Assembly: GCA_965202805.1 (NCBI GenBank) | Contig: OZ241869.1 | Location: 1,824,001 to 1,888,000, forward strand | DNA: 64,000 nucleotides | Direction: 5' to 3' | Source of the DNA: Longimicrobiales bacterium | GTDB taxonomy: Bacteria; Gemmatimonadota; Gemmatimonadetes; Longimicrobiales; Gaopeijiaceae | Shown: piece after piece, positions 1-64,000 of the stretch | Layout of the letters: the number at the start of each line of letters is the position of its first letter | How positions within the stretch are numbered: the first letter of the stretch is position 1 | Notes under the pieces: generated by a model | What the model was told of the DNA's origin: nothing | The model's input: the letters and a program-made list of their open reading frames with translations, nothing else | Databases searched by the model: none | Made by a program: the position numbers and the translations under genes

Positions 1-2
1 CC

Positions 3-860
3 GACGGGCAGTTCATCGCGGTGCCGCACAACATTCTCTGGTGGCACGAGATCGTGAACTTCGACGACTACGGGAGCCCCATCGCCGTCACCTACTGTCC
101 CCTCACCGGGTCGAGCATGGTCTTCGACCGGTCTTCGGTGGATGGCGTCGATTTCGGCGTCTCCGGCCTCCTCTTCCACAACAACCTGATGATGTTCAAC
201 CGTCGCAGCGACGGATCGCAGGAGTCGCTCTTCCCGCAGATGCTGCGGGGTGCGCGATGCGGTCCGCTGGACGGCCAGCCGCTCGATCTGCTTCCGTCGA
301 TGGAGATCCGGTGGAAGGCCTGGAAGGACCTGCACCCCGAGACCCTGGTCGTTTCGGGCATCCGGGCCCGCGGCGCGGACTACGAGCACTACCCCTACGC
401 CGACTACGAGGTGGTCGACAACGCCCGCACCCTGTTCCCGCACCCCGAGATGGACACGCGTCGCTCTCCCAAGGAGCGTGTCCTCGGCATCCCGCGCGAC
501 CACGGGCACGGCATGGCGTATCCGTTCATCGTGCTCGAGAGCAGGGGCGATGTCGCGGTGGTGCACGACGACGTGCAGGGCTCGCAACCGGTGGTGGTGT
601 TCTGGTCCACCCGGGCGCAGGCGGCAGTGGCTTTCGAGCCGATGGCGAACGGCCAGCCCCTCACCTTCGAGGTCCGCGACGGCAGGTTCTTCGACGTGCA
701 GACCGGCAGCAGATGGACCCTCGATGGCCGTGCCGCCGATGGGCCCCTGGAGGGCGCGACGCTCGAACCGGTGCCGGACGCCTACGTGGCCTTCTGGTTC
801 GCGTGGGCGACCTTCCACCCCAACACGGACGTTCTGTCGGGCCCGCTCAGGATCTCCTGA
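3..860 (+). CDS. DUF3179 domain-containing protein (5' partial)
   Basis: Motifs HEIVN, VTYCPLTGS, FGVSGLL..NNL, FWFAW..FHP. The frame is open to the window edge. Confidence 0.8.
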   Translation, partial: DGQFIAVPHNILWWHEIVNFDDYGSPIAVTYCPLTGSSMVFDRSSVDGVDFGVSGLLFHNNLMMFNRRSDGSQESLFPQMLRGARCGPLDGQPLDLLPSMEIRWKAWKDLHPETLVVSGIRARGADYEHYPYADYEVVDNARTLFPHPEMDTRRSPKERVLGIPRDHGHGMAYPFIVLESRGDVAVVHDDVQGSQPVVVFWSTRAQAAVAFEPMANGQPLTFEVRDGRFFDVQTGSRWTLDGRAADGPLEGATLEPVPDAYVAFWFAWATFHPNTDVLSGPLRIS

Positions 861-2390
861 TCAATTCGGATCCCAGAACAGACGTATGTTCCAGGGCTCC
901 GATCCCAGCCCCTGGGCCGACTGCGCGGCCGTCAGGTTGGCGTTGTTCACCGACTCCTCGCTCTGCGGATACGGCAGCCGCACCGGGATGAGGTTGTTGT
1001 TCAGGTTGTCGGGGCCCGCCACCAGGCCGGGATAGCCGGCGCGCCGGAAGTAGGCCCACGCCTCCGGGCCCTGATCGTAGAGCGCGAACCACATCTGCTG
1101 GGCGATCTGGGCCAGCTGCGTGTCCATGTCCGAGGCGAACGCCACCATCGGCTGCGCCAGATAGGCGTCGATGTCGTCGGAGGAGACGTCGTAGGTCTCC
1201 ATCGACGCGCGAATCCCGGCCTCGTACAGGGCTCCGGCATCGCCACCGGCATACCCTCTCACCGCGGCCTCCGCCTGGAGCAGCGCCACTTCGGCGTACG
1301 ACTGGATCCAGGTCGGCGTGTTGGGCCGCAGGAACCACTTTCCGACCCGCGACACCTGCTCGAACTCGATCCCGTGGCTGTCGCTCATGCCGTTGGGCAT
1401 GCCGCGGAACTCGCCCGTCTCCCTGGCGGCATCGGCGTAGATGGAGAGCCTGGGGTCGTTGTGCTCGATGAGGGCGTCGACCATCGCCGCGCTGATGCGG
1501 AAGTCGCCCGGACGGGCGATGAACGCGGGGGCCATCGGGTTCTCGTTGGGCGGAGCGCCGATCCACGTCAGCTTCGCCTCGTCGTCCCGGCTCTGGAAGA
1601 CCCCCGACGAGATCGCGCTCGAAGCCTCCGACGCGCTCATGACGCGCATCGCCATGCGCAGCCGCAGCGAGTTGGCGAACCGCTGCCACTTGTACATGTC
1701 GCCCTCGTAGATCAGATCCGGATTGCCGACCGTCCCGCGGAACACATCCGGGAAGAGCCCGCTCATGGGAGCGATCTGGGCACTGGCCGCGGAGAGTTCC
1801 GCGAGCAGCGCGCTGTAGATGGACTGCGCGTCGTCGTAACCGGGCGTGATGTTGTTGGCGGCGAGCCCGCCCAGCGCCTCGGAATAGGGGATGTCTCCCC
1901 AGAGGTCCACCATGTTGTGGAACATCCACGCGCGCAGGATGCGCCCGACCGCCTCCTGGTTCGCCTCGCCTCTCTCGGCGGCCTTCTGCACGACGCCGTC
2001 GAAGTCCACCAGGGCCCCCGTGTAGAGGGTGGCCCAGAGGCCGTCCGAGAAGCTGCCGTCGATCTCGTAGCGATCGATGGAGCCGTACTGGAGGCGCGCG
2101 TAGTGCTGCACCCAGACCGAGGCCGTGCCCCGGTCGAAGCCGGTCCCCAGCAGGCTGGTCACGGCACCGACGATGCCCGCGGGCAGCAGGTACTGAACGC
2201 CCACGTCGGTGGGCGCGTTGGGGTTGGTGTTGATCCCCGTGAAGTCCTCCGTGCAGCCGGAGGCCCCCAGGCCGATCGCCACGATCAGACCGGCCGCGAG
2301 GCTCCTGTGTGTCATTCTCTTCGTATTCATTCCCGGTCTCCCGCTCGATTCAGATGTCTTCGGCATCATCGCTTTTTTCCGTCGAGACAT
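861..2390 (-). CDS. SusD/RagB family nutrient-binding outer-membrane lipoprotein
   Basis: Lipobox GASGC followed by INTNPNAP; motifs DLWGDIPYSEA, KWQRFANSLRLRMA, EAWAYFRRAGYP, IPVRLPYP. Lies directly downstream of SusC. Start is ATG 2390 or 2330. Confidence 0.9.
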   Translation of the reverse strand: MSRRKKAMMPKTSESSGRPGMNTKRMTHRSLAAGLIVAIGLGASGCTEDFTGINTNPNAPTDVGVQYLLPAGIVGAVTSLLGTGFDRGTASVWVQHYARLQYGSIDRYEIDGSFSDGLWATLYTGALVDFDGVVQKAAERGEANQEAVGRILRAWMFHNMVDLWGDIPYSEALGGLAANNITPGYDDAQSIYSALLAELSAASAQIAPMSGLFPDVFRGTVGNPDLIYEGDMYKWQRFANSLRLRMAMRVMSASEASSAISSGVFQSRDDEAKLTWIGAPPNENPMAPAFIARPGDFRISAAMVDALIEHNDPRLSIYADAARETGEFRGMPNGMSDSHGIEFEQVSRVGKWFLRPNTPTWIQSYAEVALLQAEAAVRGYAGGDAGALYEAGIRASMETYDVSSDDIDAYLAQPMVAFASDMDTQLAQIAQQMWFALYDQGPEAWAYFRRAGYPGLVAGPDNLNNNLIPVRLPYPQSEESVNNANLTAAQSAQGLGSEPWNIRLFWDPN

Positions 2391-2400
2391 GTTCGCCACC

Positions 2401-5400
2401 TCAGTGCACGACGGAGATGTTGATCCCGAAGGTCCGCGGCGTCGGGAACTGCTTGTCCTCGATGCCGGCGAGGTTCGCTTCGGTGACGCTGCCTTCGATC
2501 GCGGCGGTCTCCGGATCGATGTGGGGGATCGCGGTCCACAGCCACAGGTTGCGGCCCACGAAGGTGATGCGGGCCTGCGACACCGGGAGCGCGTCCAGAT
2601 ACGCGGGCGGCAGATCGAAGGCGATCGCGACCTCGCGCAGCTTGGTGTAGTTGTTGTCGAAGAGCCACTCGGTATCCACGTCGTCCAGGCGCGTGCCCAG
2701 CGTCCGCGGCGACACCGCCACCGTGTTCGCCGATCCACCCTCGGTCACCCCGGGGAACACGACCGGGCCCCGGCCGGTGACGCGGTCCGGATCCCAGTCC
2801 CTGGGGGTCGGGTTGGCCGACTCGTACAGCACGCCGGTGCGGTAGCCGAGCCGGCAGGAGCCGCAGAAGATCTGCCCGCCGCGGCGCGTGTCGACCTGGG
2901 CGCTCACGGTGAAGGAGCCGTAGGAGAGCGTGCTGCGCACGCCGCCGATCCAGTCCGGCTGGTAGGACCCGATGATCTCGGAGGATCCCCGGATCGGCAG
3001 CCCGTTGGAGCCGACGATGATGTTGCCGGCCGTGTCCCGCCTCCACACCGGGCCGAAGAACACCCCGTACGGATGGCCGGGCCGGGCTTCCACCGCGCCC
3101 CGGATGCCGCCGGCGCGCCCGATCACGATCGACTCGAGGCCGGGAGCGAGTTCAAGCACCTCGGAGTCGTTCTTCCCGAAGTTGAACGACATGTCCCACG
3201 CCAGCCCGCCGGGCTGGTTCAGCAGGTCGACCGTCAGCAGCGCCTCGATGCCCTTGTTGCGCACCGAGCCCGCGTTCAGCACCTGGCGGTTGTAGCCGCT
3301 GGCCTCCGACACGTCCACCGCGAGGATCTGGTCGCGCGTGGTCGAGTTGTAGTAGGTCAGGTCGAGCGCGGCGCGGTCGAACCAGAAGCGCAGGTCGGCG
3401 CCGATCTCCCAGGACCTGGTCTCCTCGGGCCTGAGCTCGGCGTTGGGGATGGTGTTGCTCGTCGTGTAGCCGGGGATGTTCCCGAACTTGTCGACCTCGG
3501 AGTAGACCGAGGTGAGCTGGTACGGATCCGCGTCGTTCCCCACCTTCGCCCAGCTCGCCCGCAGCTTCCCGTAGGAGAGGACGTCGGAGTCGAGATTGAG
3601 GGCGTCGGTGAAGACCAGGCTCCCCGAGTAGGACGGGTAGAAGTAGGAGCGGTTGTCCTCGGGGAGGGTCGAGGACCAGTCGTTGCGGGCCGTGACGTCG
3701 ACGAAGGCGAAGTCGCGGTAGCCCACGGTGAACAGGCCGTAGAGGCTGTTCACGTGCTTCCTCTCGATGACGTAGTTGAGCAGCGGTGGCGCCGCCGAGT
3801 TGCTCACGTTGTAGATGTCCGGGACGTTGAGCTTGCGGCTTCCCGCCTCCTGCAGGTCGAAGTCGTTGCGGCGCATGTTGGCCCCGCCGCTGACGTTGAG
3901 CGAGAAGTCCGTGGTCAGCTGCCGGTTCGCGGTGACCAGCGCCTCCAGATTGGTCTCCTGGTGGAACGACGCGGCCTCCACGAAGCCGCCCTCGGGCGTG
4001 TCCTGGGAGTAGAAGGGGTAGACCTCCTTGTTGGACTGCTCGAACCAGTCCGTGCCCAGGCGCACGCGCGCGTTCAGCCAGTCGCCCGCCAGCTGGTAGT
4101 TGCCGGTGATCTGGCCGAGGACGCGGTTGCGCCGGTCGTCGTTGCTCCGGTAGTTCTGGACCCAGTAGACGTTGTCGTGATAGTTGTGGTTCCAGTTCGG
4201 GGTCAGGACGCCGGAGGCCGGATCCCACTCCTCGTTGGCGCGCTCCATGCGCTTCGCGTCGACCTGGCGCTGGAACCAGTTGAAGATGTGGATGGCGTAG
4301 TAGGAGCCGTTCCCCGGCGCGGGCCGGTTGTGCCCCTGGGTCTGGGTGTACTGGAAGGAGCCGTCCAGGTCGAAGCGCTCGGTTACCTGCACCCCGGCGT
4401 TCAACGCCAGCTGGGTGCGCTCGAGTTCGTTGCGCGGGGCCATGCCGGTCGCGTCCATGCGCAGCGCCGAGAAGCGCACGTTGGAGCGGTCGGTGGCGTG
4501 GGAGATGGCGAAGTTGGTCGTGAGGTTGTTCCCGGTCTGGAAGTACTCCCTCACGTTCATCGGCGAGGGCAGCCAGGGCTGCGGCACGCCGTTCGACCAC
4601 CACTGGGGATACAGGCGCCCGTCGAGGGCCGGGCCCCAGCTCTCGTCCACGCCGTCGTTCTCGCCGCCGCCCCGCCCGTCGACCCAGTTGTAGCCGTCGT
4701 CGGTGGCGCCGCCCCCGTAGATGTTCTGGTACTTGACCATGCGCAGCGGCGACTCCACGACGAAGTTGCTGCTCGCCGTGATGGTCGTGACGCCGAGCGC
4801 GCCCCGCCCCGACTTGGTCACGATCTCCACGACCCCGTTGGAGGCGCGCGACCCGTACAGGGCGGCCGCGTTGGCGCCCCGGAGCACCGTGATCGACTCG
4901 ATGTTCGAGGGATCGATGTCCTGGGCCATGTTGCCGTAGTCGATGCCGCTGCGGTTGCGCACCACCGCGCCCCGGGTCCCGCCGTTGGCGGCCGTCTCGC
5001 GCCGGCTGTTGTCGATGGGCACGCCGTCGACCACGATCAGCGGCTCGTTGTTTCCGGAGATGGAGGCGACCCCGCGCAGGATCATCTTCGAGGTGCCGCC
5101 CAGCACCGCCGGGGGCGTCACCACCAGCCCGGCCACCTTGCCGGCCAGGTTGCTGATCACGTTGTTGTCGCGCACCTCGACCAGCTCGTCGCCGTCGATC
5201 CCCTGCACGGAATAGCCCAGGCTGCGCTCTTCACGGGTGATGCCGAGCGCGGTGACCACCACTTCCTCGAGCAGCAGCGCCTCGCTCTCGAGCGCGAAGT
5301 CGGCCACGGCTGCCGCGTCCGCGTTGACCGTAACCACTGCGGTCGCAGTCACATAGCCCAGTCGCTCGGCCTGGATCGTCACCTCCCCCACCGGCACGCC

Positions 5401-5610
5401 GGGGATGAGGTAGCGGCCTTCAGCGTTGGTCGTGCCTCCGATCCCCTGCCCCACGATCGACACCTGGACGGCGTCGAGGGGGCCCAGCGTCCCCGCGTCC
5501 GTGATCACGCCGGTGACGCTGCCGGTCTGCGCCCGGAGGAGCGACGGGGCCGTCAGGAGCGCCATCGCCAGGAAGGCGATCGGCACTGTCCATACCTTGG
5601 AGTGCTTCAT
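2401..5610 (-). CDS. SusC/RagA family TonB-linked outer-membrane protein
   Basis: Signal peptide, CarboxypepD_reg-like N-terminus, plug motifs (EEVVVTALG, PLIVVDGVP, GANAAALYGSRASNGV), C-terminal PTPRTFGINISV. Confidence 0.95.
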   Translation of the reverse strand: MKHSKVWTVPIAFLAMALLTAPSLLRAQTGSVTGVITDAGTLGPLDAVQVSIVGQGIGGTTNAEGRYLIPGVPVGEVTIQAERLGYVTATAVVTVNADAAAVADFALESEALLLEEVVVTALGITREERSLGYSVQGIDGDELVEVRDNNVISNLAGKVAGLVVTPPAVLGGTSKMILRGVASISGNNEPLIVVDGVPIDNSRRETAANGGTRGAVVRNRSGIDYGNMAQDIDPSNIESITVLRGANAAALYGSRASNGVVEIVTKSGRGALGVTTITASSNFVVESPLRMVKYQNIYGGGATDDGYNWVDGRGGGENDGVDESWGPALDGRLYPQWWSNGVPQPWLPSPMNVREYFQTGNNLTTNFAISHATDRSNVRFSALRMDATGMAPRNELERTQLALNAGVQVTERFDLDGSFQYTQTQGHNRPAPGNGSYYAIHIFNWFQRQVDAKRMERANEEWDPASGVLTPNWNHNYHDNVYWVQNYRSNDDRRNRVLGQITGNYQLAGDWLNARVRLGTDWFEQSNKEVYPFYSQDTPEGGFVEAASFHQETNLEALVTANRQLTTDFSLNVSGGANMRRNDFDLQEAGSRKLNVPDIYNVSNSAAPPLLNYVIERKHVNSLYGLFTVGYRDFAFVDVTARNDWSSTLPEDNRSYFYPSYSGSLVFTDALNLDSDVLSYGKLRASWAKVGNDADPYQLTSVYSEVDKFGNIPGYTTSNTIPNAELRPEETRSWEIGADLRFWFDRAALDLTYYNSTTRDQILAVDVSEASGYNRQVLNAGSVRNKGIEALLTVDLLNQPGGLAWDMSFNFGKNDSEVLELAPGLESIVIGRAGGIRGAVEARPGHPYGVFFGPVWRRDTAGNIIVGSNGLPIRGSSEIIGSYQPDWIGGVRSTLSYGSFTVSAQVDTRRGGQIFCGSCRLGYRTGVLYESANPTPRDWDPDRVTGRGPVVFPGVTEGGSANTVAVSPRTLGTRLDDVDTEWLFDNNYTKLREVAIAFDLPPAYLDALPVSQARITFVGRNLWLWTAIPHIDPETAAIEGSVTEANLAGIEDKQFPTPRTFGINISVVH

Positions 5611-5631
5611 GATTGACCTCCTTGCAAAGTT

Positions 5632-6225
5632 CTAGCCGCCCCAGCGGTAGCCGAATCCCACGCTGAACGAGGTGTCCAGCTGCGACTCGTCCAGGATGTG
5701 GTTCTGGTACGTCCAGGTGGTGGCGTCCGCGAAGACGAACGCGTTCGATTCCAGGAGGAACCGGACGCCCGCGCCGAAGACACCCGTGAACTCGGTGACG
5801 TCGTACGCGTAGCTGTTGATGTCCTGGCCCTGCCGGTCCACGACGACCAGCCCGCCGCCCGCCAGGACGTACGGCTCCATGCTGCCGCCGGTCATGAGCA
5901 GGACTTCGACGCCGCCGCCGTAGTACTGCCGTCCGAGATCGACCGGCTCGTTGATGCCGCCGGTGTTGTCGGTTCCGGACTTGGAGGTGAGGCTGACGTC
6001 TCCGCGGATCGAGATGCGCTCGTAGAGCTGAAGCGCCGCCCCGGCACCGAAGCGGACGCCCATCCCGTACGAGACCGCCCGATCCGCATCGTAGCCCGCG
6101 GGGTTGTTGATGAGCCCGCCGTGGGCGGAGAGGGAGAAGCTGCTGACGGGTTCCTGCGCGTTGGCGGGAAGCGCCGCGAAGGCACCCGCAAGCACTGCGA
6201 GGACAAGTCTCCGTACACCTGACAT
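5632..6225 (-). CDS. Outer-membrane beta-barrel protein
   Basis: Signal peptide from MSGVRR with RBS AAGGAGG; amphipathic strands (PYVLAGGG, GVFGAGVRF); ends FSVGFGYRW. Confidence 0.75.
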   Translation of the reverse strand: MSGVRRLVLAVLAGAFAALPANAQEPVSSFSLSAHGGLINNPAGYDADRAVSYGMGVRFGAGAALQLYERISIRGDVSLTSKSGTDNTGGINEPVDLGRQYYGGGVEVLLMTGGSMEPYVLAGGGLVVVDRQGQDINSYAYDVTEFTGVFGAGVRFLLESNAFVFADATTWTYQNHILDESQLDTSFSVGFGYRWGG

Positions 6226-6516
6226 GGAGCCCTCCTTACTGCTGTCGAGGCAGGGACCTGAGAAGCCGGGGGGGCCGGCGGGTCGAGCCTCGGGAAACAT
6301 CGGAAAACCCGTATTATGGGATGATCGCGAGTTCCGCGTCAAGAGCTTTTGGATGTCGCGCCTCGCGCGCGCACGCTATGTTTGCACGTGTACGCAGCAT
6401 GCACGCCGTACGTGTACGCCGCACCTGCACGCACACGCCACACTTGTTCCGAGAGCGCGTCTGGATGCGCTCTTCACACCAGCCGGGGACGCGATGCCGC
6501 CCTTCCTCCTGACGCG

Positions 6517-8853
6517 ATGCTGCCCATCCTCCTGAGCGCGCTCAGCGCGGCGCCGGCGATGCAGGAAGCGCAGGCGGCGTATGCCGGGCTCGCAGGCGAG
6601 ACCGAGGTCGCGGTCCCGCGCCTGGAGCAGGACGCCGACATCGACGGGTTCCTGGACGAGCCCGCGTGGCTCGCCGCAGCGGTGCTCACCGGCTTCTCGC
6701 AGTACGAGCCCGTGGACCAGAGGCCGGCCGCCGACACCACCCAGGTCCTGGTCTGGTACTCCCCGACCGGCATCTACTTCGGCATCAGGGCCTTCGACGC
6801 CTCGGGATCGGTCAACGCCACGCTCGCCGACCGCGACCGGATCGAGGGCGACGACTACGTCCAGCTCCTCCTCGACACCTTCGACGACCGGCGCCAGGCC
6901 TTCCTCTTCGGCGTGAACCCGTTCGGCATCCAGCAGGACGGCAACCGCACCGAGGGGGAGCAGGGGCGGGCGAGCCGGGGCGTGGAGGTGAGCGAGACCA
7001 ACCTCACGCCGGATTACGTCTTCGATTCGAGGGGCAGGCTCACCGACTACGGCTACGAGGTCGAGCTCCACATCCCCTTCCAGAGCATCAGCTACCAGGC
7101 CGCCGACGTGCAGAGCTGGGGCATCAACGTCGTCCGCAAGGTGCAGCATTCGGGGTACACCGACACGTGGACGCCCGCGCTGCGGGGCGCCGCATCGTTC
7201 CTCGGCCAGTCGGGGCGGCTGGTGGGCCTGCGCGACCTCACCCGGGGCATGGTGGTCGACTTCACGCCGGCCGTGACCGCGGCGCTGAACGGCGCGCCCG
7301 ACGGGAGCGAGGCCTGGAGCTACGGCTCGGATGCGGAGATGGGGGGCAACCTGCGCTGGGGCGTGAGCGCCAACCTCACGCTCGACGCCACCGTGAATCC
7401 CGACTTCTCCCACGTCGAGGCCGATGTGGGGCAGGTCTCGAGCAACGAGCGCTTCGCCCTCTTCTTCCCCGAGAAGCGGCCCTTCTTCCTCGAGGGCATC
7501 GACCGCTTCGACGCCCCCAACCGGCTCATCTACACGCGCCGGCTGCAGAACCCGGTCACGGGGGTCAAGCTGACCGGGAAGGCGGCCGGGATGAACATCG
7601 GTCTGCTGTCGGGCATCGACGGGGCGGTCCCGACCAGCGCGGGCGCGGACTCGAACCCGTACTTCAACGCGCTCCGGCTGCAGCGCGACATCGGCGGGCA
7701 GTCCACGGTCGGGATGGTGTACACGGACCGCATTCTGGGGGGCGACTTCAACCGGGTGGCGGCGGCCGACACGCGCCTCGTCTTCGGTGGGGTGTACACG
7801 ATGTCCCTCCAGGGGGGCGCGAGCTTCACCCGGTCAGCGGGAACGACCACCGGCGCGCCCATCTGGGAGGCGGTCTTCCAGCGCACCGGGCGCCGGCTGG
7901 TGCTCAACTATCGCATCACCGGCATCCACCCCGACTTCGAGACCCAGGCCGGCTTCGTCAACCGCCCCGGCGTCGTCCACACCCGGACCAGCAACAGCGT
8001 GAACTTCTACGGAGGGCCGGGCGCCCTCATCGAGCGCTGGACACCGGGCTTCAGCACGATGGGCTGGTGGGGATACCACGGGTTCGGGAGCGACGCGCCC
8101 GAGGAGACCAAGACCTTCCTGTCGAGCACCTTCCAGCTTCGCGGGGGATGGTCGATGCGCGTGAGCCACGGATGGGAGAGCTACGCATTCAAGCCCGAGT
8201 GGTACACCAACTACGGGGTAATTCGGCCGGGACCGGCGGGCGCCGACACGGTGTTCTGGGACGCCCCCGACCGAATCACCGACGTGCGCGGCTGGATCAC
8301 CAACGTCACCACGCCCGAGTTCTCATCGTTCTCGGCCAGGGTCGGCGTGAACGTGTGGCAGGACGCGGGCTTCGCCGAGGCGCGCGGCGTCTGGCTCTAC
8401 CGCCCCAACGTGACGGTCAACTGGCGCCCCACGGACCAGTTCCGTCTCAACTTCCTCTACAACCAGCTCACCCTCGACCGCCGCTCCGACGGGTCGAACA
8501 TGTCGACCCAGCGGATTCCCCGGCTCTCGCTCGAGTACCAGATCTCGCGCTTCCTCTTCGTGCGCCTGGTGGGCCAGTACGACTCCTTCCGGCGGGACGC
8601 GCTCCGGGCCGGCGACACCGACGAACCCATCTTCCTCTTCGACCCGGACATGGGCGCGTGGATGCCCTCGCGGGCCACGGAGGAAAACCGGTTCACCGGG
8701 GATGTCCTGCTGTCGTACCGCCCCACGCCCGGAACCGTCGTCTTCCTCGGCTACGGCGCGGCCGCCGACGATCCCGACGCCTTCCGTTTCCGGCGCATGG
8801 CGAGGGGCGAGGACCGGTTCTTCATGAAGCTGAGTTACCTGTTCCGGCGGTAG
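6517..8853 (+). CDS. Carbohydrate-binding family 9-like / DUF5916 outer-membrane protein
   Basis: IDGFLDEPAW, LDATVNPDFSHVEAD, LFFPEKRPFFLEG; ends FFMKLSYLF. Confidence 0.85.
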   Translation: MLPILLSALSAAPAMQEAQAAYAGLAGETEVAVPRLEQDADIDGFLDEPAWLAAAVLTGFSQYEPVDQRPAADTTQVLVWYSPTGIYFGIRAFDASGSVNATLADRDRIEGDDYVQLLLDTFDDRRQAFLFGVNPFGIQQDGNRTEGEQGRASRGVEVSETNLTPDYVFDSRGRLTDYGYEVELHIPFQSISYQAADVQSWGINVVRKVQHSGYTDTWTPALRGAASFLGQSGRLVGLRDLTRGMVVDFTPAVTAALNGAPDGSEAWSYGSDAEMGGNLRWGVSANLTLDATVNPDFSHVEADVGQVSSNERFALFFPEKRPFFLEGIDRFDAPNRLIYTRRLQNPVTGVKLTGKAAGMNIGLLSGIDGAVPTSAGADSNPYFNALRLQRDIGGQSTVGMVYTDRILGGDFNRVAAADTRLVFGGVYTMSLQGGASFTRSAGTTTGAPIWEAVFQRTGRRLVLNYRITGIHPDFETQAGFVNRPGVVHTRTSNSVNFYGGPGALIERWTPGFSTMGWWGYHGFGSDAPEETKTFLSSTFQLRGGWSMRVSHGWESYAFKPEWYTNYGVIRPGPAGADTVFWDAPDRITDVRGWITNVTTPEFSSFSARVGVNVWQDAGFAEARGVWLYRPNVTVNWRPTDQFRLNFLYNQLTLDRRSDGSNMSTQRIPRLSLEYQISRFLFVRLVGQYDSFRRDALRAGDTDEPIFLFDPDMGAWMPSRATEENRFTGDVLLSYRPTPGTVVFLGYGAAADDPDAFRFRRMARGEDRFFMKLSYLFRR

Positions 8854-9115
8854 CGGGATGGCGGGGCCAGGGCTCCCTCGCCCCAACCCCCTAGCGTGCA
8901 ATCGCACGTGGCGTTAGCGTTTTCTCGGGACGCACCTACGCAGCGGTTCGCCGCATGCCGTACTGCCCCCGATCCGAAGCCCGCGCCTCGGCGCGGGCTT
9001 TCGTGTGGCTGCTCCTTGCCGGGAGGGGTTGTTTGGTGTCGACGTTCTTCGCCTACCTCGACGGGTTCGGCCGCATGGGTCCCTACGTCAGCCGCAACCA
9101 TCCTCGCTATAACGG

Positions 9116-10046
9116 GGGCCGGGAAAGAGCCATCGGCAGGGAATCAGCCTGCTGGATCTGGCTGATATGGTCCCGGACGAGGAAGCGGCGGTCGAGTGGT
9201 TCGAGTACTGGCACTGGCCGGACGGCGAGATGGCGTGCATGCGCTGCGGGAGCCCAAACTGCTACCGCGTCAAGAGCGGCAAGCCGATGCCGTATCGCTG
9301 CCGGGACTGCAAGAAGTACCTTCTCGCTCAAGGCGGGCACGTCGATGGAAGCGAGCAACCTGCCGCTTCGGAAGTGGGTCTACGCCATCTATCTCGAACT
9401 CACGAGCCTCAAGGGCGTGAGCAGCATGAAACTGCACCGCGACCTCAAGATTTCGCAGTCGGCAGCGTGGTTCATGAAGCACCTCATCCGCGAGGGCTTG
9501 GCGGCAGAGACGGAGCGTTTGTTCTACGGTCCGGTCGAGGCGGACGAGTGCTACATCGGCGGGCTGGAGAAGAACAAGGCGAAGCACAAGCGGACGCCAG
9601 GACGCGGGCCATCGAGCAAGCAGCCGGTCGTCGGGATCAAGGACCGCGACTCGAACTCGATAGCAGCGCGCGTGGTGGACCGCCTGGACGCGGAGACGCT
9701 GCAAGGCGTCGTGGACGAGCACGCGGTTCCGGGCGCGCAACTCTACACGGACGACACGAGCGCCTATAAAAGTACAGACCGACCGCATGAGACGGTGAAG
9801 CACTCGGTCGGCGAGTACGTCCGGGGGATGGCGCACACGAACGGAGTCGAGAGCTTTTGGGCGATGCTACGCAGGGGCTACCACGGCGTCTACCACAAGA
9901 TCAGCATCAAGCACTTGCAGAGGCACGTCAACGAGTACGCGGGCCGGCACAACCTGCGCGAGCTTGACACCATCGACCAGATGCACCACGTCGTCGCGGG
10001 CATGGTCGGACGGCGGCTGCTCTACCGGGATCTGGTGGCGGATTAG
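9116..10046 (+). pseudogene. IS1595-family transposase, frameshifted and lacking a start codon
   Basis: N-terminal GPGKSHRQGISLLDLADM..PDEEAA and a Zn ribbon (CMRC..CRDC) are in one frame. The DDE region (VEADECYIGG, YTDD, HTNGVESFWA) is in another. The shift is at AAGTACCTTC near 9320, and an in-frame TAA lies just upstream at 9110. Confidence 0.85.
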
Positions 10047-10122
10047 GGCTTCTTCTTGCGCCTACAGGTCGGCGCTGGGAGGGGTCGCTTGGCCACAAGG
10101 AGGCCAGAGGACTCTCGGGAAG

Positions 10123-10156
10123 GTTCTAATAACTACCTGCCGGTAGTTATTAGAAC
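10123..10156. repeat. Perfect 15-bp-arm AT-rich inverted repeat
   Basis: GTTCTAATAACTACC-tgcc-GGTAGTTATTAGAAC. Confidence 0.85.
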
Positions 10157-10326
10157 ATGTAGTTAACTAAGGGGTGATGTAAGCAGATACACTTAACCCG
10201 GCAAGCTTGCTGGGAGAGAAGATACGTGGCGTTGATGGGTTTGTCAACCTCTTGACGGACACCAGTGCAACTTTTTCGAATCCCTACCAGTAGTAAGGAT
10301 GTCCAAGCAACCCTAGGAGGAGAACC

Positions 10327-10713
10327 ATGACCACAGGAGATCGCCTCGTCGTCGTTGACTGCGACTTGACGATGGCCTACAACGAGAGGGCTGGGCTGTA
10401 CGCAGCTCGGTTCAGGAATCTAGGGCTTACCTCTTTCGGGAGCACGCAGGCACAGGCTGTCGCGCGCCTCAAGAAGCAGTTCAACATCTTCATCCACACG
10501 CACCGAGACATGGGCGTGCTGGAAAAGACCCTGAACGACCTCGGGGCCACCTGGTATTGGGCAGACCAGTACCCGGAGAGCGCTCCACCCTACGAGAACA
10601 CCAACCTCATCCCATCCAAGGACGAACTGGTCCGCAAAGCCCTAGAGCAGGTGCACTGGAGGCCAACAACATCCGCGATGGCGGCGAACAACCATATGGC
10701 GGCGGCCGCCTAG
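10327..10713 (+). CDS. HicB-like (partial RNase H fold) putative antitoxin
   Basis: RBS AGGAGG; YAARFRNLGLTSFGSTQAQAVARL resembles the HicB N-terminal motif. Confidence 0.5.
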   Translation: MTTGDRLVVVDCDLTMAYNERAGLYAARFRNLGLTSFGSTQAQAVARLKKQFNIFIHTHRDMGVLEKTLNDLGATWYWADQYPESAPPYENTNLIPSKDELVRKALEQVHWRPTTSAMAANNHMAAAA

Positions 10714-10718
10714 ACCTG

Positions 10719-10958
10719 ATGCTCATTTCAACACAAGACCTTATTCGAGCGTACACATCGATAGGCTATCACCACAACCGGGTTACCCCCAGGCTGCACA
10801 CGTTCACTAGGGGAGATGTCGCGATCTTGCATGAGGAAGCACAGCTAGGCAGCTTCGATGTCGGAATCCTCTTTGAGGATGCCCGGCAACGTGGCGTCAT
10901 CGACGAACTGGTGGAGGCACTCTTCGCGCAGGATTGGGAGTTGGCGGACTACGTGTAG
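10719..10958 (+). CDS. Small protein, possible divergent HicA-like toxin
   Basis: 79 aa, 5 bp after the HicB-like gene; STQDLIRAYTSIGY..R...H.F pattern resembles HicA. Confidence 0.4.
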   Translation: MLISTQDLIRAYTSIGYHHNRVTPRLHTFTRGDVAILHEEAQLGSFDVGILFEDARQRGVIDELVEALFAQDWELADYV

Positions 10959-10992
10959 TTGCCTGCGGCACAAACTCCGTGCTGTTGGATTT

Positions 10993-11046
10993 GCCAGAAA
11001 ACCCCGCCAGAACGCCCGTGAGCGCGTTCTGGCGGGGTTTTCTGGC
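10993..11046. terminator. Perfect 23-bp-arm hairpin, probable bidirectional terminator
   Basis: GCCAGAAAACCCCGCCAGAACGC-N8-GCGTTCTGGCGGGGTTTTCTGGC between convergent reading frames. Confidence 0.7.
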
Positions 11047-11048
11047 CT

Positions 11049-11172
11049 TTAGAACGCAGCGGCCTGTATCTTGACGAAGGCCTTGTGCTTGCCGGTCGCC
11101 ATGAACTTGCGCCCGTCAGCGAGGACCACGATGAAGGTGACGCGCTTCTTGTTTCCGCCCACGAGCGCGCCC
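11049..11172 (-). pseudogene. C-terminal fragment of a hypothetical protein
   Basis: Reads GALVGGNKKRVTFIVVLADGRKFMATGKHKAFVKIQAAAF-stop with coding-like codon use and no convincing start. Confidence 0.4.
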
Positions 11173-11231
11173 GTGTGGGCAAGTAGCGCTTCCGCCCAGT
11201 TCGCGTCAAGCACCCCGTACCGACTGCCGAG

Positions 11232-11444
11232 TCAAGCCAGCGTCAGGCGCTCACCCTTGGGCTCCGGGACGGGTCGTCCCAACTCGCGGGCCCGATCGAT
11301 CCAGAACCGCATCGCATCCTTGATGTTCCTCAAGGCGCTTTCCTGATCGGCCCCGTGTGCGATGCACCCGGGCAGCTCGGGCGCTTCGGCGACGAATGCT
11401 TCATCTTCGTTGCTCCAGTAGAGAATGATCCCGTACTTGTACAT
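11232..11444 (-). CDS. hicB: Type II TA HicB family antitoxin
   Basis: MYKYGIILYWSNEDEAFVAEAPELPGCIAHG..QESAL..W...GRPVPEP, a typical short HicB. Confidence 0.9.
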   Translation of the reverse strand: MYKYGIILYWSNEDEAFVAEAPELPGCIAHGADQESALRNIKDAMRFWIDRARELGRPVPEPKGERLTLA

Positions 11445-11515
11445 CAGTCGTCCGCTCCCAGCTTGTACTTGATGCCCTTCCGATGATGCTTGCCAAGTGC
11501 CTGGTACGCCATCGC
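11444..11515 (-). pseudogene. Decayed 3' remnant of the cognate HicA-type toxin
   Basis: Reads AMAYQ..IKYKLGADD-stop with a TGATG overlap onto the hicB start; resembles the AKxYQV..KYKL C-terminus of HicA-type toxins. Confidence 0.4.
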
Positions 11516-11741
11516 CACGCCTCCATGCCGAATCGCTATCCGTACATCGAATCTCGCACATCAACGGCGGCGTACCGGGAACGTCGTCTGAAGGCGGCGC
11601 CATGCCATTCGCGATTCCGAGGATGGCGTGAGGCGCGGATCCCGACCTCGCATCTTGAGCGTGTCCGTGGCGGAGCGTGTCCCTGTAGTAGGTGAATTCG
11701 CAGGAATTGGGAGCGCGCGCGCTTCCCGGCTGGAGGATGCC

Positions 11742-12995
11742 ATGAACCGGTCCCGTTTCCCTCGGCTCTCCCGGCACCGGCCGGGAACGATCGCCCTCGC
11801 AGGTTGCGTCGTGCTGGCCGGCGTCGCGGCGCTGACCACCGCCTCAACCCGTCCCTCACCTCCCATGCCGGAGGAAGAGCTTGGGCGGCTGCTCTTCTGG
11901 GACCCGGTCCTGTCGGGTCCCCTGGACGTGTCCTGCGCCACCTGCCATCACCCCGATTTCGCATACGCCGATGGGCGCGCCCTGTCGCTGGGTCCGGGGG
12001 CGGTCGGCCTCGGTCCGGATCGTGTGGACCTGAGCGACGGGGCGGTTCCCGTCGCACAGCGCAACTCGCCCACGCTGCTCAACGTCGCGTACAACGGGCT
12101 CGACCGGCAGCGCAGGCGGCGCCGGGGCGGGCCGCGCTTCACCCCACTGCCGGCGGACCTCGAGGCCGTCAATTCCGAGCGGGCTCCCATGTTCTGGGAC
12201 CGGCGCGCGCGCAGCCTGGAGACGCAGGCGCTGCTCCCGCTCACCATCCGCGAGGAGATGCGGGGCGATGCCTACCCCGAGGAGGTCGCGGTCGACTCGG
12301 TCGTGGCCCGGCTGCGGGTGATCCCCGAGTACGTGAGCCTCTTCCGGGAAGTGTACGGCGAGGAGACCTCCATCGACGCCACGCAGGTTGCGGGCGCCAT
12401 CGCGGCCTTCGAGCGCACCCTGGTTGCGCGCAACAGCCCCTTCGACCGCTTCCTGGCCGGGGATGAGGACGCGCTCACCGTTCAGCAGCGCCGCGGTCTC
12501 GACGAGTTCAACCAGGCCGACTGCTCGGATTGCCACCGGGGCCCGATGCTCTCCGACTTCAACATGCACGCCGAGGGGGTGGCCGAGAACCCGCTGCTTG
12601 CCGAGCCCGACGCGGGAGACGGGCGCTTCCGCTTCCGCACCCCGACCCTTCGCAACGTCGCCGTCACCGCGCCCTACATGCACAACGGGATGATCGGGAC
12701 GCTGGAGGAAGTTCTCGCCTTCTACGACCGCGGGCGCTCCGAGAACCCCAACGTTTCCAACCGGCGCCGGCGGCGCGGCGACGACGACCGCAGGGACGAT
12801 GCTCCGCGCACGCCCGGCAGTCTCTCGGGACGGTTCCGCGGCGTGGACGACATGACGGTGCAGCAGCAGGAGGACATCATCGCGTTCCTCGAAGCGCTGA
12901 CCGATCCCGACTTCGACCGCACGATCCCGGTGCGGGTCCCCAGCGGGCTGACGCCCGGGGGCAACATCTCCATGGCGGAGGTCACGAATCGTTAG
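11742..12995 (+). CDS. Di-heme cytochrome c peroxidase / MauG family
   Basis: Two CxxCH motifs (CATCH, CSDCH), RNSPTLLN, FWDRRA, FRTPTLRNV..TAPYMHNG; signal peptide. Confidence 0.9.
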   Translation: MNRSRFPRLSRHRPGTIALAGCVVLAGVAALTTASTRPSPPMPEEELGRLLFWDPVLSGPLDVSCATCHHPDFAYADGRALSLGPGAVGLGPDRVDLSDGAVPVAQRNSPTLLNVAYNGLDRQRRRRRGGPRFTPLPADLEAVNSERAPMFWDRRARSLETQALLPLTIREEMRGDAYPEEVAVDSVVARLRVIPEYVSLFREVYGEETSIDATQVAGAIAAFERTLVARNSPFDRFLAGDEDALTVQQRRGLDEFNQADCSDCHRGPMLSDFNMHAEGVAENPLLAEPDAGDGRFRFRTPTLRNVAVTAPYMHNGMIGTLEEVLAFYDRGRSENPNVSNRRRRRGDDDRRDDAPRTPGSLSGRFRGVDDMTVQQQEDIIAFLEALTDPDFDRTIPVRVPSGLTPGGNISMAEVTNR

Positions 12996-13184
12996 GCCAG
13001 GAGCGCGCGACCGTCTTGAATGGGACTGGGTCCATGGCCGTTTGGCTACGTGCGAGTCACGTCACCAGGACGGAGCGAGCGCGCACGGACGCTTCGTTGA
13101 GTCGAGTCGTGGCGGGCTTTCGAGGGCGACGGTACCTTACTGGGCATTCCCGCGTCACGAAGCAGCGTCGGAGAGGCCCGCCGA

Positions 13185-14798
13185 ATGAACACCAGTCAAG
13201 TGTACACGGGCCCGGGTCGCACGGATGGCGGCGATTACCGGCTCAGAATCAAGGACTTCGGTTCTATCGAACGCGCCGATGTCGAATTCCGCCCTCTTAC
13301 CGTCTTTGTGGGGCCAAGCAACACGGGGAAGTCGTACCTGGCGACGCTGAGCTACGCCTTGCATCGGTATTTCGCGGCCGAAGCCGATCCGTATCGGTGG
13401 AACTTCCGACGGCTGTTGCTGGCCCATCGTGACCCGGATGGAGGGACGGATGGAGCCCCGACGTCGGAGCCTCCCTACGAACTGGCATCGTGGACCTCAA
13501 CCGTTACCGAGGAAGATGACCTGCCCCGTCTTCCCGGTTCGGTCGTTGAGGCGGTGCGTGCCGAGATTGAGAAAGGCGACCGTGTAGCCGATTCGCTACG
13601 AGCGGAAATCACCCGGTCGTTCGGCACCGATGGCATCAAGGAACTGGTTCGCCGTAAAGGGTCAGGTGCCGCAGAGGTCGTAGTAATCCCGTCCCGACCG
13701 GTGGACGTCGGACTGTTGAGCTATAGCATCCGAATGGTTGGCGATCAGATGGATGTTGAGGGAAGAGCGGCAGACTCAGTCGATCCGCTTGCTGGCACCA
13801 GCCAGTCGCCTGATGCCAAGCGCTGGACGCATATCTTGCGACGCGAGGCCCTACGTTACCAGGCGTTGGAAGCGGGCGGACGGACCGAGGAACGTAGCCG
13901 GACGTTGAATCTCAATCGGGTGTTGCACCAGTTGGCCGAGGCGGCCCGGCAACCGGTGGTTGGCCCGCTGCAGCGACTGGCGTATTACCTCCCCGCAGAC
14001 CGGACGGGGATCATGCACAGCCACAAGATGGTGGTCGCTGCGCTGGTGCAGAGCGCAGCCAGGGCCGGACTGCAGCAAACGCCGGATGTACCGACGCTCT
14101 CCGGGGTGCTGACTGACTTCTTGGAGGAACTCCTTCGCATGGGTGACACGAACGGGCCAAGCCAAAGGCACGGAATCGGCAGACGTGTCGCCTCGCGGCT
14201 CGAAGAGGCCGTCCTGGGGGGCACCGTGCGGGTCGAGTCATCGGACAGCAACTATCCTCAATTCCTTTACCGGCCACAGGGATGGAGCAGCGATTTGGCC
14301 CTGATGAGATCGTCGTCGATGGTTTCCGAGCTTGCTCCTCTTGTCCTCTACCTACGCCATGTTGTGGGACGGGGAGATGTCCTCATCATTGAGGAACCGG
14401 AGTCGCACCTTCATCCCGCCATGCAGGTCGAAGTCATCGGTTGGGTGGCGAGAATAGTACGTGCCGGGGTGCGCGTGATCGTAACCACACACAGTGAGTG
14501 GGTGCTGGACGCACTTGCCAACATGGTGCGCGCGTCGCGCATCAACGGAACAGCCCAACCCACTGACGACCAAGGCCCCGTTCTCCATGCACAGGAGGTG
14601 GGCGCGTGGCGCTTTGTGCCTGCCACGGCCGCACGCGGCGTGGTTGTCGAGGAAATCGAGATCGACGACGATGGGATGTACCCTTCGGGATTCGACGAAG
14701 TCGCGATGAGTCTTCACAACCAGTGGGCGGAACTCGAAAGCCGTGCAAGCCAGTCTGATTTGTGGGCAGAGCCTCGGCAGTGTGTTGGTCGACAGTGA
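13185..14798 (+). CDS. AAA family ATPase (AAA_15/AAA_21, ABC-type, often defence-associated)
   Basis: IKDFGSI, Walker A GPSNTGKS, Walker B IIEEPESHLHP, VTTHS; lower GC than the flanks. Confidence 0.85.
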   Translation: MNTSQVYTGPGRTDGGDYRLRIKDFGSIERADVEFRPLTVFVGPSNTGKSYLATLSYALHRYFAAEADPYRWNFRRLLLAHRDPDGGTDGAPTSEPPYELASWTSTVTEEDDLPRLPGSVVEAVRAEIEKGDRVADSLRAEITRSFGTDGIKELVRRKGSGAAEVVVIPSRPVDVGLLSYSIRMVGDQMDVEGRAADSVDPLAGTSQSPDAKRWTHILRREALRYQALEAGGRTEERSRTLNLNRVLHQLAEAARQPVVGPLQRLAYYLPADRTGIMHSHKMVVAALVQSAARAGLQQTPDVPTLSGVLTDFLEELLRMGDTNGPSQRHGIGRRVASRLEEAVLGGTVRVESSDSNYPQFLYRPQGWSSDLALMRSSSMVSELAPLVLYLRHVVGRGDVLIIEEPESHLHPAMQVEVIGWVARIVRAGVRVIVTTHSEWVLDALANMVRASRINGTAQPTDDQGPVLHAQEVGAWRFVPATAARGVVVEEIEIDDDGMYPSGFDEVAMSLHNQWAELESRASQSDLWAEPRQCVGRQ

Positions 14799-14859
14799 AG
14801 TCGTCACTACTCAACAGTAAACACCAGTAGACACCAGCATTCTGCGAACGAGAAACCGG
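14791..14859 (+). repeat. Direct repeat, copy 1 (degenerate duplicate of the amidohydrolase 5' region)
   Basis: GACAGTGAAGTCGTCACTACTCAACAGTAAACACCAGTAGACACCA..CTGCGAACGAGAAACCGG matches 20112-20184. Confidence 0.9.
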
Positions 14860-15012
14860 TCCAGTCTACCAGGTCGTCAGCGGGTTGGAGCAACCCGCCT
14901 CGAAGATGACACCCGAGATGCGGCTACCGGATCCGTGATGCTTCTGCTCAACCGGTCGCAGTGAGGCGGACGGGGTGCCGGGGAGCGTTGTAGCCTTGCC
15001 CGCCGAGCAGGC

Positions 15013-15915
15013 TTGCGACATCGTGGGGCCACTTCTGCCACATTACTTCCGGATCGTCGATGCTCCCCAACCCAAGGTAACTCGGTGTCTCCCCCTTCCC
15101 ATGAGTCGCTTCAGGCCACCACGGCCGACCACCGGTACGGTCGCCCTTCAATCCTCAGACGGCTGTTGCGCGCCCTGACCAAGAGCGCCCGCAATCCAGC
15201 TTTGGCCTTCCGCGTGCTCTGGCCCCGCTTGTCCCCGTTTGCCGCGAAATCTCCCGATCCCCAGTTCCGGCGTGCGGTCAGATGGTCCTTCGGTACCCTC
15301 AAGCGGGAACACATGAACGCAGTGTTTCCAGGGATCGAGGCGGTGGATGTCCGCATCGTCCGTTCGTTCGACCGCGAGCCACTGCTGTCGATGTTCCCGA
15401 CCGAGGTTGTCGTGCTGGCCGCGATGGTGCGGAAGCTGAAGCCGCTACGCCTACTGGAAATCGGTACCTTCGAAGGGAATACATCGGTCAACCTGATTGC
15501 CAACGCACCGTCCGACGCTCGCATGGTCACCGTCGATCTTCCGCCCGATTGGGATGGCGAGTATGCGCAAAACGTGCCGAGCATCCACGTGAACGCGGCG
15601 GTCGGGGTTCAGATCGGGAGGCAGTTCCTGGATTCGCCGTACAGGGACCGGGTAACTCAGGTGTTCGAGGATTCCGGGACGTTCGACTGGACGTCACACG
15701 CGCCTTACGACTTCATCCTGATCGATGGCTGCCACACCTATGAGTACGCCCTCTCCGACACCCGAAATGCGCTCGAAGTCCTGCGCCCAGGCGGCGTTAT
15801 CGTGTGGCACGACTATGGGATGCTTGAGGACGTCAGCCGGCTGGTAGACGAGATGTCGCAGCAGATGGTCGTTCGAGCTATTCAGGGCACCCGTATCGCC
15901 GTGGGGTTTCCGTAG
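15013..15915 (+). CDS. Class I SAM-dependent methyltransferase (Methyltransf_24-like); start uncertain
   Basis: LLEIGTFEG, DFILIDGCHTYE, LRPGGVIVWHDY. Confidence 0.8.
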   Translation: MRHRGATSATLLPDRRCSPTQGNSVSPPSHESLQATTADHRYGRPSILRRLLRALTKSARNPALAFRVLWPRLSPFAAKSPDPQFRRAVRWSFGTLKREHMNAVFPGIEAVDVRIVRSFDREPLLSMFPTEVVVLAAMVRKLKPLRLLEIGTFEGNTSVNLIANAPSDARMVTVDLPPDWDGEYAQNVPSIHVNAAVGVQIGRQFLDSPYRDRVTQVFEDSGTFDWTSHAPYDFILIDGCHTYEYALSDTRNALEVLRPGGVIVWHDYGMLEDVSRLVDEMSQQMVVRAIQGTRIAVGFP

Positions 15916-15936
15916 GACCAAGCCCTCCCACCAAGG

Positions 15937-16416
15937 TCAGCCGCGGGACTTTGCGGTCTCGTCGGTGTCGGTTGTCCCGGATGATGTATCGTCATCGTGG
16001 GGCCGGACCATCATGACGCGTCCCGGCACGCCGAGGACGATTCCATACGCGGGCACATCGGCCATCACCAGGGTATTGGCTCCCACCGTCGCCATCCGAC
16101 CGATGCGCACACCCGGGAGTATCGTCGCCTTCACCCCGATATAGGCGTCATCTTCGATCACCACCGGCGCCGCCTTCTTGAGGTTGTACGCCTTCTCCAG
16201 CCTGGAGTGAACGGCGGTGACTTCGCCTAGTATCGAGACCGCGTTGCAGATGGTTACGCGGGCGCCGATCTCGATCATGTCGGGCCGAGTAACCTGAAGA
16301 TTGCGATCAATGGTGGTCTGCGGCCCGATTCGCATCCCCGAGAGCCGGTAAAGGGCGGCTCGGCGTCCCTGGGGGAAGGGAAGCAGCGCAGCCAGGTATC
16401 GAATGACTTTATTCAT
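15937..16416 (-). CDS. Hexapeptide-repeat (left-handed beta-helix) O-acyltransferase
   Basis: PVVIEDDAYIGVKATILPGVRIG..VGAN..V..DVP..GVPGR. Confidence 0.85.
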   Translation of the reverse strand: MNKVIRYLAALLPFPQGRRAALYRLSGMRIGPQTTIDRNLQVTRPDMIEIGARVTICNAVSILGEVTAVHSRLEKAYNLKKAAPVVIEDDAYIGVKATILPGVRIGRMATVGANTLVMADVPAYGIVLGVPGRVMMVRPHDDDTSSGTTDTDETAKSRG

Positions 16417-16828
16417 CGCTCTCCTGCCCCACCTTGACCGATGCCGAACCGGTCAGGGCCGCTACTCCGTCGTGTTCACGCCGCGCGACGAACTTGACGA
16501 GCATCGATTCGGTCGCAGGAGACACGTGGGCGACGACTGTCTCGAATACCACCGCCTCTCCCACGTATACCGGGGCCTTGAAATCGAACTGGTACGAGAG
16601 GCACAGGGCTCCCGGTCCCGGAAGCTGCGTACCGATGATCCGGCTGATCTCGGCCAGCAGCACACCCGCGTACGCAACGCGCCTGGGGAAACCGAACCGC
16701 TGGGCAGAGCGATCGTCTACATGAATCGGGTTCTGATCCCCGGATAGCTCGGCGAAGCCCCGCATGTTCTCCTCGCCCACGATGATGCGGGAGATGTAGC
16801 GGTCGTTGAGGCGGTAGGTCGCGGCCAT
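16409..16828 (-). CDS. MaoC family dehydratase
   Basis: FAELSGDQNPIHVD, LPGPG, FKAPVYVG. Confidence 0.85.
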   Translation of the reverse strand: MAATYRLNDRYISRIIVGEENMRGFAELSGDQNPIHVDDRSAQRFGFPRRVAYAGVLLAEISRIIGTQLPGPGALCLSYQFDFKAPVYVGEAVVFETVVAHVSPATESMLVKFVARREHDGVAALTGSASVKVGQESDE

Positions 16829-17053
16829 GTCGTTAGGAGCCGAGGCTGCCGGAAGGGATGTGCTTCGGGGGGGACGGACATCGGAACGTGGCGCGAAAAC
16901 ATACCGGCTTGTTCGAAGGCGGACAACGGAACTCGCCTGACGAGCCACGGGTCGGAGACGGTTGTGTTCCGCGTCGCGGAAGCCCGGTTTCCGAACCCGC
17001 GCCAGAGGGGTTTGAGGGCGCCTTCCCCTCGGCTGCGCGTGACTGCTAGTTTC

Positions 17054-18994
17054 ATGTTCACCGCCCGCCCCTCTTCAGATCTGCGCGACCCCGTGACCGA
17101 CACTTCCTCCAGCCACATCCTGGCCGAGCGTCTCGCACGGGCGGCGGAGACGGAAGACTGGGCCACGTTTGTTTCTGCTGTCCGCGACGCCGGGCCGGGC
17201 CTGATCGCCGATCTGTCGCTCGCGACGATGGTTCAGCGGGTGACGGGTCGCCTCGACATCGAGGCGCTCCCGCAGGGGTTTCGCCCACTGCGGGTTGCCG
17301 TGCTTCGCAACGCGACGCTCGAGCCCGCGTTGCCCGCGGTCACGGTGGCGCTCGTTCAGCGCGGTTTCGTCCCGGAGTTTCGGCTGGGAGACTTCGACGT
17401 CTACGAGCCCTACGCGGAGGGGCTCGGCGAGCGGCGGCGGGAGCACCTGGCGGGGGCCGATGTCGCGTTCGTGTACTGGGATCCGGACCAGCTGGCGGGC
17501 GATGCCCTGTTCGCCCCGCCGGACGACTTCTTCGAGGTACTGCGCGCCCGTATCACGGCGATTCTGGAGGGGCTCGTCGAACGTGTGGACGGTTCCGTCA
17601 TCGTCGCCAACCTCGCACCCGCCATGCACGACGTGTTCGGAGCGCGCGGCGCGCGGGATCCGCACAGTTGGCCACAGGTCGCCCGCCGCCTGAACCTGGC
17701 GCTGGCCGACTTCGCCGCGGCAAGGGACTCGGTCGCCGTGCTCGACCTTGCCCACGCGGTCGCCCGTATTGGCGTGTCGGGCTACCGGGACGCGCGCACC
17801 TACTACCCGTCGAGGGTCGCGTTCAGCGCGGCCTTCGCGCCCCGGTTCGCGACGGCGTTTGCATCCACGGTGGCCGCCGCGTTGTCCCAGCCCCGCAAGT
17901 GCCTCGTGCTCGACTGCGACAACACCCTGTGGGGCGGCGTCCTTGGGGAGGATGGCCCCGAGGGCGTCCACATTGGGACGGAATACCCGGGAAGCCTGTA
18001 CCGCCTCTTTCAGCTTCATCTCAAGGCTCTCCACGGCCAGGGGTTCCTCCTGGCCCTCAACAGCAAGAACGACGAAGCCGAGGTTCTCGCCTTCCTTCGG
18101 TCCTCCCCCGACATGGTGCTCCGCGAGGAGCACATCGCCACCCATCGCATCAACTGGGGCGACAAGGCCGAGAACATCCGCGGCATCGCCGCCGACCTGA
18201 ACATCGGCATCGACTCGCTCATTTTCATCGACGACAGCGACGTTGAGTGCGAGCGGGTGCGTCAGGCTCTGCCCGAGGTGCAGGTTGAGCGGTTTCCGGG
18301 TGTGCCCCTCAAGATCCCCGGCTTCATCGACTCGCTCCGCGGAACCGAGATTCTGCGGGTAACGGAGGACGATCTGCGGCGCTCGGAGTCGCTGCGCGCC
18401 GACATCCACCGCCGCGCGCTGCGCGAGCGGGTGGGCGGCTACCGGGAGTTCCTGGAGAGCCTGGGCATCGAGCTTGCCATCCGGTGTGGTGCGTCGGCTC
18501 ATGTCGAACGGATCAGTCAACTGACGCAGCGGACCAACCAGTTCAACCTCACCACCCGCCGTTATTCGGTGGCCCAGCTACGCGCCATGCTGGAGCGCGA
18601 CCGGGTGTACACCATGGCGATGCGCGACCGGTTTTCCGATTACGGGACCGTCGGGGTCGCCATCGTCAGGGACACGGAACGCCCCGGGGAGGCCGAGATC
18701 GACTCGCTGTTGATGAGTTGCCGTGCCTTTGGTCGCCGCATCGAGGAGACCTTCCTCGGGGTGGTGCTCGACGATCTCGCGGCGGGCGGTGTCCAGCGCG
18801 TGACCGCGGCCTACCGGCCCACCGAGCGAAACGCCATGGTGCGGGACTTCTTCCCGCTTCTCGGGTTCGAGCCCTGTCCCTGTCCGGCGGGCGAGTCCGG
18901 GGACGCCGGGATGTACTATCTTCTGCGGCTGCCACGCGATCCTGCGGCATTCGACGAGCTTCCACACGCGATGACCTTCAGCACGCGATCCTGA
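17054..18994 (+). CDS. HAD-IIIC family phosphatase, FkbH-like glyceryl transferase
   Basis: KCLVLDCDNTLWGG, SKND, INWGDK, FIDDS, QRTNQFNLT, DRFSDYG, LMSCR. Start is 17054 or GTG 17093. Confidence 0.9.
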   Translation: MFTARPSSDLRDPVTDTSSSHILAERLARAAETEDWATFVSAVRDAGPGLIADLSLATMVQRVTGRLDIEALPQGFRPLRVAVLRNATLEPALPAVTVALVQRGFVPEFRLGDFDVYEPYAEGLGERRREHLAGADVAFVYWDPDQLAGDALFAPPDDFFEVLRARITAILEGLVERVDGSVIVANLAPAMHDVFGARGARDPHSWPQVARRLNLALADFAAARDSVAVLDLAHAVARIGVSGYRDARTYYPSRVAFSAAFAPRFATAFASTVAAALSQPRKCLVLDCDNTLWGGVLGEDGPEGVHIGTEYPGSLYRLFQLHLKALHGQGFLLALNSKNDEAEVLAFLRSSPDMVLREEHIATHRINWGDKAENIRGIAADLNIGIDSLIFIDDSDVECERVRQALPEVQVERFPGVPLKIPGFIDSLRGTEILRVTEDDLRRSESLRADIHRRALRERVGGYREFLESLGIELAIRCGASAHVERISQLTQRTNQFNLTTRRYSVAQLRAMLERDRVYTMAMRDRFSDYGTVGVAIVRDTERPGEAEIDSLLMSCRAFGRRIEETFLGVVLDDLAAGGVQRVTAAYRPTERNAMVRDFFPLLGFEPCPCPAGESGDAGMYYLLRLPRDPAAFDELPHAMTFSTRS

Positions 18995-19007
18995 GGAGAG
19001 GAGCCCG

Positions 19008-19250
19008 ATGACGGTACACGATCGATTGGCGCGCATCTTCCAGCTTCAATTCGGCGTACTGGTGCCGCCCGACGGGGACATGGGCGCGGAGACCGATGGC
19101 GCCTGGGATTCGCTCGCGCACATCAATCTGATTCTTGCGGTCGAGCAGGAATTCGCAGTGGTGCTGTCCCCGGAAGAGGCGGGTAGAGCCTCGTCCTTCC
19201 GGGCGATGAGGGCGCTCATCGAGTCCAGAACGCAAGGACGGCCGGCGTGA
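19008..19250 (+). CDS. Acyl carrier protein
   Basis: 80 aa with WDSLAHINLILAVEQEF phosphopantetheine motif; follows FkbH. Confidence 0.85.
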   Translation: MTVHDRLARIFQLQFGVLVPPDGDMGAETDGAWDSLAHINLILAVEQEFAVVLSPEEAGRASSFRAMRALIESRTQGRPA

Positions 19251-20098
19251 ATACCCTCGCATTCCGCTTCGACGTGGACTCCGTGCGCTGCTGCAGGGTG
19301 GGCATTCCACGTCTGATGGACGCGGCGGACCGGCTGGGCGTACGCTTCACCTTCTTCTTGAACCTGGGCTCAACCTTCAACTGGAGGCATACGCTCAGGC
19401 ACGTGGCGCGCAAACAACTGCGCAGGGTCGCGCCGACTGCGCCCGGCCCGGCTTCGATGCCGACCCTGGCCAAGCTCGGGGCGGTGGGCGTGCTTGAGAC
19501 CATGCTGCTGAATCCCTGGCTGGGAAATCGATTCCGGACCGTCTTCGGACGGCTCTTCGATGCCGGCCACGAACTCGGGCTGCATGGCGGCACCGACCAC
19601 GCGCTCTGGCAGCGCGCCCTGGACGAACTCTCCGACCGACAGCTCGATGCACTGCTGAGGCCCGCGTACGAGAGTTTTCAGAGGGACTACGGCAAGCCGC
19701 ATGGCCTGGCCAGTCCCGGTTTCCGCTACGACGACCGTGTTCTGAGCCTGACCGACAGCTACGGCTTCACCTATGGCTCCGACATGCCCGGGGAAAAGCC
19801 CTTCCGACCCAGCGTAGGGGGCCGTGAGCTGGTCCACTATCAGGTTCCCGTGAATGTGGTCGGCGACGGCACGGTGCCGCTGGTCGAACAAATGCTGGCG
19901 CTGGGGCGAGCCGATGGAGAGATCGTCCGGTCGGCGGCGGATGCCATCCGCAAGCGCGACTTCGCGCTCATGTACGGCCATCCCTTCGTCGAAGGAGTGC
20001 GGGCGGACCTGATCGAGCGCATCGTGGGCGAAGTAAGGGACACGCATGATGTGGTCACGGTTCAGGAGTACCTCGCAAGATGGCGGCGGCGTGCGTGA
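19247..20098 (+). CDS. Polysaccharide deacetylase family (ArnD-like)
   Basis: FRFDVDS, FTFF, HELGLHG, SPGF, YGSD; GTGA overlap with ACP. Confidence 0.75.
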   Translation: MNTLAFRFDVDSVRCCRVGIPRLMDAADRLGVRFTFFLNLGSTFNWRHTLRHVARKQLRRVAPTAPGPASMPTLAKLGAVGVLETMLLNPWLGNRFRTVFGRLFDAGHELGLHGGTDHALWQRALDELSDRQLDALLRPAYESFQRDYGKPHGLASPGFRYDDRVLSLTDSYGFTYGSDMPGEKPFRPSVGGRELVHYQVPVNVVGDGTVPLVEQMLALGRADGEIVRSAADAIRKRDFALMYGHPFVEGVRADLIERIVGEVRDTHDVVTVQEYLARWRRRA

Positions 20099-20111
20099 AA
20101 GGAGCCGGGCG

Positions 20112-20184
20112 GACAGTGAAGTCGTCACTACTCACCAGTAAACACCAGTAGACACCATGTCAGCACCTGCGAACGAGAAACCGG
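20112..20184 (+). repeat. Direct repeat, copy 2 (contains the amidohydrolase ATG)
   Basis: Matches 14791-14859; only this copy has the ATG at 20157. Confidence 0.9.
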
Positions 20185-21803
20185 CCCCGACATCGCGCGA
20201 CTGCCCCGGCGACAACTCCCGCCCCGGCGACAACTCCCGGCCCGGCAACAACTCCAGCCCCGGCGACATCACCCGCCGTGAGTGGCTGGCCGGAGCCGGA
20301 GCGGGCACCGCCGCCTTCCTGCTCGAGCGCGATCCGCTTGGGGCCGTGGCGCCGTCAGCCGTGGCGCCGTCAGCCGGGAGGTCGCGGGGGCAGCAGGCGA
20401 GGACGGTGGTCTTCACGAACACCACGGTCGCGAACCCGGACGCCGTGCAGGACGACGTGGCGCTGGCGGTCGAGGGCAGCCGCATCGCGGCGATCGGGCC
20501 CACCGACGAGGTGCTTGCGGCATACCCCGGCGCCGAGCGGGTCGAGGGGCGCGGCAAGGCGCTCTTCCCCGGCCTCATCAACTGTCATGCGCACATGCGG
20601 GCGGTCGTCGCGCGCGGATTCAACGAGGACTTCGGCTTTCCCAACACGGCCAACCTGGCCGTCTCGCCCGCGAGCCTCCTCCAGGGCGAGGAAGGCAACC
20701 TCATGGTGCAGGTGGCCGCGCTCGAGGCCATCACCACCGGGACCACCACCATAGTCGAGTTCACCGGGAACGTGCAGCGCCAGGCCGGGGTGCTGGCCGA
20801 CTCCGGCCTCCGTTGCGTCCTCGCCGAGGGGATCCGCGACACCGAGAACGTGCCGGGTCCGGTGTCCACCCGTTCGATGGCCCGGTCGTTCAGCGGGACG
20901 CCCCGCTTCTCCGAAGCGCTCCTCGACGATGGCATGCAGCGCATCAGCGACCTCTTCAGCACCTGGCACGGCGCCGGGGACGGGCGCGTCACGGTCTTCC
21001 CGGCGGCATCGCTCACCGAAACCTCGTCGCCCGAGCTGCTGCGCGCGGTGCGCGACTTCGCCGAGACCCACGACCTCGGCTACACCATCCATCTGAACCA
21101 GAGCCGCGCCGAGTACGAGTTCATGGTCATGCACCATGGCCTGCGCCCGGCGGAGTATCTGGACCGGCACGACTTCCTCGGCCCCCGGCTGTTCGCGGCG
21201 CACGCCCGCTACGTGAACGATGCGGAGGTGGCGCTGCTGGGAAGGTCGGGCACCATCATCTCGCACCAGGCGGGGATGGCGGCGAACCGCGGCATCAGCC
21301 CCCCGATTCCGGCGCTGCGGACGGCCGGCTGCCCCATCGCGCTCGGGACCGACAACAACACCAACGACGTCTTCGAGGTGATGCGCATCGCCCTGCTGAC
21401 CGAGCGCATCCGGCGCAATCGCGACGGCGACGAGGTGCCCGGCCTCGCGCCTCAGCCCGAGGACATCCTGGCCGACTGCACGCAGGGAGGAGCGCTGGCG
21501 GTGCAGCAGCCGGACGACCTCGGAACGCTGGAAGTCGGGAAGAAGGCCGACCTCCTCGTGGTGGACACGCTGCGGCCGCACCTCGTGCCCGCCGGGCGCG
21601 TCATTTCCGCGCTGGTGCACAGCGGCCACCCGGGCGACATCGAGTCGGTCATGGTCGATGGCCGCTTCGTCATGCGCGACCGCGAGGTCCTGACCATGGA
21701 CGAGGAAGCCATCCTGCGCGAAGCCGACGCGGTCGGCCGGAGGATCTGGAGCCGGGTGCTGGAGGCGAGCCCGCTCAACGTGCCCCGGCTGCCGCGCGGC
21801 TGA
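20157..21803 (+). CDS. Amidohydrolase family protein (SsnA/Atz-like) with probable Tat signal
   Basis: TRREWL twin-arginine motif, PGLINCHAH, TIHLNQ, ALGTD, GTLEVGKKADL. Confidence 0.85.
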   Translation: MSAPANEKPAPTSRDCPGDNSRPGDNSRPGNNSSPGDITRREWLAGAGAGTAAFLLERDPLGAVAPSAVAPSAGRSRGQQARTVVFTNTTVANPDAVQDDVALAVEGSRIAAIGPTDEVLAAYPGAERVEGRGKALFPGLINCHAHMRAVVARGFNEDFGFPNTANLAVSPASLLQGEEGNLMVQVAALEAITTGTTTIVEFTGNVQRQAGVLADSGLRCVLAEGIRDTENVPGPVSTRSMARSFSGTPRFSEALLDDGMQRISDLFSTWHGAGDGRVTVFPAASLTETSSPELLRAVRDFAETHDLGYTIHLNQSRAEYEFMVMHHGLRPAEYLDRHDFLGPRLFAAHARYVNDAEVALLGRSGTIISHQAGMAANRGISPPIPALRTAGCPIALGTDNNTNDVFEVMRIALLTERIRRNRDGDEVPGLAPQPEDILADCTQGGALAVQQPDDLGTLEVGKKADLLVVDTLRPHLVPAGRVISALVHSGHPGDIESVMVDGRFVMRDREVLTMDEEAILREADAVGRRIWSRVLEASPLNVPRLPRG

Positions 21804-21920
21804 GAGTGGGGCCGCGCGCGGGCTGAGAACGACAGCCGCGCGGGGGCTGAACGCGACGGGTCTCAGCAGGATGTAGCGCCGGCGCCGTTTCGCGGACCCG
21901 CCCTCAGCCGCGGTGGCCCC

Positions 21921-22814
21921 TCAGCCCCTCAGGTGCTCGTTGAAGAAGGCGATGGTGCGCTCCTGGGCGAGGCCGGCGGCTTCCTGGTCGTAGCGGGGGG
22001 TGGTGTCGTTGTGGAAGCCGTGGTTGGCGCCCTCGTAGACGTGGACCGCGAACTCCTTCCCGTTCGCCTCGAGCGCCTCCTGGTAGGCCGGGTAGGCGGC
22101 GTTGATGCGCTCGTCCAGGCCCGCGAGCTGGATCATGAGGGGCGCCTGTATCGAGGGCACGTCCTCCAAGGCCGGCGCCGATCCGTAGAAGGGCACGCCC
22201 GCGCCCAGATCCGGTAGTCGGACCGCGAGCTGGTTCACCACTCCGCCGCCGTAGCAGAAGCCGACGGCCCCGACTCGCCCGGTGGTCGCCTCGTGGTCCC
22301 GCAGGAACCGGAACGCGGCCACCCAGTCCTCCATCATCACGTCCCTGTCGAGCTGCCGCTGCATCTCCCGGCCCTCGTCGTCGTTGCCGGGATACCCGCC
22401 CAGGGGAGTGAGCGCGTCCGGCCCCAGCGCCACGAAACCGGCCGCGGCGAACCTGCGCACCACGTCTTCGATGTAGGGGTTGAGGCCGCGATTCTCGTGG
22501 ATGACGAGGACCGCGGGCGCGGGCTCCGTCGCCCCGGCGGGCAGGGCCAGATAGCCGCGCATGGTCCCCGAGCCGTCCGGTGACGGATAGGTGACGTACT
22601 CCTGCCGGATGCGGGCGTCGTCGGTCTCCACCTGCCGCGCCCACGCATAGTTGGGACGAAGCGCCTCGAGCACCGCCACGGCAGCCGCACCGCCGCCCAG
22701 CACCTTCCCCGCACCCTCCAGGAAGTCCCGGCGCCGAATGAACCCGTGGACATAGCCGTCGAAGAGGGCCAGCACCTCCTGGGGGAAATCGCTCGCCTGC
22801 TTTCGTGTGCTCAT
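21921..22814 (-). CDS. Dienelactone hydrolase family (YghX-like)
   Basis: RRDF Tat-like motif, VIHENRGLNP, GFCYGG, HGFHNDTTPRYD. Confidence 0.9.
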   Translation of the reverse strand: MSTRKQASDFPQEVLALFDGYVHGFIRRRDFLEGAGKVLGGGAAAVAVLEALRPNYAWARQVETDDARIRQEYVTYPSPDGSGTMRGYLALPAGATEPAPAVLVIHENRGLNPYIEDVVRRFAAAGFVALGPDALTPLGGYPGNDDEGREMQRQLDRDVMMEDWVAAFRFLRDHEATTGRVGAVGFCYGGGVVNQLAVRLPDLGAGVPFYGSAPALEDVPSIQAPLMIQLAGLDERINAAYPAYQEALEANGKEFAVHVYEGANHGFHNDTTPRYDQEAAGLAQERTIAFFNEHLRG

Positions 22815-23155
22815 GATCAATCTCCGAAGGTCGTAGTGGTGTCGTGGCCGAGGTCGTCGGCCAACAGGAACCTGCCTGACTGCGAGTCAGGATAGTGCTC
22901 GGGGCACAGCGAGAACAAGAAGGCGGTTCGGTGGCTCACAGAGCGTTCACGCGGGTGCGGACGTGTCCCCCATGACAGTCGCCGGTGCGCGATGGCACGC
23001 CTCCTGCTTAGCGTGCCGAGGCGTCAGACGTCCAGGTTGCCGCCGACAGTAGCGCGGGATGCCCCTGCGCGACTCGGCCGCGCGCGCGCCGGACAGGGCC
23101 TGCGGGTCGAACGCCACGACGATTTTTCGGGACATGATAACGGACAGGATAGCAT

Positions 23156-24307
23156 ATGGAACGACCGAGGAAACTAACCGCGGGTTTCGTCAAGGCAGTC
23201 CGGCGGCCCGGCCGATACGGGGACGGACGCGGAGGCTTCGGGCTGTCGCTGCTGGTCAAGCCCACGTCGACCGGACGGATCAGCAAGACGTGGGCGCAGC
23301 GCCTCTACATCAACGGCAGGCCCGTGAACCTGGGGCTGGGGGCGTATCCGCTGGTGACGTTGAAGGAGGCGAGAGTCAAGGCGCTCGAGAACCGGCGCAC
23401 GCTGGAGCGGGGGATGGACCCCAGGAGCGACGGCACACCGACGTTCGCGCGAGCCGCCGAGAAGGTGATCGCGATCCACAGGGCGAACTGGAAGCCGGGC
23501 AGCGACACCGAGCAGCAGTGGAGGCAGAGCCTGCGCGAGTACGTCTACCCGAAGATCGGGGACAAGACGGTGGACGAGATCACGACGACGGACGTGATGG
23601 CCATCCTGCTGCCGATCTGGAACGAGAAGCGGGTGACGGCGACGCGGGTGCGCAACAGGATTTCGGCGGTGATGAGGTGGGCCGTCGCGCAGGAGTACAG
23701 GGAGGGGAATCCGGCCGGCGACACCATCGCGGCCGCACTGCCCAGGAACGAGGTTCGAACGGTCCACCATCGCGCGCTGCCTCACACCCAGGTTGCGCGG
23801 GCGCTGGCGAGAGTGCGTGCGAGCACGTCGCAGCCCATGACCAAGCTGGCATTCGAGTTTCTCGTTCTGACCGCGTCCAGATCGGGCGAGGCCCGGAGTG
23901 CGAGATGGGCCGACATCGACGCCGGGGCCGCCACATGGACCGTGCCCGCCAAACACATGAAGACGGGACGCGAGCACCGGGTGCCGCTGTCCTCACGCGC
24001 GCTCGAAGTGCTCGCCCAGGCGCGCCATCGATGCAGGGGATCCGAGCTGGCGTTCCCCTCCCCGGCCGGCCGCAAGCTGACCGGCAACACGTTCTCCCTG
24101 CTCTGCCGGCGCCTTGAAATCGCCGCCGTTCCGCACGGCTTCCGTTCCTCGTTCCGCGACTGGTGCGCCGAGCGCGGCGTACCCCGCGAGGTCGCCGAAT
24201 CCGCGCTCGCGCACGCGGTCAAGGGCGTCGAGGGCGCTTACCTGCGATCCGATCTCTTCGAGCAACGGCGGGAGATCATGGAAGCATGGGCCGACTACGT
24301 GCGGTAA
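23156..24307 (+). CDS. Tyrosine recombinase/integrase (P4-like, with arm-binding domain)
   Basis: KLTA..PGRYGDG..GL.L.V N-terminus; catalytic LTASRSGE, MKT..HRVPLS, HGFRSSFRDW, LAH, AY.RSD. Appears intact. Confidence 0.92.
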   Translation: MERPRKLTAGFVKAVRRPGRYGDGRGGFGLSLLVKPTSTGRISKTWAQRLYINGRPVNLGLGAYPLVTLKEARVKALENRRTLERGMDPRSDGTPTFARAAEKVIAIHRANWKPGSDTEQQWRQSLREYVYPKIGDKTVDEITTTDVMAILLPIWNEKRVTATRVRNRISAVMRWAVAQEYREGNPAGDTIAAALPRNEVRTVHHRALPHTQVARALARVRASTSQPMTKLAFEFLVLTASRSGEARSARWADIDAGAATWTVPAKHMKTGREHRVPLSSRALEVLAQARHRCRGSELAFPSPAGRKLTGNTFSLLCRRLEIAAVPHGFRSSFRDWCAERGVPREVAESALAHAVKGVEGAYLRSDLFEQRREIMEAWADYVR

Positions 24308-24392
24308 CCGCGGGAGATGCATCGCGCGCATAACCCTGATAATAGCGGCATGGTCGTGTAGTCGTATCACATTGTCATGATGTGAGTTAAGG

Positions 24393-27300
24393 ATGGTCGG
24401 TGCCGGTGAGTACATCCGGTCTTCGGCCGTGGTCGGCAACGTAGTTGCCGCGGACGCGATGATGAGCGGCGGCGACGGTCAGCCCGAGACGCTGGCGGGC
24501 GTGACGGTCACGCTCGGCGGCGAGCACGCCATGGGCGAGACCATGGAGACCGACATGAGCGGCGGCTTCGCCTTCACCGGGCTCCGCGCCGGCACCTACA
24601 CGGTCACCATCTCGGACTTCCCGGAGGACGTCTCCTTCGAGGAAGTGAGCCTCGAGATCTCGGTCGAGGTGGGCGAGGTCGGCCAGGCCGACTTCACGGG
24701 CCACTTCATCCGCACGTCCGCGGTCGAGGGCCAGGTGATCATCGAGGGCGAGGGCCTTGCCGGGGTGACGGTCACCCTGAACGGCGGGCCGGCCGACGAG
24801 AGCTACACGATGATGACCGACGCCGACGGCATGTACCGGTTCGAGGAACTGCGCCCCGGCGACTACACGGTCAGCATCAGCGACTTCGACACCCGCGACT
24901 ACGAGTTCGCGGCCACGTCCCAGGACGTGAGCGTGGACCTGGACGAGACCGGAACGGTGTCGTTCACCGGCGTCCTGCTCCGGACTTCGGGCATCGCCGG
25001 CCGGGTGAGCGTCGAAGGCATGGGCCTCGGCGGCATCGAGGTCACGCTGTCGGGCGGAGAGGAAGCCCAGACGGCGATGACCGACGACGGCGGCCAGTAC
25101 AACTTCGCGGGCCTGGCGGCTGGCGACTACACGGTCTCGATCGCGGTCGAGAGCGACGCCTACGTGTTCGAGTCGATGAGCTCGGACGTGACGGTCGGTG
25201 ACGACGAGTCGAAGATCGTCAACTTCGAGGGCATGCACGCGAGGACCGCGAGCGTGTCCGGCATGGTGTTCCTCGACGAGGCGACCAAGAACGACATGCA
25301 CGACGAGGGCGAGCATCCTCTGGCGCACGCCGGCATTCCGGTGGCGCTGGTGGGCCCGGGCGTCAACGAGCAGCGGCTGGGCGCGACCGACGCGACCGGC
25401 GCCTTCTCGTTCTCGGGTCTCCGCTCCGGCCCGTACCAGCTGGTCGTCCTCATCGACGCCACGGTGGCGGCTGCACTCGCGGCCAACGACGTGGCGTACG
25501 GCGGACCGGCGACCGGCTACGAGATCGCTCTCGGTGTCGGCGAGGCCGCATCGCAGGGGATTCCGTTCGACATCACGCACACGACCGTGAACTTCACGGT
25601 GATGCTGAGGCATGGCGACGACATGGGTGCGGCGGTTCCCGGCGCCAGCGTCACGCTCTACTCCGACGCGGACGGCGAGAACAAGGTCGGCAGCGGCGAC
25701 ACCGGCGACGACGGCTCCGTGGCGATCAAGGTCGCGCGTGGCTACACCAGCGGGAACATGGTGCACGCGGGCGTGTCCGCAGACGGTTACACCGGCGAAG
25801 GCATGACGGCCGTGTCGTGGGATCCGCAGATGTTCGCAACCGCGGCCTCCAACAGCCACGACCTCGTCAACCTGAGCGTCGACGCGACGGTCAGCGGCGC
25901 GACGGTCGAGACCGAGTACGGTGGCGGCAAGGCACTCGGCGGCTGGGCGATGAGCGTCATGTCCGGCGACGATGCGGTTGATGGCGCACCCGAGATGCTG
26001 GACGACGAGGGCAACGCGGCGTTCATGACCACCGTCGGAGCCGACGACCTGCCCGCGACCTACACCTTCGCGGTCGCCGACGACCAGGACGACAAGCTGG
26101 ACGGCGGCGAGAAGTACGCCGGGACCTCGGTCGAGTACACGCACACCGGTCTCGCGCTGGCGGGCACGATGGACGCCGGCACGATGGAGGTGGCGTACAC
26201 GACCCAGACCCTAAAGGTCTACGTGCACCACGAGCGCGACCAGGTGATGGGCTACACCGGCAACATCCTGGGCGGTGACGCGAGGGACGATGGCCAAGTC
26301 TCCGTCAGCATCCGCTACATCGATGGCAACGGCCGCTCCCGTGCGTTCGCGACTGCGGACAAGATCTCGAGCCCGGACAACAACGGTAGCAAGGGTGTCT
26401 GGACCTTCAGCAACGTTCCGGCCGACAGGAAAGTCATCGTGCAGGCGGAAGCGGCTACGGGCGTGGAGAACATCAAGCTCCTCGATCCCGACGAGCTCGC
26501 GGCGTACACGATGATGGACGTCAACGGCATCACGGGCGGCGCCTTCGGCGAGATGGGCGGCTTCAACCACACGGTCGAGCTCTGCCCGCTGCAGGCCACC
26601 ACGCCCCAGGACCACGACGAGTGCGCATCGTTCGCCTACGTGACCACGTACACCGTGAGCGGGCAGGTGTGGAAGAACACCGTCAAGATGAAGGGCGACG
26701 ACTTCGACACCGGTGATGACGACGATGGCATCACCACGTTCGTACCCGGGCAGACGGTCAGCCTGTCGCCGGTCGAAGGCGAGAACCTCGCCGGTGAGGA
26801 AGAGTCCCACACCACGACGGAGAAGGCGGTCAAGGGACCGGGTGAGACCTCCAAGGGGAATGAGGTACTCGACGAGACGCACCAGTTCAACTTCGGCGCG
26901 GTGGCCGCGGGCGTTTACGAGCTCAGCGTTCCGTCCGGATGGCGGGCGAAGATGGGCGACATGGATGCCACGGACGATGTCGACGACGCGTTCGACCCGC
27001 TCGAGGGCGAAGTCACGCTCGACGTTACGCCGGCGACGGCTACCCTGTTCGGACGCGTGGACGGCACCGACGGCTTCCCGCTCGACAGCGTGACCGTGAC
27101 CGTGAACGGCCTGTCGGCCATGACCGACGCGTCCGGTCGCTACATCATCGACGGCATCGCTCCGGCGACGCGCAAGATCGGCAGCGCGACGCACAGGAAC
27201 AGCATCTTCGTGGAGGCCTCCCGCAAGGGCTACACCGTCGCAAAACTCGATCCCATCACTTTTGGCACGGGAGCCGAGACCAAAGCGAACAAGACGACGA

Positions 27301-28751
27301 GGCAGGACATCGACCTGGCGGGCGTCCAGTCACGTGCCACGTTCAGCGGCAAGGTCATTGCTTCCAACGGCGGCGCACCGATCGCCGGCGTGGAAATCCT
27401 GGTGGACGATGAGGCACCGCTCAACGCGGCGACGAGCGGCGCGAACAAGGGCAAGCTCGTGACGGGCGCCGACGGCACCTTCACGGCGGAGGCCAAGGCC
27501 AAGACACTGGGCGATATCGCCAACGTGTCGGCGCAGAAGGACGGTTGGACCTTCGTACCCGCCGCGTACCCGGCCGCGGCCCACCCCGGAGCGGAGACGG
27601 CGAGCATCACCTTCTCCGGCTTCGTGAACGCCACGATTATGGGCAGAGTGGCCGCTCCGGGCGGCGGACCCATAAGCGGTGTCATCGTCACGGCGACGCC
27701 GGCAGCCGGCGGCGATGTCGCGGATGCCGACACCACGGGCGTGACGGGAAGCTTCTCGCTCAGCGTGTCGGGGGTCGGCGGCAGCTACAATCTGGCAGCC
27801 ACGCTGGCGAACCACACCTTCGAGCTCCCATCTCAGTACCGACAGGTGGTCAACGTCGCTCCGGGCCAGACCGTGAACATCGGCACCATCCAGGCGATGA
27901 CGTTCGCAGCCAGCGGCGTCGGCGCGTCGCGGTTGCGTGTGCTAGACGATGAGGACACCGACGACGACGAATCCGATCCCTCGCGGTACGTCTCCGCCGG
28001 CGGCGCTGGCAACGTCAGGGTGGCTTGGAAGGCGGGCACCGTGCCTGACGGACACATCGTCAGCTACCAGGCCCAGACCAAGGTCGGCGATGGTAACTGG
28101 GCGGACTTTGGCACCGCTGTCACGTCGGACGCCTTGGCGGGGGCTTCGCCCACAGACTCGACGGCAAGGCGCGGGGATGCCCCAGCCGCCAGCGATGGCG
28201 GGTTCATGGTTCGCGTCGTGTCCACCAGCGACAACGGCACGGCTGGAGACACGACCGACGATCCCGACGCGATCAACAGTGCTGAGGTTGACGTTGCGGC
28301 GATCGATCCGTCGGCCAGCGGTGTGAAGGCGAGGCGTCAGGCGGCAGCAGACTCAGACGAGGGGGCTGCGACCGGCGACTTCATCCAGGCCAGCTGGACC
28401 GCCGTGACGAGTGATGACTCCGACTTCCGGGTCGTTGCCCAGGTCACGCCCGCCGTTCTGCAAGGAAGCACGGTGTGGGTGGTCTTGGTGGCTCCGACTA
28501 CCGGCACTGGCACGGAAAGAGAGCTTGTCTCGGCTGAGATCGACGACACTTACTCCACGGCCCTGACTGTGGCTGAGCCCTCCGGCACGGGGACTCAGAC
28601 GGTCACCGTCACCGCAGCCGACCTCAGAAAGGCCATCAAGGTCGCTGTCGAGTCGGTGCAGGGTACCGCGGATGCCACGGATGACGGCCCGAAGTGGAAG
28701 CGCTCCGGGGCAGTTGATCTCGATGCGAGGGAGGAGTCCAGCGGCAGCTAA
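24393..28751 (+). CDS. 5'-truncated paralog (probable silent cassette) of the large Ig-like/carboxypeptidase-regulatory-like repeat surface lipoprotein
   Basis: From 24402 it is colinear with 38959-43251 (minus strand) but lacks the signal peptide, lipobox and first domain. Nearly identical N-terminal part, divergent C-terminal part. Confidence 0.8.
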   Translation: MVGAGEYIRSSAVVGNVVAADAMMSGGDGQPETLAGVTVTLGGEHAMGETMETDMSGGFAFTGLRAGTYTVTISDFPEDVSFEEVSLEISVEVGEVGQADFTGHFIRTSAVEGQVIIEGEGLAGVTVTLNGGPADESYTMMTDADGMYRFEELRPGDYTVSISDFDTRDYEFAATSQDVSVDLDETGTVSFTGVLLRTSGIAGRVSVEGMGLGGIEVTLSGGEEAQTAMTDDGGQYNFAGLAAGDYTVSIAVESDAYVFESMSSDVTVGDDESKIVNFEGMHARTASVSGMVFLDEATKNDMHDEGEHPLAHAGIPVALVGPGVNEQRLGATDATGAFSFSGLRSGPYQLVVLIDATVAAALAANDVAYGGPATGYEIALGVGEAASQGIPFDITHTTVNFTVMLRHGDDMGAAVPGASVTLYSDADGENKVGSGDTGDDGSVAIKVARGYTSGNMVHAGVSADGYTGEGMTAVSWDPQMFATAASNSHDLVNLSVDATVSGATVETEYGGGKALGGWAMSVMSGDDAVDGAPEMLDDEGNAAFMTTVGADDLPATYTFAVADDQDDKLDGGEKYAGTSVEYTHTGLALAGTMDAGTMEVAYTTQTLKVYVHHERDQVMGYTGNILGGDARDDGQVSVSIRYIDGNGRSRAFATADKISSPDNNGSKGVWTFSNVPADRKVIVQAEAATGVENIKLLDPDELAAYTMMDVNGITGGAFGEMGGFNHTVELCPLQATTPQDHDECASFAYVTTYTVSGQVWKNTVKMKGDDFDTGDDDDGITTFVPGQTVSLSPVEGENLAGEEESHTTTEKAVKGPGETSKGNEVLDETHQFNFGAVAAGVYELSVPSGWRAKMGDMDATDDVDDAFDPLEGEVTLDVTPATATLFGRVDGTDGFPLDSVTVTVNGLSAMTDASGRYIIDGIAPATRKIGSATHRNSIFVEASRKGYTVAKLDPITFGTGAETKANKTTRQDIDLAGVQSRATFSGKVIASNGGAPIAGVEILVDDEAPLNAATSGANKGKLVTGADGTFTAEAKAKTLGDIANVSAQKDGWTFVPAAYPAAAHPGAETASITFSGFVNATIMGRVAAPGGGPISGVIVTATPAAGGDVADADTTGVTGSFSLSVSGVGGSYNLAATLANHTFELPSQYRQVVNVAPGQTVNIGTIQAMTFAASGVGASRLRVLDDEDTDDDESDPSRYVSAGGAGNVRVAWKAGTVPDGHIVSYQAQTKVGDGNWADFGTAVTSDALAGASPTDSTARRGDAPAASDGGFMVRVVSTSDNGTAGDTTDDPDAINSAEVDVAAIDPSASGVKARRQAAADSDEGAATGDFIQASWTAVTSDDSDFRVVAQVTPAVLQGSTVWVVLVAPTTGTGTERELVSAEIDDTYSTALTVAEPSGTGTQTVTVTAADLRKAIKVAVESVQGTADATDDGPKWKRSGAVDLDAREESSGS
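24402..24442 (+). repeat. 41-bp perfect inverted repeat, left copy (candidate recombination site)
   Basis: GCCGGTGAGTACATCCGGTCTTCGGCCGTGGTCGGCAACGT is the reverse complement of 43211-43251. Confidence 0.85.
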
Positions 28752-28764
28752 CAACCCTTCAACC

Positions 28765-28850
28765 CCATCAGTCTGGCTGGCTCGCCACCAGTCAGGCTGA
28801 TGGTCGCAGGACGGCTCACCCCCCGTTCGGGATCCCCGGGCGGGGGGTGA
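28765..28850 (+). terminator. Conserved intergenic double hairpin (terminator or mRNA stability/processing element), copy 1
   Basis: CCATCAGTCTGGCTGG..CCAGTCAGGCTGATGG, then TCACCCCCCG..CGGGGGGTGA; homolog at 38859-38945. Confidence 0.6.
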
Positions 28851-28897
28851 CGCCCGTTATGGAGCTACCATCGAATCCCCGATGCGGAGACGGCACG

Positions 28898-31800
28898 ATG
28901 ATTCCGAAGCAGCCTGGCTGGTCCATGCGTTCCCTCTTGGCCGCCGCGGCGATCTGCGCGTTCGCGGCGCCACCGACCGGGGTGCGCGCCGAGGAGCCGT
29001 CCGCGGACGGTTGGGACGAAGTGGTCCGGTCGATCGCGGAACCTCCGGCGGCGCGCGCGGCTGTCCGCCCCTCGACCCATATATCATGGCGCTGGATCGG
29101 GCCGCCCGCACAGGACTCTGCCAGGCTCGATATCCGCTTCGCGGCAAGCGTGACCGGCTTCACGGACGCCGACTTCGTTATCAGTTGCGCGCCCGTGACT
29201 GCGGCGTGCGCGGAGGTTGCGCCGTTCAGCACCGCCAGCGCCGCGCGCTTTTCCGTCACGCTGAGGATGCCGCAGGACTATGATGGCTTTGTGACCGTCC
29301 ATATCCCCGAGAACATGGCGGAGGACGCTGACGGCGATGGGAACCTCCAGTCGAATCAGCCCGTCATCCCCGTGGACACGAGGGCCCCTCGTTTCACCCT
29401 CGCAACGATCAACGGCGACGAAGTCGTCATCGACTTCGACGAAAACCTCAATGAGAGCGCCGTCCCGGCAGTCGGCGACTTTGCCGTTTCCTTCACCAGG
29501 AGCGGTAATTACCGCACAAGGACCGTATCCGCGGTCGAGGTGTCGGCGAGAAAGGTGTTCCTGAGCCTGGAGGGCCCCGTCGAGCAGGGCGATGTGGTTT
29601 CGGTGTTCTATGACGACAGAGGCGACAACGGGCTCCGGGACCGTGTAGGCAATCGAGTGTTCGGCGGCACTTGGCAGGTGGTAAACGTCACCGGGACGAC
29701 GCGCACCGGGCTTCCCGGCGCGCCGCGCAACCTGACCGCCGAGGCCTACGGCCCCACGGCCATCGATCTGGACTGGCTTGCCCCGACCGCGGACGGCGGC
29801 GCCAGGATCACGGCGTACCGGATTGAGGTGTCGGAGAACGGCGGCGATCCCTGGGCGACTCTGGTGCGCAGCACCCCGGACACCGTAACCGCCTACCGTG
29901 ATGAGGACGTTTCGGCGGGCGACACGCGCCACTACAGGGTGTCGGCGATCAACTTCAACGGCACGGGACCCGTCTCCAACGTGGCTCGCGCCACCACGGA
30001 GGAGGTCGCGCCCAGCGCTCCCCGGCGATTAACGGCGCGGGCCAGGGGGACGTCGGCCATCGAGCTGAGATGGAGCGCCCCCTCCTCCAGCGGCTCGTCG
30101 CCGATCACCGGCTACCGCATCGAGTCGTCGCCCACGGGAACCGGCCGCTGGACCGAGCTCGTGGCCAACACCACGGCCACCACCTACACCGACGACGACC
30201 TCAGGCCCAACACGACGCGCCACTACCGCGTCCTGGCCATCAGCCGGGCGGGCCGGAGCGAGTGGTCGAACACCGACCACGCGACCACCGAAGTGGCCTT
30301 GCCGGGCCCGCCCAGGAGCCTGAGTGTGATGCCGAGCGGCTTGAGAGGAAGCGACCAACTCCTCCTCACCTGGTCGCTCCCGGTCGACGACGGCGGGAGC
30401 GAGATCACCGGCTACCTGATCGAGAGGTCCGCCACCCGTGTCGGCGTCTGGCTACCGCTCGTGACCAACACCGGCAACGCGGACCGCATCTACACCGACA
30501 GCAATCTCAGTCCCGCCACCACCTGGTTCTATCGCGTGTCCGCGATCAACAGCAAAGGGGTGGGACGCGCCTCCAGCGTGGCCAGCGGCACCACCAAGGC
30601 CGCGCGTCCCGGGCCACCGCAACGCGTGCGTGCGCTCGCGACCGGACCGAACAGCATCCGCCTCGCCTGGGACCCGCCGGAGACCGATGGCGGGGAGCGC
30701 GTCACCGGCTACGCCATCCAGAGGATTGGGCCCAACGACAACGCCTGGATCACCCACCGTTCCGACACGGGGACGAGGGCAACCACGTTCACGGACACCG
30801 GACTGGAGCCGGTGACCCGGTACCGGTACCGGGTCGCGGCCATCAACGGCGTGGGCCGGGGGGAGTACTCGCCGGCGCCCCCGTTGCCCCCGGCGGCGGC
30901 CATCACGCACGCCGACTTCGCCGGGGTCCCGACCGGGCTGACGGCGCGGGCGGTGGGCACGGCGCGCATCGACCTTGCGTGGAACGCGCCCCGCTACACG
31001 GGCGGCGTCTCGATCATCGGCTACCGCATCGAGGCCTCCGACGACGGGGGCTCGACCTGGAATATCATCCGCCGCAACACGAGCGCGAGGACGACGACGT
31101 ACTCCGACGTGAACCTCCGGCCCGCGACCACGCGGCACTACCGGGTCGCGGCGATCAACCTGGCGGGGGTGGGGAAGTTCTCCAACACGGCGCGGGCGAC
31201 CACCGACGCGACCCTTCCGGGGGTGCCGCGACGTCTCAGCGCCGACGCGGTCGGCACCTCGCAGATCGGCCTCTCCTGGCAGGCGCCCTCGGACGACGGG
31301 GGCGCACGTGTGACCGGCTACCGCATCGAGGTGTCGGCCGACGGGGGCAGGAGCTGGGAGGACCTGGTGGCCAACACGCGCACTACGGCCACCATCCACA
31401 CCCACACCGGCCTCGCGCCGGCCTCGACGCGGCACTACCGCGTCTCGGCGATCAACCGGATCGGCGTGGGCAATGCGTCGCGGGTCGCGGGCTCGACGAC
31501 GGACGCCACCGTGCCGGACGCGCCCACCGGGCTCATGGCCAACGACGTCACGCCCACGCAGATCGACCTCGCGTGGATCGCGCCTGCCTACAACGGCGGA
31601 GCCCGCATCACCGGCTACCGCATCGAGGTCTCGGAGACGGGCGCCGTCTGGGTCGACCTGGAGACCAACACCCAGTCCACGGTCACCGCCTACTCGCATA
31701 CCGGGCTGCTGCCGGGGAGCGTGCGCCACTACCGCGTCTCGGCGATCAACCGGGCGGGCACCGGCGCGCCGTCGGGGAGCGCTTCGGCCGCAACCGACGA

Positions 31801-33199
31801 CCCCGTACAGCGCGCGGGGCGGATGAACACCCACGTCCTGCCGCATGTGGCGGCCGCGATGACGTCGAGCACGGTCTCGGCGATCGCCCGCCGGGTCGAC
31901 CTGGTGGCCAGCGGGATGGGGATGGAGCGGCGCGTGGAGACGAACGGGCTCTCGTCGATGGCCGCGAGCCTGTCCGCACCGGGCGCAGGAGGCCTCGGCC
32001 TCGCGCAGGGTGACCAGGCCGGTCTCGCCGCCCTCTTCGGCGGCACCTCCTTTACGATGCCGTTCGGGGCGCCGGGCGCGCAGCAGCAGTCGGCCACCGG
32101 CACGCAGCTGGCGAGCTGGGGCGCGGGCGAGTACCACCACCTCGGCGAACCCGGCGCGACCGATGTCGACTGGAAAGGCAACATGGTGAGCGCCCACGCC
32201 GGCGCGGACGTGCGCATAGGGCCGGACATCCTGGCGGGGGTCGCGGGCTCGTACAACTCGGGCAACTTCGATTTCACCGACAAGACCGGCGCCAGCCCGG
32301 TAACCGGGACCTACGGCACCACCATGACCAGCGTGCACCCCTACCTGGCGTGGTTCTCGGGCGCGCGCGGCAGCTCGGTGTGGGGCTCGGCCGGATACGG
32401 CCGCGGCGAAGTCGAGGTCGACGACGTGCGCGAGGGACTCCGCACCAGCCCGGCCAGCACGCTGACGGGGGCAGGGGGCGCCAGCTACCAGCTGTTCACC
32501 AGGGGCGAGGGCGGCGTGCGCCTCAAGGCCGAGGGCTGGTACGGCCGGGTCAAGGTCGACGGCGGCGAACGGATCGAGGCGGTGACGCTCGACATGCAGC
32601 GCGGCAAGCTCGCGCTGGAGCTGACGCAGGGCTTCCGCACGGACACCGGGCACGAGATGGCGTTCCTGCTCGAGGGCGGGATGCGCTACGACAACGGCGA
32701 CGGCGTGAACGGGGCCAGCGCGGAAGTCGGCGGCGGGCTCCGCTACACCAACTCCGGCATGGGGCTGATCGCGGAGGGCCGCGGACGGTTCGTGATCTCG
32801 GCGCGCGACGGCTACGAGGAATGGGGACTCGGCGGCATGCTCCAGTTCGACCCGGCGGTCCGCGGCCAGGGGCTCTCGATCCGGGTGGCGCCATCGTACG
32901 GCGACCACAGGAGCGGGGTGAACCAGTTGTGGGAGCGCGGAGTGTCCGATGCGGTGGGCGGCCAACATCCGGGCATGGGCCCGAACGTGGATGGCGAGGT
33001 CGCGTACGGCATCGCCGGCTTGGGGACGCCCTACAGCGGCTTCTATCTGGCCGAGAGCGGCATGCGCGCATTCAGTAGCGGCGTACGCTACGACCTGGGC
33101 GCGGGCGTCGGGCTACGGCTCGAGGGGACGCGACGCGAGAGCGGGCCTGGAGGAGCGCAACACTCGGTGGGCGTCCGCGGGAGGATCAAGTTGTGGTAG
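28898..33199 (+). CDS. Fibronectin type III repeat protein with C-terminal autotransporter-like beta-barrel, copy 1
   Basis: Signal peptide, about 7 Fn3 repeats (PGAPRNLTA, W.AP..DGG..ITGYRIE, TRHYRVSAIN), barrel ending VGVRGRIKLW. Confidence 0.88.
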   Translation: MIPKQPGWSMRSLLAAAAICAFAAPPTGVRAEEPSADGWDEVVRSIAEPPAARAAVRPSTHISWRWIGPPAQDSARLDIRFAASVTGFTDADFVISCAPVTAACAEVAPFSTASAARFSVTLRMPQDYDGFVTVHIPENMAEDADGDGNLQSNQPVIPVDTRAPRFTLATINGDEVVIDFDENLNESAVPAVGDFAVSFTRSGNYRTRTVSAVEVSARKVFLSLEGPVEQGDVVSVFYDDRGDNGLRDRVGNRVFGGTWQVVNVTGTTRTGLPGAPRNLTAEAYGPTAIDLDWLAPTADGGARITAYRIEVSENGGDPWATLVRSTPDTVTAYRDEDVSAGDTRHYRVSAINFNGTGPVSNVARATTEEVAPSAPRRLTARARGTSAIELRWSAPSSSGSSPITGYRIESSPTGTGRWTELVANTTATTYTDDDLRPNTTRHYRVLAISRAGRSEWSNTDHATTEVALPGPPRSLSVMPSGLRGSDQLLLTWSLPVDDGGSEITGYLIERSATRVGVWLPLVTNTGNADRIYTDSNLSPATTWFYRVSAINSKGVGRASSVASGTTKAARPGPPQRVRALATGPNSIRLAWDPPETDGGERVTGYAIQRIGPNDNAWITHRSDTGTRATTFTDTGLEPVTRYRYRVAAINGVGRGEYSPAPPLPPAAAITHADFAGVPTGLTARAVGTARIDLAWNAPRYTGGVSIIGYRIEASDDGGSTWNIIRRNTSARTTTYSDVNLRPATTRHYRVAAINLAGVGKFSNTARATTDATLPGVPRRLSADAVGTSQIGLSWQAPSDDGGARVTGYRIEVSADGGRSWEDLVANTRTTATIHTHTGLAPASTRHYRVSAINRIGVGNASRVAGSTTDATVPDAPTGLMANDVTPTQIDLAWIAPAYNGGARITGYRIEVSETGAVWVDLETNTQSTVTAYSHTGLLPGSVRHYRVSAINRAGTGAPSGSASAATDDPVQRAGRMNTHVLPHVAAAMTSSTVSAIARRVDLVASGMGMERRVETNGLSSMAASLSAPGAGGLGLAQGDQAGLAALFGGTSFTMPFGAPGAQQQSATGTQLASWGAGEYHHLGEPGATDVDWKGNMVSAHAGADVRIGPDILAGVAGSYNSGNFDFTDKTGASPVTGTYGTTMTSVHPYLAWFSGARGSSVWGSAGYGRGEVEVDDVREGLRTSPASTLTGAGGASYQLFTRGEGGVRLKAEGWYGRVKVDGGERIEAVTLDMQRGKLALELTQGFRTDTGHEMAFLLEGGMRYDNGDGVNGASAEVGGGLRYTNSGMGLIAEGRGRFVISARDGYEEWGLGGMLQFDPAVRGQGLSIRVAPSYGDHRSGVNQLWERGVSDAVGGQHPGMGPNVDGEVAYGIAGLGTPYSGFYLAESGMRAFSSGVRYDLGAGVGLRLEGTRRESGPGGAQHSVGVRGRIKLW

Positions 33200-33413
33200 A
33201 GGAAACCCGACGTATCTCGATCGCATCAGAGCCGTGCGCACATGGGCACTTGGCAGCTTGCGCCGCAAGAGACGATTCACGGCACCCGAACACACTACAG
33301 GTAGTAGTAGGGGCGCGTTAGCATACCATAGGTAGTAGTGCGAGACTTCTGCGGCGCAGACTGGAGTGTTACCGGCACACCGACGAGGTACAACGCAGGA
33401 CGGCTCAGGATCG

Positions 33414-33659
33414 TCAGGTCACGGTCGTCGCGTCCGGGGACGCGTCGGAATCGCTCGCGGAAACCCGCTTGTGGTGATCCATACGCATCTGCCGGGCAGC
33501 ACTCTCGGCCTGTTGGCTCACCTCCTTACGAGCGGCAAGCTTGTCTTTCGCGGTTGTACGCCATAGCCGTAGCTGGGGTAACAGCAACAGGAACGTCGCG
33601 GCCTGCAGAAGGCATCCGATCACGATGGCCACGTTGGCTGCCCTAACGAGATCGTCCAT
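33414..33659 (-). CDS. Small hypothetical membrane protein
   Basis: One hydrophobic segment; overlaps the upstream ORF. Confidence 0.35.
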   Translation of the reverse strand: MDDLVRAANVAIVIGCLLQAATFLLLLPQLRLWRTTAKDKLAARKEVSQQAESAARQMRMDHHKRVSASDSDASPDATTVT

Positions 33660-34002
33660 CCAACTGCTCGTTCTCGGGATCGTTTTCGGGATCGGGGGTC
33701 GTGTCCTCGCCGAGGACGCCATCGGCGTACCGTAGGCGCGTTCTTTGCAGCAGCATGAAAGCTTCCCATTCCGGCGTTCGCATGGCTTCTGGCGACCAGG
33801 GTTCTGCTCCCCATTCGCCGCGAATCGCTGATGAGAGTTCTTCCTGCAATTCGTCGAGGGCGGCTGCCAGCTTCAGTTGAGTTGTGGGCGGGAGGGCCGC
33901 AATCAACGAGCCCAAGAACTTCGCGATGGTCAAAAGCGATAGAGTGTTGGCCCAAGTGGCGTCGTCAACCGGCGTCTGGGTCGCGGGGGGCTGGCTCGTC
34001 AC
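33643..34002 (-). CDS. Hypothetical protein
   Basis: GTG start overlaps the GIY-YIG-like stop (GTGA). Confidence 0.45.
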   Translation of the reverse strand: MTSQPPATQTPVDDATWANTLSLLTIAKFLGSLIAALPPTTQLKLAAALDELQEELSSAIRGEWGAEPWSPEAMRTPEWEAFMLLQRTRLRYADGVLGEDTTPDPENDPENEQLDGRSR

Positions 34003-34208
34003 GGTCCCGTTGGACGGCCCTTTCTGCGCTGCTCGTGCTCCCACTGTCGGGCGGCCTGCAGAGAGTGCCGGTATCCCTCTTTCATCATGTAGGCGCCAGC
34101 TCCGAACCTGCGCTTATGCTCTTGCTCGCGGCGTTCCGGATTCCTAGTGATTCCAACATGCACCGTCCTCCGGTTCCGCACGATGCGGTACAGCGTGTAC
34201 GTTGCCAT
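33999..34208 (-). CDS. Minimal GIY-YIG nuclease-like protein
   Basis: 69 aa; YTLYRI..VHVGITRNPERREQEH..A..WE; RBS AGGAGG. Confidence 0.65.
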   Translation of the reverse strand: MATYTLYRIVRNRRTVHVGITRNPERREQEHKRRFGAGAYMMKEGYRHSLQAARQWEHEQRRKGRPTGP

Positions 34209-34516
34209 CCATGCCTCCTGACGAAGGTTGCGATCAGGTGAATCATAACAGTTGTCGGAGACGCCTACAATCCGGTTTCAGACCGTCAACGGTCGCAGTG
34301 CATCAGCCGTCGCCCGACCTGCCCGATGACGTGCTGCATCGTCCGCAGGGATAGCCTCAATCCCCTTGCGCGGACGTTGCAAGTCCGCGCACACGTTGGT
34401 GATACGGGCCACCTGACGGGGAGCGTGAGACGATGGCTGAACGGGCGGGAGCAGTTGCGCCAGCGCGCCACGCGCGGCAGGGACTGGCTGACCTGGAATG
34501 CCAGCGCGCGTTTCAT

Positions 34517-37500
34517 CTACCGCAATCTGATCCGTCCGCGGACACCCACCGAGTGCTGCGCCCCAGCGGGACCGCTCTCGCGCCGCGTGCCCTCAAGGCG
34601 CAGCCCGACGCCCGCGCCGAGGTCGTAGCGCACGCCGCTTGAGAAGGCGCGCGCCCCGCCCCCGGCGAGGTGGAAGCCGCCGTAGGGCGTCCCCTGGAAG
34701 CCGGCGATGCCGTAGGCCACCTCGCCGTCCACGCTGGGGCCCGTGCCCAGGCCGTGGCCGCCCATCGCGTCGGAGACCCCGCGCTCCCAAAGCTGGTCCA
34801 CCCCACTCCTGTGGTCGCCGTATGAAGGTGCCACCCGGATCGAGAGTCCCTCGCCCCGGGCCGCCGGGTCGAGCATGAGCGTGCCGCCGAAGCCCCACTC
34901 CTCGTAGCCTTCGCGCGAAGAGAGGACGAAGCGGCCGCGGCCCTCCGCGGTCACGCCCAGGCGGGAGTTCGTGTAGCGGAGTCCGCCCCCGACTTCCGCG
35001 CCGGCGCCGTTCACACCGTCGCCGTTGTCGTATCGCATCCCGCCCTCGAGCACGACTGCGAGTTCGTGCCCGGTGTCGGTGCGGAAGCCCTGCGTCAACT
35101 CCAGGGCGAGCTTGCCGCGCTGCATGTCGAGCGTGACCGCCTCAATCTGCGCGCCGCCGTCGACCTTGACCCGGCTGTACCAGCCCTCGGCCTTGATGCG
35201 GATGCCACGCGCGCCGCTGTCGAGTAACTGGTAGCCGGCGCCTCCCGCTCCCGTCAGCATGCTGGCCGGGCTGGTGCGGAGTCCCTCGCGCACGTCGTCG
35301 ACCTCGATTTCGCCCCGGCCGAGACCGGCCGAGCCCCACACCGAGGTGCCGCGCGCGTCGGAGAACCACGCCAGGTAGGGATGCACGCCGGTCATGGTGG
35401 CGCCATAGGTGCCCCTCACCGGGCTGGCGCCGGTCTTGTCGGTGAAGTCGAAGCCGCCGGAGGAGTACGAGCCCGCGACACCCGCCAGGATGTCCGGTCC
35501 CACCCGCACGTCCACGCCGGCGTGGGCGCTCACCATGTTGCCCTTCCAGTCGAGGGCGCTCGCGCCGGGCTCGCCGAGGTGGTGATACTCGCCGCCGCCC
35601 CAACTCGCCAGTTGCGTGCCGGTGGACGACTGCTGCTGCGCGCCCGACGCCCGGAACGGCATCTGGAAGGAGGTGCCGCCGAAGAGCGCGGCCAGTCCGG
35701 CTTGATCGCCTTGGGCGAGGCCCAGCCCGCCCGCGCCCGGCGCCGACAGGCTCGCGGCCATCGACGAGAGTCCGTTCGTCTCCACGCGCCGCTCCATCCC
35801 CATCCCGCTGGCTACCACGTCCACCCGGCGGGCGATCGCCGAGACCGTGCTCGACGTCATCGCGGCCGCCACGTGCGGCAGGACGCTCGTGTTCAGCCGC
35901 CCCGCGCGCTGGACGGGGTCGTCCGTGGCCGCCGAAGCGCTCCCCGACGGCGCGCCGGTGCCCGCCCGGTTGATCGCCGAGACCCGGTAGTGGCGCACGC
36001 TCCCCGGCTGCAGGCCGGTGTGCGAGAAGGCGGTGACCGTGGACTGGGTGTTGGTCTCCAGGTCGACCCAGGCGGCGCCCGTCTCCGAGACCTCGATGCG
36101 GTAACCCGTGATGCGCGCGCCGCCGTTGTAGGCGGGCGCGACCCAGAACAGGTCGATCTGCGTGGGCGTGACGTCGTTGGCCATGAGCCCGGTGGGCGCG
36201 TCGGGCACGGTGGCGTCCGTGGTCGAGCCCGCGACCCGCGACGCATTGCCCACGCCGATCCGGTTGATCGCCGAGACGCGGTAGTGCCTCGTCGAGGCCG
36301 GCTCGAGCCCGCCGTGCGTGTAAATGGTGGCCGGGGTGCGCGTGTTGGCCACCAGGTCCTCCCAGCTCCTGCCCCCGTCGGCCGACACCTCGATGCGGTA
36401 GCCGGTGATGCGCGCACCCCCGTCGTCCGAGGGCGCCTGCCAGGAGAGGCCGATCTGCGAGGTGCCGACCGCGTCGGCGCTGAGACGCCGCGGCACCCCC
36501 GGAAGGGTCGCCTCGGTGGTCGCCCGCGCCGTGTTCGAGAACTGCCCCACCCCCGCCAGGTTGATCGCCGCGACCCGGTAGTGCCGCGTGGTCGCGGGCC
36601 GGAGGTTGACGTCGGAGAACGTCGTCGTCCTCGCGTTCGTGTTGCGGCGGATGATGTTCCAGGTGCCGCCCCCGTCGTCGGAGGCCTCGATGCGGTAGCC
36701 GATGATCGAGACGCCGCCGGTGTAGCGGGGCGCGTTCCACGCCAGATCGATGCGCGCCGTGCCCACCGCCTGGGCCGTCAGCCCGGTCGGGACCCCGGCG
36801 AAGTCGGCGTGCGTAAGGGCCGTCGCCGGGAGCGCCGGGGGCATCGGCGACCATGCCCCTTCGCCCACGCGGTTTATGGCCCGAACCCGGTAACTGTACC
36901 GGGTCACCGGCTTGAGCCCGGTGTGCGTGAAGGTCCTCGTCGTCGTCCCCGTGTTACGCTCGAGATCGATCCACGAGTTGTCGTTGGGCCCTTGCACCTG
37001 GATGCCGTAGCCGGTGACGCGCTCCCCGCCATCGTTCTCCGGCGGGTCCCAGGCGAGGAGGATGCTTTTCGGTCCGGTCGCGCGCGCACGCACGTTCTGC
37101 GGCGGCCCGGGCGGCGCCGCGGTGGTCATCGCGTTGCGCACGCTGGATGGAGGTCCCGTCCCCTGGCTGTTGACCGCGGACACGCGATAGAACCAGGTGG
37201 TCGCGGGTCTGAGGCGGGTGTCGAGGTAGGTGGTGGTCGTGCTGTTGGTGCTGGGCACCAGGATGATCCAGCCCGTGTTGCCGTTGGGGGACCTCTCGAT
37301 GCGGTAGCCGGTGATGGCGCTCCCGCCGTTGTCGGACGGAGCCGACCATGTGAGGAGGAGCTGGCCGCTTCCCCTCAAGCCGCTCGGGGTCACCCTGAGC
37401 CCCGTCGGCCGGCTCGGAACGGTGACCTCGGTGGTGGCCCGGGCGGTGTTCGACCAATCGCTGTGGCCCGCCCGGGTGATGGCCCTGACCCGGTAGTGGC

Positions 37501-38803
37501 GGGTGGTGCCGGCACTCAGGTCGCGGTGGGTGTAGGTGGTGGACGTGGTGTTGGCCACGCGCACGCTCCAAGGGTCGTTTCCCGTGAGCGACGACTCGAT
37601 GCGGTAGCCGGTGATCGGCGACGAGCCCCTGGTCGAGGGGGCGCTCCAGCTCAGCTCGATGGCCGACGTCCCCCTGGCCCGCGCCGTCAATCGCCGGGGA
37701 GCGCTGGGCAGCACATGCTGCGTGGTGGCGTCGGCCACGTTGGACGGGTCTCCCACCCCATTGAAGTTGATCGCCGAAACCCTGTAGTGGCGCGTCTCGC
37801 CCCCGGAGAGACCCGTGTGGCTGTAGCTGGTGTCGGTGTTCCGGGTATTGCGCACCAGATTGGACCAGGTGGTGCCGGCATTCGTCGACACCTCGATCAG
37901 GTACCCGGTGATCCTGGCGCCGCCGTCCGAGCTCGGCGGATCCCACTCCAGGTCGATCGTGTCGGTGCCGACGGCCTCCGCCGTGAGGTTGCGCGGCTCG
38001 CCGGGGACTCCGGTGCGCGTCGTCCCGGTGAGGTTCCGCGCCACGCGGTCGAAGCGGAGCGCGAGATTGCCGACCGCGTCCCTGGCCGCGTTGTCGCCGC
38101 CGGCGCCGTAGAACACGCTCACCTCGTCGCCCCGCTCGACGGGGCCCTCCAAGAGCAGAAATATTTCGTCCGCCGACAGCTCGACCTCGGATACCCGCCT
38201 GGTGTGGAACGTGCCGCTCCGGATGAAGGACACGGAGAAGTCGCTGGCCGACGGGACGAAGTCGTCATCGAGGTCTTCGTCGAAGACGACGACGACCTCT
38301 TCGCCGTTGACCTTCACCTCGTCCACCTCCGGGGCCTTGTTGTCAACGCGGAAGTCGTGTGTCCTGGCTCTGCTCTCTTCGCCTCGCCTGTTCTCTGCCG
38401 CGCCCGCAGGGATGGTGACGATTACCGTGCGGTCATAGTCCGGATCCGTGATGAGGTGGAGCGCGTAGTTCGAGCAATAGTCCGCGTCGCAGTCCTCCAG
38501 GACATCCTTGGTGGCGCCGAAGACCTCGATCTCCCCGATCGTGAGACCGGTCACGGCCTGCGAGAAACCGATGTTGATGCGGATTTCCTCGTGCACGGAC
38601 CCCGTGAAGGTATGCGAAAGCCTGACCGTGGGGGCGACTGCCGCGCGCGCTGCAGCAACTCCCGCGGCGGACCGGACTCCCTCATCCCAGCCATCCGCGG
38701 ACGGCTCCTGAGCGCGCGCGCGCGTCGGTGGAACCAGGAACGCGCAGATCGCTGCGGCAGCCAGAATGGGACGAACGGGTACGCCAGGCTGATTCGGAGT
38801 CAT
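34517..38803 (-). CDS. Fibronectin type III repeat protein with autotransporter-like beta-barrel, copy 2
   Basis: Inverted paralog of 28898-33199; divergent N-terminus, near-identical C-terminal half. Confidence 0.88.
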   Translation of the reverse strand: MTPNQPGVPVRPILAAAAICAFLVPPTRARAQEPSADGWDEGVRSAAGVAAARAAVAPTVRLSHTFTGSVHEEIRINIGFSQAVTGLTIGEIEVFGATKDVLEDCDADYCSNYALHLITDPDYDRTVIVTIPAGAAENRRGEESRARTHDFRVDNKAPEVDEVKVNGEEVVVVFDEDLDDDFVPSASDFSVSFIRSGTFHTRRVSEVELSADEIFLLLEGPVERGDEVSVFYGAGGDNAARDAVGNLALRFDRVARNLTGTTRTGVPGEPRNLTAEAVGTDTIDLEWDPPSSDGGARITGYLIEVSTNAGTTWSNLVRNTRNTDTSYSHTGLSGGETRHYRVSAINFNGVGDPSNVADATTQHVLPSAPRRLTARARGTSAIELSWSAPSTRGSSPITGYRIESSLTGNDPWSVRVANTTSTTYTHRDLSAGTTRHYRVRAITRAGHSDWSNTARATTEVTVPSRPTGLRVTPSGLRGSGQLLLTWSAPSDNGGSAITGYRIERSPNGNTGWIILVPSTNSTTTTYLDTRLRPATTWFYRVSAVNSQGTGPPSSVRNAMTTAAPPGPPQNVRARATGPKSILLAWDPPENDGGERVTGYGIQVQGPNDNSWIDLERNTGTTTRTFTHTGLKPVTRYSYRVRAINRVGEGAWSPMPPALPATALTHADFAGVPTGLTAQAVGTARIDLAWNAPRYTGGVSIIGYRIEASDDGGGTWNIIRRNTNARTTTFSDVNLRPATTRHYRVAAINLAGVGQFSNTARATTEATLPGVPRRLSADAVGTSQIGLSWQAPSDDGGARITGYRIEVSADGGRSWEDLVANTRTPATIYTHGGLEPASTRHYRVSAINRIGVGNASRVAGSTTDATVPDAPTGLMANDVTPTQIDLFWVAPAYNGGARITGYRIEVSETGAAWVDLETNTQSTVTAFSHTGLQPGSVRHYRVSAINRAGTGAPSGSASAATDDPVQRAGRLNTSVLPHVAAAMTSSTVSAIARRVDVVASGMGMERRVETNGLSSMAASLSAPGAGGLGLAQGDQAGLAALFGGTSFQMPFRASGAQQQSSTGTQLASWGGGEYHHLGEPGASALDWKGNMVSAHAGVDVRVGPDILAGVAGSYSSGGFDFTDKTGASPVRGTYGATMTGVHPYLAWFSDARGTSVWGSAGLGRGEIEVDDVREGLRTSPASMLTGAGGAGYQLLDSGARGIRIKAEGWYSRVKVDGGAQIEAVTLDMQRGKLALELTQGFRTDTGHELAVVLEGGMRYDNGDGVNGAGAEVGGGLRYTNSRLGVTAEGRGRFVLSSREGYEEWGFGGTLMLDPAARGEGLSIRVAPSYGDHRSGVDQLWERGVSDAMGGHGLGTGPSVDGEVAYGIAGFQGTPYGGFHLAGGGARAFSSGVRYDLGAGVGLRLEGTRRESGPAGAQHSVGVRGRIRLR

Positions 38804-38858
38804 CGGTGCCGTCTCTGCGTCAGATGAACGCGCGGTGGAATAGGGACTTGAACGAGCG

Positions 38859-38945
38859 TCACCCCCCGCCCGGAAGGTCCCGGACGGGGGGTGAGCCGTC
38901 CTGCGACCATCGGCCTGACCGGTGACGAGTCAGCCAGGCCGATGG
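38859..38945 (-). terminator. Conserved intergenic double hairpin, copy 2
   Basis: Homolog of 28765-28850 with compensatory stem changes. Confidence 0.6.
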
Positions 38946-38958
38946 TGTTGAAGGGTGA

Positions 38959-41900
38959 CTAGCTGCTTGCCGGGTCGGCGGCGACGTCCTTCGTCTCGGT
39001 CGCCTTCCAGACTTCCTCGTCGTCGTCGTCGACCTCTTCGGCCTGTCGCGTCTCGACACGGACCTTGAGCGCCTTCCGGAGGTCGGCCTCAGTCACGTTC
39101 AGCTCCTGAGTGCTGCCCGCGATGGTCCAGTCTGCTGCCGTGAAGCCACTAACGACGAGCACCGCGCTCGTCGCATCGGTGCCGCCAGCAGTCAAAGCAA
39201 GCTCGGCTGCGTCTTCGGCGATGAGCGACTGCGTTCCGGCCGCTCCCATATCGAGCGTGATGACGACTCGCGTAGCGGTTCTGGAGTTCGTCGAGACTTC
39301 CCAGTTGACGATGAGGCTGTCGGCAGTCGCACCTGCTTGAGTATCACGCACTGCAGTGATCTTGCTGGGCGATGCGTCGACCCGAGCAACGGACCTCATG
39401 CCAGAGTTGCCCGTGCGCGTCTCGGTGCTGGCGTCCGCCAGTGTCTCGGTCGCCGAGACGCTGACCCGGACGCTGAAGCCGAGGTCGCCCTCGTTGCTGT
39501 CCGGGGCAGTGAACGTACCTACCCTGACGCCCTCAGTCACATTGTCTTCGGTGTCGGCGCTGCCATCGGGCGCGAAGGACCCGTCCGTCCAGGTGGCACC
39601 GGCTTCGCCGCAATCCGCAACGCAATGCTCGACTGTGTGCGTGATGGCGCTGAAGCCGGAAACATCGGCATCGAACTGCCAGCGGATGTTGACCGCCCCG
39701 GTGTAGTTGCCGGTGGTTGCGTCCTTCACCCGCGACGTGGTGATGCTCCTGGCGTTGACGCTCACTCCGGTGATGTTGCCGAAGTTCACGGTTTGACCGG
39801 GAGCAACACGGACATCTTGCTCGTCGTCGGGATAGCTGAAGCGCGTGAGGCTGGTCGCCGGCGCCGCGGCTGTGATCGTGTAGCGGTCGTACGGCACGCT
39901 GAGCGAGAAGCTTCCCGTTCTGCCGGTCGTGGCGGTAGCCGTCGCCTCAGCGCCTTCTACGCCCGCCTCCGTCGCCGTGACGGTAACGCCGCTCATCGGC
40001 CCGCCACCCGGACGAACCACTCTACCGCTGATCGTGGCGTTCACGAAGCCGGTGAAGTTGAAGCCCGAGACGGCCGAACCGGCGTGCGCGGGAATGTCAT
40101 CGATCTCATCAGGCACGAAGGACATGCCATCCTTCGAGACCCTGAGCCAGACTCCGTCGCCCCGGTCCTGGGCCTTGACCATCACCGTGTAGCTGCCGTC
40201 GGCGCCCGTCAGATGAATGTCGTTCTTCGTGGCGCCCTTCGACTTCGCGTTCTTGTTCTCCGGGGCCTCGTACTTGGTGCCATCGTAGCTCACCTCGACC
40301 TTCACGCCCGGAATCCCATCGCCGCTGCCGGAGGCAGTGACCCTACCGCTGATCGAGGCCGTCTCGGCCGCAGCCGTGAGCTTGAGGTCGTTGCCGTCAT
40401 CGTCCTCCACCTTCTTCACCGTGTTGGCTGCGAATGTGAGGGTCACGCTGGCCTTGCCGACGTCTGCGACCGAGGCCTCCACGAAGATGCCGGTCACCTT
40501 CTTCTTGCTGACGGTGCGCGTCTCCGACTTGATGCCCTCGATAATGAAGCGGCCATGCTGGTCGGTCATGGTCGACGCATTGTTCGCGGTCACGGTCGCG
40601 CTGTCCATGGCGAAGCCTTCATCGTCGACGATGAATCCGTAGACGGTCGCCGTGGCCGGTCTGACGGTGAGGTCGACAGGTCCCTCGATCGGTTCGAACA
40701 TGTCGTCGGCGTCTCCACCGTTCGCCTCCCACCCATCGGAGACGCTGAGCGAGTAGGCACCCGCCGCGACATCGGCGAAGGTGAACGCACTCATCGGGTT
40801 GTCGCCCTTGGTCTTGTCCGAACGGGTGTCCTTCTCCGTGGTAGTGAAGGACTCTTCCTCACCCGCCAGATTCTTGCCGTCGACCGGGCTCAGGCTGACC
40901 GTGACCCCTGCCTCGGTGTCTTCTTCCTCCACGGCCTTGAAGTCGTCGCCGTCATCCATTGCGACGGTTTGCTTCGTCACGGTCCCGCTCACCTCGTAAG
41001 TGGTCACGTAGGCGAACGACGCGCACTCGCCGTGATCCTGAGGCGCGGTAGCCTGCAGCGGGCAAAGCTCGACCGTGTGGTTGAAGCCGCCCATCGCACC
41101 GAAGGCGCCACCGGTGATGCCGTTGACGTCCATCCCCGTGTATGCCGCGAGCTCGTCGGGCTCGAGGAGTTTGATGTTCGTGTCATCGGCAACCTTGCTC
41201 GCCTGGACGATGACGTTCTCGTCGGCGGGCACGTTGCTGAAGGTGTGCACGCCTTTGCTGTTGCTGCTCTCGATGCTGTCCGCGGCCACGAACGCACGGG
41301 AGCGCCCGCTACCGTCGATGTAGCGGATGCCGACATCGACCATGCGGTCGTCACCGCTGCCGTCCCTCTCGTCGCCATCCAGGAGATTGCCGGTATAGCC
41401 CATCACCTGGTCGCGCTCGTGGTGCACGTAGACCTTGAGGGTCTGGGTCGTGTACTGCACCTCCATCGTGCCGGCGTCAACGGTGCCCGCCAGCTTGAGA
41501 CCGGTGTGCGTGAGCTCGACCGAGCCCGGATCGTAGTCCTCGCCGCCGTCCAGCTTGTTGTCCTGGTCGTCGGCGACCGCGAAGGTGTAGGTCGCGGGCA
41601 GGTCGGCGGCCGTCACGGTCGTCTTGAACGCCGCGTTGCCCTCGTCGTCCAGCTTGTCGGGCGCGCCATCAACCGCATCATCGCCGGACATGACGCTCAT
41701 CGCCCAGCCCTTCAGCGCCTTGCCTCCACCGTAGTCGGTGGTGATCGTCGCGCCGCTGACCGTCGCGTCGACGCTCAGGTTGACGAGGTCGTGGCCGTTG
41801 GAGCCCGCGGTTGCGAACATCTGCGGATCCCACGACACGGCCGTCATGCCGTCGCCGCTGTAGTCCTCGTGGGAGACGCTCGCGTGAACCATGTTCCCGC

Positions 41901-43596
41901 TGGTGCCGGCGCGCGCGACCTTGATCGCCACCGAGCCGTCGTCGCCGGTCTCACCGCTGCCGACCTTGGTCTTGTCATCCCCAGCCGAGTCGTAGAGCGT
42001 GACGGACGCGCCGGAAACCGCAGCGCCGGTGTCGTCGCCGTGCTTCAGCATCACCGTGAAGTTCACGGTCGTGTGCGTGATGTCGAACGGAATCCCCTGC
42101 GAAGCGGCCTCGCCGACTCCGAGAGCGATCTCGTAGCCGGTCGCCGGTCCGCCGTACGCCACGTCGTTGGCCGCGAGTGCCGCCGCCACCGTGGCGTCGA
42201 TGAGGACGACCAGCTGGTACGGGCCGGAACGCAGACCCGAGAACGAGAAGGCGCCGGTCGCGTCGGTCGCGCCCAGCCGCTGCTCGTTGACGCCCGGGCC
42301 CACCAGCGCCACCGGAATGCCGGCGTGCGCCAGAGGATGCTCGCCCTCGTCGTGCATGTCGTTCTTGGTCGCCTCGTCGAGGAACACCATTCCCGACACG
42401 CTCGCGGTGCGCGCGTGCATGCCCTCGAAGTTCACGATCGCCGACTCGTCGTCGCCGACCGTCACGTCCGTGCTCATCGACTCGAACACGTAGGCGTCGC
42501 TCTCGACGGAAATCGAGACCGTGTAGTCGCCGGCCGCCAGGCCCGCGAAGTTGTACTGGCCGCCGTCGTCGGTCGTCGCCATCTGGGCCTCCTCTCCGCC
42601 CGACAGCGTGACCTCGATGCCGCCGAGGCCCATGCCTTCGACGCTCACCCGGCCGGCGATGCCCGAAGTCCGGAGCAGGACGCCGGTGAACGACACCGTT
42701 CCGGTCTCGTCCAGATCCACGCTCACGTCCTGCGACGTGGACGCGAACTCGTAGTCGCGGGTGTCGAAGTCGGAGATCGAGACCGTGTAGGAGCCGGGGC
42801 GCAGTTCCTCGAACCGGTACATGCCGTCGGCGTCGGTCATCATCGTGTAGCTCTCGTCGGCGGGACCGCCGGAGAGCGTCACGGTGACGCCCGCAAGGCC
42901 CTCGCCCTCGATGATCACCTGACCCTCGACCGCGGAGGTGCGGATAAAGTGTCCCGTAAAGTCGGCCTGGCCGACCTCGCCCACCTCGACAGAGATCTCG
43001 AGGCTTACTTCCTCGAAAGAGACGTCCTCGGGGAAGTCCGAGATAGTGACCGTATAGGTGCCGGCGCGGAGCCCGGTGAAGGCAAAGCCGCCGCTCATGT
43101 CGGTCTCCATGGTCTCGCCCATGGCGTGCTCGCCGCCGAGCGTGACTGTAACGCCCGCCAGCGTTTCGGGCTGGCCGTCGCCGCCGCTCATCATCGCGTC
43201 GGCCGCTACCACGTTGCCGACCACGGCCGAAGACCGGATGTACTCACCGGCGAAGTTGAGTTGCACGTTCTGACCATCGGTCGCGATGGTCGCGGACTGC
43301 GTCACCTGGGCGAACGTCGCGTCCTCGGGGAAGCCGCTGATTGTGACCGTGTAGGTCCCGGCTTCCACGCCCGAGAAAGCGAAGCTGCCACCCGACCCCG
43401 TCGTCGTGGTCGCACCCGACGACAGAGTGGCGGTGATGCCGCTGGCGGCCGTCCCTTCAATCGTCACCGTCCCGGAGATGGTCCCCACGGGAGTCGGCGG
43501 CGGGGGCGGCTCCACAGGCGGCGGAGTGCCCTCGTCGCAGGCGGTGAAGGTCAGGGCCATCAGCGTTGCTGTGGCGAGGAGCTTGAGTCGGTTCAT
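38959..43596 (-). CDS. Large acidic surface lipoprotein with carboxypeptidase-regulatory-like/SdrD-B-like Ig repeats (full-length copy)
   Basis: RBS AGGAGG, lipoprotein signal MNRLKLLATATLMALTFTA-C, Pro linker, repeated G.Y.F.GL..G.YTVTIS domains. Confidence 0.88.
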   Translation of the reverse strand: MNRLKLLATATLMALTFTACDEGTPPPVEPPPPPTPVGTISGTVTIEGTAASGITATLSSGATTTTGSGGSFAFSGVEAGTYTVTISGFPEDATFAQVTQSATIATDGQNVQLNFAGEYIRSSAVVGNVVAADAMMSGGDGQPETLAGVTVTLGGEHAMGETMETDMSGGFAFTGLRAGTYTVTISDFPEDVSFEEVSLEISVEVGEVGQADFTGHFIRTSAVEGQVIIEGEGLAGVTVTLSGGPADESYTMMTDADGMYRFEELRPGSYTVSISDFDTRDYEFASTSQDVSVDLDETGTVSFTGVLLRTSGIAGRVSVEGMGLGGIEVTLSGGEEAQMATTDDGGQYNFAGLAAGDYTVSISVESDAYVFESMSTDVTVGDDESAIVNFEGMHARTASVSGMVFLDEATKNDMHDEGEHPLAHAGIPVALVGPGVNEQRLGATDATGAFSFSGLRSGPYQLVVLIDATVAAALAANDVAYGGPATGYEIALGVGEAASQGIPFDITHTTVNFTVMLKHGDDTGAAVSGASVTLYDSAGDDKTKVGSGETGDDGSVAIKVARAGTSGNMVHASVSHEDYSGDGMTAVSWDPQMFATAGSNGHDLVNLSVDATVSGATITTDYGGGKALKGWAMSVMSGDDAVDGAPDKLDDEGNAAFKTTVTAADLPATYTFAVADDQDNKLDGGEDYDPGSVELTHTGLKLAGTVDAGTMEVQYTTQTLKVYVHHERDQVMGYTGNLLDGDERDGSGDDRMVDVGIRYIDGSGRSRAFVAADSIESSNSKGVHTFSNVPADENVIVQASKVADDTNIKLLEPDELAAYTGMDVNGITGGAFGAMGGFNHTVELCPLQATAPQDHGECASFAYVTTYEVSGTVTKQTVAMDDGDDFKAVEEEDTEAGVTVSLSPVDGKNLAGEEESFTTTEKDTRSDKTKGDNPMSAFTFADVAAGAYSLSVSDGWEANGGDADDMFEPIEGPVDLTVRPATATVYGFIVDDEGFAMDSATVTANNASTMTDQHGRFIIEGIKSETRTVSKKKVTGIFVEASVADVGKASVTLTFAANTVKKVEDDDGNDLKLTAAAETASISGRVTASGSGDGIPGVKVEVSYDGTKYEAPENKNAKSKGATKNDIHLTGADGSYTVMVKAQDRGDGVWLRVSKDGMSFVPDEIDDIPAHAGSAVSGFNFTGFVNATISGRVVRPGGGPMSGVTVTATEAGVEGAEATATATTGRTGSFSLSVPYDRYTITAAAPATSLTRFSYPDDEQDVRVAPGQTVNFGNITGVSVNARSITTSRVKDATTGNYTGAVNIRWQFDADVSGFSAITHTVEHCVADCGEAGATWTDGSFAPDGSADTEDNVTEGVRVGTFTAPDSNEGDLGFSVRVSVSATETLADASTETRTGNSGMRSVARVDASPSKITAVRDTQAGATADSLIVNWEVSTNSRTATRVVITLDMGAAGTQSLIAEDAAELALTAGGTDATSAVLVVSGFTAADWTIAGSTQELNVTEADLRKALKVRVETRQAEEVDDDDEEVWKATETKDVAADPASS
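43211..43251 (-). repeat. 41-bp perfect inverted repeat, right copy (inside the full-length lipoprotein gene)
   Basis: Reverse complement of 24402-24442. Confidence 0.85.
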
Positions 43597-44055
43597 GGAA
43601 CCTCCTGAGTGGTGGAAATGAAATGCCGGCCTGCAAAGGCTGGACGAAGAGTCGCGTGCCCCTGGATAAGCAAAGGTGGTGCCAACTTCGGAACCTTCAT
43701 GTTTGACAACCAGTTACGGACTATCACACCCCCGTGTGGAATCCGGTGAAACCTGCAAATCCTCGGATTGTCGAGGGCGACCTCTGTTTTCTGATTGCGA
43801 CATAAACGATAAAGTGTTACCGATATCGCCAAAATATCAGAAATATATCCCTCCCGTCACTGGAACTCCCGCCTTGCGACATACGACGTTTTCGATAATC
43901 TTAACTCCAAAATTGACTGTGGGGCGATTCGCCCCCGCTCCAAATTGACAAGATCGCCGATCATGCCATACTGATATAATAAGGCTCACCATGGGGGCAC
44001 GCGAACCGGGCACCGCCGGTTCGGCCCCGCGTCTCGTCACTCCAGAATCGCACCG
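43597..44055. promoter_or_regulatory. AT-rich divergent promoter region
   Basis: Clear GC drop between divergent genes; TTGACA at 43945-43950 and TATAAT at 43975-43980, with non-canonical spacing. Confidence 0.55.
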
Positions 44056-44919
44056 ATGAAATCGAAAGAACCGGCCTACATGATGTATTGCAGGGACCTC
44101 GAGGTTCGAGCCGCGCTGGAGCGCGCGTTCACCGCTTACCCGGTCCGGCGAGTGCGTTCGCGAAAGGCACTCGAGACGCCGCCCGCGAACATCCGCGTGA
44201 CGGTATTCGCAACCGAGACGTGCACCGAGCGCGAAGTCCGGTGGCTGCTGTCGATGTTCGGGCTTCTGAGTCCGCCATGCATCGTGGCGACGGGCCTCTC
44301 CCTGGACTGCATGCGGCGAATGCACTCACTCGCCTCCGCCAGGCTGAAGGTGGTGTGGGCCTCCGATGTCAGAGACCGCCTCAAGCCGGTCCTGGATGGC
44401 CTCTGGATGCAGAATTGGAGTCCGATGGGGCGTTTCGGCCTGGGACTGCTGGACGAGCTCAAGCCGATGAGGGACTTCCTCAGGAAGACGATCCGCATTG
44501 CGTGCGGCCTGCACGTCGGTCCCACCCTCCCTCCCTTCTTCCCGAGAACGACCGTCAGAAGGCTGGCGGCCGAGGTCGGCGTCGCCACATCGACGCTTCG
44601 GCTCTGCTGGAGGGAGGAAGTTCCGCTCCGGTGCAACCTGAAGGGCCTCCTGGGCTGGTCCCTCGTCCTCTGGGGCACGCGCGAACGCACGTCCCTGGAC
44701 TGGGCTGCCATCGCCGGAAAGCTGCGGATGCCGCGCCGCACGCTGGAGAGAAACTTCATTCGGACGGCCGGATGCACGCTCGGCGAGGCGGCCGACGATC
44801 CGGAACGAGTCGACAGGCGATTCGCCGAGTGGGTCGATTCCGTGTGGGATCCCGATGCCGTCCGCAGGCCCGGCGCCGGGAACATTGTGGCGCAGGAACC
44901 CACCGAGGAGCTGCGCTGA
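44056..44919 (+). CDS. Putative transcriptional regulator with tandem AraC-like HTH motifs
   Basis: TVRRLAAEVGVATSTLR and WAAIAGKLRMPRRTLERNF..TAG. Confidence 0.55.
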   Translation: MKSKEPAYMMYCRDLEVRAALERAFTAYPVRRVRSRKALETPPANIRVTVFATETCTEREVRWLLSMFGLLSPPCIVATGLSLDCMRRMHSLASARLKVVWASDVRDRLKPVLDGLWMQNWSPMGRFGLGLLDELKPMRDFLRKTIRIACGLHVGPTLPPFFPRTTVRRLAAEVGVATSTLRLCWREEVPLRCNLKGLLGWSLVLWGTRERTSLDWAAIAGKLRMPRRTLERNFIRTAGCTLGEAADDPERVDRRFAEWVDSVWDPDAVRRPGAGNIVAQEPTEELR

Positions 44920-44921
44920 CG

Positions 44922-45962
44922 GTGGCCGGATCGACTTCCCGGCGCTACGTCGGCTGGCGCTGCAGGCTCTACCCGAGTCCCTCACAGGACGCGGCGCTCG
45001 CCCGGTGCCGGAACGCCCTGCGCGAGCTGTCCAACACGCTCCTCGTCAACTCGCAGCTCAGCTACAGCGAGACCGGACGGCGGCTGACCAAGGCCGAACT
45101 GCACAAGCTCATCCGGGACTGGCGCGCCGGAGGGGCGAGCCAGGGGTGCCCGGCCAGCGCCATGTACCGCGTGGCCGCCGATCTCCACGTGGCCTTCCGC
45201 AACTGGTTCAAAAGGCAGGGCAGACGCGGGCGAAAGGGGTTCCCCCAGCTCAAGAGCATGGGCCGCGAGCCCGGCATCTACCTCAGCAACCAGGGCATCC
45301 GCTTCGACGGCAACCGGGTGTGGCTGCCGAAGTACGGCTGGGTGCGCTGGAAGGGCGGGAAACTGCCCCCGGGGAGATTGCCGGGCCCCGCCGGACGCAA
45401 GACCCTCGGCCTGCTCTCCGGGCGCGTCTGGCTGGATGCGGGGAACCGGTGGATGCTCTCGTGCCTGTTCGAGTGCGCGCCGCTCACGCCCTCCAGGGCG
45501 AGCACGGACAGGGCCGAGGTCCGGCAGCGGGGCCGCGAAATCACGGTGTCGGTCGACGGGGAATCGGTCCGCGTGATCCGCGAGAACAGGGCGCTCCGCA
45601 ACGCCAGACGCCGCCTGGCGAGGCTCGAGCGGCGGCTGGAGCGGTGCGAATTCGGTTCCGAGGGCCGAAAGCGCACCCTGGCCCTCATGCGCAACCAGGC
45701 GCGCAAGGTCCGGAACCACCAGGCGGATCTGCAGCACAAGGCCACGACGGGCGTCGTGCACGAGGCCCGCGAGATCGAAGTCGAAGGCGCGAGCTCGGAA
45801 CTGCTGCGCCAGCTCGAATACAAGGCGGAGTGGTACGGCCGCCGACTGAAGGTACGGCGAGGCCCGCCGAAACCGGGGACGGGCAATCCCCGACGCGCGC
45901 GGAGACCGGGGAGCCGGTCGCAGAAACGCGAATCGCGGACGCGAAGGCCGAAAGCTCTGTAG
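44922..45962 (+). CDS. TnpB-like protein with inactivated and truncated RuvC (TldR-like)
   Basis: GTG start 2 bp after the AraC-like stop, RBS GAGGAG. TnpB motifs RLYPS..Q, AFRNWF, GFPQLK, LPKYGWVR, HKATT, LRQLEYKAEWYG. No GIDLG (RuvC-I), no Zn finger, no RuvC-III. Confidence 0.8.
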   Translation: MAGSTSRRYVGWRCRLYPSPSQDAALARCRNALRELSNTLLVNSQLSYSETGRRLTKAELHKLIRDWRAGGASQGCPASAMYRVAADLHVAFRNWFKRQGRRGRKGFPQLKSMGREPGIYLSNQGIRFDGNRVWLPKYGWVRWKGGKLPPGRLPGPAGRKTLGLLSGRVWLDAGNRWMLSCLFECAPLTPSRASTDRAEVRQRGREITVSVDGESVRVIRENRALRNARRRLARLERRLERCEFGSEGRKRTLALMRNQARKVRNHQADLQHKATTGVVHEAREIEVEGASSELLRQLEYKAEWYGRRLKVRRGPPKPGTGNPRRARRPGSRSQKRESRTRRPKAL

Positions 45963-46000
45963 CCGTCTGCGAAGGCCGGAACGAATCAGGGACGACGTCA
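45870..46000 (+). ncRNA. Putative omega-RNA-like guide scaffold at the TnpB 3' end (boundaries approximate)
   Basis: Hairpins GGGGA..TCCCC, GACCGG..CCGGTC, GCGGACG..CGTCTGC, and an ACGCGCGCGGAGA..GAAACGCGAATC pattern recalled from tnpB 3' ends. Confidence 0.45.
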
Positions 46001-46243
46001 GGCGCCGCGGCGTCGTGGACCTCCCGTCGCTCGGCGGCGGCCGTCCACGATCTTCCCGGTCGCGCGATGCTGTGCGATCAAGCGCGTGAGTTGGGCGCGA
46101 GAGAACTCCGTGCCCTCCCGGAGCGTCTTCTTGATCTGCGACTTCTCCTTCTTGCGGAGACCATGGTAGCCGGTCTCGTCGAGAAGCTCCGCGATGAACT
46201 GGTACTGCGCGTCCCTGGTCCCGTCGCTCGGCGTCTCGTTCAA
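45998..46243 (-). CDS. Small HTH protein resembling the N-terminus of an integrase-core transposase
   Basis: Y.FIAELL...GY..LRKKEK..FSRAQLTRLIAQHRATGKI; start overlaps the bactofilin stop. Confidence 0.5.
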   Translation of the reverse strand: MNETPSDGTRDAQYQFIAELLDETGYHGLRKKEKSQIKKTLREGTEFSRAQLTRLIAQHRATGKIVDGRRRATGGPRRRGA

Positions 46244-46734
46244 TGAGACCTCCCGTCAGGTTCGCGCCGGGTGTCCTCGGACGAACGCCGGGTGTCGTCT
46301 TCGCGCCGGGTGTCGTCTTCGCGCCGGGTCTCCTCGGACGATGTCTTGAACGCCACGTTGATCAGGGCGCCCTTCTCGACGGCGATGCTCAGGGTGTCGA
46401 TCTCGCCGTCCACGACGCAGGACGCCTTCAGTTCGATACTCGAAGCGGTCTCCACCCGGCCACGGACCCGCCCGGAAATGACGGCGTCCCGGGCCAGGAT
46501 GTCGCCCACCACCACACCGTTCTTCGCAACGACGATGGCCTTGTCCGACCTGATGTCGCCGTCGACCCGGCCTTCGACCCGGATGGTGTCCCTGCTGCTG
46601 CAGTCACCGACCAGGGTCATCCCGCGTGCGATGACGGAAGCCGCACCGTCCGGCTCGGCGGAGGGATCGCCACCCGGGCGCCGCTTCATCCGCGGCGGTG
46701 CGCTCGGGTGCCCCTTCCTCAGGAAAGGAGTCAT
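46240..46734 (-). CDS. Polymer-forming cytoskeletal protein (bactofilin/CcmA family)
   Basis: SVIARGMTLVGD..IRVEGRVDGDI..GVVVGDI.A..ISGRVRG..VDGEI..IAVEKGA. Confidence 0.85.
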   Translation of the reverse strand: MTPFLRKGHPSAPPRMKRRPGGDPSAEPDGAASVIARGMTLVGDCSSRDTIRVEGRVDGDIRSDKAIVVAKNGVVVGDILARDAVISGRVRGRVETASSIELKASCVVDGEIDTLSIAVEKGALINVAFKTSSEETRREDDTRREDDTRRSSEDTRREPDGRSH

Positions 46735-47025
46735 GGCTTCGCCTGGGTGACCTGCAACGTCCTGGCGCGGGGACACAGCGCCCCATGCGACCGACGTGGG
46801 CATAGTTTCTCAAAATAGCCGATGATGTATGATTTGTCAGTGATATTTTGAGTGTGAATGATGATAAATTGGCGATAGGCGTCGATATTCCGGGAAGGTG
46901 CCCTTGAGTCCTGGCCGCGGATTCATCACGTTTGAGTGACAGTTCGGGTGCAATTGCGACGTTTTGGCGATTGATGATTGTGCCCGAGGGGTGAGAACCG
47001 GGCGAGATGCGGGGAGGGCAGGCTT

Positions 47026-47550
47026 GTGACGGAGCACCCGGACGCATTGAGAATCGAGGACGCATCCAGAGTCGAGGCGCTGCAGGAGCGCGTCTCGAGC
47101 CTGTGCAGCGCGATCCTGCGCATCAACGCGAGCCTGGACGTGGAGACCGTCCTTCAGGAGGTCGTGGACGGCGCCCGCGCCCTGACCGGCGCCCGATACG
47201 GCCTGATCGCCACGGTCGACGACGCGGGCGAAGCCGGTCCCTACCTCGTCTCCGGCCTGACGCCGGAGCAGTCGCGGCAGCTCGAGGAGTGGGAGGACGG
47301 CCTCCGGGTCTTCGAGCATTTCCGGGACCTTCCGGGTGTGGTGCGGGTCGCGGACCTGCCGGCCTGGCTGCGGTCGTCCGGCTTTTCGCCGATCGCGCTT
47401 CCGTCCAGGACGCTGCAGGGCACGCCGATCCGTCATCGCGGCGTCTACGTGGGCAGCTTCTTTCTCGCGGGAAAGGACGGGCGCGGCGGGTTCACCCGCG
47501 AGGACGAGGAGATCCTCGTGTTGCTGGCGTCGCAGGCAGCGGCGGCGATC
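47026..47550 (+). pseudogene. 3'-truncated GAF-domain signalling protein
   Basis: AILRINASLDVETVLQEVVDGARALTGARYG..FTREDEEILVLLASQAAAAI, then an abrupt switch into the antisense of the neighbouring gene. Confidence 0.75.
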
Positions 47551-50500
47551 CGCATCCTGAGCGCCGGGTTCGCCGCCGCCCCACGCGAACAGGAACTCCG
47601 TGCCGCCGCCGGGCGCTCCGAGGCCCACCGGGCCGCCGAGGCCGGTCAGGCCCAGCGGGCCGCCAAGGCCGTTCAGGTCCAGCGGGCCACCAAGACCGGT
47701 CAGGCCCAGCGACGCTGCCAGGTCCGCGGGACCCGGAGACCCGCCCGTAGCGCGGCCATCGGCGGCGTCCGCCGCCAACTGCGCCAGCCTCCGCTCGGCT
47801 GCGCGCCCGGCTGCACGCCCGGCTGCACGCCCGGCTGCACGCCCGGCCTCCCCGCGCCCCCCGCCGCGCCAGAGCCGCGACACCGCCCAGCCTTCGAGCA
47901 GCCGTCCGGCCGCCTGGCGTGCCGCGTCCCGGCCCAGTGGGATCGAGCGCCCCCCCACCGTCAGGCGCGACCGCTCGTCCGCACCGCCCGGCCCCACGCG
48001 GCGGCCGAGCGTCATGCGCGCGCTTGCCAGATGTGCCCGCGCCATCGCCGCCAGCGTCTCGTCGAGGACGGCGCGCACCATCCGGTCGCTTGCGTTCACG
48101 CCGAAGGTCTGCGCCGCGGAGAGCCCGCCCGGATCGCGCGCCGTCACCTCGATGGAAGCCGGGCCGTAGCCGACCGGCGTCAGCGTCAGCGCCGAGCCCG
48201 CCACGGACACCGCGGCCACGCCCGGATCGGACGACACGGCCATGTAGGCCAGCGGGTCCCCGTCGCGGTCCGCGAAGTACGGCGCCAGGTCGAGCGCCAC
48301 CGACCCGCCCCCCTCGTCGAGCGCCTGGTCCGGGATCGCGCCCACTGCCTCCGGCGCGTCGTTCACCGACGCGACCGCCACCACGACCTCCGCCTCCGCC
48401 GTACCGCCGTTGCCGTCCGTCACCGTGTAGGTGAACCGGTCCGTACCGTGCCAGTCCGCCTCGGGCGCGTAGGTCACCCCGCCGCCCGCCGCGACCCGCG
48501 CCGTCCCGTGCGAGGGAGCCGTGACGGACTCGACCCTCAGTGTGTCCCCCTCGACATCGGTGTCGTTCGCCAGCACGTCGATCACCACCGGCTCGTCCTC
48601 CGCCGTCGCCGCCGTGTCCGCCACCGCTTCCGGCGCGTCGTTCACCGGCTCGACCACGACCTCGACCTCTGCCTCCGCCGTACCGCCGTTGCCGTCCGTC
48701 ACCGTGTAGGTGAACCGGTCCGTCCCGTAATAGTCCGCCTCGGGCGCGTACTCGACGCCGCCGTCGGCGGCCGCCCGCGCCGTCCCGTGCTCCGGCGGCG
48801 ACACCGACTCGACTCGCAGCGCGTCCCCCTCGACATCCGTGTCGTTCGCCAGCACGTCGATCACGACCGGCTCGTCCTCGGCCGTCGCCGCCGCGTCCGC
48901 CACCGCTTCCGGCGCGTCGTTCACCGGCTCGACCACGACCTCGACCTCCGCCTCCGCCGTCCCGCCGTTGCCGTCGGCAACCGTGTAGGTGAACCGGTCC
49001 GTCCCGTGCCAGTCCGCCTCGGGCGCGTACAGCACGCCGCCGTGCCGATCCCCCGCAATCCGCGCTGTCCCATGCGCCGGAGCCGTCACCGACTCCACCC
49101 GCAGCGCGTCCCCCTCCACGTCCGTGTCGTTCGCCAGAACGTCGATCACCACCGGCTCGTCCTCGGCCGTCACGACCGTGTCGGCCTTGGCCTCCGGCCC
49201 GTCATTCACCGGCTCGACCACAACCTCGACCTCCGCCTCCGCCGTCCCGCCGTTGCCGTCGGCCACCGTGTAGGTGAACCGGTCCGTCCCGTGCCAGTCC
49301 GCCTCGGGCGCGTACTCGACGCCGCCGTTGGCGGCCGCCCGCGCCGTCCCGTGCGAGGGAGCCGTCACCGACTCCACTCGCAGCGCGTCCCCCTCCACGT
49401 CCGTGTCGTTCGCCAGCACGTCGATCACGACCGGCTCGTCCTCCGCCGTCGTCGCCGTGTCGGCCGCCGCCACGGGCGGCTCGTTCACGTTCACCACCTC
49501 GACGACCACCGGCGCCAGCGCCTCCCCGCCATGCGGATCACGGGCGCTCATCGTCAACTCGTACCGGTTCGGCTCCGTCTCGTGGTCCTCGCCCGGACCC
49601 ACATACGTCACCGCGCCGTCCCCCGCCCCGACCGCGAACAGATGTCCGGCGCCCGACGCCAGCGCATACTTCACCTCGTCTCCGTCCGGGTCCTCGGCGA
49701 CCGCCGCGCCCAGCGGCACCGGGCGGCCCCGGCCGTCCTCGTTCTCCCGAAGCTCGAACGTGTAGGACGGCTCGCCGAACGCCGGAGGCGCGTTCGCGAC
49801 CTCGATGGACACCGTGGCCGAAGCCGTTCCGCCCCGGCCGTCGGAGACCTGCACGCGCATCGTGACGCTCCCGGTCTCGGCCGGAGCCCGCCAGCGCGCC
49901 GCCGCCTCGTCGACCGGCCCCGCGAACCGCCCTGCGGGCGCGCTCCACGCATAGCTCAGCGGGTCGCCGTCGGGGTCCGAAGCCCGCGCGGTCAGACGTA
50001 CCTCCCCGCCCGGACCGATCCGGCACGGGTCGCACGACGCGGACACCGTCGGCTCGCCGTTCCGCGGATCGCCGCCCCCGCCGCCTCCGCCGCCTCCTCC
50101 CCCGTCCCCGCCGTCGTCGTCCCCGCCGTCGTCGTCCCGAATCCTCACCTCCACCGAGCTCGGGCTGCCCGCCTTCACCGACGACGGCAGGTTGCCCAAC
50201 GCCACGGTGAACGTCTCGTCAGCGGTGTCGGTGTCCTGGTTCGTCGTCACCGTGCCCGTGCCGGTCGTCGAACCGGAGCTGATCGTGATGCTCGACAGCG
50301 AGCCGTAGTCCTCCCACTCGGCCGTGCCGCTGGACAGCGTCAGCGGGATCGCCACGTTGCTCGAGAGCGGCGACGACAGGCGAGCGGTCACCGTCACCGG
50401 GGAGCCCTCCGTCACCGGGTTCGGCGAGGCCGAAAGCGACACCGTGGGCGCCGACGAAGTCCCTCCGCCTCCGCCGTCGTCCCGCCCCGGCTGGCGCGTC

Positions 50501-51339
50501 ACCGTCACGGTGTAGGTCCGCGTCGTGGTGCCGTCCTCGGCGGTAACCTCGACCCTGAGGGCGTTCGGGCCCGTCGAGAGCGCGATGGCTCCGCTCGCCG
50601 AGCCGCTCGCGACCGCCGTCAGGCTCGACCCCTTGCCCACCTTCACCGTGGCATTGGAGTCGTTCACCGTCGGCGTCAGCTTCGCGTGGGAGACATAATT
50701 GGCCACCGTCGCCGAGTAGAACGTGGTGGACGCGGCGAACGTGCCGATGCTCAGCGCCGTGAACGTGCCCGTCGCGCTCGTGCTGCTCGACGCCGTCAGG
50801 CCGGACAGGGTCGCGTCGGTGGACTGCGGCTGGGTCGGCGCGCAGGACGTGCCGATGCTGAGGGAGACCGGGGTGCCGACGGTCCAGGTGAGGCCGTGGT
50901 TCATCCAGTAATGAGAGGCGATGCCGAAGATCGAAAAATCAAACTCGGTCGAGCCGACACAGAATTTGAGCCTCCGAAGCGCTGGACTCGCTGCTGTCGA
51001 CAGAGTAAGGAGAAGAGGTCCACTTGTTCTAACACTAAGGTCAAGGAAGTGATACGATTGGCCGTCGACCGTGAAGCTGTTGTCCGTCAGCTGCGTATCG
51101 CATTCAGACTTGCTTCCGCAGCCGACTCCCCCTGCAATTTCCACCGGCGTCAACGTCGCCGACCAGACGGTGGAGGCGTCCTGCCGGGCCGAGGGTGTGC
51201 CGCTGCCCGTGATGAACGCGGAGCGGACGTTGCCGGGTATCGTCAGCGCCTCTGCCGCCGCGGGGGCGAGCAGGGCGAGCGCGCCGAGCAGCAGCGCGGG
51301 AGCGGGCAGGAGGTTCAGGCGGGCGCGCGATGTCGTGAT
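47551..51339 (-). pseudogene. Large adhesin (cadherin-like beta-sandwich, Calx-beta, PKD/cadherin, four tandem-95 Ig repeats), truncated before its barrel
   Basis: Signal peptide ITTSRARL..LLAPAAAEA begins at ATC (51339) rather than ATG. Four repeats of EDEPVVIDVLANDTDVEGD. Protein-like sequence ends at about 47550. Confidence 0.75.
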
Positions 51340-51417
51340 CTGTCAACCCCTGCCAAATGTCGACTGCCAGCCGCCTCGGTCCTCGCAAACACACGCGCGC
51401 GCCCTCTCCCGTGCGAG

Positions 51418-51480
51418 GAAAGCGCATCCTACGACAGGAAAAGCGCATCCTACGACAGAAAAGGCGCGTCCTAATGATAG
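51418..51480. repeat. 21-bp tandem direct repeat (2 near-perfect copies plus 1 degenerate)
   Basis: AAAGCGCATCCTACGACAG twice, then AAAGGCGCGTCCTAATGATAG. Confidence 0.75.
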
Positions 51481-51534
51481 AATTCTTGTCAAGTCCCCTT
51501 GCACGCAGGATCCCGGGCGTCCCCGCCGCAACCG

Positions 51535-51666
51535 GACGAGATCGGCTGCCTCCCGGTCACCCGCAGCGGTGCCATCCTCTTCTTCCAGCTCATGAACCGG
51601 CGCTACGAGCACGCTTCGACGGCGCTCACCTCGAACCAGGGCTTCGAGCGCTGGGGCGAGATCATG
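51535..51666 (+). pseudogene. istB: IS21-family IstB helper ATPase fragment
   Basis: DEIGCLPVTRSGAILFFQLMNRRYEHASTALTSNQGFERWGEI (Walker B to sensor region). Confidence 0.8.
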
Positions 51667-51723
51667 ATCACCGTCCGGGCCCCCTGGGTAGCCCAGGCGG
51701 AGGGTCTGCCCCGGGGGTGGCGC

Positions 51724-52085
51724 AGTTTCGCATACGCGCGTCCCGATTTGCCATTGACATCGTCCGGTTCGGCGGCTCCGAGTGGACCGGTGGCGAAGGA
51801 GTGCTCGAATTCACATGCGGGCGTCCCGTCTTGCCATTGACAACATCCCCAGCGGACGGCTCGCTGCGGACAGAAGCCAGGACGCCCGAATTCATAACCG
51901 CGCGTCCCGATTTGCCATTGACGGCATCCCCGGCGCCCGGCTCGTTGCGGGCAGGAACCAGGGCGCCCGAATTCACATGCGCGCGTCCCGTTCTGCCATT
52001 GACAGGACGCCGGCGCGCGGCTCGCTGAGCGGGCAGAAGCCAGGGTGCCCGAATTCACATGCGGGCGTCCCAATTTGCCATTGAC
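51724..52085 (+). repeat. Array of five ~35-bp cores at 81-83-bp period
   Basis: Consensus GAATTCACATGCGSGCGTCCCGWTTTGCCATTGAC at 51724 (degenerate), 51807, 51888, 51969 and 52051. Confidence 0.9.
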
Positions 52086-52304
52086 GGATTTCTAACCCGC
52101 TCTTCGGCAGGATTCAATATCCTGCATTCCATAGTCCGCCAGCGGCGCTGACAGGCCCTCTGAGAGCGTTCGTGGGCCTCCGCCTCCTCCGATGGTCTCC
52201 CAACCCCGCCTCGGCCGCTACAGGGCATCCTCGGAGGCCGATTTCAGTACCGTTATATTTGTATGTAAGTCATCAACAATAACCTCGATATTACGGATCA
52301 ACCG

Positions 52305-54116
52305 ATGATCGCATCTCGAAACTTGATCGCATCCGGAGACTCGATCGCATCTCAAGACTCGATCGCATCTTCAGACCAGGGCTGCGCCACGCGCGAAGCG
52401 CCCTCTTCCGACGAGAACGACGATGAACTCTACCGGCTCGGCGAACGCATCGCGGCGCTTGCCGAACGCATCAACGCCGCCGAAGCCCGGATGATGACCC
52501 TGATCGCCGATTTCGACCGCCGGGGCGGGTGGAAGGACGGCGGCTACTCTTCCTGCGCCGAGTGGCTGGCGTGGCGGCTCGGCATGAAGATCGGCCCGGC
52601 CCGCGAGCGCGTCCGCGCGGCCCGCGCGCTCGAGAACCTGCCGCAGACGGCGGATGCCCTGGCGAGCGGCACCATCTCCTACACCAAGGTGCGGGCGCTC
52701 ACGCGCGTGGCGACGCCCGAGCAGGAGGGGGAGCTGCTCAAGTTCGCGCGCGTCAGCTCGGCCGCGAAGCTGGAGCGGACGCTGCGCATGTGGAAGAAGC
52801 TGTCCCGCGATGAGGAGCTGACGGCGGAGCAGGCCCGGCGCCGCAGCCGGACGTTTTCCGTGTTCGTGGACGGCGACGGCATGTACGTGGTGAAGGGCCG
52901 GCTCGAGCCCGAGGTCGGGGCGGTGCTGATGCGGGCGGTGGAGGCGGCGTCGGATGCGCTGTTCCGGTGCGAGGGCGAAGGGGGCGCCGGTAGCCGCGAG
53001 GGCGGTGCGGGTGCGGGTGGTGACCAGGGCCGAGCGGGTGCCGGTAGCCGAGGGAACGATGCCGGCAACGCGCGTCCCAAGCCGAAGCAGCGCCGGGCGG
53101 ACGCGGTGGGGCTGCTGGCGGAGCGGGCGCTGGCGGCCGGGTTTGGAGGTGGTGAATGCCGTGAACCGGATGGCGATGTGGATGCGGTGGACGGTGACCT
53201 CGGCGAACCGGATGGCGATTTCGATGAGCTGGATGGCGCTCGGACCACCGAGTCGAATGCGGCGTCTCGGGGTGAACCGGTTGGAACGCGGGAAAATGCA
53301 CAGAAGAGCGCCGCGGGAGCCGAGCCCTGTGCCAAGTGCGGCACCCGGCACGACGAACCCGGAGCCCGGCACGACGAACTCGGAGCCCGACCCCGCGTCG
53401 AGTCCGGCACCCGCGCCGAGCGCTACCAGGTCATGGTCCACTGCGACGCCTCGACGCTCGCGGCGGAGGGCGAGCCGGGACGCTCGGATCTGGACGGGAT
53501 CCGCGTCTCCGCGGAAACGTCGCGGCGCATGGCGTGCGATGCCGCCGTGGTCGCGATGGTCCACGCCGAGGACGGGTCGGTGCTGAACGTGGGCCGACGA
53601 ACCCGGACCATTCCGCCGCACATCCGGCGGGCGCTGGAGGAGCGGGACCGGGGATGCCGCTTTCCGGGGTGCGGCTGCCAGTTCACCGAGGCGCATCACG
53701 TGAAGCACTGGGCCGACGGAGGCGAGACGAGCCTGAGGAACACGGTGTTGCTCTGTCGGCGGCATCATCGCGCGGTTCACGAGGGACGCGTGAAAGTGTC
53801 GGTGGCCAGCGACGGGACCGTGCTCTTCGTCACGCCGAAGGGGAGGATGCTGGTCGATGCGCCGAGCAGGCCAACGTTGGGGAACGCGCGAAGGCAGCGA
53901 GTGTCGCGGGAGGCACCGGGCCAGCGAGTACCGGACGAAGCGCCGGGCCAGCGAGTACCGCAGGATCTGCCTCCGGTCCCATCGGCGCATCCCGGCGCCC
54001 CGGCGACGGGCGATGGTTTTGTGCTCTCCAACGGAGCAGCGCTCTATCGCGACGCCGACATCCCGTGGGAGATCGAAGCCGCGTTCCGGGAAGCCATGGA
54101 TGAGTCCCTCGAGTAG
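52305..54116 (+). CDS. DUF222 domain protein with C-terminal HNH endonuclease
   Basis: FDRRGGW..SCAEWL.WR, ISYTKVRALTRV, RRMACDA, RDRGCRFPGC..AHHVKHWADGGET.L.N..LLC..HH..VH. Confidence 0.88.
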   Translation: MIASRNLIASGDSIASQDSIASSDQGCATREAPSSDENDDELYRLGERIAALAERINAAEARMMTLIADFDRRGGWKDGGYSSCAEWLAWRLGMKIGPARERVRAARALENLPQTADALASGTISYTKVRALTRVATPEQEGELLKFARVSSAAKLERTLRMWKKLSRDEELTAEQARRRSRTFSVFVDGDGMYVVKGRLEPEVGAVLMRAVEAASDALFRCEGEGGAGSREGGAGAGGDQGRAGAGSRGNDAGNARPKPKQRRADAVGLLAERALAAGFGGGECREPDGDVDAVDGDLGEPDGDFDELDGARTTESNAASRGEPVGTRENAQKSAAGAEPCAKCGTRHDEPGARHDELGARPRVESGTRAERYQVMVHCDASTLAAEGEPGRSDLDGIRVSAETSRRMACDAAVVAMVHAEDGSVLNVGRRTRTIPPHIRRALEERDRGCRFPGCGCQFTEAHHVKHWADGGETSLRNTVLLCRRHHRAVHEGRVKVSVASDGTVLFVTPKGRMLVDAPSRPTLGNARRQRVSREAPGQRVPDEAPGQRVPQDLPPVPSAHPGAPATGDGFVLSNGAALYRDADIPWEIEAAFREAMDESLE

Positions 54117-54139
54117 GCCATGGGCCTGTCACATCCGGG

Positions 54140-54222
54140 CGAGCCCGCCTTTCGAGCCAAGGCCCGCCTTCCCGAGCCCGCCTTCCGGGCCAGCCCACCT
54201 TCCGGGCCAGCCCACCTTCCGG
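54140..54222 (+). repeat. Degenerate short tandem repeat (CCCRCCTTCCGGGCCAG-like, about 5 units)
   Basis: Visible directly downstream of the HNH gene. Confidence 0.6.
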
Positions 54223-54365
54223 ACCGAAGACCTGAACACGCACCAGCGCGTCGGGGGCTCACCACCGCGTTGGGCAAAGGGCCCACCCGCGTGTTGGCAA
54301 GGGTCACCAGCGTGTCGCCAGCCCTGGTGTCGGGATCTTCATCTTCAGGCGCGCCGCCAGCCTGC

Positions 54366-55454
54366 TCAGTCGCCATCCTCTGCGTGGCGGCGGGCGATGC
54401 GGTCCAGCTTCGGCCCGATGGATGACATCACCGCCGCGAACAGGACGAGCGCCCAGCCTGCAGAGAGGATCAGGTGGGCGCCGACGAGCATTCTCGCGCC
54501 GACCGATACCGGGACGAGGCTCATGAAGTCCTGGCCGAGGGCGGTGAAGAACGCAAAGGAGAACCAGTCGGCGATCCCCGTGCCGCCGCCGGCAAACGAC
54601 CCGGGGGCAAGGCGCTGCAGCGTCCCGTAGAAACCCGCGAAGACGGCGATGATCGTCATGTAGCCGACGGCAAACCCGCCGATCGGCACCCACATGATCC
54701 GCAGGTAGGCGGCGAGCTGACTGTACACTTCAAGCCGCGGACGGAGCCAGACGGCGGCGGCGCGCCCAACAAGAAACGCGATCAGCGGAATCACCACGAT
54801 CGAGAAGACGATGGTCAGGACGATCCACGCGGCCGCGGCGGCACCCGTCAACCCGACGTCTTCCCGGATCACCCCGAAACCGAACAGCAGACCCATCACG
54901 ACAGGAAGGACAACCGCGCCCAGGACCAGCAGCCACGGAGGCCGCGGGTCATCCCATCCCTCGCGGCGCCGGCTGAGGAGGCCGATCAGCAGCGCGGTCC
55001 AGGGCACGGCCAGGAGAAGGAATGCCGCCAGGAGTGGCGCCAGGTCGAAATTGCCAACGACCAGCGCGGGGATGAATCCCAGGCTCAGCAGGACGGCGAG
55101 GATGAACGTTTCCCGGATGACATCCCGATACCCGCGGAAAGACGAGCGGCCGAGCCCATCGATCAAGCCGACCGCCATAGGGAGAAGGGGCGGCAGGATG
55201 ATGCCCCAGCCGACACTCAACGCCCCGCTCAGGAACGCCGCGACGACGCCGACCGCCAGGCCGATCAGGATGCCGGCCCACGGGTGACTCCCCGATCTCC
55301 CGCGCAAACCGACGCCGACACCGACGGCAACCGCGAACCCCGCCCCCAGCAGAACGTCGGTGTGGACGCCGGTGATGGCGTAGCCGAAGGTTACGACGAT
55401 GGCGGCGATGGCGGCCGCGATCCGGACCGCCCGCCAGATCAGTTGTTTCGGCAT
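54366..55454 (-). CDS. Multi-pass membrane protein with C-terminal ion-channel-like (Ion_trans_2-like) segment
   Basis: Many TM helices; FAGFY..DWFSFAFFTALGQDFMSLVPVSVGARML. Confidence 0.55.
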   Translation of the reverse strand: MPKQLIWRAVRIAAAIAAIVVTFGYAITGVHTDVLLGAGFAVAVGVGVGLRGRSGSHPWAGILIGLAVGVVAAFLSGALSVGWGIILPPLLPMAVGLIDGLGRSSFRGYRDVIRETFILAVLLSLGFIPALVVGNFDLAPLLAAFLLLAVPWTALLIGLLSRRREGWDDPRPPWLLVLGAVVLPVVMGLLFGFGVIREDVGLTGAAAAAWIVLTIVFSIVVIPLIAFLVGRAAAVWLRPRLEVYSQLAAYLRIMWVPIGGFAVGYMTIIAVFAGFYGTLQRLAPGSFAGGGTGIADWFSFAFFTALGQDFMSLVPVSVGARMLVGAHLILSAGWALVLFAAVMSSIGPKLDRIARRHAEDGD

Positions 55455-55583
55455 CCCCCTCCCTGGCGGAAGGTCAGGCAATGGCGTCGAGGGCAACCAG
55501 TTCCGTCCCTGACGGTGCGCACGGATCCGTACTCATTCGGGAGGCCGCGAGTGCACGCCCCTGCCTCGCACGCACACCTCTGC

Positions 55584-57857
55584 CTACCGCTCCGGGTCCG
55601 AAACCACCGTCGGCCCCTCTCCCTCCTCCAGCGTCTCCAGCACCTGGCGCCACTCGAACTTCTCGCCGATGCCGCGCACGTAGTGGTCCATCCAGGCCTT
55701 CTCGCTCACGGCCTTGACCAGGCGGTTGCGCGGGTCCGGGATGCCGTGGCTGCGGCCGGGATACATGAAGAGCTCCGTCGGCACCTCCAGCTTCTTGAGC
55801 GCCATGTGCAGCTCGACCGACTGCGGGCTCGGCACGCGCGGATCGCCCTCGACCACGTGAATCATGGTGGGCGTGACCGCGTTGGTGATGTACTTGAGCG
55901 GGGACTGGTCGAAGTAGGTGTCGAAGTCCTCGTACAGGAAGCCGTCGCCCACGTAGAACTGGCGGTTCCGCTGCACGTCGCTCTGGGCGTACATGCTGAT
56001 CCAGTTCATGGTCCCGGCGCCGGAGCTGATCGCCTTGAAGCGGTCGGTCTGCGTCAGGATCCAGTTGGACCAGTGGCCGCCCGCGCTCCATCCCAGCGCG
56101 CCCATGCGGTCGCCGTCCACGATGCCTTCGGCGATGAGATGGTCCACGCCGGTGATGATGTCCTCGTAGCCCATCGTGAAGTAGTCGCCCACGATGTCGG
56201 TGCGATGCGCGTTGCCGTAGTTGCGCGAGCCGCGATAGTTGGGCTTGAGGACGGCGTAGCCCGCGCCCGCGTACACCTGCGCGTTGTAGCCCCCGTTGAA
56301 GCGGAGGATGTCGGCGGACGCGGGGCCGCCGTGGATCGCGACGATGAGCGGATAGCGCGTCCCCTCCTCGTAGCCGACGGGGTAGACCAGGACCCCGCCG
56401 ACCATCTTTCCGTCGGACGAGCGCCAGTTGACCTCCACCTCCTCGCCGAGGGCGATGTCGCGCACCTGCGGGTTCACGTCCACGAGCTGCGTCCACGCCG
56501 AGCGGTCGGGCACGTCGTCCACGCTCGCCACGGTGAACACGGTGGGAGGGGTCTTCGGGTCGCTGTAGCCGATGAGGAGCGTGCCGGTGTCGTCGTCGCG
56601 GGACACGGAAAGGGCAGCCCGCTCCTCGGTGAGCTGCCGCACCTCGCCCGTCCCGACATCGAGTGCGTGCAACTGCGTGGTCACCGTCACGCCGGCATTG
56701 AAGTAGATGGTCTCCGAGTCCCCGGACCAGAACCCGACGCTCGAGCTCTGGTCGAAGTCCGCGCCCAGCTTGCGGAACGCGCCCCCGCGGTCATCGACTT
56801 CGCGGATGTAGACGCGGTTTTCGGTCATCGAATAGCGCTCCAGGTCGTCCGGCGCCGAGAAGGCGATCCAGCGGCCGTCGGGGGAGAAGCTCATCCCGCC
56901 CTCGCCGATCTCGTAGTTGTCGGTGAGGCGCTCGATCTCGCCGGTCGCCACTTCCTTGAGATAGAGGTCCGCGTAGAGGCGCTGCGCGGTGATGTTGCGC
57001 TCGTAGCGCTCGGGCGAGCCGCCCGTGATGCCGATCCAGCGGCCATCGTCGGAGAGCGTGAAGCCGTTGACGCTGTACGAGGCGTCGCTGGTCTCGCGCC
57101 GCTCGGTGGCCGACGCGACATCCACGCTCCACAGGCTCGAGAGCGGGGTGACGGCGTTGCGGATGTCGACCGTGAAGCCGTGCTCGCGACGTTTCACCTC
57201 GTCCTCGTCGAAGGAGTCGGGGCGCGCGAAGTAGATGCGGCTCCCGTCCGGGGAGAAGTCCCACTGGTCGACCCCGGCCTCGCCGTCGGTGAGCTGTGCG
57301 GGCTCGGAGCCCGTGAGGTCGTCGGCCGGCAGCCGGTGGAGCTGCTCCCGACCGCTCTCGCCGGAGCGGTAGACCAGCCAGCCCCCGTCCGGGCTGAACG
57401 CGAAGCCCGACACCCCCTCGGCCGCGTCGGTGACCTTGCGGGCCTCGCCGCCGTCGTGGCGCATCATGTAGAGCTGGTTCTCGGCGCCGTCCCGGTTGGA
57501 CGAGAAGACGAAGAACGACCCGTCCGGGCCCCAGGCCGGGCTGGTCTCGTTCTTGTCGTCGGTGTAGGTGAGCTGCCGGCTCGACGCGACGCCCTCGCCG
57601 AGCGACACCAGGTGGATGTCGGACTGGGATTCCGCCGCATCCCAGTCCGGGGTCGTGACCGTGTAGAGCATCCACGCCCCGTCCGGGCTCGGCGTCCACG
57701 AGCCGGCTCGTTTGAACTCCTGCACATCCATGAACGTGAGCGGGCGCTGCTGCGCGGCCAGCGGCGAGCCGAATGCCGCGACGGCGACGGAGGCCGTGAA
57801 GGCGACGGAGGCCGTGAAGGCGGCGGAGACCGTAAGGGCGAAGGAGGGAAAGCGCAT
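55584..57857 (-). CDS. S9 family serine peptidase (dipeptidyl/acylaminoacyl peptidase)
   Basis: Signal peptide, PD40 propeller repeats (SPDG), IHGGP, PNYRGS, GWSAGG, D.RVP, HG. Confidence 0.92.
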   Translation of the reverse strand: MRFPSFALTVSAAFTASVAFTASVAVAAFGSPLAAQQRPLTFMDVQEFKRAGSWTPSPDGAWMLYTVTTPDWDAAESQSDIHLVSLGEGVASSRQLTYTDDKNETSPAWGPDGSFFVFSSNRDGAENQLYMMRHDGGEARKVTDAAEGVSGFAFSPDGGWLVYRSGESGREQLHRLPADDLTGSEPAQLTDGEAGVDQWDFSPDGSRIYFARPDSFDEDEVKRREHGFTVDIRNAVTPLSSLWSVDVASATERRETSDASYSVNGFTLSDDGRWIGITGGSPERYERNITAQRLYADLYLKEVATGEIERLTDNYEIGEGGMSFSPDGRWIAFSAPDDLERYSMTENRVYIREVDDRGGAFRKLGADFDQSSSVGFWSGDSETIYFNAGVTVTTQLHALDVGTGEVRQLTEERAALSVSRDDDTGTLLIGYSDPKTPPTVFTVASVDDVPDRSAWTQLVDVNPQVRDIALGEEVEVNWRSSDGKMVGGVLVYPVGYEEGTRYPLIVAIHGGPASADILRFNGGYNAQVYAGAGYAVLKPNYRGSRNYGNAHRTDIVGDYFTMGYEDIITGVDHLIAEGIVDGDRMGALGWSAGGHWSNWILTQTDRFKAISSGAGTMNWISMYAQSDVQRNRQFYVGDGFLYEDFDTYFDQSPLKYITNAVTPTMIHVVEGDPRVPSPQSVELHMALKKLEVPTELFMYPGRSHGIPDPRNRLVKAVSEKAWMDHYVRGIGEKFEWRQVLETLEEGEGPTVVSDPER

Positions 57858-58157
57858 CTGAAACCTCGCGTGCGACGGGAAACTGGGGCCGGGGCGATGT
57901 GATTCGGGGTCAGGGCGATGTCACCCGGGGCCGAGCCGCGTCGCTGCGGGTCGTGCCCATGTTATGGCGGGTCGAGTGGCGAATCGCCGGAACCCTTCAT
58001 CATACCAACAGAGATCGACGTGGGCGAGGACATGAACCGGCCGGCGAGACCCAGGCGCGGCCCTCACGCCGTCATCCCATCGCAGGCCAGGAACGAGCGC
58101 CGCGACCGGGGGTCTACTCAGGGGAGCAGTCAGGTGGTTTCGCTGGAGGAGGTCCCG

Positions 58158-58634
58158 ATGTTCATCACGGCCGGCAGGCACGCGCTCTCCGTATTGATCC
58201 TGGCCGTGCTCGTCGCCGGCTGCGGCGCATCGCTCGGGCGTCAACTGAGGGACGATATCGGGCGGGCGACGCTCAGGGACATCCAGCTCCACGTGCCGGA
58301 GGTTCTGTCCGACCACGGCTATTCGATCAATCAGCGCAGGGAGACGCGCACCCGCATCTACTACGAAACCCGCTGGCTCTACCGGGCCCCGTTCGACGAC
58401 GAGGTGGAGCGGGGCGTGCAGGAGGTGCGGACGCGGTTCTTCGTGCAGGGGCGACGGGGCGGATCGGACTTCTTCGATGTCGAGATCCGCGTCGAGAACG
58501 CGGTCCGGGGCATCCTCCCCAGCGGAGACTGGTCCCCGCTCGTCACCCCCGACTTCGAAGATCACATGAGAAGCGTCTCCGACGAACTCATGATGAACAT
58601 CAACGCGGGCGTGCGGATTCGCGGAGGGGTCTGA
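58158..58634 (+). CDS. Hypothetical lipoprotein
   Basis: RBS GGAGGAGG; lipobox LVAGC. Confidence 0.65.
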   Translation: MFITAGRHALSVLILAVLVAGCGASLGRQLRDDIGRATLRDIQLHVPEVLSDHGYSINQRRETRTRIYYETRWLYRAPFDDEVERGVQEVRTRFFVQGRRGGSDFFDVEIRVENAVRGILPSGDWSPLVTPDFEDHMRSVSDELMMNINAGVRIRGGV

Positions 58635-60182
58635 CTACCTCAGGCTCCACCCGGCGGCCGTGCCCGGAGTGCCCTCGCCGCCGAACGAGTACACCTCCAG
58701 GCTGAGCGCCTCCAGCTCCTCGGCGATCACCGGCATGTGCAGCGGGGTTCCCATGCGGAGCGTCCCGAAGCCGCGCTGATCGAAGTAGTCGAGCCCGCCG
58801 GACTCGAAGAGGAGCTCCATGCTCTTCTCGTACCACATGGCGAAGAGCACGCTGCCGCACGCGCCCGTGATGGTCCGGGGCACGCACCGGTCGCCCGACA
58901 CCCCGTCGACCGTGGCGGGCGGGAGGCCCGCGGCTTCACGGCTCGGGTTGATGTAGGGAAGCGCTGCTTCCGGCTGGCCCATCCTGATGTGGGCCTCCGC
59001 CATGAGGAACTCCATCTCGCGCACCGTCAGTTCGGGGATGAAGCCGAAGCCGCTGTCGGCCTTGTCGCGCCACTTCCAGGCGCGGTACGGCGTGACGAAC
59101 CAGATGCCGCGCTGGGCGTCTCCGAAGAGCGTGCCCGGAATCTCGACCAGGGTCCCGGAGGCCTGGGGGTCGCCGGGCGCGTGGATCCGCCGATCGTCCG
59201 TCTCCACGTGGACGGGGAACCTCTCCCTCGGGCCCGCCGCCTCGTAGGCCTGCCACTGGCCGGACTGGTCCGCGGGGCCGACGAAGCGCACGGCGAGGTT
59301 GTGGGGCAGGTTGTAGGCGTCGTCCCAGACGTCTCCCGGGGTCGTGTTGATGCCGTAGTCGGACGTCACTCCGGCCTGGGCGAGCGTCATGACCTCCGCC
59401 CAGTTGACCGAGGCCCGCTCCTCGGGCGTCCGGGCGACGGTCGTCATCAGACGGGCCTCCCAGGAGTTGATCATCCGGACCAGGTTGTCGCTCGAGACGC
59501 TGGTGCCCATCCAGCCCGCGGGGATCGTGAACGAGTTGGAGCCCGCGATCTGCCGGGCGGCCTGCAGGTACCCCCTCGCGGCCTGGGCGACCTCGCCGTA
59601 CGGGCGCAGGTCCGCGTTCTCCACCGCCGCCTCGGTGTCCACGCTCTCGTCGATGACGAAGCCCTGGTCGAAGACGTTGGCGATGTAGCCGTGGATCAGC
59701 CCCTGCATGAGCTTGGCGAACGCAAGGGTCCGTTCCGTGTCCGCACCCCCGGCCCCGATCTGCAGGTTGCTCTCCTCAATGACCAGCACACCGTCGCGGA
59801 TCGCGGCGAGCGCCTGGTTCAGCTCCATCCAGGGTGCCCGCAGCGAACGGCCCCACTGGTAGCCGATGGCGTTCGTGAGGTTGATCCGGGGCTGCTGGTT
59901 GTTGTCGGAGGCGAAGTGGTTGGCGGCCGCGGACGCGATGACCTCGGACGCGCTGCTGAGGGCCCGCACCATGGCGAGCTCGTCGCTGGCTCCGTGCATC
60001 TGGTCCCACCAGGTCGAGTAGGTGCCGGCGATGAGCGACTCGATGTCGCCCGGCTCGGAGAGCGCGCGGTCACGGTCGGGCTCGTTGGGATTCACCACTT
60101 CGAGGTCGCAGGCGGAAATCGCGACCAGGCTCACGGCTGCGGCACCTGCCAGCGTCTGCAGTTTTGACGGTAGGAATCTCAC
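58635..60182 (-). CDS. SusD/RagB family lipoprotein
   Basis: Lipobox ISAC then DLEVVNPNEPD; EFLMAEA, YEKSMEL; downstream of SusC. Confidence 0.85.
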   Translation of the reverse strand: MRFLPSKLQTLAGAAAVSLVAISACDLEVVNPNEPDRDRALSEPGDIESLIAGTYSTWWDQMHGASDELAMVRALSSASEVIASAAANHFASDNNQQPRINLTNAIGYQWGRSLRAPWMELNQALAAIRDGVLVIEESNLQIGAGGADTERTLAFAKLMQGLIHGYIANVFDQGFVIDESVDTEAAVENADLRPYGEVAQAARGYLQAARQIAGSNSFTIPAGWMGTSVSSDNLVRMINSWEARLMTTVARTPEERASVNWAEVMTLAQAGVTSDYGINTTPGDVWDDAYNLPHNLAVRFVGPADQSGQWQAYEAAGPRERFPVHVETDDRRIHAPGDPQASGTLVEIPGTLFGDAQRGIWFVTPYRAWKWRDKADSGFGFIPELTVREMEFLMAEAHIRMGQPEAALPYINPSREAAGLPPATVDGVSGDRCVPRTITGACGSVLFAMWYEKSMELLFESGGLDYFDQRGFGTLRMGTPLHMPVIAEELEALSLEVYSFGGEGTPGTAAGWSLR

Positions 60183-60257
60183 TTCTCACCCTCCTGCTCT
60201 ACGAGTTCCGCGTGTCGAACGCACTTCCCGTGGCGGCTGTGTCGCCGGGTCGTCGCG

Positions 60258-63200
60258 TCAGAACACGAGCTCGACGTCAATTCCGATCTGCCGGTAGTTC
60301 GGGTAGAAGTACTCGTCGATCCGGCCGATGGCGGCGGAACCTCCGAAGGTCGTCTTGCCCACTTCCGGATCGTGACCCTGGTAGCCGGTGAAGGTGACCA
60401 GGTTGCGGCCGGCCAGGTTGACCGTGGCGCGGTCGAAGCCCACCTGCGCCAGGAGCCCCGGGAGGTTGCTCTGGTCGAAGGTGTAGCGAACCGACAGCTC
60501 CCGCAGCTTGATGAAGTCCCCGTCCTCCACGTACCAGTCGTTCCGGTTGTTGCGGTCGTAGAGGAAGGCGGCCCCGTAGTACGGAAGCGGCTTCTTGAGC
60601 TCCTCGGGCTTGCCCCGCTGATCGATGGCTCCGACGCCGCTGCGGGAGCCCCACTGGCGGGTCTGGTTCATGATCTGCGCCCCGAACTCGCCCTCGAAGA
60701 GGAGCGTCAGCCCCATGTTCCGGAACTGGAAGTCCTGCAGGAAGGAGACGTTCAGATCGGGCTGGGACGAGCCCAGCGGGCGGGGCGTGTTGTCGAACCG
60801 GTTGTGCTTGATGGGCATGCCCCAGTCGAGGGTCGTGCCGTCGACATCCCCCGTGGTGCCCCAGAGCGACTTCGCGGCTCCGTCCCGGTAGTCGTTGCCC
60901 GCTCCGACGTAGACGAGCAGCCCGTCGTCGTTGACGTCGAACTGGTTGCAGTCCATTCCGCCGGGAAGTTCGCTGCAGCTCCTCAGCCAGTTGGAGCCGT
61001 AGAACGCGCCCAGTTCCTCGCCTTCCCGCACCATCATGCGCGCCCGCAGGTCGCGGAACTCGAAGGGCGGCACGTTGAGCTCGGTGATCTCCTGGCGGGT
61101 TCGGTCGAGGTTCAGGCGAGCCGTCCAGACGAGGTCCGGACGCTCGACGAAAGCCGCCTCGATCGAAGCCTCATACGTGGTGGAAGCCACGGTGCCCGCG
61201 TTCCGCCACTGGGACTCGAAGCCGAGGGCGGAGCTGAGCGGCACCAGCAGCAGCTGATCCCTGACCTCGAGGTCGACGTAGTTGAGCTGCACGCGATACC
61301 GGTCGGCGACCATCATGTCGACCCCGTATTCCTGCTCCGTCGCCAGTTCGGGCTTGAGCCCGCTGTTTCCGAGCAGCTTGGGGATGATGCGCCCGCGGTC
61401 GACCGCGTAGGTCTGATACTGGTAGGAGAAGCCGGGGCGGCCGCCGGCGGTGCCCCGCGAGTAGCGAGGCCTGAACTCTGTGAGGAAGTCGAGCGGCCAC
61501 CACTCCTCCTCCGCCATCCGCCACGCCGCGGAGACGCGGTAGTAGTTCTGCCAGCGCTCGTCCGGTCCGAACAGCGAGCTTCCGTCGCGGCGGGCCAGGA
61601 GGTCGAGGATGTACTTGCTCTTCCAGGTCAGGGCGGTGATGGCGAACAGCCCCTGCGAACGAACCGTTTCCGCGTGCGAGCGCGTGTACAGTCCGGTCGT
61701 GAGGAGCCCCATCTGCGGCACCCCGACGACCGAGAAGGTCGAGCCTCCCGCCACGAAGTTGTCCGAGGACGTCTGCTCCGCGAGCCAGCGGAAGCGGGTC
61801 CGCGTCGTAAGGTCTCCGAAGCTGTGCTGGATCGACGCCGTGAGGTTGCCGTTGAGCTCCTCGCGGAGATCCTCGAGCCGGAACATCGCCCCGTCGAGCG
61901 GAGGCCGGGGGTAGGCGCGCTTCCACGGGCTCGGCGTGATGTTGACCTCCTTCAGGTTCGTGCGGTCGTAGGACAGGTTGCCCTGGAACGACAGCCACGA
62001 GAAGGGGGAGTACTGCGCGTCGACGGCGCCCATGACGCGAAGCCGGTCACGGGTCCAGTCCTGGTTCTCCAGCTGATAGAACGGGTTGGTCCTCCTGCTG
62101 ATCAGATCGCCGATCACATGGAGGTCGCCGTCTTCGTCGCGGGAGAAGAGGTCGGTGCCGGCGCGGTAGTGATCGCTGCCCAGGAAGAGCCCGCGCCTGG
62201 CCGTGCCCCCCGAGGCGGTGGGATCGCGCGGCTCGTAGCCCACCAGGTCGGTGAGGTTGCTCAGCCCGATGCGCTCCTGCTGGAAGATCACGTCCTGCTC
62301 CCGCAGCGTGACATACGAGCTCAGCGAGAACTGGAGCTGATCCCCGATCGACTGATCGAGGTTGAGCCGGACGTTGGTCTGCTCCGCGCCATCGTGGAAC
62401 TGCATGACTCCCTCGTCGCGCTGGTATGCGGCCGAGGCGCGGTACTGCGTGCTCCCCTCGTTCCCGGACGCCGACACGTACGTGTTGTAGGAGTTTCCGG
62501 ACGACAGCATGTGGTCCCAGACCGAACCCCCGTAGAGGTTGGGCGGGACCGGCTGGTCCTGGAACGTCGTCCACTGGTCGCGGCCGGTCCCGCCGGGCCG
62601 TCCGAAGTTGTCGTTGAGCGCGTACGACCCGGTGCTGAGCTGCTGGTTGCGGTTGTGGAGGTCGAGCTCGTTGCCGCTGCGGTCGAGGATGGCCGTGCCC
62701 GCGGCGTTCATGCGGTACTCGTGGGACTCGGTCAGCGCCATGACGTACTCGATGTCGTTGAACTGGTACTGGCTGCGCACCGTGAACTCGTGGGTGCCCT
62801 CCCGCAGCGCGGCGCCCCGGCGGGTGGTCACCTCCATGACTCCGGCCTGCGCGCGCGAGCCGTACAGCGAGGCCGCCGCCGCACCCCGGACGATCTCGAT
62901 GTTCTCGATGTCGTTCGGGTCGATGTCCGCGAGGGATCCCGTGGAGATCACCCCGTCGACGATCAGCAGCGGGGCCTGGCTCTGCATGATGCTGGTGGGG
63001 CCCCTGAACTGGATGGAGGGTTCGTCCCCGGGCTGGCCGGTGCCCTGGATCACCCGGGTTCCCGCCGTGCGGCCCTGCAGCAGGCTCGCCACGTTGAGCG
63101 CCGAAGCGATCTGCGCGGTCTCCACCTCCACCTGCTCCACGGTGAACGCCAGCTCGGTCTCGGGGGTGGCGCCCGCGACGCCGGTCACGACCACGGCATC

Positions 63201-63548
63201 CATCGCCAGCACCCGCGACTCCAGCATGAAATTCGCGACCACGGGGGCCCCGGTAGTGACGTCGATGACCTGGGCGTCGGTCTGGCGACCGATGAGCTCC
63301 GCCCGGATCTCGTACTGGCCGACGGGCACGTTGGGGAGCGCGTAGGCGCCGTCGGCGTTGGTCAGCATCCCGAGTTGCAGCTCGGGGATGTGGACCTGAA
63401 CCGTGGCGATGGGCTCGCCGGTGTTCGCGTCCGTGACCGTTCCGGTGACGGTCCCGACCTGCCCCGCGAGGCTGCCCGCGGCCAGAGCCAGAGAGGCCGC
63501 AAGCACGGCGGCCGACGACCCGACCCTTCTAACGCACGTTCCATCCAT
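60258..63548 (-). CDS. SusC/RagA family TonB-linked outer-membrane protein
   Basis: Signal peptide from MDGT, DAVVVTG, PLLIVDG, GAAAASLYGSRA, RRDGSSLFG; terminal F. Confidence 0.92.
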   Translation of the reverse strand: MDGTCVRRVGSSAAVLAASLALAAGSLAGQVGTVTGTVTDANTGEPIATVQVHIPELQLGMLTNADGAYALPNVPVGQYEIRAELIGRQTDAQVIDVTTGAPVVANFMLESRVLAMDAVVVTGVAGATPETELAFTVEQVEVETAQIASALNVASLLQGRTAGTRVIQGTGQPGDEPSIQFRGPTSIMQSQAPLLIVDGVISTGSLADIDPNDIENIEIVRGAAAASLYGSRAQAGVMEVTTRRGAALREGTHEFTVRSQYQFNDIEYVMALTESHEYRMNAAGTAILDRSGNELDLHNRNQQLSTGSYALNDNFGRPGGTGRDQWTTFQDQPVPPNLYGGSVWDHMLSSGNSYNTYVSASGNEGSTQYRASAAYQRDEGVMQFHDGAEQTNVRLNLDQSIGDQLQFSLSSYVTLREQDVIFQQERIGLSNLTDLVGYEPRDPTASGGTARRGLFLGSDHYRAGTDLFSRDEDGDLHVIGDLISRRTNPFYQLENQDWTRDRLRVMGAVDAQYSPFSWLSFQGNLSYDRTNLKEVNITPSPWKRAYPRPPLDGAMFRLEDLREELNGNLTASIQHSFGDLTTRTRFRWLAEQTSSDNFVAGGSTFSVVGVPQMGLLTTGLYTRSHAETVRSQGLFAITALTWKSKYILDLLARRDGSSLFGPDERWQNYYRVSAAWRMAEEEWWPLDFLTEFRPRYSRGTAGGRPGFSYQYQTYAVDRGRIIPKLLGNSGLKPELATEQEYGVDMMVADRYRVQLNYVDLEVRDQLLLVPLSSALGFESQWRNAGTVASTTYEASIEAAFVERPDLVWTARLNLDRTRQEITELNVPPFEFRDLRARMMVREGEELGAFYGSNWLRSCSELPGGMDCNQFDVNDDGLLVYVGAGNDYRDGAAKSLWGTTGDVDGTTLDWGMPIKHNRFDNTPRPLGSSQPDLNVSFLQDFQFRNMGLTLLFEGEFGAQIMNQTRQWGSRSGVGAIDQRGKPEELKKPLPYYGAAFLYDRNNRNDWYVEDGDFIKLRELSVRYTFDQSNLPGLLAQVGFDRATVNLAGRNLVTFTGYQGHDPEVGKTTFGGSAAIGRIDEYFYPNYRQIGIDVELVF

Positions 63549-63782
63549 AATGAGCCTCCACGTGCAAGCATCCAGACAACCGGCGAGGTCCGGACAGGTC
63601 CAGCGGCGTCCGGACAAACGCAAAAAGCCGCGCAGGCCCCTGCGAGCAGTTGGTGCTACCCCGGGCCCACGCGGCATAAAGTACCGCCATGATCCAGCTT
63701 CCTTACCAGATGTACTACGTACCGGCAGACTACGCCGCGCGCCGACTTTTTGTCAAGCGAGGGACGCCCCGCACGGCGACGA

Positions 63783-64000
63783 TCAGCGGCTGAGGTCCGC
63801 GGGGCACCCGGCGATGTTCCTGAAATCGCGGGCCGTGGTCACGCGGATGATCCCGGCGGCCCCCCGGGGACCGGCGATCAGCGTCGCGGCGGGGCCCCGG
63901 AGCACGCGGATATCGACGATTTCACGGGAATCGACGTCTCCCAGATCCCCGTCCGAAACGTACCCGTCGACGACCAGCAGCGGCTGCGCCTCCACCGGCT
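63783..64000 (-). CDS. TonB-dependent receptor plug-domain protein (5' partial)
   Basis: PLLVVDG..IVDIRVLRGPAA..GPRGAAGIIRVTT. Confidence 0.7.
   Translation of the reverse strand, partial: PVEAQPLLVVDGYVSDGDLGDVDSREIVDIRVLRGPAATLIAGPRGAAGIIRVTTARDFRNIAGCPADLSR

Follow-up and report, generated by a model that had tools for sequence, protein, structure and literature searches.

Rci, the recombinase of the R64 shufflon, acts at sfx sites of short length, repeats which flank several small unrelated 3' segments of pilV. Rci descends from phage integrases of the IntP2 subgroup and is without an arm-binding domain, and integrases of the IntSXT/P4 subgroup direct their elements into tRNA, guaA or prfC genes (PMC8138268). 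In the vsa locus of M. pulmonis (HvsR), the vpma locus of M. agalactiae (Xer1) and the vsp locus of M. bovis, inversion places a promoter and a constant lipoprotein 5' region before a silent 3' end (PMC2268961). Gene-altering programmed inversions, in which coding sequences are swapped between inverted repeats beside genes for a 'site-specific integrase', have also been described (Milman et al. 2023, PMC9881135), the main text and one supplement of that study making no mention of Gemmatimonadota or of fibronectin or carboxypeptidase-regulatory domains.

The window considered here is the 64,000 nucleotides at positions 1,824,001-1,888,000 of contig OZ241869.1 (assembly GCA_965202805.1), its genome, a metagenome-assembled genome of 68% G+C from a sponge community in a single closed contig, being cited as G000 and its relatives as G001 and so on. 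The locus within it is likely to be a shufflon-like cassette switch, in which a domesticated P4/SXT-type integrase drives phase variation. No earlier description of this system was found in the literature searched, which covered few subscription journals and is not proof of absence.

Gene order, promoter and integrase module

A sequence-only reading had proposed the order integrase, A', B', a 1.3-kb spacer, B and A, and each of these genes is found in its place. The integrase gene (23156-24307, plus strand) is followed on the same strand by A' (24402-28751, with an ORF from 24393), the headless body of a surface lipoprotein with tandem Ig-like domains (CarboxypepD_reg/SdrD_B, Pfam), and by B' (28847-33199, likely start ATG 28898), a fibronectin-III repeat protein with an autotransporter-like C-terminus. 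The central spacer of 1,317 bp (33200-34516) contains three small ORFs without a Pfam family and a 110-bp element that has 3 further copies elsewhere in the genome. Beyond it the minus strand carries B (34517-38803), again an Fn3 repeat protein with an autotransporter-like C-terminus (Pfam, ESM-Atlas), and A (38959-43596), the full-length lipoprotein, whose constant head (43252-43596) holds the signal peptide, Cys20 and the first Ig domain. A' and the body of A share 68% amino acid identity overall, dropping from 97% to 36% along their length, and B' and B share 75%, with 48% in the N-terminal region. That A' is headless holds good with a qualification: an in-frame ATG (24393) opens its ORF, which lacks a signal peptide, and an ATG at that position is found in just 1 of 18 headless copies. 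The label 'autotransporter' for B and B' stands in part, the B-type C-terminus matching PF03797 clusters by ESM-Atlas features at 0.96, but Pfam search giving no match to PF03797; a single-sequence fold of the B C-terminus failed, at a pLDDT of 33.

The promoter claimed for full-length A is also supported by a motif. This candidate promoter of sigma-54 type (TGGCACCACCTTTGC, 43670-43684, minus strand) is the only exact match in the window and one of 4 in the genome, two of which precede A and the third paralog A3; it is present at 27/28 heads and 0/17 int-side spacers, and an rpoN gene is found in the genome. Upstream of it lies an IHF-like motif (TAACTGGTTGTCA, 43704-43716, minus strand), a putative IHF site, that is conserved in this promoter class. 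A scan for sigma-70 promoters around int and A' found none. B would be co-transcribed with A, and A' and B' would be silent; as a scan found no terminator between int and A', A' and B' may be transcribed by read-through.

The integrase (383 aa) is a tyrosine integrase of the arm-binding P4/IntSXT type and belongs to clade X, which has support of 100/100 in a tree that supports clade S neither as sister to clade X nor as separate from it. The P4-like class first proposed for it is confirmed by the presence of arm-binding, core-binding and catalytic domains (Pfam Arm-DNA-bind_3, E 4.7e-12; Phage_int_M; Phage_integrase) with RKHRHY, the residues R242, K269, H327, R330, H353 and Y362 being kept in all 17 clade members, and the match to PRK09692 is below cut-off. 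The clade-X integrase has a dN/dS of 0.17-0.37 and, by these measures, is intact and under purifying selection.

An arm-type direct repeat (TGATAAC GGAC AGGATA, 23135-23151, plus strand) lies upstream of int, where it overlaps the ribosome-binding region, and another (CATAACCCTGATAA, 24329-24342, plus strand) lies downstream, 73-74 nt before the core in 17/17 int-side spacers. The TGATAAC..GGAT repeat precedes all 16 clade-X integrases and, as a strict pattern, is single copy in G000. Between the downstream repeat and the core is an AT-rich tract (24343-24401, plus strand), the 72 nt preceding the core being 56-71% A+T in 18 copies, where the G000 genome is 68% G+C. The repeats flanking int are probably the arm sites of the integrase, and the tract is a putative host-factor or IHF-like site. 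Nothing conserved was seen of arm motifs within the A bodies, by eye and by pattern only, and no excisionase was recognised near int, short excisionases being easily missed; relatives frequently have a small ORF beside int, which has only weak coiled-coil matches and is absent at the window locus.

Two further genes adjoin the promoter outside the invertible segment. The first is a divergent ORF of 287 aa (44056-44919, plus strand), HTH-like in appearance and without a family match, which adjoins many A heads in relatives. The other is a TnpB-like gene (44922-45988, plus strand, coding to 45962), nuclease-dead and TldR-like, that matches NF040570 (E 1.9e-23). When its protein is aligned with full-length relatives the RuvC-I Asp, the zinc finger and the RuvC-III Asp are absent, and by this alignment the gene (44922-45962) is a TnpB homolog with an inactivated RuvC. 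A 3' stretch of ~145 nt (45846-45988) is strongly conserved and is then sharply variable, with a fold z-score of 0.7, two-sided change in 1/40 pairs and no match in Rfam. TldR proteins are RNA-guided repressors of TnpB descent in which the RuvC site has decayed, and their genes have a conserved, RNA-like stretch at the 3' side (bioRxiv 10.1101/2023.11.30.569447). As far as that preprint describes it, TldR is alike in both of these features and in its place beside a surface-protein gene with paralogs elsewhere; unlike TldR, the partner gene here is not fliC, oppF or csrA, the zinc finger and RuvC-III region are deleted, and no convincing target was found for the putative guides, which are G-rich.

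The inverted repeat, the core and the relatives

The sequence-only reading drew attention to a perfect 41-bp inverted repeat (AGEYIRSSAVVGNV, 24402-24442 / 43211-43251), in frame in both copies and beginning 95 bp past the Int stop. This much stands, but the repeat is not a discrete site, as it opens a longer, diverged inverted duplication whose arms are 94% identical along 1,260 nt and 89% identical along 2,257 nt. Perfect runs of 35 nt or more number 28 between these arms, this one among them, and reach 158 nt at the longest. The stretch is none the less distinctive. Within the 41 bp A and A' have no differences and each differs from A3 at 6/41 positions, and from 10 nt further on A' and A3 are identical over 179 nt; 4 SNPs at 24443-24452, and others after them, tell the A and A' bodies apart. 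The identity among A, A' and A3 is mosaic, and shows what we read as gene conversion.

As a recombination site the 41 bp can be refined to a 7-bp core within it, GAGTACA (24408-24414 / 43239-43245), which is the probable crossover site. On the integrase side the core GCCGGT / GAGTACA / TCCGG occupies 24402-24419 (plus strand), GAGTACA at 24408-24414 being the predicted 7-bp overlap, and on the head side the same core occupies 43234-43251 (minus strand, GAGTACA 43245-43239) within codons 116-121 of A. CCGG.GAGTACATCCG is present at just two places in G000, these two cores, and the segment between them is 18,850 bp. A3 has a different heptamer, GAATACA, and its orientation in G000 is direct relative to the int site, so that recombination between the two would delete DNA. 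Joins in G001 narrow the crossover to 11 nt, GAGTATATCCG.

These joins came from the comparison with relatives for a flipped arrangement that the earlier reading had called for, and both are present in the G001 assembly. The sequences int-X and H1-X, in which one body lies behind the integrase and again behind a head, differ at the base immediately left of the heptamer; from there on 11,394 nt are identical, the single-base slips being confined to the region near the contig end. U-H2-Y1 and U-H2-Y2, in which one head lies on two facing bodies, share an identical stretch of 13,363 nt that runs up to TCCG; both duplicates end at contig termini. Paralogous bodies are only 73-79% alike, and GAGTATA is common to all four join sites, the two other G001 heads being without it. 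The duplications are probably the footprint of coexisting inversion isomers, one of 41 kb and the other of about 630 kb. G011 has two bodies, each on its own head, that agree completely over 1,428 nt from the heptamer exactly. Outside G001 the isomer signature was not found in G011, in the examined parts of 9 other genomes, or in G102 and G056 with a head query.

No flipped form was seen in G000 itself, which is one contig, and switching in its population is a prediction; the contigs of runs X1, X2, X3 and X6 over 23750-43740 begin or end inside the 41-bp repeat, and neither show nor exclude a flip. An opposite-strand joint in X3 (25723/41931) was set aside, as it belongs to another strain and lies inside the homologous arms. 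G001:C2, considered as a true two-headed pair from a second inversion, is actually a duplicated contig tip, and a lower GC3 of the head-attached body, as of an element-borne cassette, was rejected as a mark of a past flip since past codon 15 the headless bodies have no consistently low GC3.

It is apparent that the layout is conserved. Clade-X integrases are found in 16 copies in 13 of the 19 genomes of the genus, and all 16 are followed by the arm repeat, the AT-rich tract and a fixed junction into headless A, the junction being the same as in the window in 12 and at the equivalent motif one Ig domain later in 4. In the integrase-bearing genomes (n=5) all 5 matches beginning at the junction sit behind an integrase, and in near-complete genomes without the integrase (n=5) 0/44 matches begin there. 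Where a head and an int-cassette are <30 kb apart on one contig they always face each other (the window, G011 int-a, G011 int-b, G102 and G056), the head of G011 int-b being interrupted by a conjugative element and G102 having two cassettes. A second integrase clade, with 60% identity and found in 4/20 genomes of the sister genus g20, has the same layout with the junction inside the first Ig domain. The integrases of G005 and G018 are identical and that of G011 is nearly so, the contexts upstream of int vary between loci, and the orthologous locus in G001 is without int-A'-B'. The int module is also mobile between species. Some loci look frozen because the int and head heptamers mismatch and three int sites have an extra A in the core. 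G012 has CAGTATA at int and CAGTACA at four heads, G005 has GAGTATA against GAGTATG and GAATACA, and in G016 and G018 the int heptamers are without a match among assembled heads, this matching being a tabulation only, in which fragmented assemblies lose heads and kin are non-independent.

Proposed mechanism and its rivals

The locus has in-frame cores (24402/43251), a promoter motif at heads only and an intact adjacent recombinase, as a cassette switch should. The integrase would bind the arm repeats flanking its own gene, which lie without exception on the side of the core that does not move, and would recombine the int-side core with the core in the facing full-length A, thereby inverting the 18,850-bp segment. 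After the flip A'/B' would be read from the sigma-54 promoter through the lipoprotein signal and the first Ig domain, with the displaced A/B body staying headless behind the integrase. Because the arms stay put and the bodies show no arms, the products would equal the substrates, and a reversible reaction would be expected without an excisionase; catalysis by this integrase, the 7-bp overlap and the reversibility are all predictions from sequence. Any inverted head with the same 7-bp overlap, distant ones included, would be a usable partner, and the switching may serve escape from phage or host recognition. That a P4-like integrase inverts DNA and so swaps the A body and the B gene, as first proposed, is strengthened by the conserved module, the lack of headless copies where a genome has no such integrase, the facing heads and the G001 duplications ending at the core. 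The two-state form of that proposal needs widening, as the swap is supported but relatives have several heads and cassettes and one long-range join.

It is unlikely that the locus works instead by integrative gene replacement, in which a circle of A body, B, cargo, int, arms and core enters the A core and gives a new 3' end, the headless copy being the displaced old body and the inverted layout here a frozen leftover. Arm-binding integrases normally carry out integration and excision (PMC8138268). At seven loci B is followed 50-130 bp on by a clade-X integrase, six being truncated and one intact to the contig end, and G102 has two int-cassette units, each with its int site, in direct tandem, so that integration or excision is also indicated; the identical or nearly identical integrases in varying upstream contexts and the G001 locus without the module speak for the same route. 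Against this, no full-length integrase has a direct head-A-B unit upstream (flanks of 1.4 to >13 kb), nearby heads face the cassette without exception, the duplicates in G001 lie in inverted orientation and stop at the core, and no relative of the integrase was found in viral contigs. The window integrase sites are inverted and inside gene A, not direct attL/attR at tRNA, guaA or prfC, and no tRNA genes were found in the 23 integrase-flanking loci scanned, the window not among them. The integrative route may be the origin of the module even with inversion as its present job.

Long repeats can also flip through RecA-type recombination, as they do in Campylobacter fetus sap and other long-repeat systems. 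The homology between the arms would permit RecA-dependent flips, the mosaic of A, A' and A3 is that of gene conversion, and facing full-length pairs without an integrase exist, such as in G009. Yet it is very unlikely that the locus is an inverted duplication flipping or converting in this way with the integrase as a passenger, as the junction, arm spacing and integrase are constant over 16 loci and recur in the second clade, the G001 and G011 identities begin or end precisely at the heptamer, and purifying selection acts on the integrase. The strain-chimera artefact that the earlier reading had named, an assembly joining two strains that carry a single A-B pair apiece, is hardly credible: the genome is metagenome-assembled from a sponge community and the repeats are long, but the contig is single and closed, the contig depth is ~45-55 in the unique parts of both arms and about equal over both arms and the spacer (runs X1, X2), and other genomes show the same layout.

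Inversion by the integrase, the reading preferred here, may be part of a wider system, although we put this forward tentatively and with some doubt. It would be a hybrid of integron and shufflon, in which units of int, arms, core, A body and B move between sponge symbionts, singly or in tandem, and are then switched on by inverting, reversibly and excisionase-free, into any facing head with the same 7-bp overlap, up to ~630 kb off. The overlap would be an address that excludes heads that would delete DNA, the arrangement would have two or more origins that differ in crossover site, and the remaining paralogs may be silenced by a TldR-like RNA-guided repressor encoded next to many heads.

Comparison with known inversion systems

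Arm-binding integrases are taken to mark phages and integrative elements. Rci, the one well-known shufflon enzyme of such descent, has lost the arm domain. If the reading is true, a P4/SXT-type integrase acts as a reversible invertase, and arms on one side would be a simple path from directional integrase to toggle; the integrase would offer a new means of making large inversions. The same reading would mean that an uncultured sponge symbiont switches its coat in a programmed way, which would point to selection by phages or host cells.

With the IntSXT/P4 integrases, as far as they are described in the source cited above, the window enzyme shares the arm-binding domain PF13356 (which we take to be DUF4102), RKHRHY, arm-type repeats and an AT-rich tract, whereas the site here is in a surface-protein gene, downstream of int, and its partner site is inverted. 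The R64 shufflon is alike in its in-frame swap of the 3' part of a surface protein by inversion. Unlike Rci as there described, the window enzyme keeps the arm-binding domain (Arm-DNA-bind_3, E 4.7e-12) and arm repeats; the sites here are unequal, with an arm side and a head side, the segments are of 13-41 kb or more, the cassettes are long paralogs and not short unrelated tips, and the window has two sites. The vsa, vpma and vsp loci, in the account cited, are alike in having a tyrosine recombinase beside the locus, a constant lipoprotein 5' end and silent 3' ends. Here, in contrast, an arm-binding integrase is welded to the silent site, the cassette has a second gene, B, there are several promoter-bearing heads and the module moves between species, and switching is predicted from sequence. 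By its layout the window locus is not an Rci shufflon member and works like a cassette-switch inversion system, and what is new, on the best explanation of the locus, is that a domesticated, mobile arm-binding integrase operates a cassette switch of phase variation.

Gene order and repeats at the window locus

In the window an integrase gene (23156-24307, plus strand), with arm-binding, core-binding and catalytic domains by Pfam, is followed on the same strand by A' (to 28751) and B' (to 33199), then by a spacer of 1,317 bp and, on the minus strand, by B (34517-38803) and A (38959-43596). A is a full-length surface lipoprotein gene that opens with a lipoprotein signal, its Cys20 identified by reading the sequence, ahead of a string of Ig-like CarboxypepD_reg/SdrD_B domains. 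A' encodes a string of the same kind and is headless, carrying the body alone without the signal peptide and first Ig domain that form the promoter-proximal head. The gene positions proposed in the sequence-only reading are all confirmed. Its label of Fn3 autotransporter for B and B' holds by Pfam for the Fn3 repeats; the autotransporter C-terminus is matched by language-model features (autotransporter clusters at 0.96) but not in the Pfam search.

That reading also placed a 41-bp perfect inverted repeat at the start of A'. The repeat is present, in frame and 95 bp past the integrase stop, but it is not a stand-alone element: it opens a long inverted duplication (1,260 nt at 94% identity), and the two arms share 28 perfect matches of 35 nt or longer. 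On sequence comparison the 41-bp stretch is nevertheless special within this long duplication. It is the same in A and A', each of which differs from A3, a third A paralog of the genome (G000:3414492), at 6 positions, and A' is identical to A3 across 179 nt beginning 10 nt beyond the stretch. The predicted 7-bp overlap within it is GAGTACA, in A3 this heptamer is GAATACA and recombination using A3 would delete DNA, and CCGG.GAGTACATCCG is found in the genome at the two core sites only. The genome is one contig of 4.02 Mb with 68% G+C, and the sequencing runs that contain it are labelled mostly as sponge metagenomes or coded organisms. Contig depth is even across both arms in the two best runs, which counts against the inverted copy being a strain chimera.

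The bodies of A and A' fall from 97% to 36% identity toward the C-terminus and the N-termini of B and B' are 48% alike, the most divergent regions of these variants being likely the exposed ones. Between A and B a G6/C6 stem-loop is conserved in both arms (38810-38950 and 28760-28850), possibly an RNA processing or attenuation signal. The spacer holds a 110-bp element (33253-33362) with three further genome copies at 85-89% identity. Beyond the locus lie a large Ig/cadherin-like repeat protein with 279-bp repeats (46837-51153, minus strand), whose C-terminus looks cut short by an oppositely oriented GAF-domain fragment (46978-47550, plus), and an 81-bp tandem repeat of 3-5 copies ending in GCCATTGAC (51702-52127), a similar unit being found upstream of a hydrolase gene in G011:C2, a contig of a relative.

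A conserved integrase module and its spread

The window integrase falls in a clade (80-89% identity) whose 16 full-length copies are distributed over 13 of 19 congeneric genomes; the clade's monophyly has 100/100 support. All 17 clade sequences retain the six catalytic residues, and 12 pairwise comparisons, each against the window copy, give dN/dS values of 0.17-0.37. Behind all 16 copies are the same parts, an arm-type repeat, an AT-rich tract and a junction into headless A, with the repeat 73-74 nt ahead of the junction in 17/17 (one metagenome locus counted); a further arm-type repeat overlaps the integrase start. The junction, GCCGGN-[7 nt]-TCCG, lies at codon 116 in 12 copies and, in the other 4, at the corresponding motif a further Ig domain along; the in-frame ATG ahead of A' occurs in just one of 18 headless copies. 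In five integrase-bearing genomes all 5 A matches that start at the junction sit behind an integrase, and in five near-complete integrase-free genomes none of 44 A matches starts there; an extra headless copy, G013:C27, follows an integrase with an internal deletion. Among named records that carry this integrase, most titles read Gemmatimonadetes or Longimicrobiales, and several Gammaproteobacteria. The window's genome also holds an orphan short A paralog of 226 aa, head plus one domain (G000:C1 2439145-2439822), with a different heptamer and without the exact sigma-54 motif. The integrase-free genomes G007 and G009 are rich in full-length A paralogs (about 15 and 7 respectively), thus expansion may replace switching there.

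Heads and integrase cassettes that share a contig and are no more than 30 kb apart face each other in every case, which in this clade applies to the window and to two loci of the relative G011 (22.6 and 28.7 kb apart); most remaining copies are in fragmented assemblies where the partner head cannot be placed. Of 20 sister-genus genomes, 4 carry a second integrase clade (60% identity) that has the same layout with its junction in the first Ig domain, one head facing one cassette in G056 and one head facing two tandem integrase-cassette units in G102; the tree does not resolve, either way, a common origin of the two clades. In the 28.7-kb pair the head is broken by a conjugative element. An A head of G011 (L037, G011:C3 1384033; L149, G011:C3 near 1236800) is split after codon 10 by a conjugative element whose integrase is Xer-like, and several other heads match from nt 22-39 only, which suggests that the signal-peptide sequence is a second hotspot for insertion.

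The unit itself appears to be mobile. G005 and G018 have the same integrase sequence and G011 one that is almost identical to it, upstream neighbours vary among loci, and at the orthologous G001 locus a hydrolase gene adjoins B-A-head with the integrase cassette absent. In 7 loci a clade integrase directly follows B, 6 of these truncated near residue 90-110 and one running off its contig. Together with the G102 tandem, these loci suggest spread of the unit through integration, perhaps in circular form; within the flanks fetched, none of the full-length integrases had a direct-orientation head-A-B unit upstream. Integration is thus taken to be the likely origin and means of spread, and inversion the function at present. 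Integrase fragments of about 90-110 aa with the arm domain only come immediately behind B, in many cases where two B genes converge (L091 4515-4796, L094 8087-8359, L095 3180-3452, L205, L207 and L208), and are pseudogenes or possible regulators.

Joins at the predicted core in related genomes

G001 is assembled in 3 contigs. Contig 3 ends with integrase-core-body X, and body X is also behind head H1, about 630 kb off on the opposite strand; the two copies mismatch at the base left of the heptamer and are then identical over 11,394 nt, with single-base slips only near the contig end. Contig 2 starts with upstream sequence, head H2 and body Y1, and the same upstream and H2 are also joined to body Y2, in facing orientation to Y1 at a distance of 41 kb; these copies are identical over 13,363 nt up to TCCG and differ from the next base. 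Over 3 kb the bodies match each other at 73-79%. From the joins the crossover must lie within GAGTATATCCG; all four sites have the heptamer GAGTATA, which the two other G001 heads lack. Duplicated contig tips that begin at one site would be the assembler's trace of coexisting joins, and the integrase joined to Y1 or Y2 would give the window layout. Were the assembly a mixture of nearly identical strains, recombination at this site would be required as well. G011 has two bodies, attached to different heads, that match without a difference over 1,428 nt from the heptamer onward.

This isomer signature is seen in G001 only, being absent from G011, from the fetched parts of nine other genomes and, with a head query, from G102 and G056. 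Run contigs from the window's genome break at the repeat and the flip was not seen in that genome. In G005, G012, G016 and G018 the integrase-site heptamer is unlike that of the assembled heads, and three integrase-side sites carry an extra A; some mismatched loci may be frozen, or their partner heads may be unassembled.

Promoter, proposed inversion and comparison with known systems

A motif of sigma-54 type precedes 27 of 28 heads as against 0 of 17 integrase-side spacers; that of A is the sole exact match within the window, and rpoN is found in its genome. A' and B' are presumably silent, as promoter and signal peptide are missing; a terminator scan at the locus gave none between integrase and A', so the two may be read through. 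An HTH-like ORF and a nuclease-dead TnpB-like gene (44056-45988, plus strand) diverge from the A promoter and lie beyond the invertible segment; the TnpB-like gene has lost its RuvC residues and zinc finger. The pair resembles TldR repressors, as far as the available text describes them (bioRxiv 10.1101/2023.11.30.569447), and many A heads of relatives have it as a neighbour, at 75-84% identity. A stretch of about 145 nt at the TnpB-like gene's 3' end is conserved and ends abruptly before variable G-rich sequence; it might, tentatively, hold a structured RNA, and a target search with the candidate guide gave none. As the pair also occurs in integrase-free genomes it is a separate lead. A second type (53%) lies behind B or A in G001, G008, G011 and G012.

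The inversion proposed by the sequence-only reading is supported and refined, and the feature is real. Arm repeats on both sides of the integrase gene would hold the integrase in place, probably assisted by a host bending protein, and the fixed integrase-side core would recombine with the head-side core over the 7-bp overlap. The 18,850-bp segment would flip, and promoter, signal peptide and first domain would then run on into the alternative body and the alternative B. As arms and head would stay put, the product would equal the substrate, thus a reversible switch is predicted, with no excisionase. We consider it quite probable that this mechanism operates in the integrase-cassette family; that the window copy is switching at present seems somewhat favoured.

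A survey of gene-altering inversions (PMC9881135) has site-specific integrases among the neighbours; the part of its text available mentions neither Gemmatimonadota nor the A/B domains, and its larger tables could include similar loci. Term searches of the accessible text gave no match for integrase or inversion in a Palauibacterales paper (PMC10469786) and none for integrase in a phase-variation review (PMC11868660), whose shufflon and recombinase passages, in that portion, concern other systems. The protein belongs to the P4/IntSXT type; the locus, however, does not constitute an integrated island of such a kind. It would work like the vsa/vpma switching of Mycoplasma, going by the portion of the source available (PMC2268961), and like the R64 shufflon, yet it is not an Rci shufflon, since Rci, in the accessible part of its description (PMC8138268), is without an arm domain.

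Follow-up and report, generated by a model that had tools for sequence, protein, structure and literature searches.

A TldR-type nuclease-dead TnpB whose guide matches a distant lipoprotein paralog: a candidate RNA-guided switch between surface-lipoprotein operons in a Longimicrobiales bacterium

The locus described here, which lies in a 64,000-nucleotide stretch of a Longimicrobiales genome (the window; the genome is G000 below), raises the question of whether a TnpB-like gene without its transposase is the relic of an insertion sequence, or has been put to use as an RNA-guided repressor of the TldR type. A TldR is recognised by its TnpB fold and homology, by loss of at least two of the RuvC D-E-D residues, by a guide-RNA scaffold retained at the 3' end, by a guide that matches a conserved, TAM-flanked 5' site, and by lack of tnpA together with a stable link to non-transposon genes. 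The gene in question and its upstream neighbour are as follows.

44922..45962, plus strand: nuclease-dead TnpB (TldR-type), 346 aa, GTG start (profile, fold, alignment)
44056..44919, plus strand: regulator-like gene, 287 aa, with a receiver-like (beta-alpha)5 N-terminus and a helical HTH/AraC-like C-terminus (weak family and fold matches)

The reading frame at 44922-45962 (plus strand) is uninterrupted, with no internal stops, and profile and fold agree on what it encodes: the NCBIfam guided_TnpB profile matches at E 1.8e-23 and 83 bits, below its cut-off of 100, the Pfam OrfB_IS605 and HTH_OrfB matches are weak, and the AlphaFold model (pLDDT 81) has the ISDra2 TnpB complex 8h1j as its top Foldseek match (E 3.8e-23, TM 0.75, 25% identity). 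The DNA-binding lobes are intact in this model; the basic tail, residues 315-346, is disordered and coincides with the RNA scaffold described below, such that the last ~35 residues read through it. The nuclease site, by contrast with the intact D-E-D triad and zinc finger of active IS200/IS605 TnpBs, is dead: the RuvC-I Asp is replaced by R201 or Q202, depending on the alignment (about 45522-45527), 19 residues are missing after IEVEGA, and both the zinc finger and RuvC-III are absent. The preliminary description had reported a stop-free frame reading AEVRQR at the RuvC-I catalytic position, deleted after IEVE, lacking zinc finger and RuvC-III and without a neighbouring tnpA; all of this is borne out, and no tnpA lies near 44922-45962. 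Its expectation that profile and structural comparison would confirm loss of the whole triad needs amending, in that both Asp residues are gone but the RuvC-II Glu is kept, as E288 (45783-45785).

The same pattern of loss runs through the family. A protein search with the dead TnpB gave 303 matches, 78 of them 49-96% identical; in an alignment of these with the query, which includes some partial proteins, 0/79 have Asp at RuvC-I or RuvC-III and 0/79 have a CxxC in the last 120 residues, and the RuvC-II Glu is present in 68. The gene occurs in 16 of 41 related genomes, namely G000 and 15 of its 18 congeners (16/19 for the genus), with none in the 22 genomes outside the genus; these genomes are kin, so counts across them are not independent. 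Further copies, often several per genome, are 72-83% identical to the query, and a broader search found relatives in 10 of 151 genomes of the order, including 2 of 20 of a second genus. The named records among the close homologs are metagenome-assembled genomes labelled Longimicrobiales, Gemmatimonadetes, Ca. Palauibacter and, in some cases, Gammaproteobacteria; these labels, which are linked to sponges, and one RNA run suggest a sponge association for the strains concerned, which for G000 itself is at most a possibility.

The protein is conserved. For 14 sequences, all gap-free by choice (91 pairs), dN/dS is 0.28 (dN 0.115, dS 0.418; Nei-Gojobori, codons 10-305), which argues against plain decay of an insertion sequence; in the part of the gene that overlaps the RNA, dN and dS both fall to about 0.05. 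Protein identity among loci is 74-84%, against 93-98% DNA identity in the last 192 nt. Orthologs in the same gene order, looked for at the suggestion of the preliminary description, do exist, with the regulator-like gene upstream of the dead TnpB in 23 of 24 loci. No Y1 TnpA (PF01797) was found in any of the 19 genomes of the genus, in a search for which 6 of 14 control genomes were positive; hence the gene lacks tnpA, of the Y1 type searched, and is stably linked to non-transposon genes. In a 33-row tree, in which long branches were flagged and which has no published TldRs among its rows, zinc-finger-bearing dead relatives branch below two clades of truncated proteins, each with starred support: clade 1, that of the window gene, and clade 2, about 53% identical. 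The nearest protein with an intact triad, P0122, is 35% identical, and when it was taken as an active ancestor from which a TAM might be read, no match was found among metagenome contigs. A phage origin was considered and set aside, the best relatives in viral contigs being at most 31% identical. In one genome without Y1 TnpA (G017) there is a TnpB whose triad and zinc finger are both intact; its identity to the query is only ~30% (L197:6478-7704).

The 3' end of the gene carries two further features.

45851..45981, plus strand: guide-RNA scaffold, ending GCCGGAA and overlapping the end of the reading frame; 5' boundary approximate (alignment, covariance model, pair counts)
45982..45991, plus strand: guide CGAATCAGGG, conserved 10 nt (end of homology, target match)

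In 24 of 24 loci, DNA homology to the window breaks off at 45989-45995, preceded by 192 nt of 93-98% identity. A covariance model built from 17 scaffolds has 48 matches in 16 of the 19 genomes of the genus, one of them in G000. In the scaffold alignment 96.5% of cells are paired, against 24-38% with slid partners; covariation is thin, both sides changing in 3 of 26 pairs, so that a scaffold is retained with modest structural support. The earlier suggestion that 3' hairpins form a guide scaffold therefore stands in part: conservation and the covariance-model search speak for an RNA, but hairpin stability does not, since the folding energy of 45800-45989 compared with shuffles gives z -1.26, and no Rfam family reaches its gathering score. 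A metatranscriptome run (word share 0.05), consisting of contigs of other strains, gives a depth of 51-55 at 45577-46078 and of 8-13 across the remainder of the gene; this is no evidence of expression, because the peak lies on the most conserved part and collects other strains.

Across clades the scaffold ends in GCCGGAA and the letters that follow vary with the target, from which we place the scaffold at 45851-45981 and the guide at 45982-45991, and read TGAA, from sequence comparison, as probably the TAM of the dead TnpB; a guide start 3 nt earlier is also possible, because GAA is common to scaffold end and TAM. When 29 distinct clade-1 guides are compared with the target (their first five letters being fixed by the search pattern), positions 1-8 agree in 29/29, position 9 in 25/29 and position 10 in 26/29, with agreement dropping to 2/29 at position 11. 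The variable sequence after GAATCAG was tried as an alternative guide and dropped: its best match in G000, of 12 nt, was no better than chance would give, and the same held for the loci. An 81-aa reading frame ends 7 nt after the guide.

The guide has a single fitting target in the genome, outside the window.

G000:C1:3414457-3414470, minus strand: TGAA + guide target in the 5' UTR of the lipoprotein paralog starting at 3414492 (unique match)

The sequence GAACGAATCAGGG occurs exactly twice in G000, once here in the window and once in the leader of the paralog at C1:3414492; the full TGAA-CGAATCAGGG, that is TGAACGAATCAGGG, occurs once. In 20,000 trials with shuffled guides, a perfect site arose anywhere in the genome in 2%, or at ~7e-7 per given 150 nt. 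The target sits between a sigma54-like element at 3414377-3414391 and the ATG of the paralog. It lies about 55-68 nt downstream of where sigma54 transcription is predicted to begin, and 22 nt separate it from the ATG; the strand with which the guide would pair is the coding one, and the TAM-distal end faces the polymerase. Pattern and protein searches found 15 target sites in 14 genomes, each just upstream of a lipoprotein ATG and within a 16-nt invariant block, of which 12 core letters were fixed by the search pattern. This is a conserved 5' site flanked by a putative TAM. Of the 16 genomes that carry clade 1, 14 have it; none was found in the other two, G017 and G018 (fragmented; G018 has other genes at this place), or in any of the three genomes without a dead TnpB (G007, G009 and the 67% complete G015). 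In G007 the homologous leaders keep TGAA and differ in the seed. The targeted copy stands at the syntenic place in 10 of 14 loci, and among 47 distinct lipoprotein leaders the site is found in 14 and absent from 33, including all TnpB-adjacent copies; the leader of the adjacent gene in the window matches TAM plus guide in 9 of 14 positions at best. A variable block of the cassette promoter had been considered as target on the strength of scattered cross-genome likeness, and was dropped once the conserved leader match appeared. In G001 the targeted locus occurs twice, inverted and with identical leaders (C2:13002 and C2:54970; L168, L169). The near-complete genomes G007 and G009, which have no dead TnpB, show 46 and 24 lipoprotein matches, many of them full paralogs and none at the syntenic site; perhaps these represent another route to surface variation.

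The surroundings of the dead TnpB in the window include genes of the same kind as the target.

38959..43596, minus strand: divergent surface-lipoprotein gene, 1545 aa, CarboxypepD_reg/SdrD_B repeats (domains, paralog alignment)
43670..43684, minus strand: sigma54-like -24/-12 element of this gene (alignment of 18 promoter regions)
43711-43725: conserved block overlapping an IHF-like site (same alignment)
34517..38803, minus strand: fibronectin type III (fn3) repeat surface gene, following the lipoprotein gene (domains)
23156..24307, plus strand: tyrosine integrase, directly before a truncated lipoprotein copy (Pfam; same position in 7/8 other loci)
24393..28751, plus strand: truncated lipoprotein copy that lacks a signal peptide and starts at codon ~116 (homology)
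28847-33199: fn3 gene after the truncated copy (domains)

The lipoprotein at 38959..43596 (minus strand), whose signal peptide ends LTFTAC and whose own leader lacks the target, is 61% identical to the targeted paralog, which is also followed by a similar fn3 gene; over the first 299 residues the two full G000 copies are 98% identical. The elements at 43670..43684 and 43711-43725 were assigned by their likeness to the sigma54 -24/-12 and IHF consensus sequences. A divergent lipoprotein gene stands beside the dead TnpB in 15 of 24 loci, with lipoprotein/fn3 genes downstream in four more, and the guide matches the 5' UTR of the adjacent gene's paralog, the adjacent copy having no site; the proposed link to a variable surface-protein locus is in this way made specific. 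For the C-terminal part of the lipoprotein, the ESM Atlas offered leads below 0.9 only.

The truncated copy is inverted relative to 38959-43596, its homology beginning at 24402 against 43251, and the whole of 23156-33199 mirrors 34517-43596 in inverted orientation. Truncated copies from other genomes begin at about codon 116 in 8 of 8 cases, and 7 of the 8 lie directly behind an integrase of 80-89% identity. From this arrangement 23156-43596 is a possible invertible or cassette-exchange locus, and the integrase with its truncated copy may point to a second, recombination-based layer; a model of an integrative element was discarded, there being no left-end fusion in direct orientation near this integrase in G000. 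On the other side of the guide lie a bactofilin gene (45998-46803, minus strand), in which an 18-nt repeat near 46285-46330 varies in copy number (run X2), and a cadherin/Big_9 repeat surface gene (46837-51153, minus strand), whose end overlaps the remnant of a GAF-domain gene (47017-47560, plus strand); related loci have an intact GAF gene downstream of TnpB. Elsewhere, at G000:C1:2827836-2830698, 17 tRNA genes stand in an array, all on the same strand.

The regulator-like gene stands directly before the dead TnpB, its stop codon lying 2 nt before the TnpB GTG with the same spacing in 18 of 22 loci, and the coupling claimed by the preliminary description is in that respect sound, in 23 of 24 loci; the AraC likeness is weak, and the AraC-like partner is the weakest part of that interpretation. 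No HTH_18 or HTH_AraC match was found in the window protein, HTH_18 matches 6 of 13 homologs weakly (best E 0.003), and among the ESM Atlas neighbours HTH_18 occurs in 22% and 92% of members. The model (pLDDT 57) shows the receiver-like N-terminus at low confidence and has no Foldseek match below E 0.001. Identity among regulators is 44-57% where full homology is seen, with only the C-terminal half matching in 5 of the 24 loci that extend far enough, and clade-2 genes have no such partner. Two regulator paralogs (31-34% identity) stand beside a GAF gene, without a TnpB, at G000:C1:3921880-3926016.

Sister lineages carry different guides for the same gene family. Seven clade-2 genes (five distinct, in five genomes) each come last in a lipoprotein or lipoprotein-fn3 operon of their own, and their scaffolds end GCCGGAA-CCGACTCAA; of 52 distinct lipoprotein genes, 19 begin with the matching ATGAA-CCGACTCAA, on the strand opposite to the clade-1 target, such that the guide is sense to the mRNA. 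The lipoproteins of the clade-2 owners, where seen, start differently. In G001, G008 and G011 the syntenic copy mismatches the clade-2 seed and the clade-1 cassette copies match it, and so clade 2 may, on these matches, silence clade-1 cassettes. An orphan scaffold in G010 reads CAGACTTAA, and the target copy of the same genome reads ATGAA-CAGACTCAA; in the second genus, the guide of G093 agrees with three lipoprotein starts at 8 of 9 positions, with a mismatch at position 1, and the adjacent copy differs. At L357:2545-2585 scaffold end and guide are duplicated head to tail, like a two-unit array; the duplicated guide of G090 has no perfect site in its 240-contig assembly. Clade-3 guides were pursued and abandoned, since their five matches seem to fall within coding regions and not one is at a lipoprotein gene. 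Orphan guides of the TCGCTT type have no target inside the genomes that carry them; the pattern occurs in one of five genomes, G013, which shows no such guide, and it matches type-2 starts elsewhere.

Stand-alone scaffolds with other guides were seen at L188:18552-18922 (two in tandem), L196:6551-6695, L156 and L185:489-647, L101:1371-1450 and L008:1776-1875; they lie upstream of type-2 lipoprotein genes. Seven of the 52 distinct lipoprotein starts, otherwise long open frames, have TGA at codon 3 (L122, L161, L162, L168, L180, L010, L141), and others carry AAT, AGA, GGA or ACC changes at the same bases, which are those of the clade-2 guide seed. The TGA codons are unexplained; escape with readthrough, or R-loop mutagenesis, are the candidates.

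Synthesising these observations, which support the interpretation given in the preliminary description, we propose that the dead TnpB has been domesticated as an RNA-guided repressor of a resident lipoprotein operon, in the service of surface-isoform switching, a reading we regard as probable on the genomic patterns set out above. The cassette would comprise its own surface-lipoprotein operon, the regulator, which may play some part, and the dead TnpB with its RNA. Once transcribed, the scaffold (45851-45981) with its 10-nt guide would bring the protein to the TGAA-CGAATCAGGG site in the leader of the paralog; since the guide points at the front of the other lipoprotein copy, it probably switches that copy off, the bound complex lowering transcription of the resident lipoprotein-fn3 operon at the syntenic chromosomal site. 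The cassette copy, having a different leader, would escape and, with the resident operon lowered, its variant would be made and presumably displayed instead. Published TldRs work on the same principle, and a guide of 9 nt and a roadblock in the 5' UTR are among the features described for them (10.1101/2023.11.30.569447, 10.64898/2026.09.22.753285, PMC13418256).

One aspect sits awkwardly with this proposal. According to 10.1101/2023.11.30.569447, repression from a 5' UTR is efficient in one orientation only, opposite to that found here: the clade-1 target has the arrangement that is inefficient for published 5'-UTR targets, and clade 2 the efficient one. An orientation that is weak for a DNA roadblock is the right one for pairing with mRNA, and the complex, or the RNA alone, might act there, the clade-1 guide being antisense just upstream of the ribosome-binding region and altering translation or stability; counting the shared GAA lengthens the match to 13 nt, and an upstream GAAGG could also pair. 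We nonetheless judge this unlikely, as clade-2 guides cannot base-pair with the mRNA, whose sense they share, TGAA stands 5' of the target in both orientations, GAAGG is found also in scaffolds with other guides, and the DNA-binding lobes are intact in the model.

The near-identity of the first 299 residues in the two G000 copies (98% against 61% for the whole), and the start of all eight truncated copies at about one codon, seven of them behind an orthologous integrase, raise the alternative of a dead TnpB that directs recombination or gene conversion to the lipoprotein locus and, together with the tyrosine integrase, steers the exchange of surface-protein cassettes. We hold this to be quite improbable: some 350 nt separate the junction from the target, TnpB and integrase stand 20 kb apart here and do not adjoin in other loci, the target site is intact in 14 genomes, and tyrosine integrases need no RNA guide.

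Binding at the target might instead activate the operon or just tune it, one conceivable way being recruitment of the receiver-HTH protein to the sigma54 promoter; the 2-nt spacing of regulator and TnpB in 18 of 22 loci would suit such a role, as would a host that keeps the target invariant in 14 genomes rather than escaping it. The site is downstream of the promoter, though, the TnpB-adjacent copies avoid it, which fits self-protection from repression, clade-2 genes have no partner, and the N-terminus of the partner is unmatched in 5 of 24 loci, and we give this possibility very little credence. That the gene is a decaying IS200/IS605 remnant and the match an old insertion site, which would leave the same flank and agree with the existence of broken and duplicated copies (L021, L023), is hardly credible and already largely refuted by a dN/dS of 0.28, the lack of Y1 TnpA in 19 of 19 genomes, a 3' 192 nt more conserved than the gene and ending exactly where target complementarity ends, and sister clades with different guides for the same gene family.

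Our preferred reading, RNA-guided repression of the paralog, can be set beside the known systems. The csrA-TldRs (PMC13418256) are alike in being chromosomal, with several loci per genome, a linked second regulator gene, a linked surface-gene copy, guides that cross-target paralogs and a recombinase nearby; they are aimed at flagellin, occur in Clostridia and go with CsrA and Hin, whereas the target here is the operon of a 1,500-aa repeat lipoprotein behind a sigma54-like promoter, and the companions are a receiver-HTH gene and a tyrosine integrase. The fliCP-TldR (10.1101/2023.11.30.569447) likewise has a fixed guide against a resident paralog, a cassette copy that escapes, an eroded RuvC and zinc finger, and no tnpA; it is prophage-borne, with TAM GTTAT and a promoter target, in contrast to relatives of at most 31% identity in viral contigs, a predicted TAM of TGAA and a 5'-UTR target. 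With the oppF-TldR (10.64898/2026.09.22.753285) the locus shares a very short guide (about 10 nt, against 9 nt in the oppF system), a target past the start site and tuning among paralogs; that system, from Enterococcus and with TAM TTTAA, targets oppA in the TldR's own operon, whereas the paralog here is distant. ISDra2 TnpB (8h1j) is alike in fold (TM 0.75) and in having an RNA that overlaps the 3' end of its gene, and differs from the window protein in being an active nuclease, its triad and zinc finger unbroken, and in having a TnpA.

None of the fliC, csrA or opp associations occurs at the window locus, the neighbours being receiver-HTH, lipoprotein and fn3 genes. The literature searched, with subscription papers mostly outside its scope, yielded nothing on a TldR in a Gemmatimonad, a TldR with AraC or a TnpB with a TTGAA TAM, and Gemmatimonad, Longimicrob, Palauibacter and AraC are absent from the searched supplementary files of 10.1101/2023.11.30.569447; its TldR list has further rows, which may therefore bear on novelty. 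The switching logic is already known from csrA-TldRs. What appears new, in that none of it was found in the literature searched, is the target class, the phylum, the partner, the predicted TAM and the re-aimed sister lineages, and the preliminary view that an association with a surface-protein locus was undescribed is upheld to the same extent. The best reading of these genomes is thus an as yet undescribed TldR-type lineage that would silence one surface-lipoprotein operon in favour of another.

More tentatively, and with the balance of our expectation against it, we speculate that the whole is a layered surface-variation system acting on a non-flagellar lipoprotein, in which successive dead-TnpB lineages with re-aimed guides, together with stand-alone or tandem guide RNAs, silence rival operons while their own escape, and the integrase exchanges the C-terminal part at codon 116; the clade-2 seed changes, including a CGA-to-TGA stop within genes that are intact in other respects, would then be the footprint of an intragenomic RNA-guided arms race or of R-loop mutagenesis, and clade 1 would repress in the supposedly ineffective orientation. 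If that were true, clade-1 repression in this orientation would imply another mechanism at sigma54 operons.

It appears that this is a fourth natural setting for TldRs, and one in which guide, target and escape alleles can be read from genomes; RNA-guided isoform switching would be extended from flagella and transporters to large surface lipoproteins. The dead TnpB itself is a candidate for a compact binder of 346 aa, its TAM predicted to be TGAA and its guide 10 nt long, and the several guide-target pairs within one lineage, along with stepwise decay of the nuclease, offer a natural series for the study of re-aiming. Finally, the bacteria concerned seem to be host-associated, and the system may be a means, open to testing, by which uncultured symbionts vary their surface.
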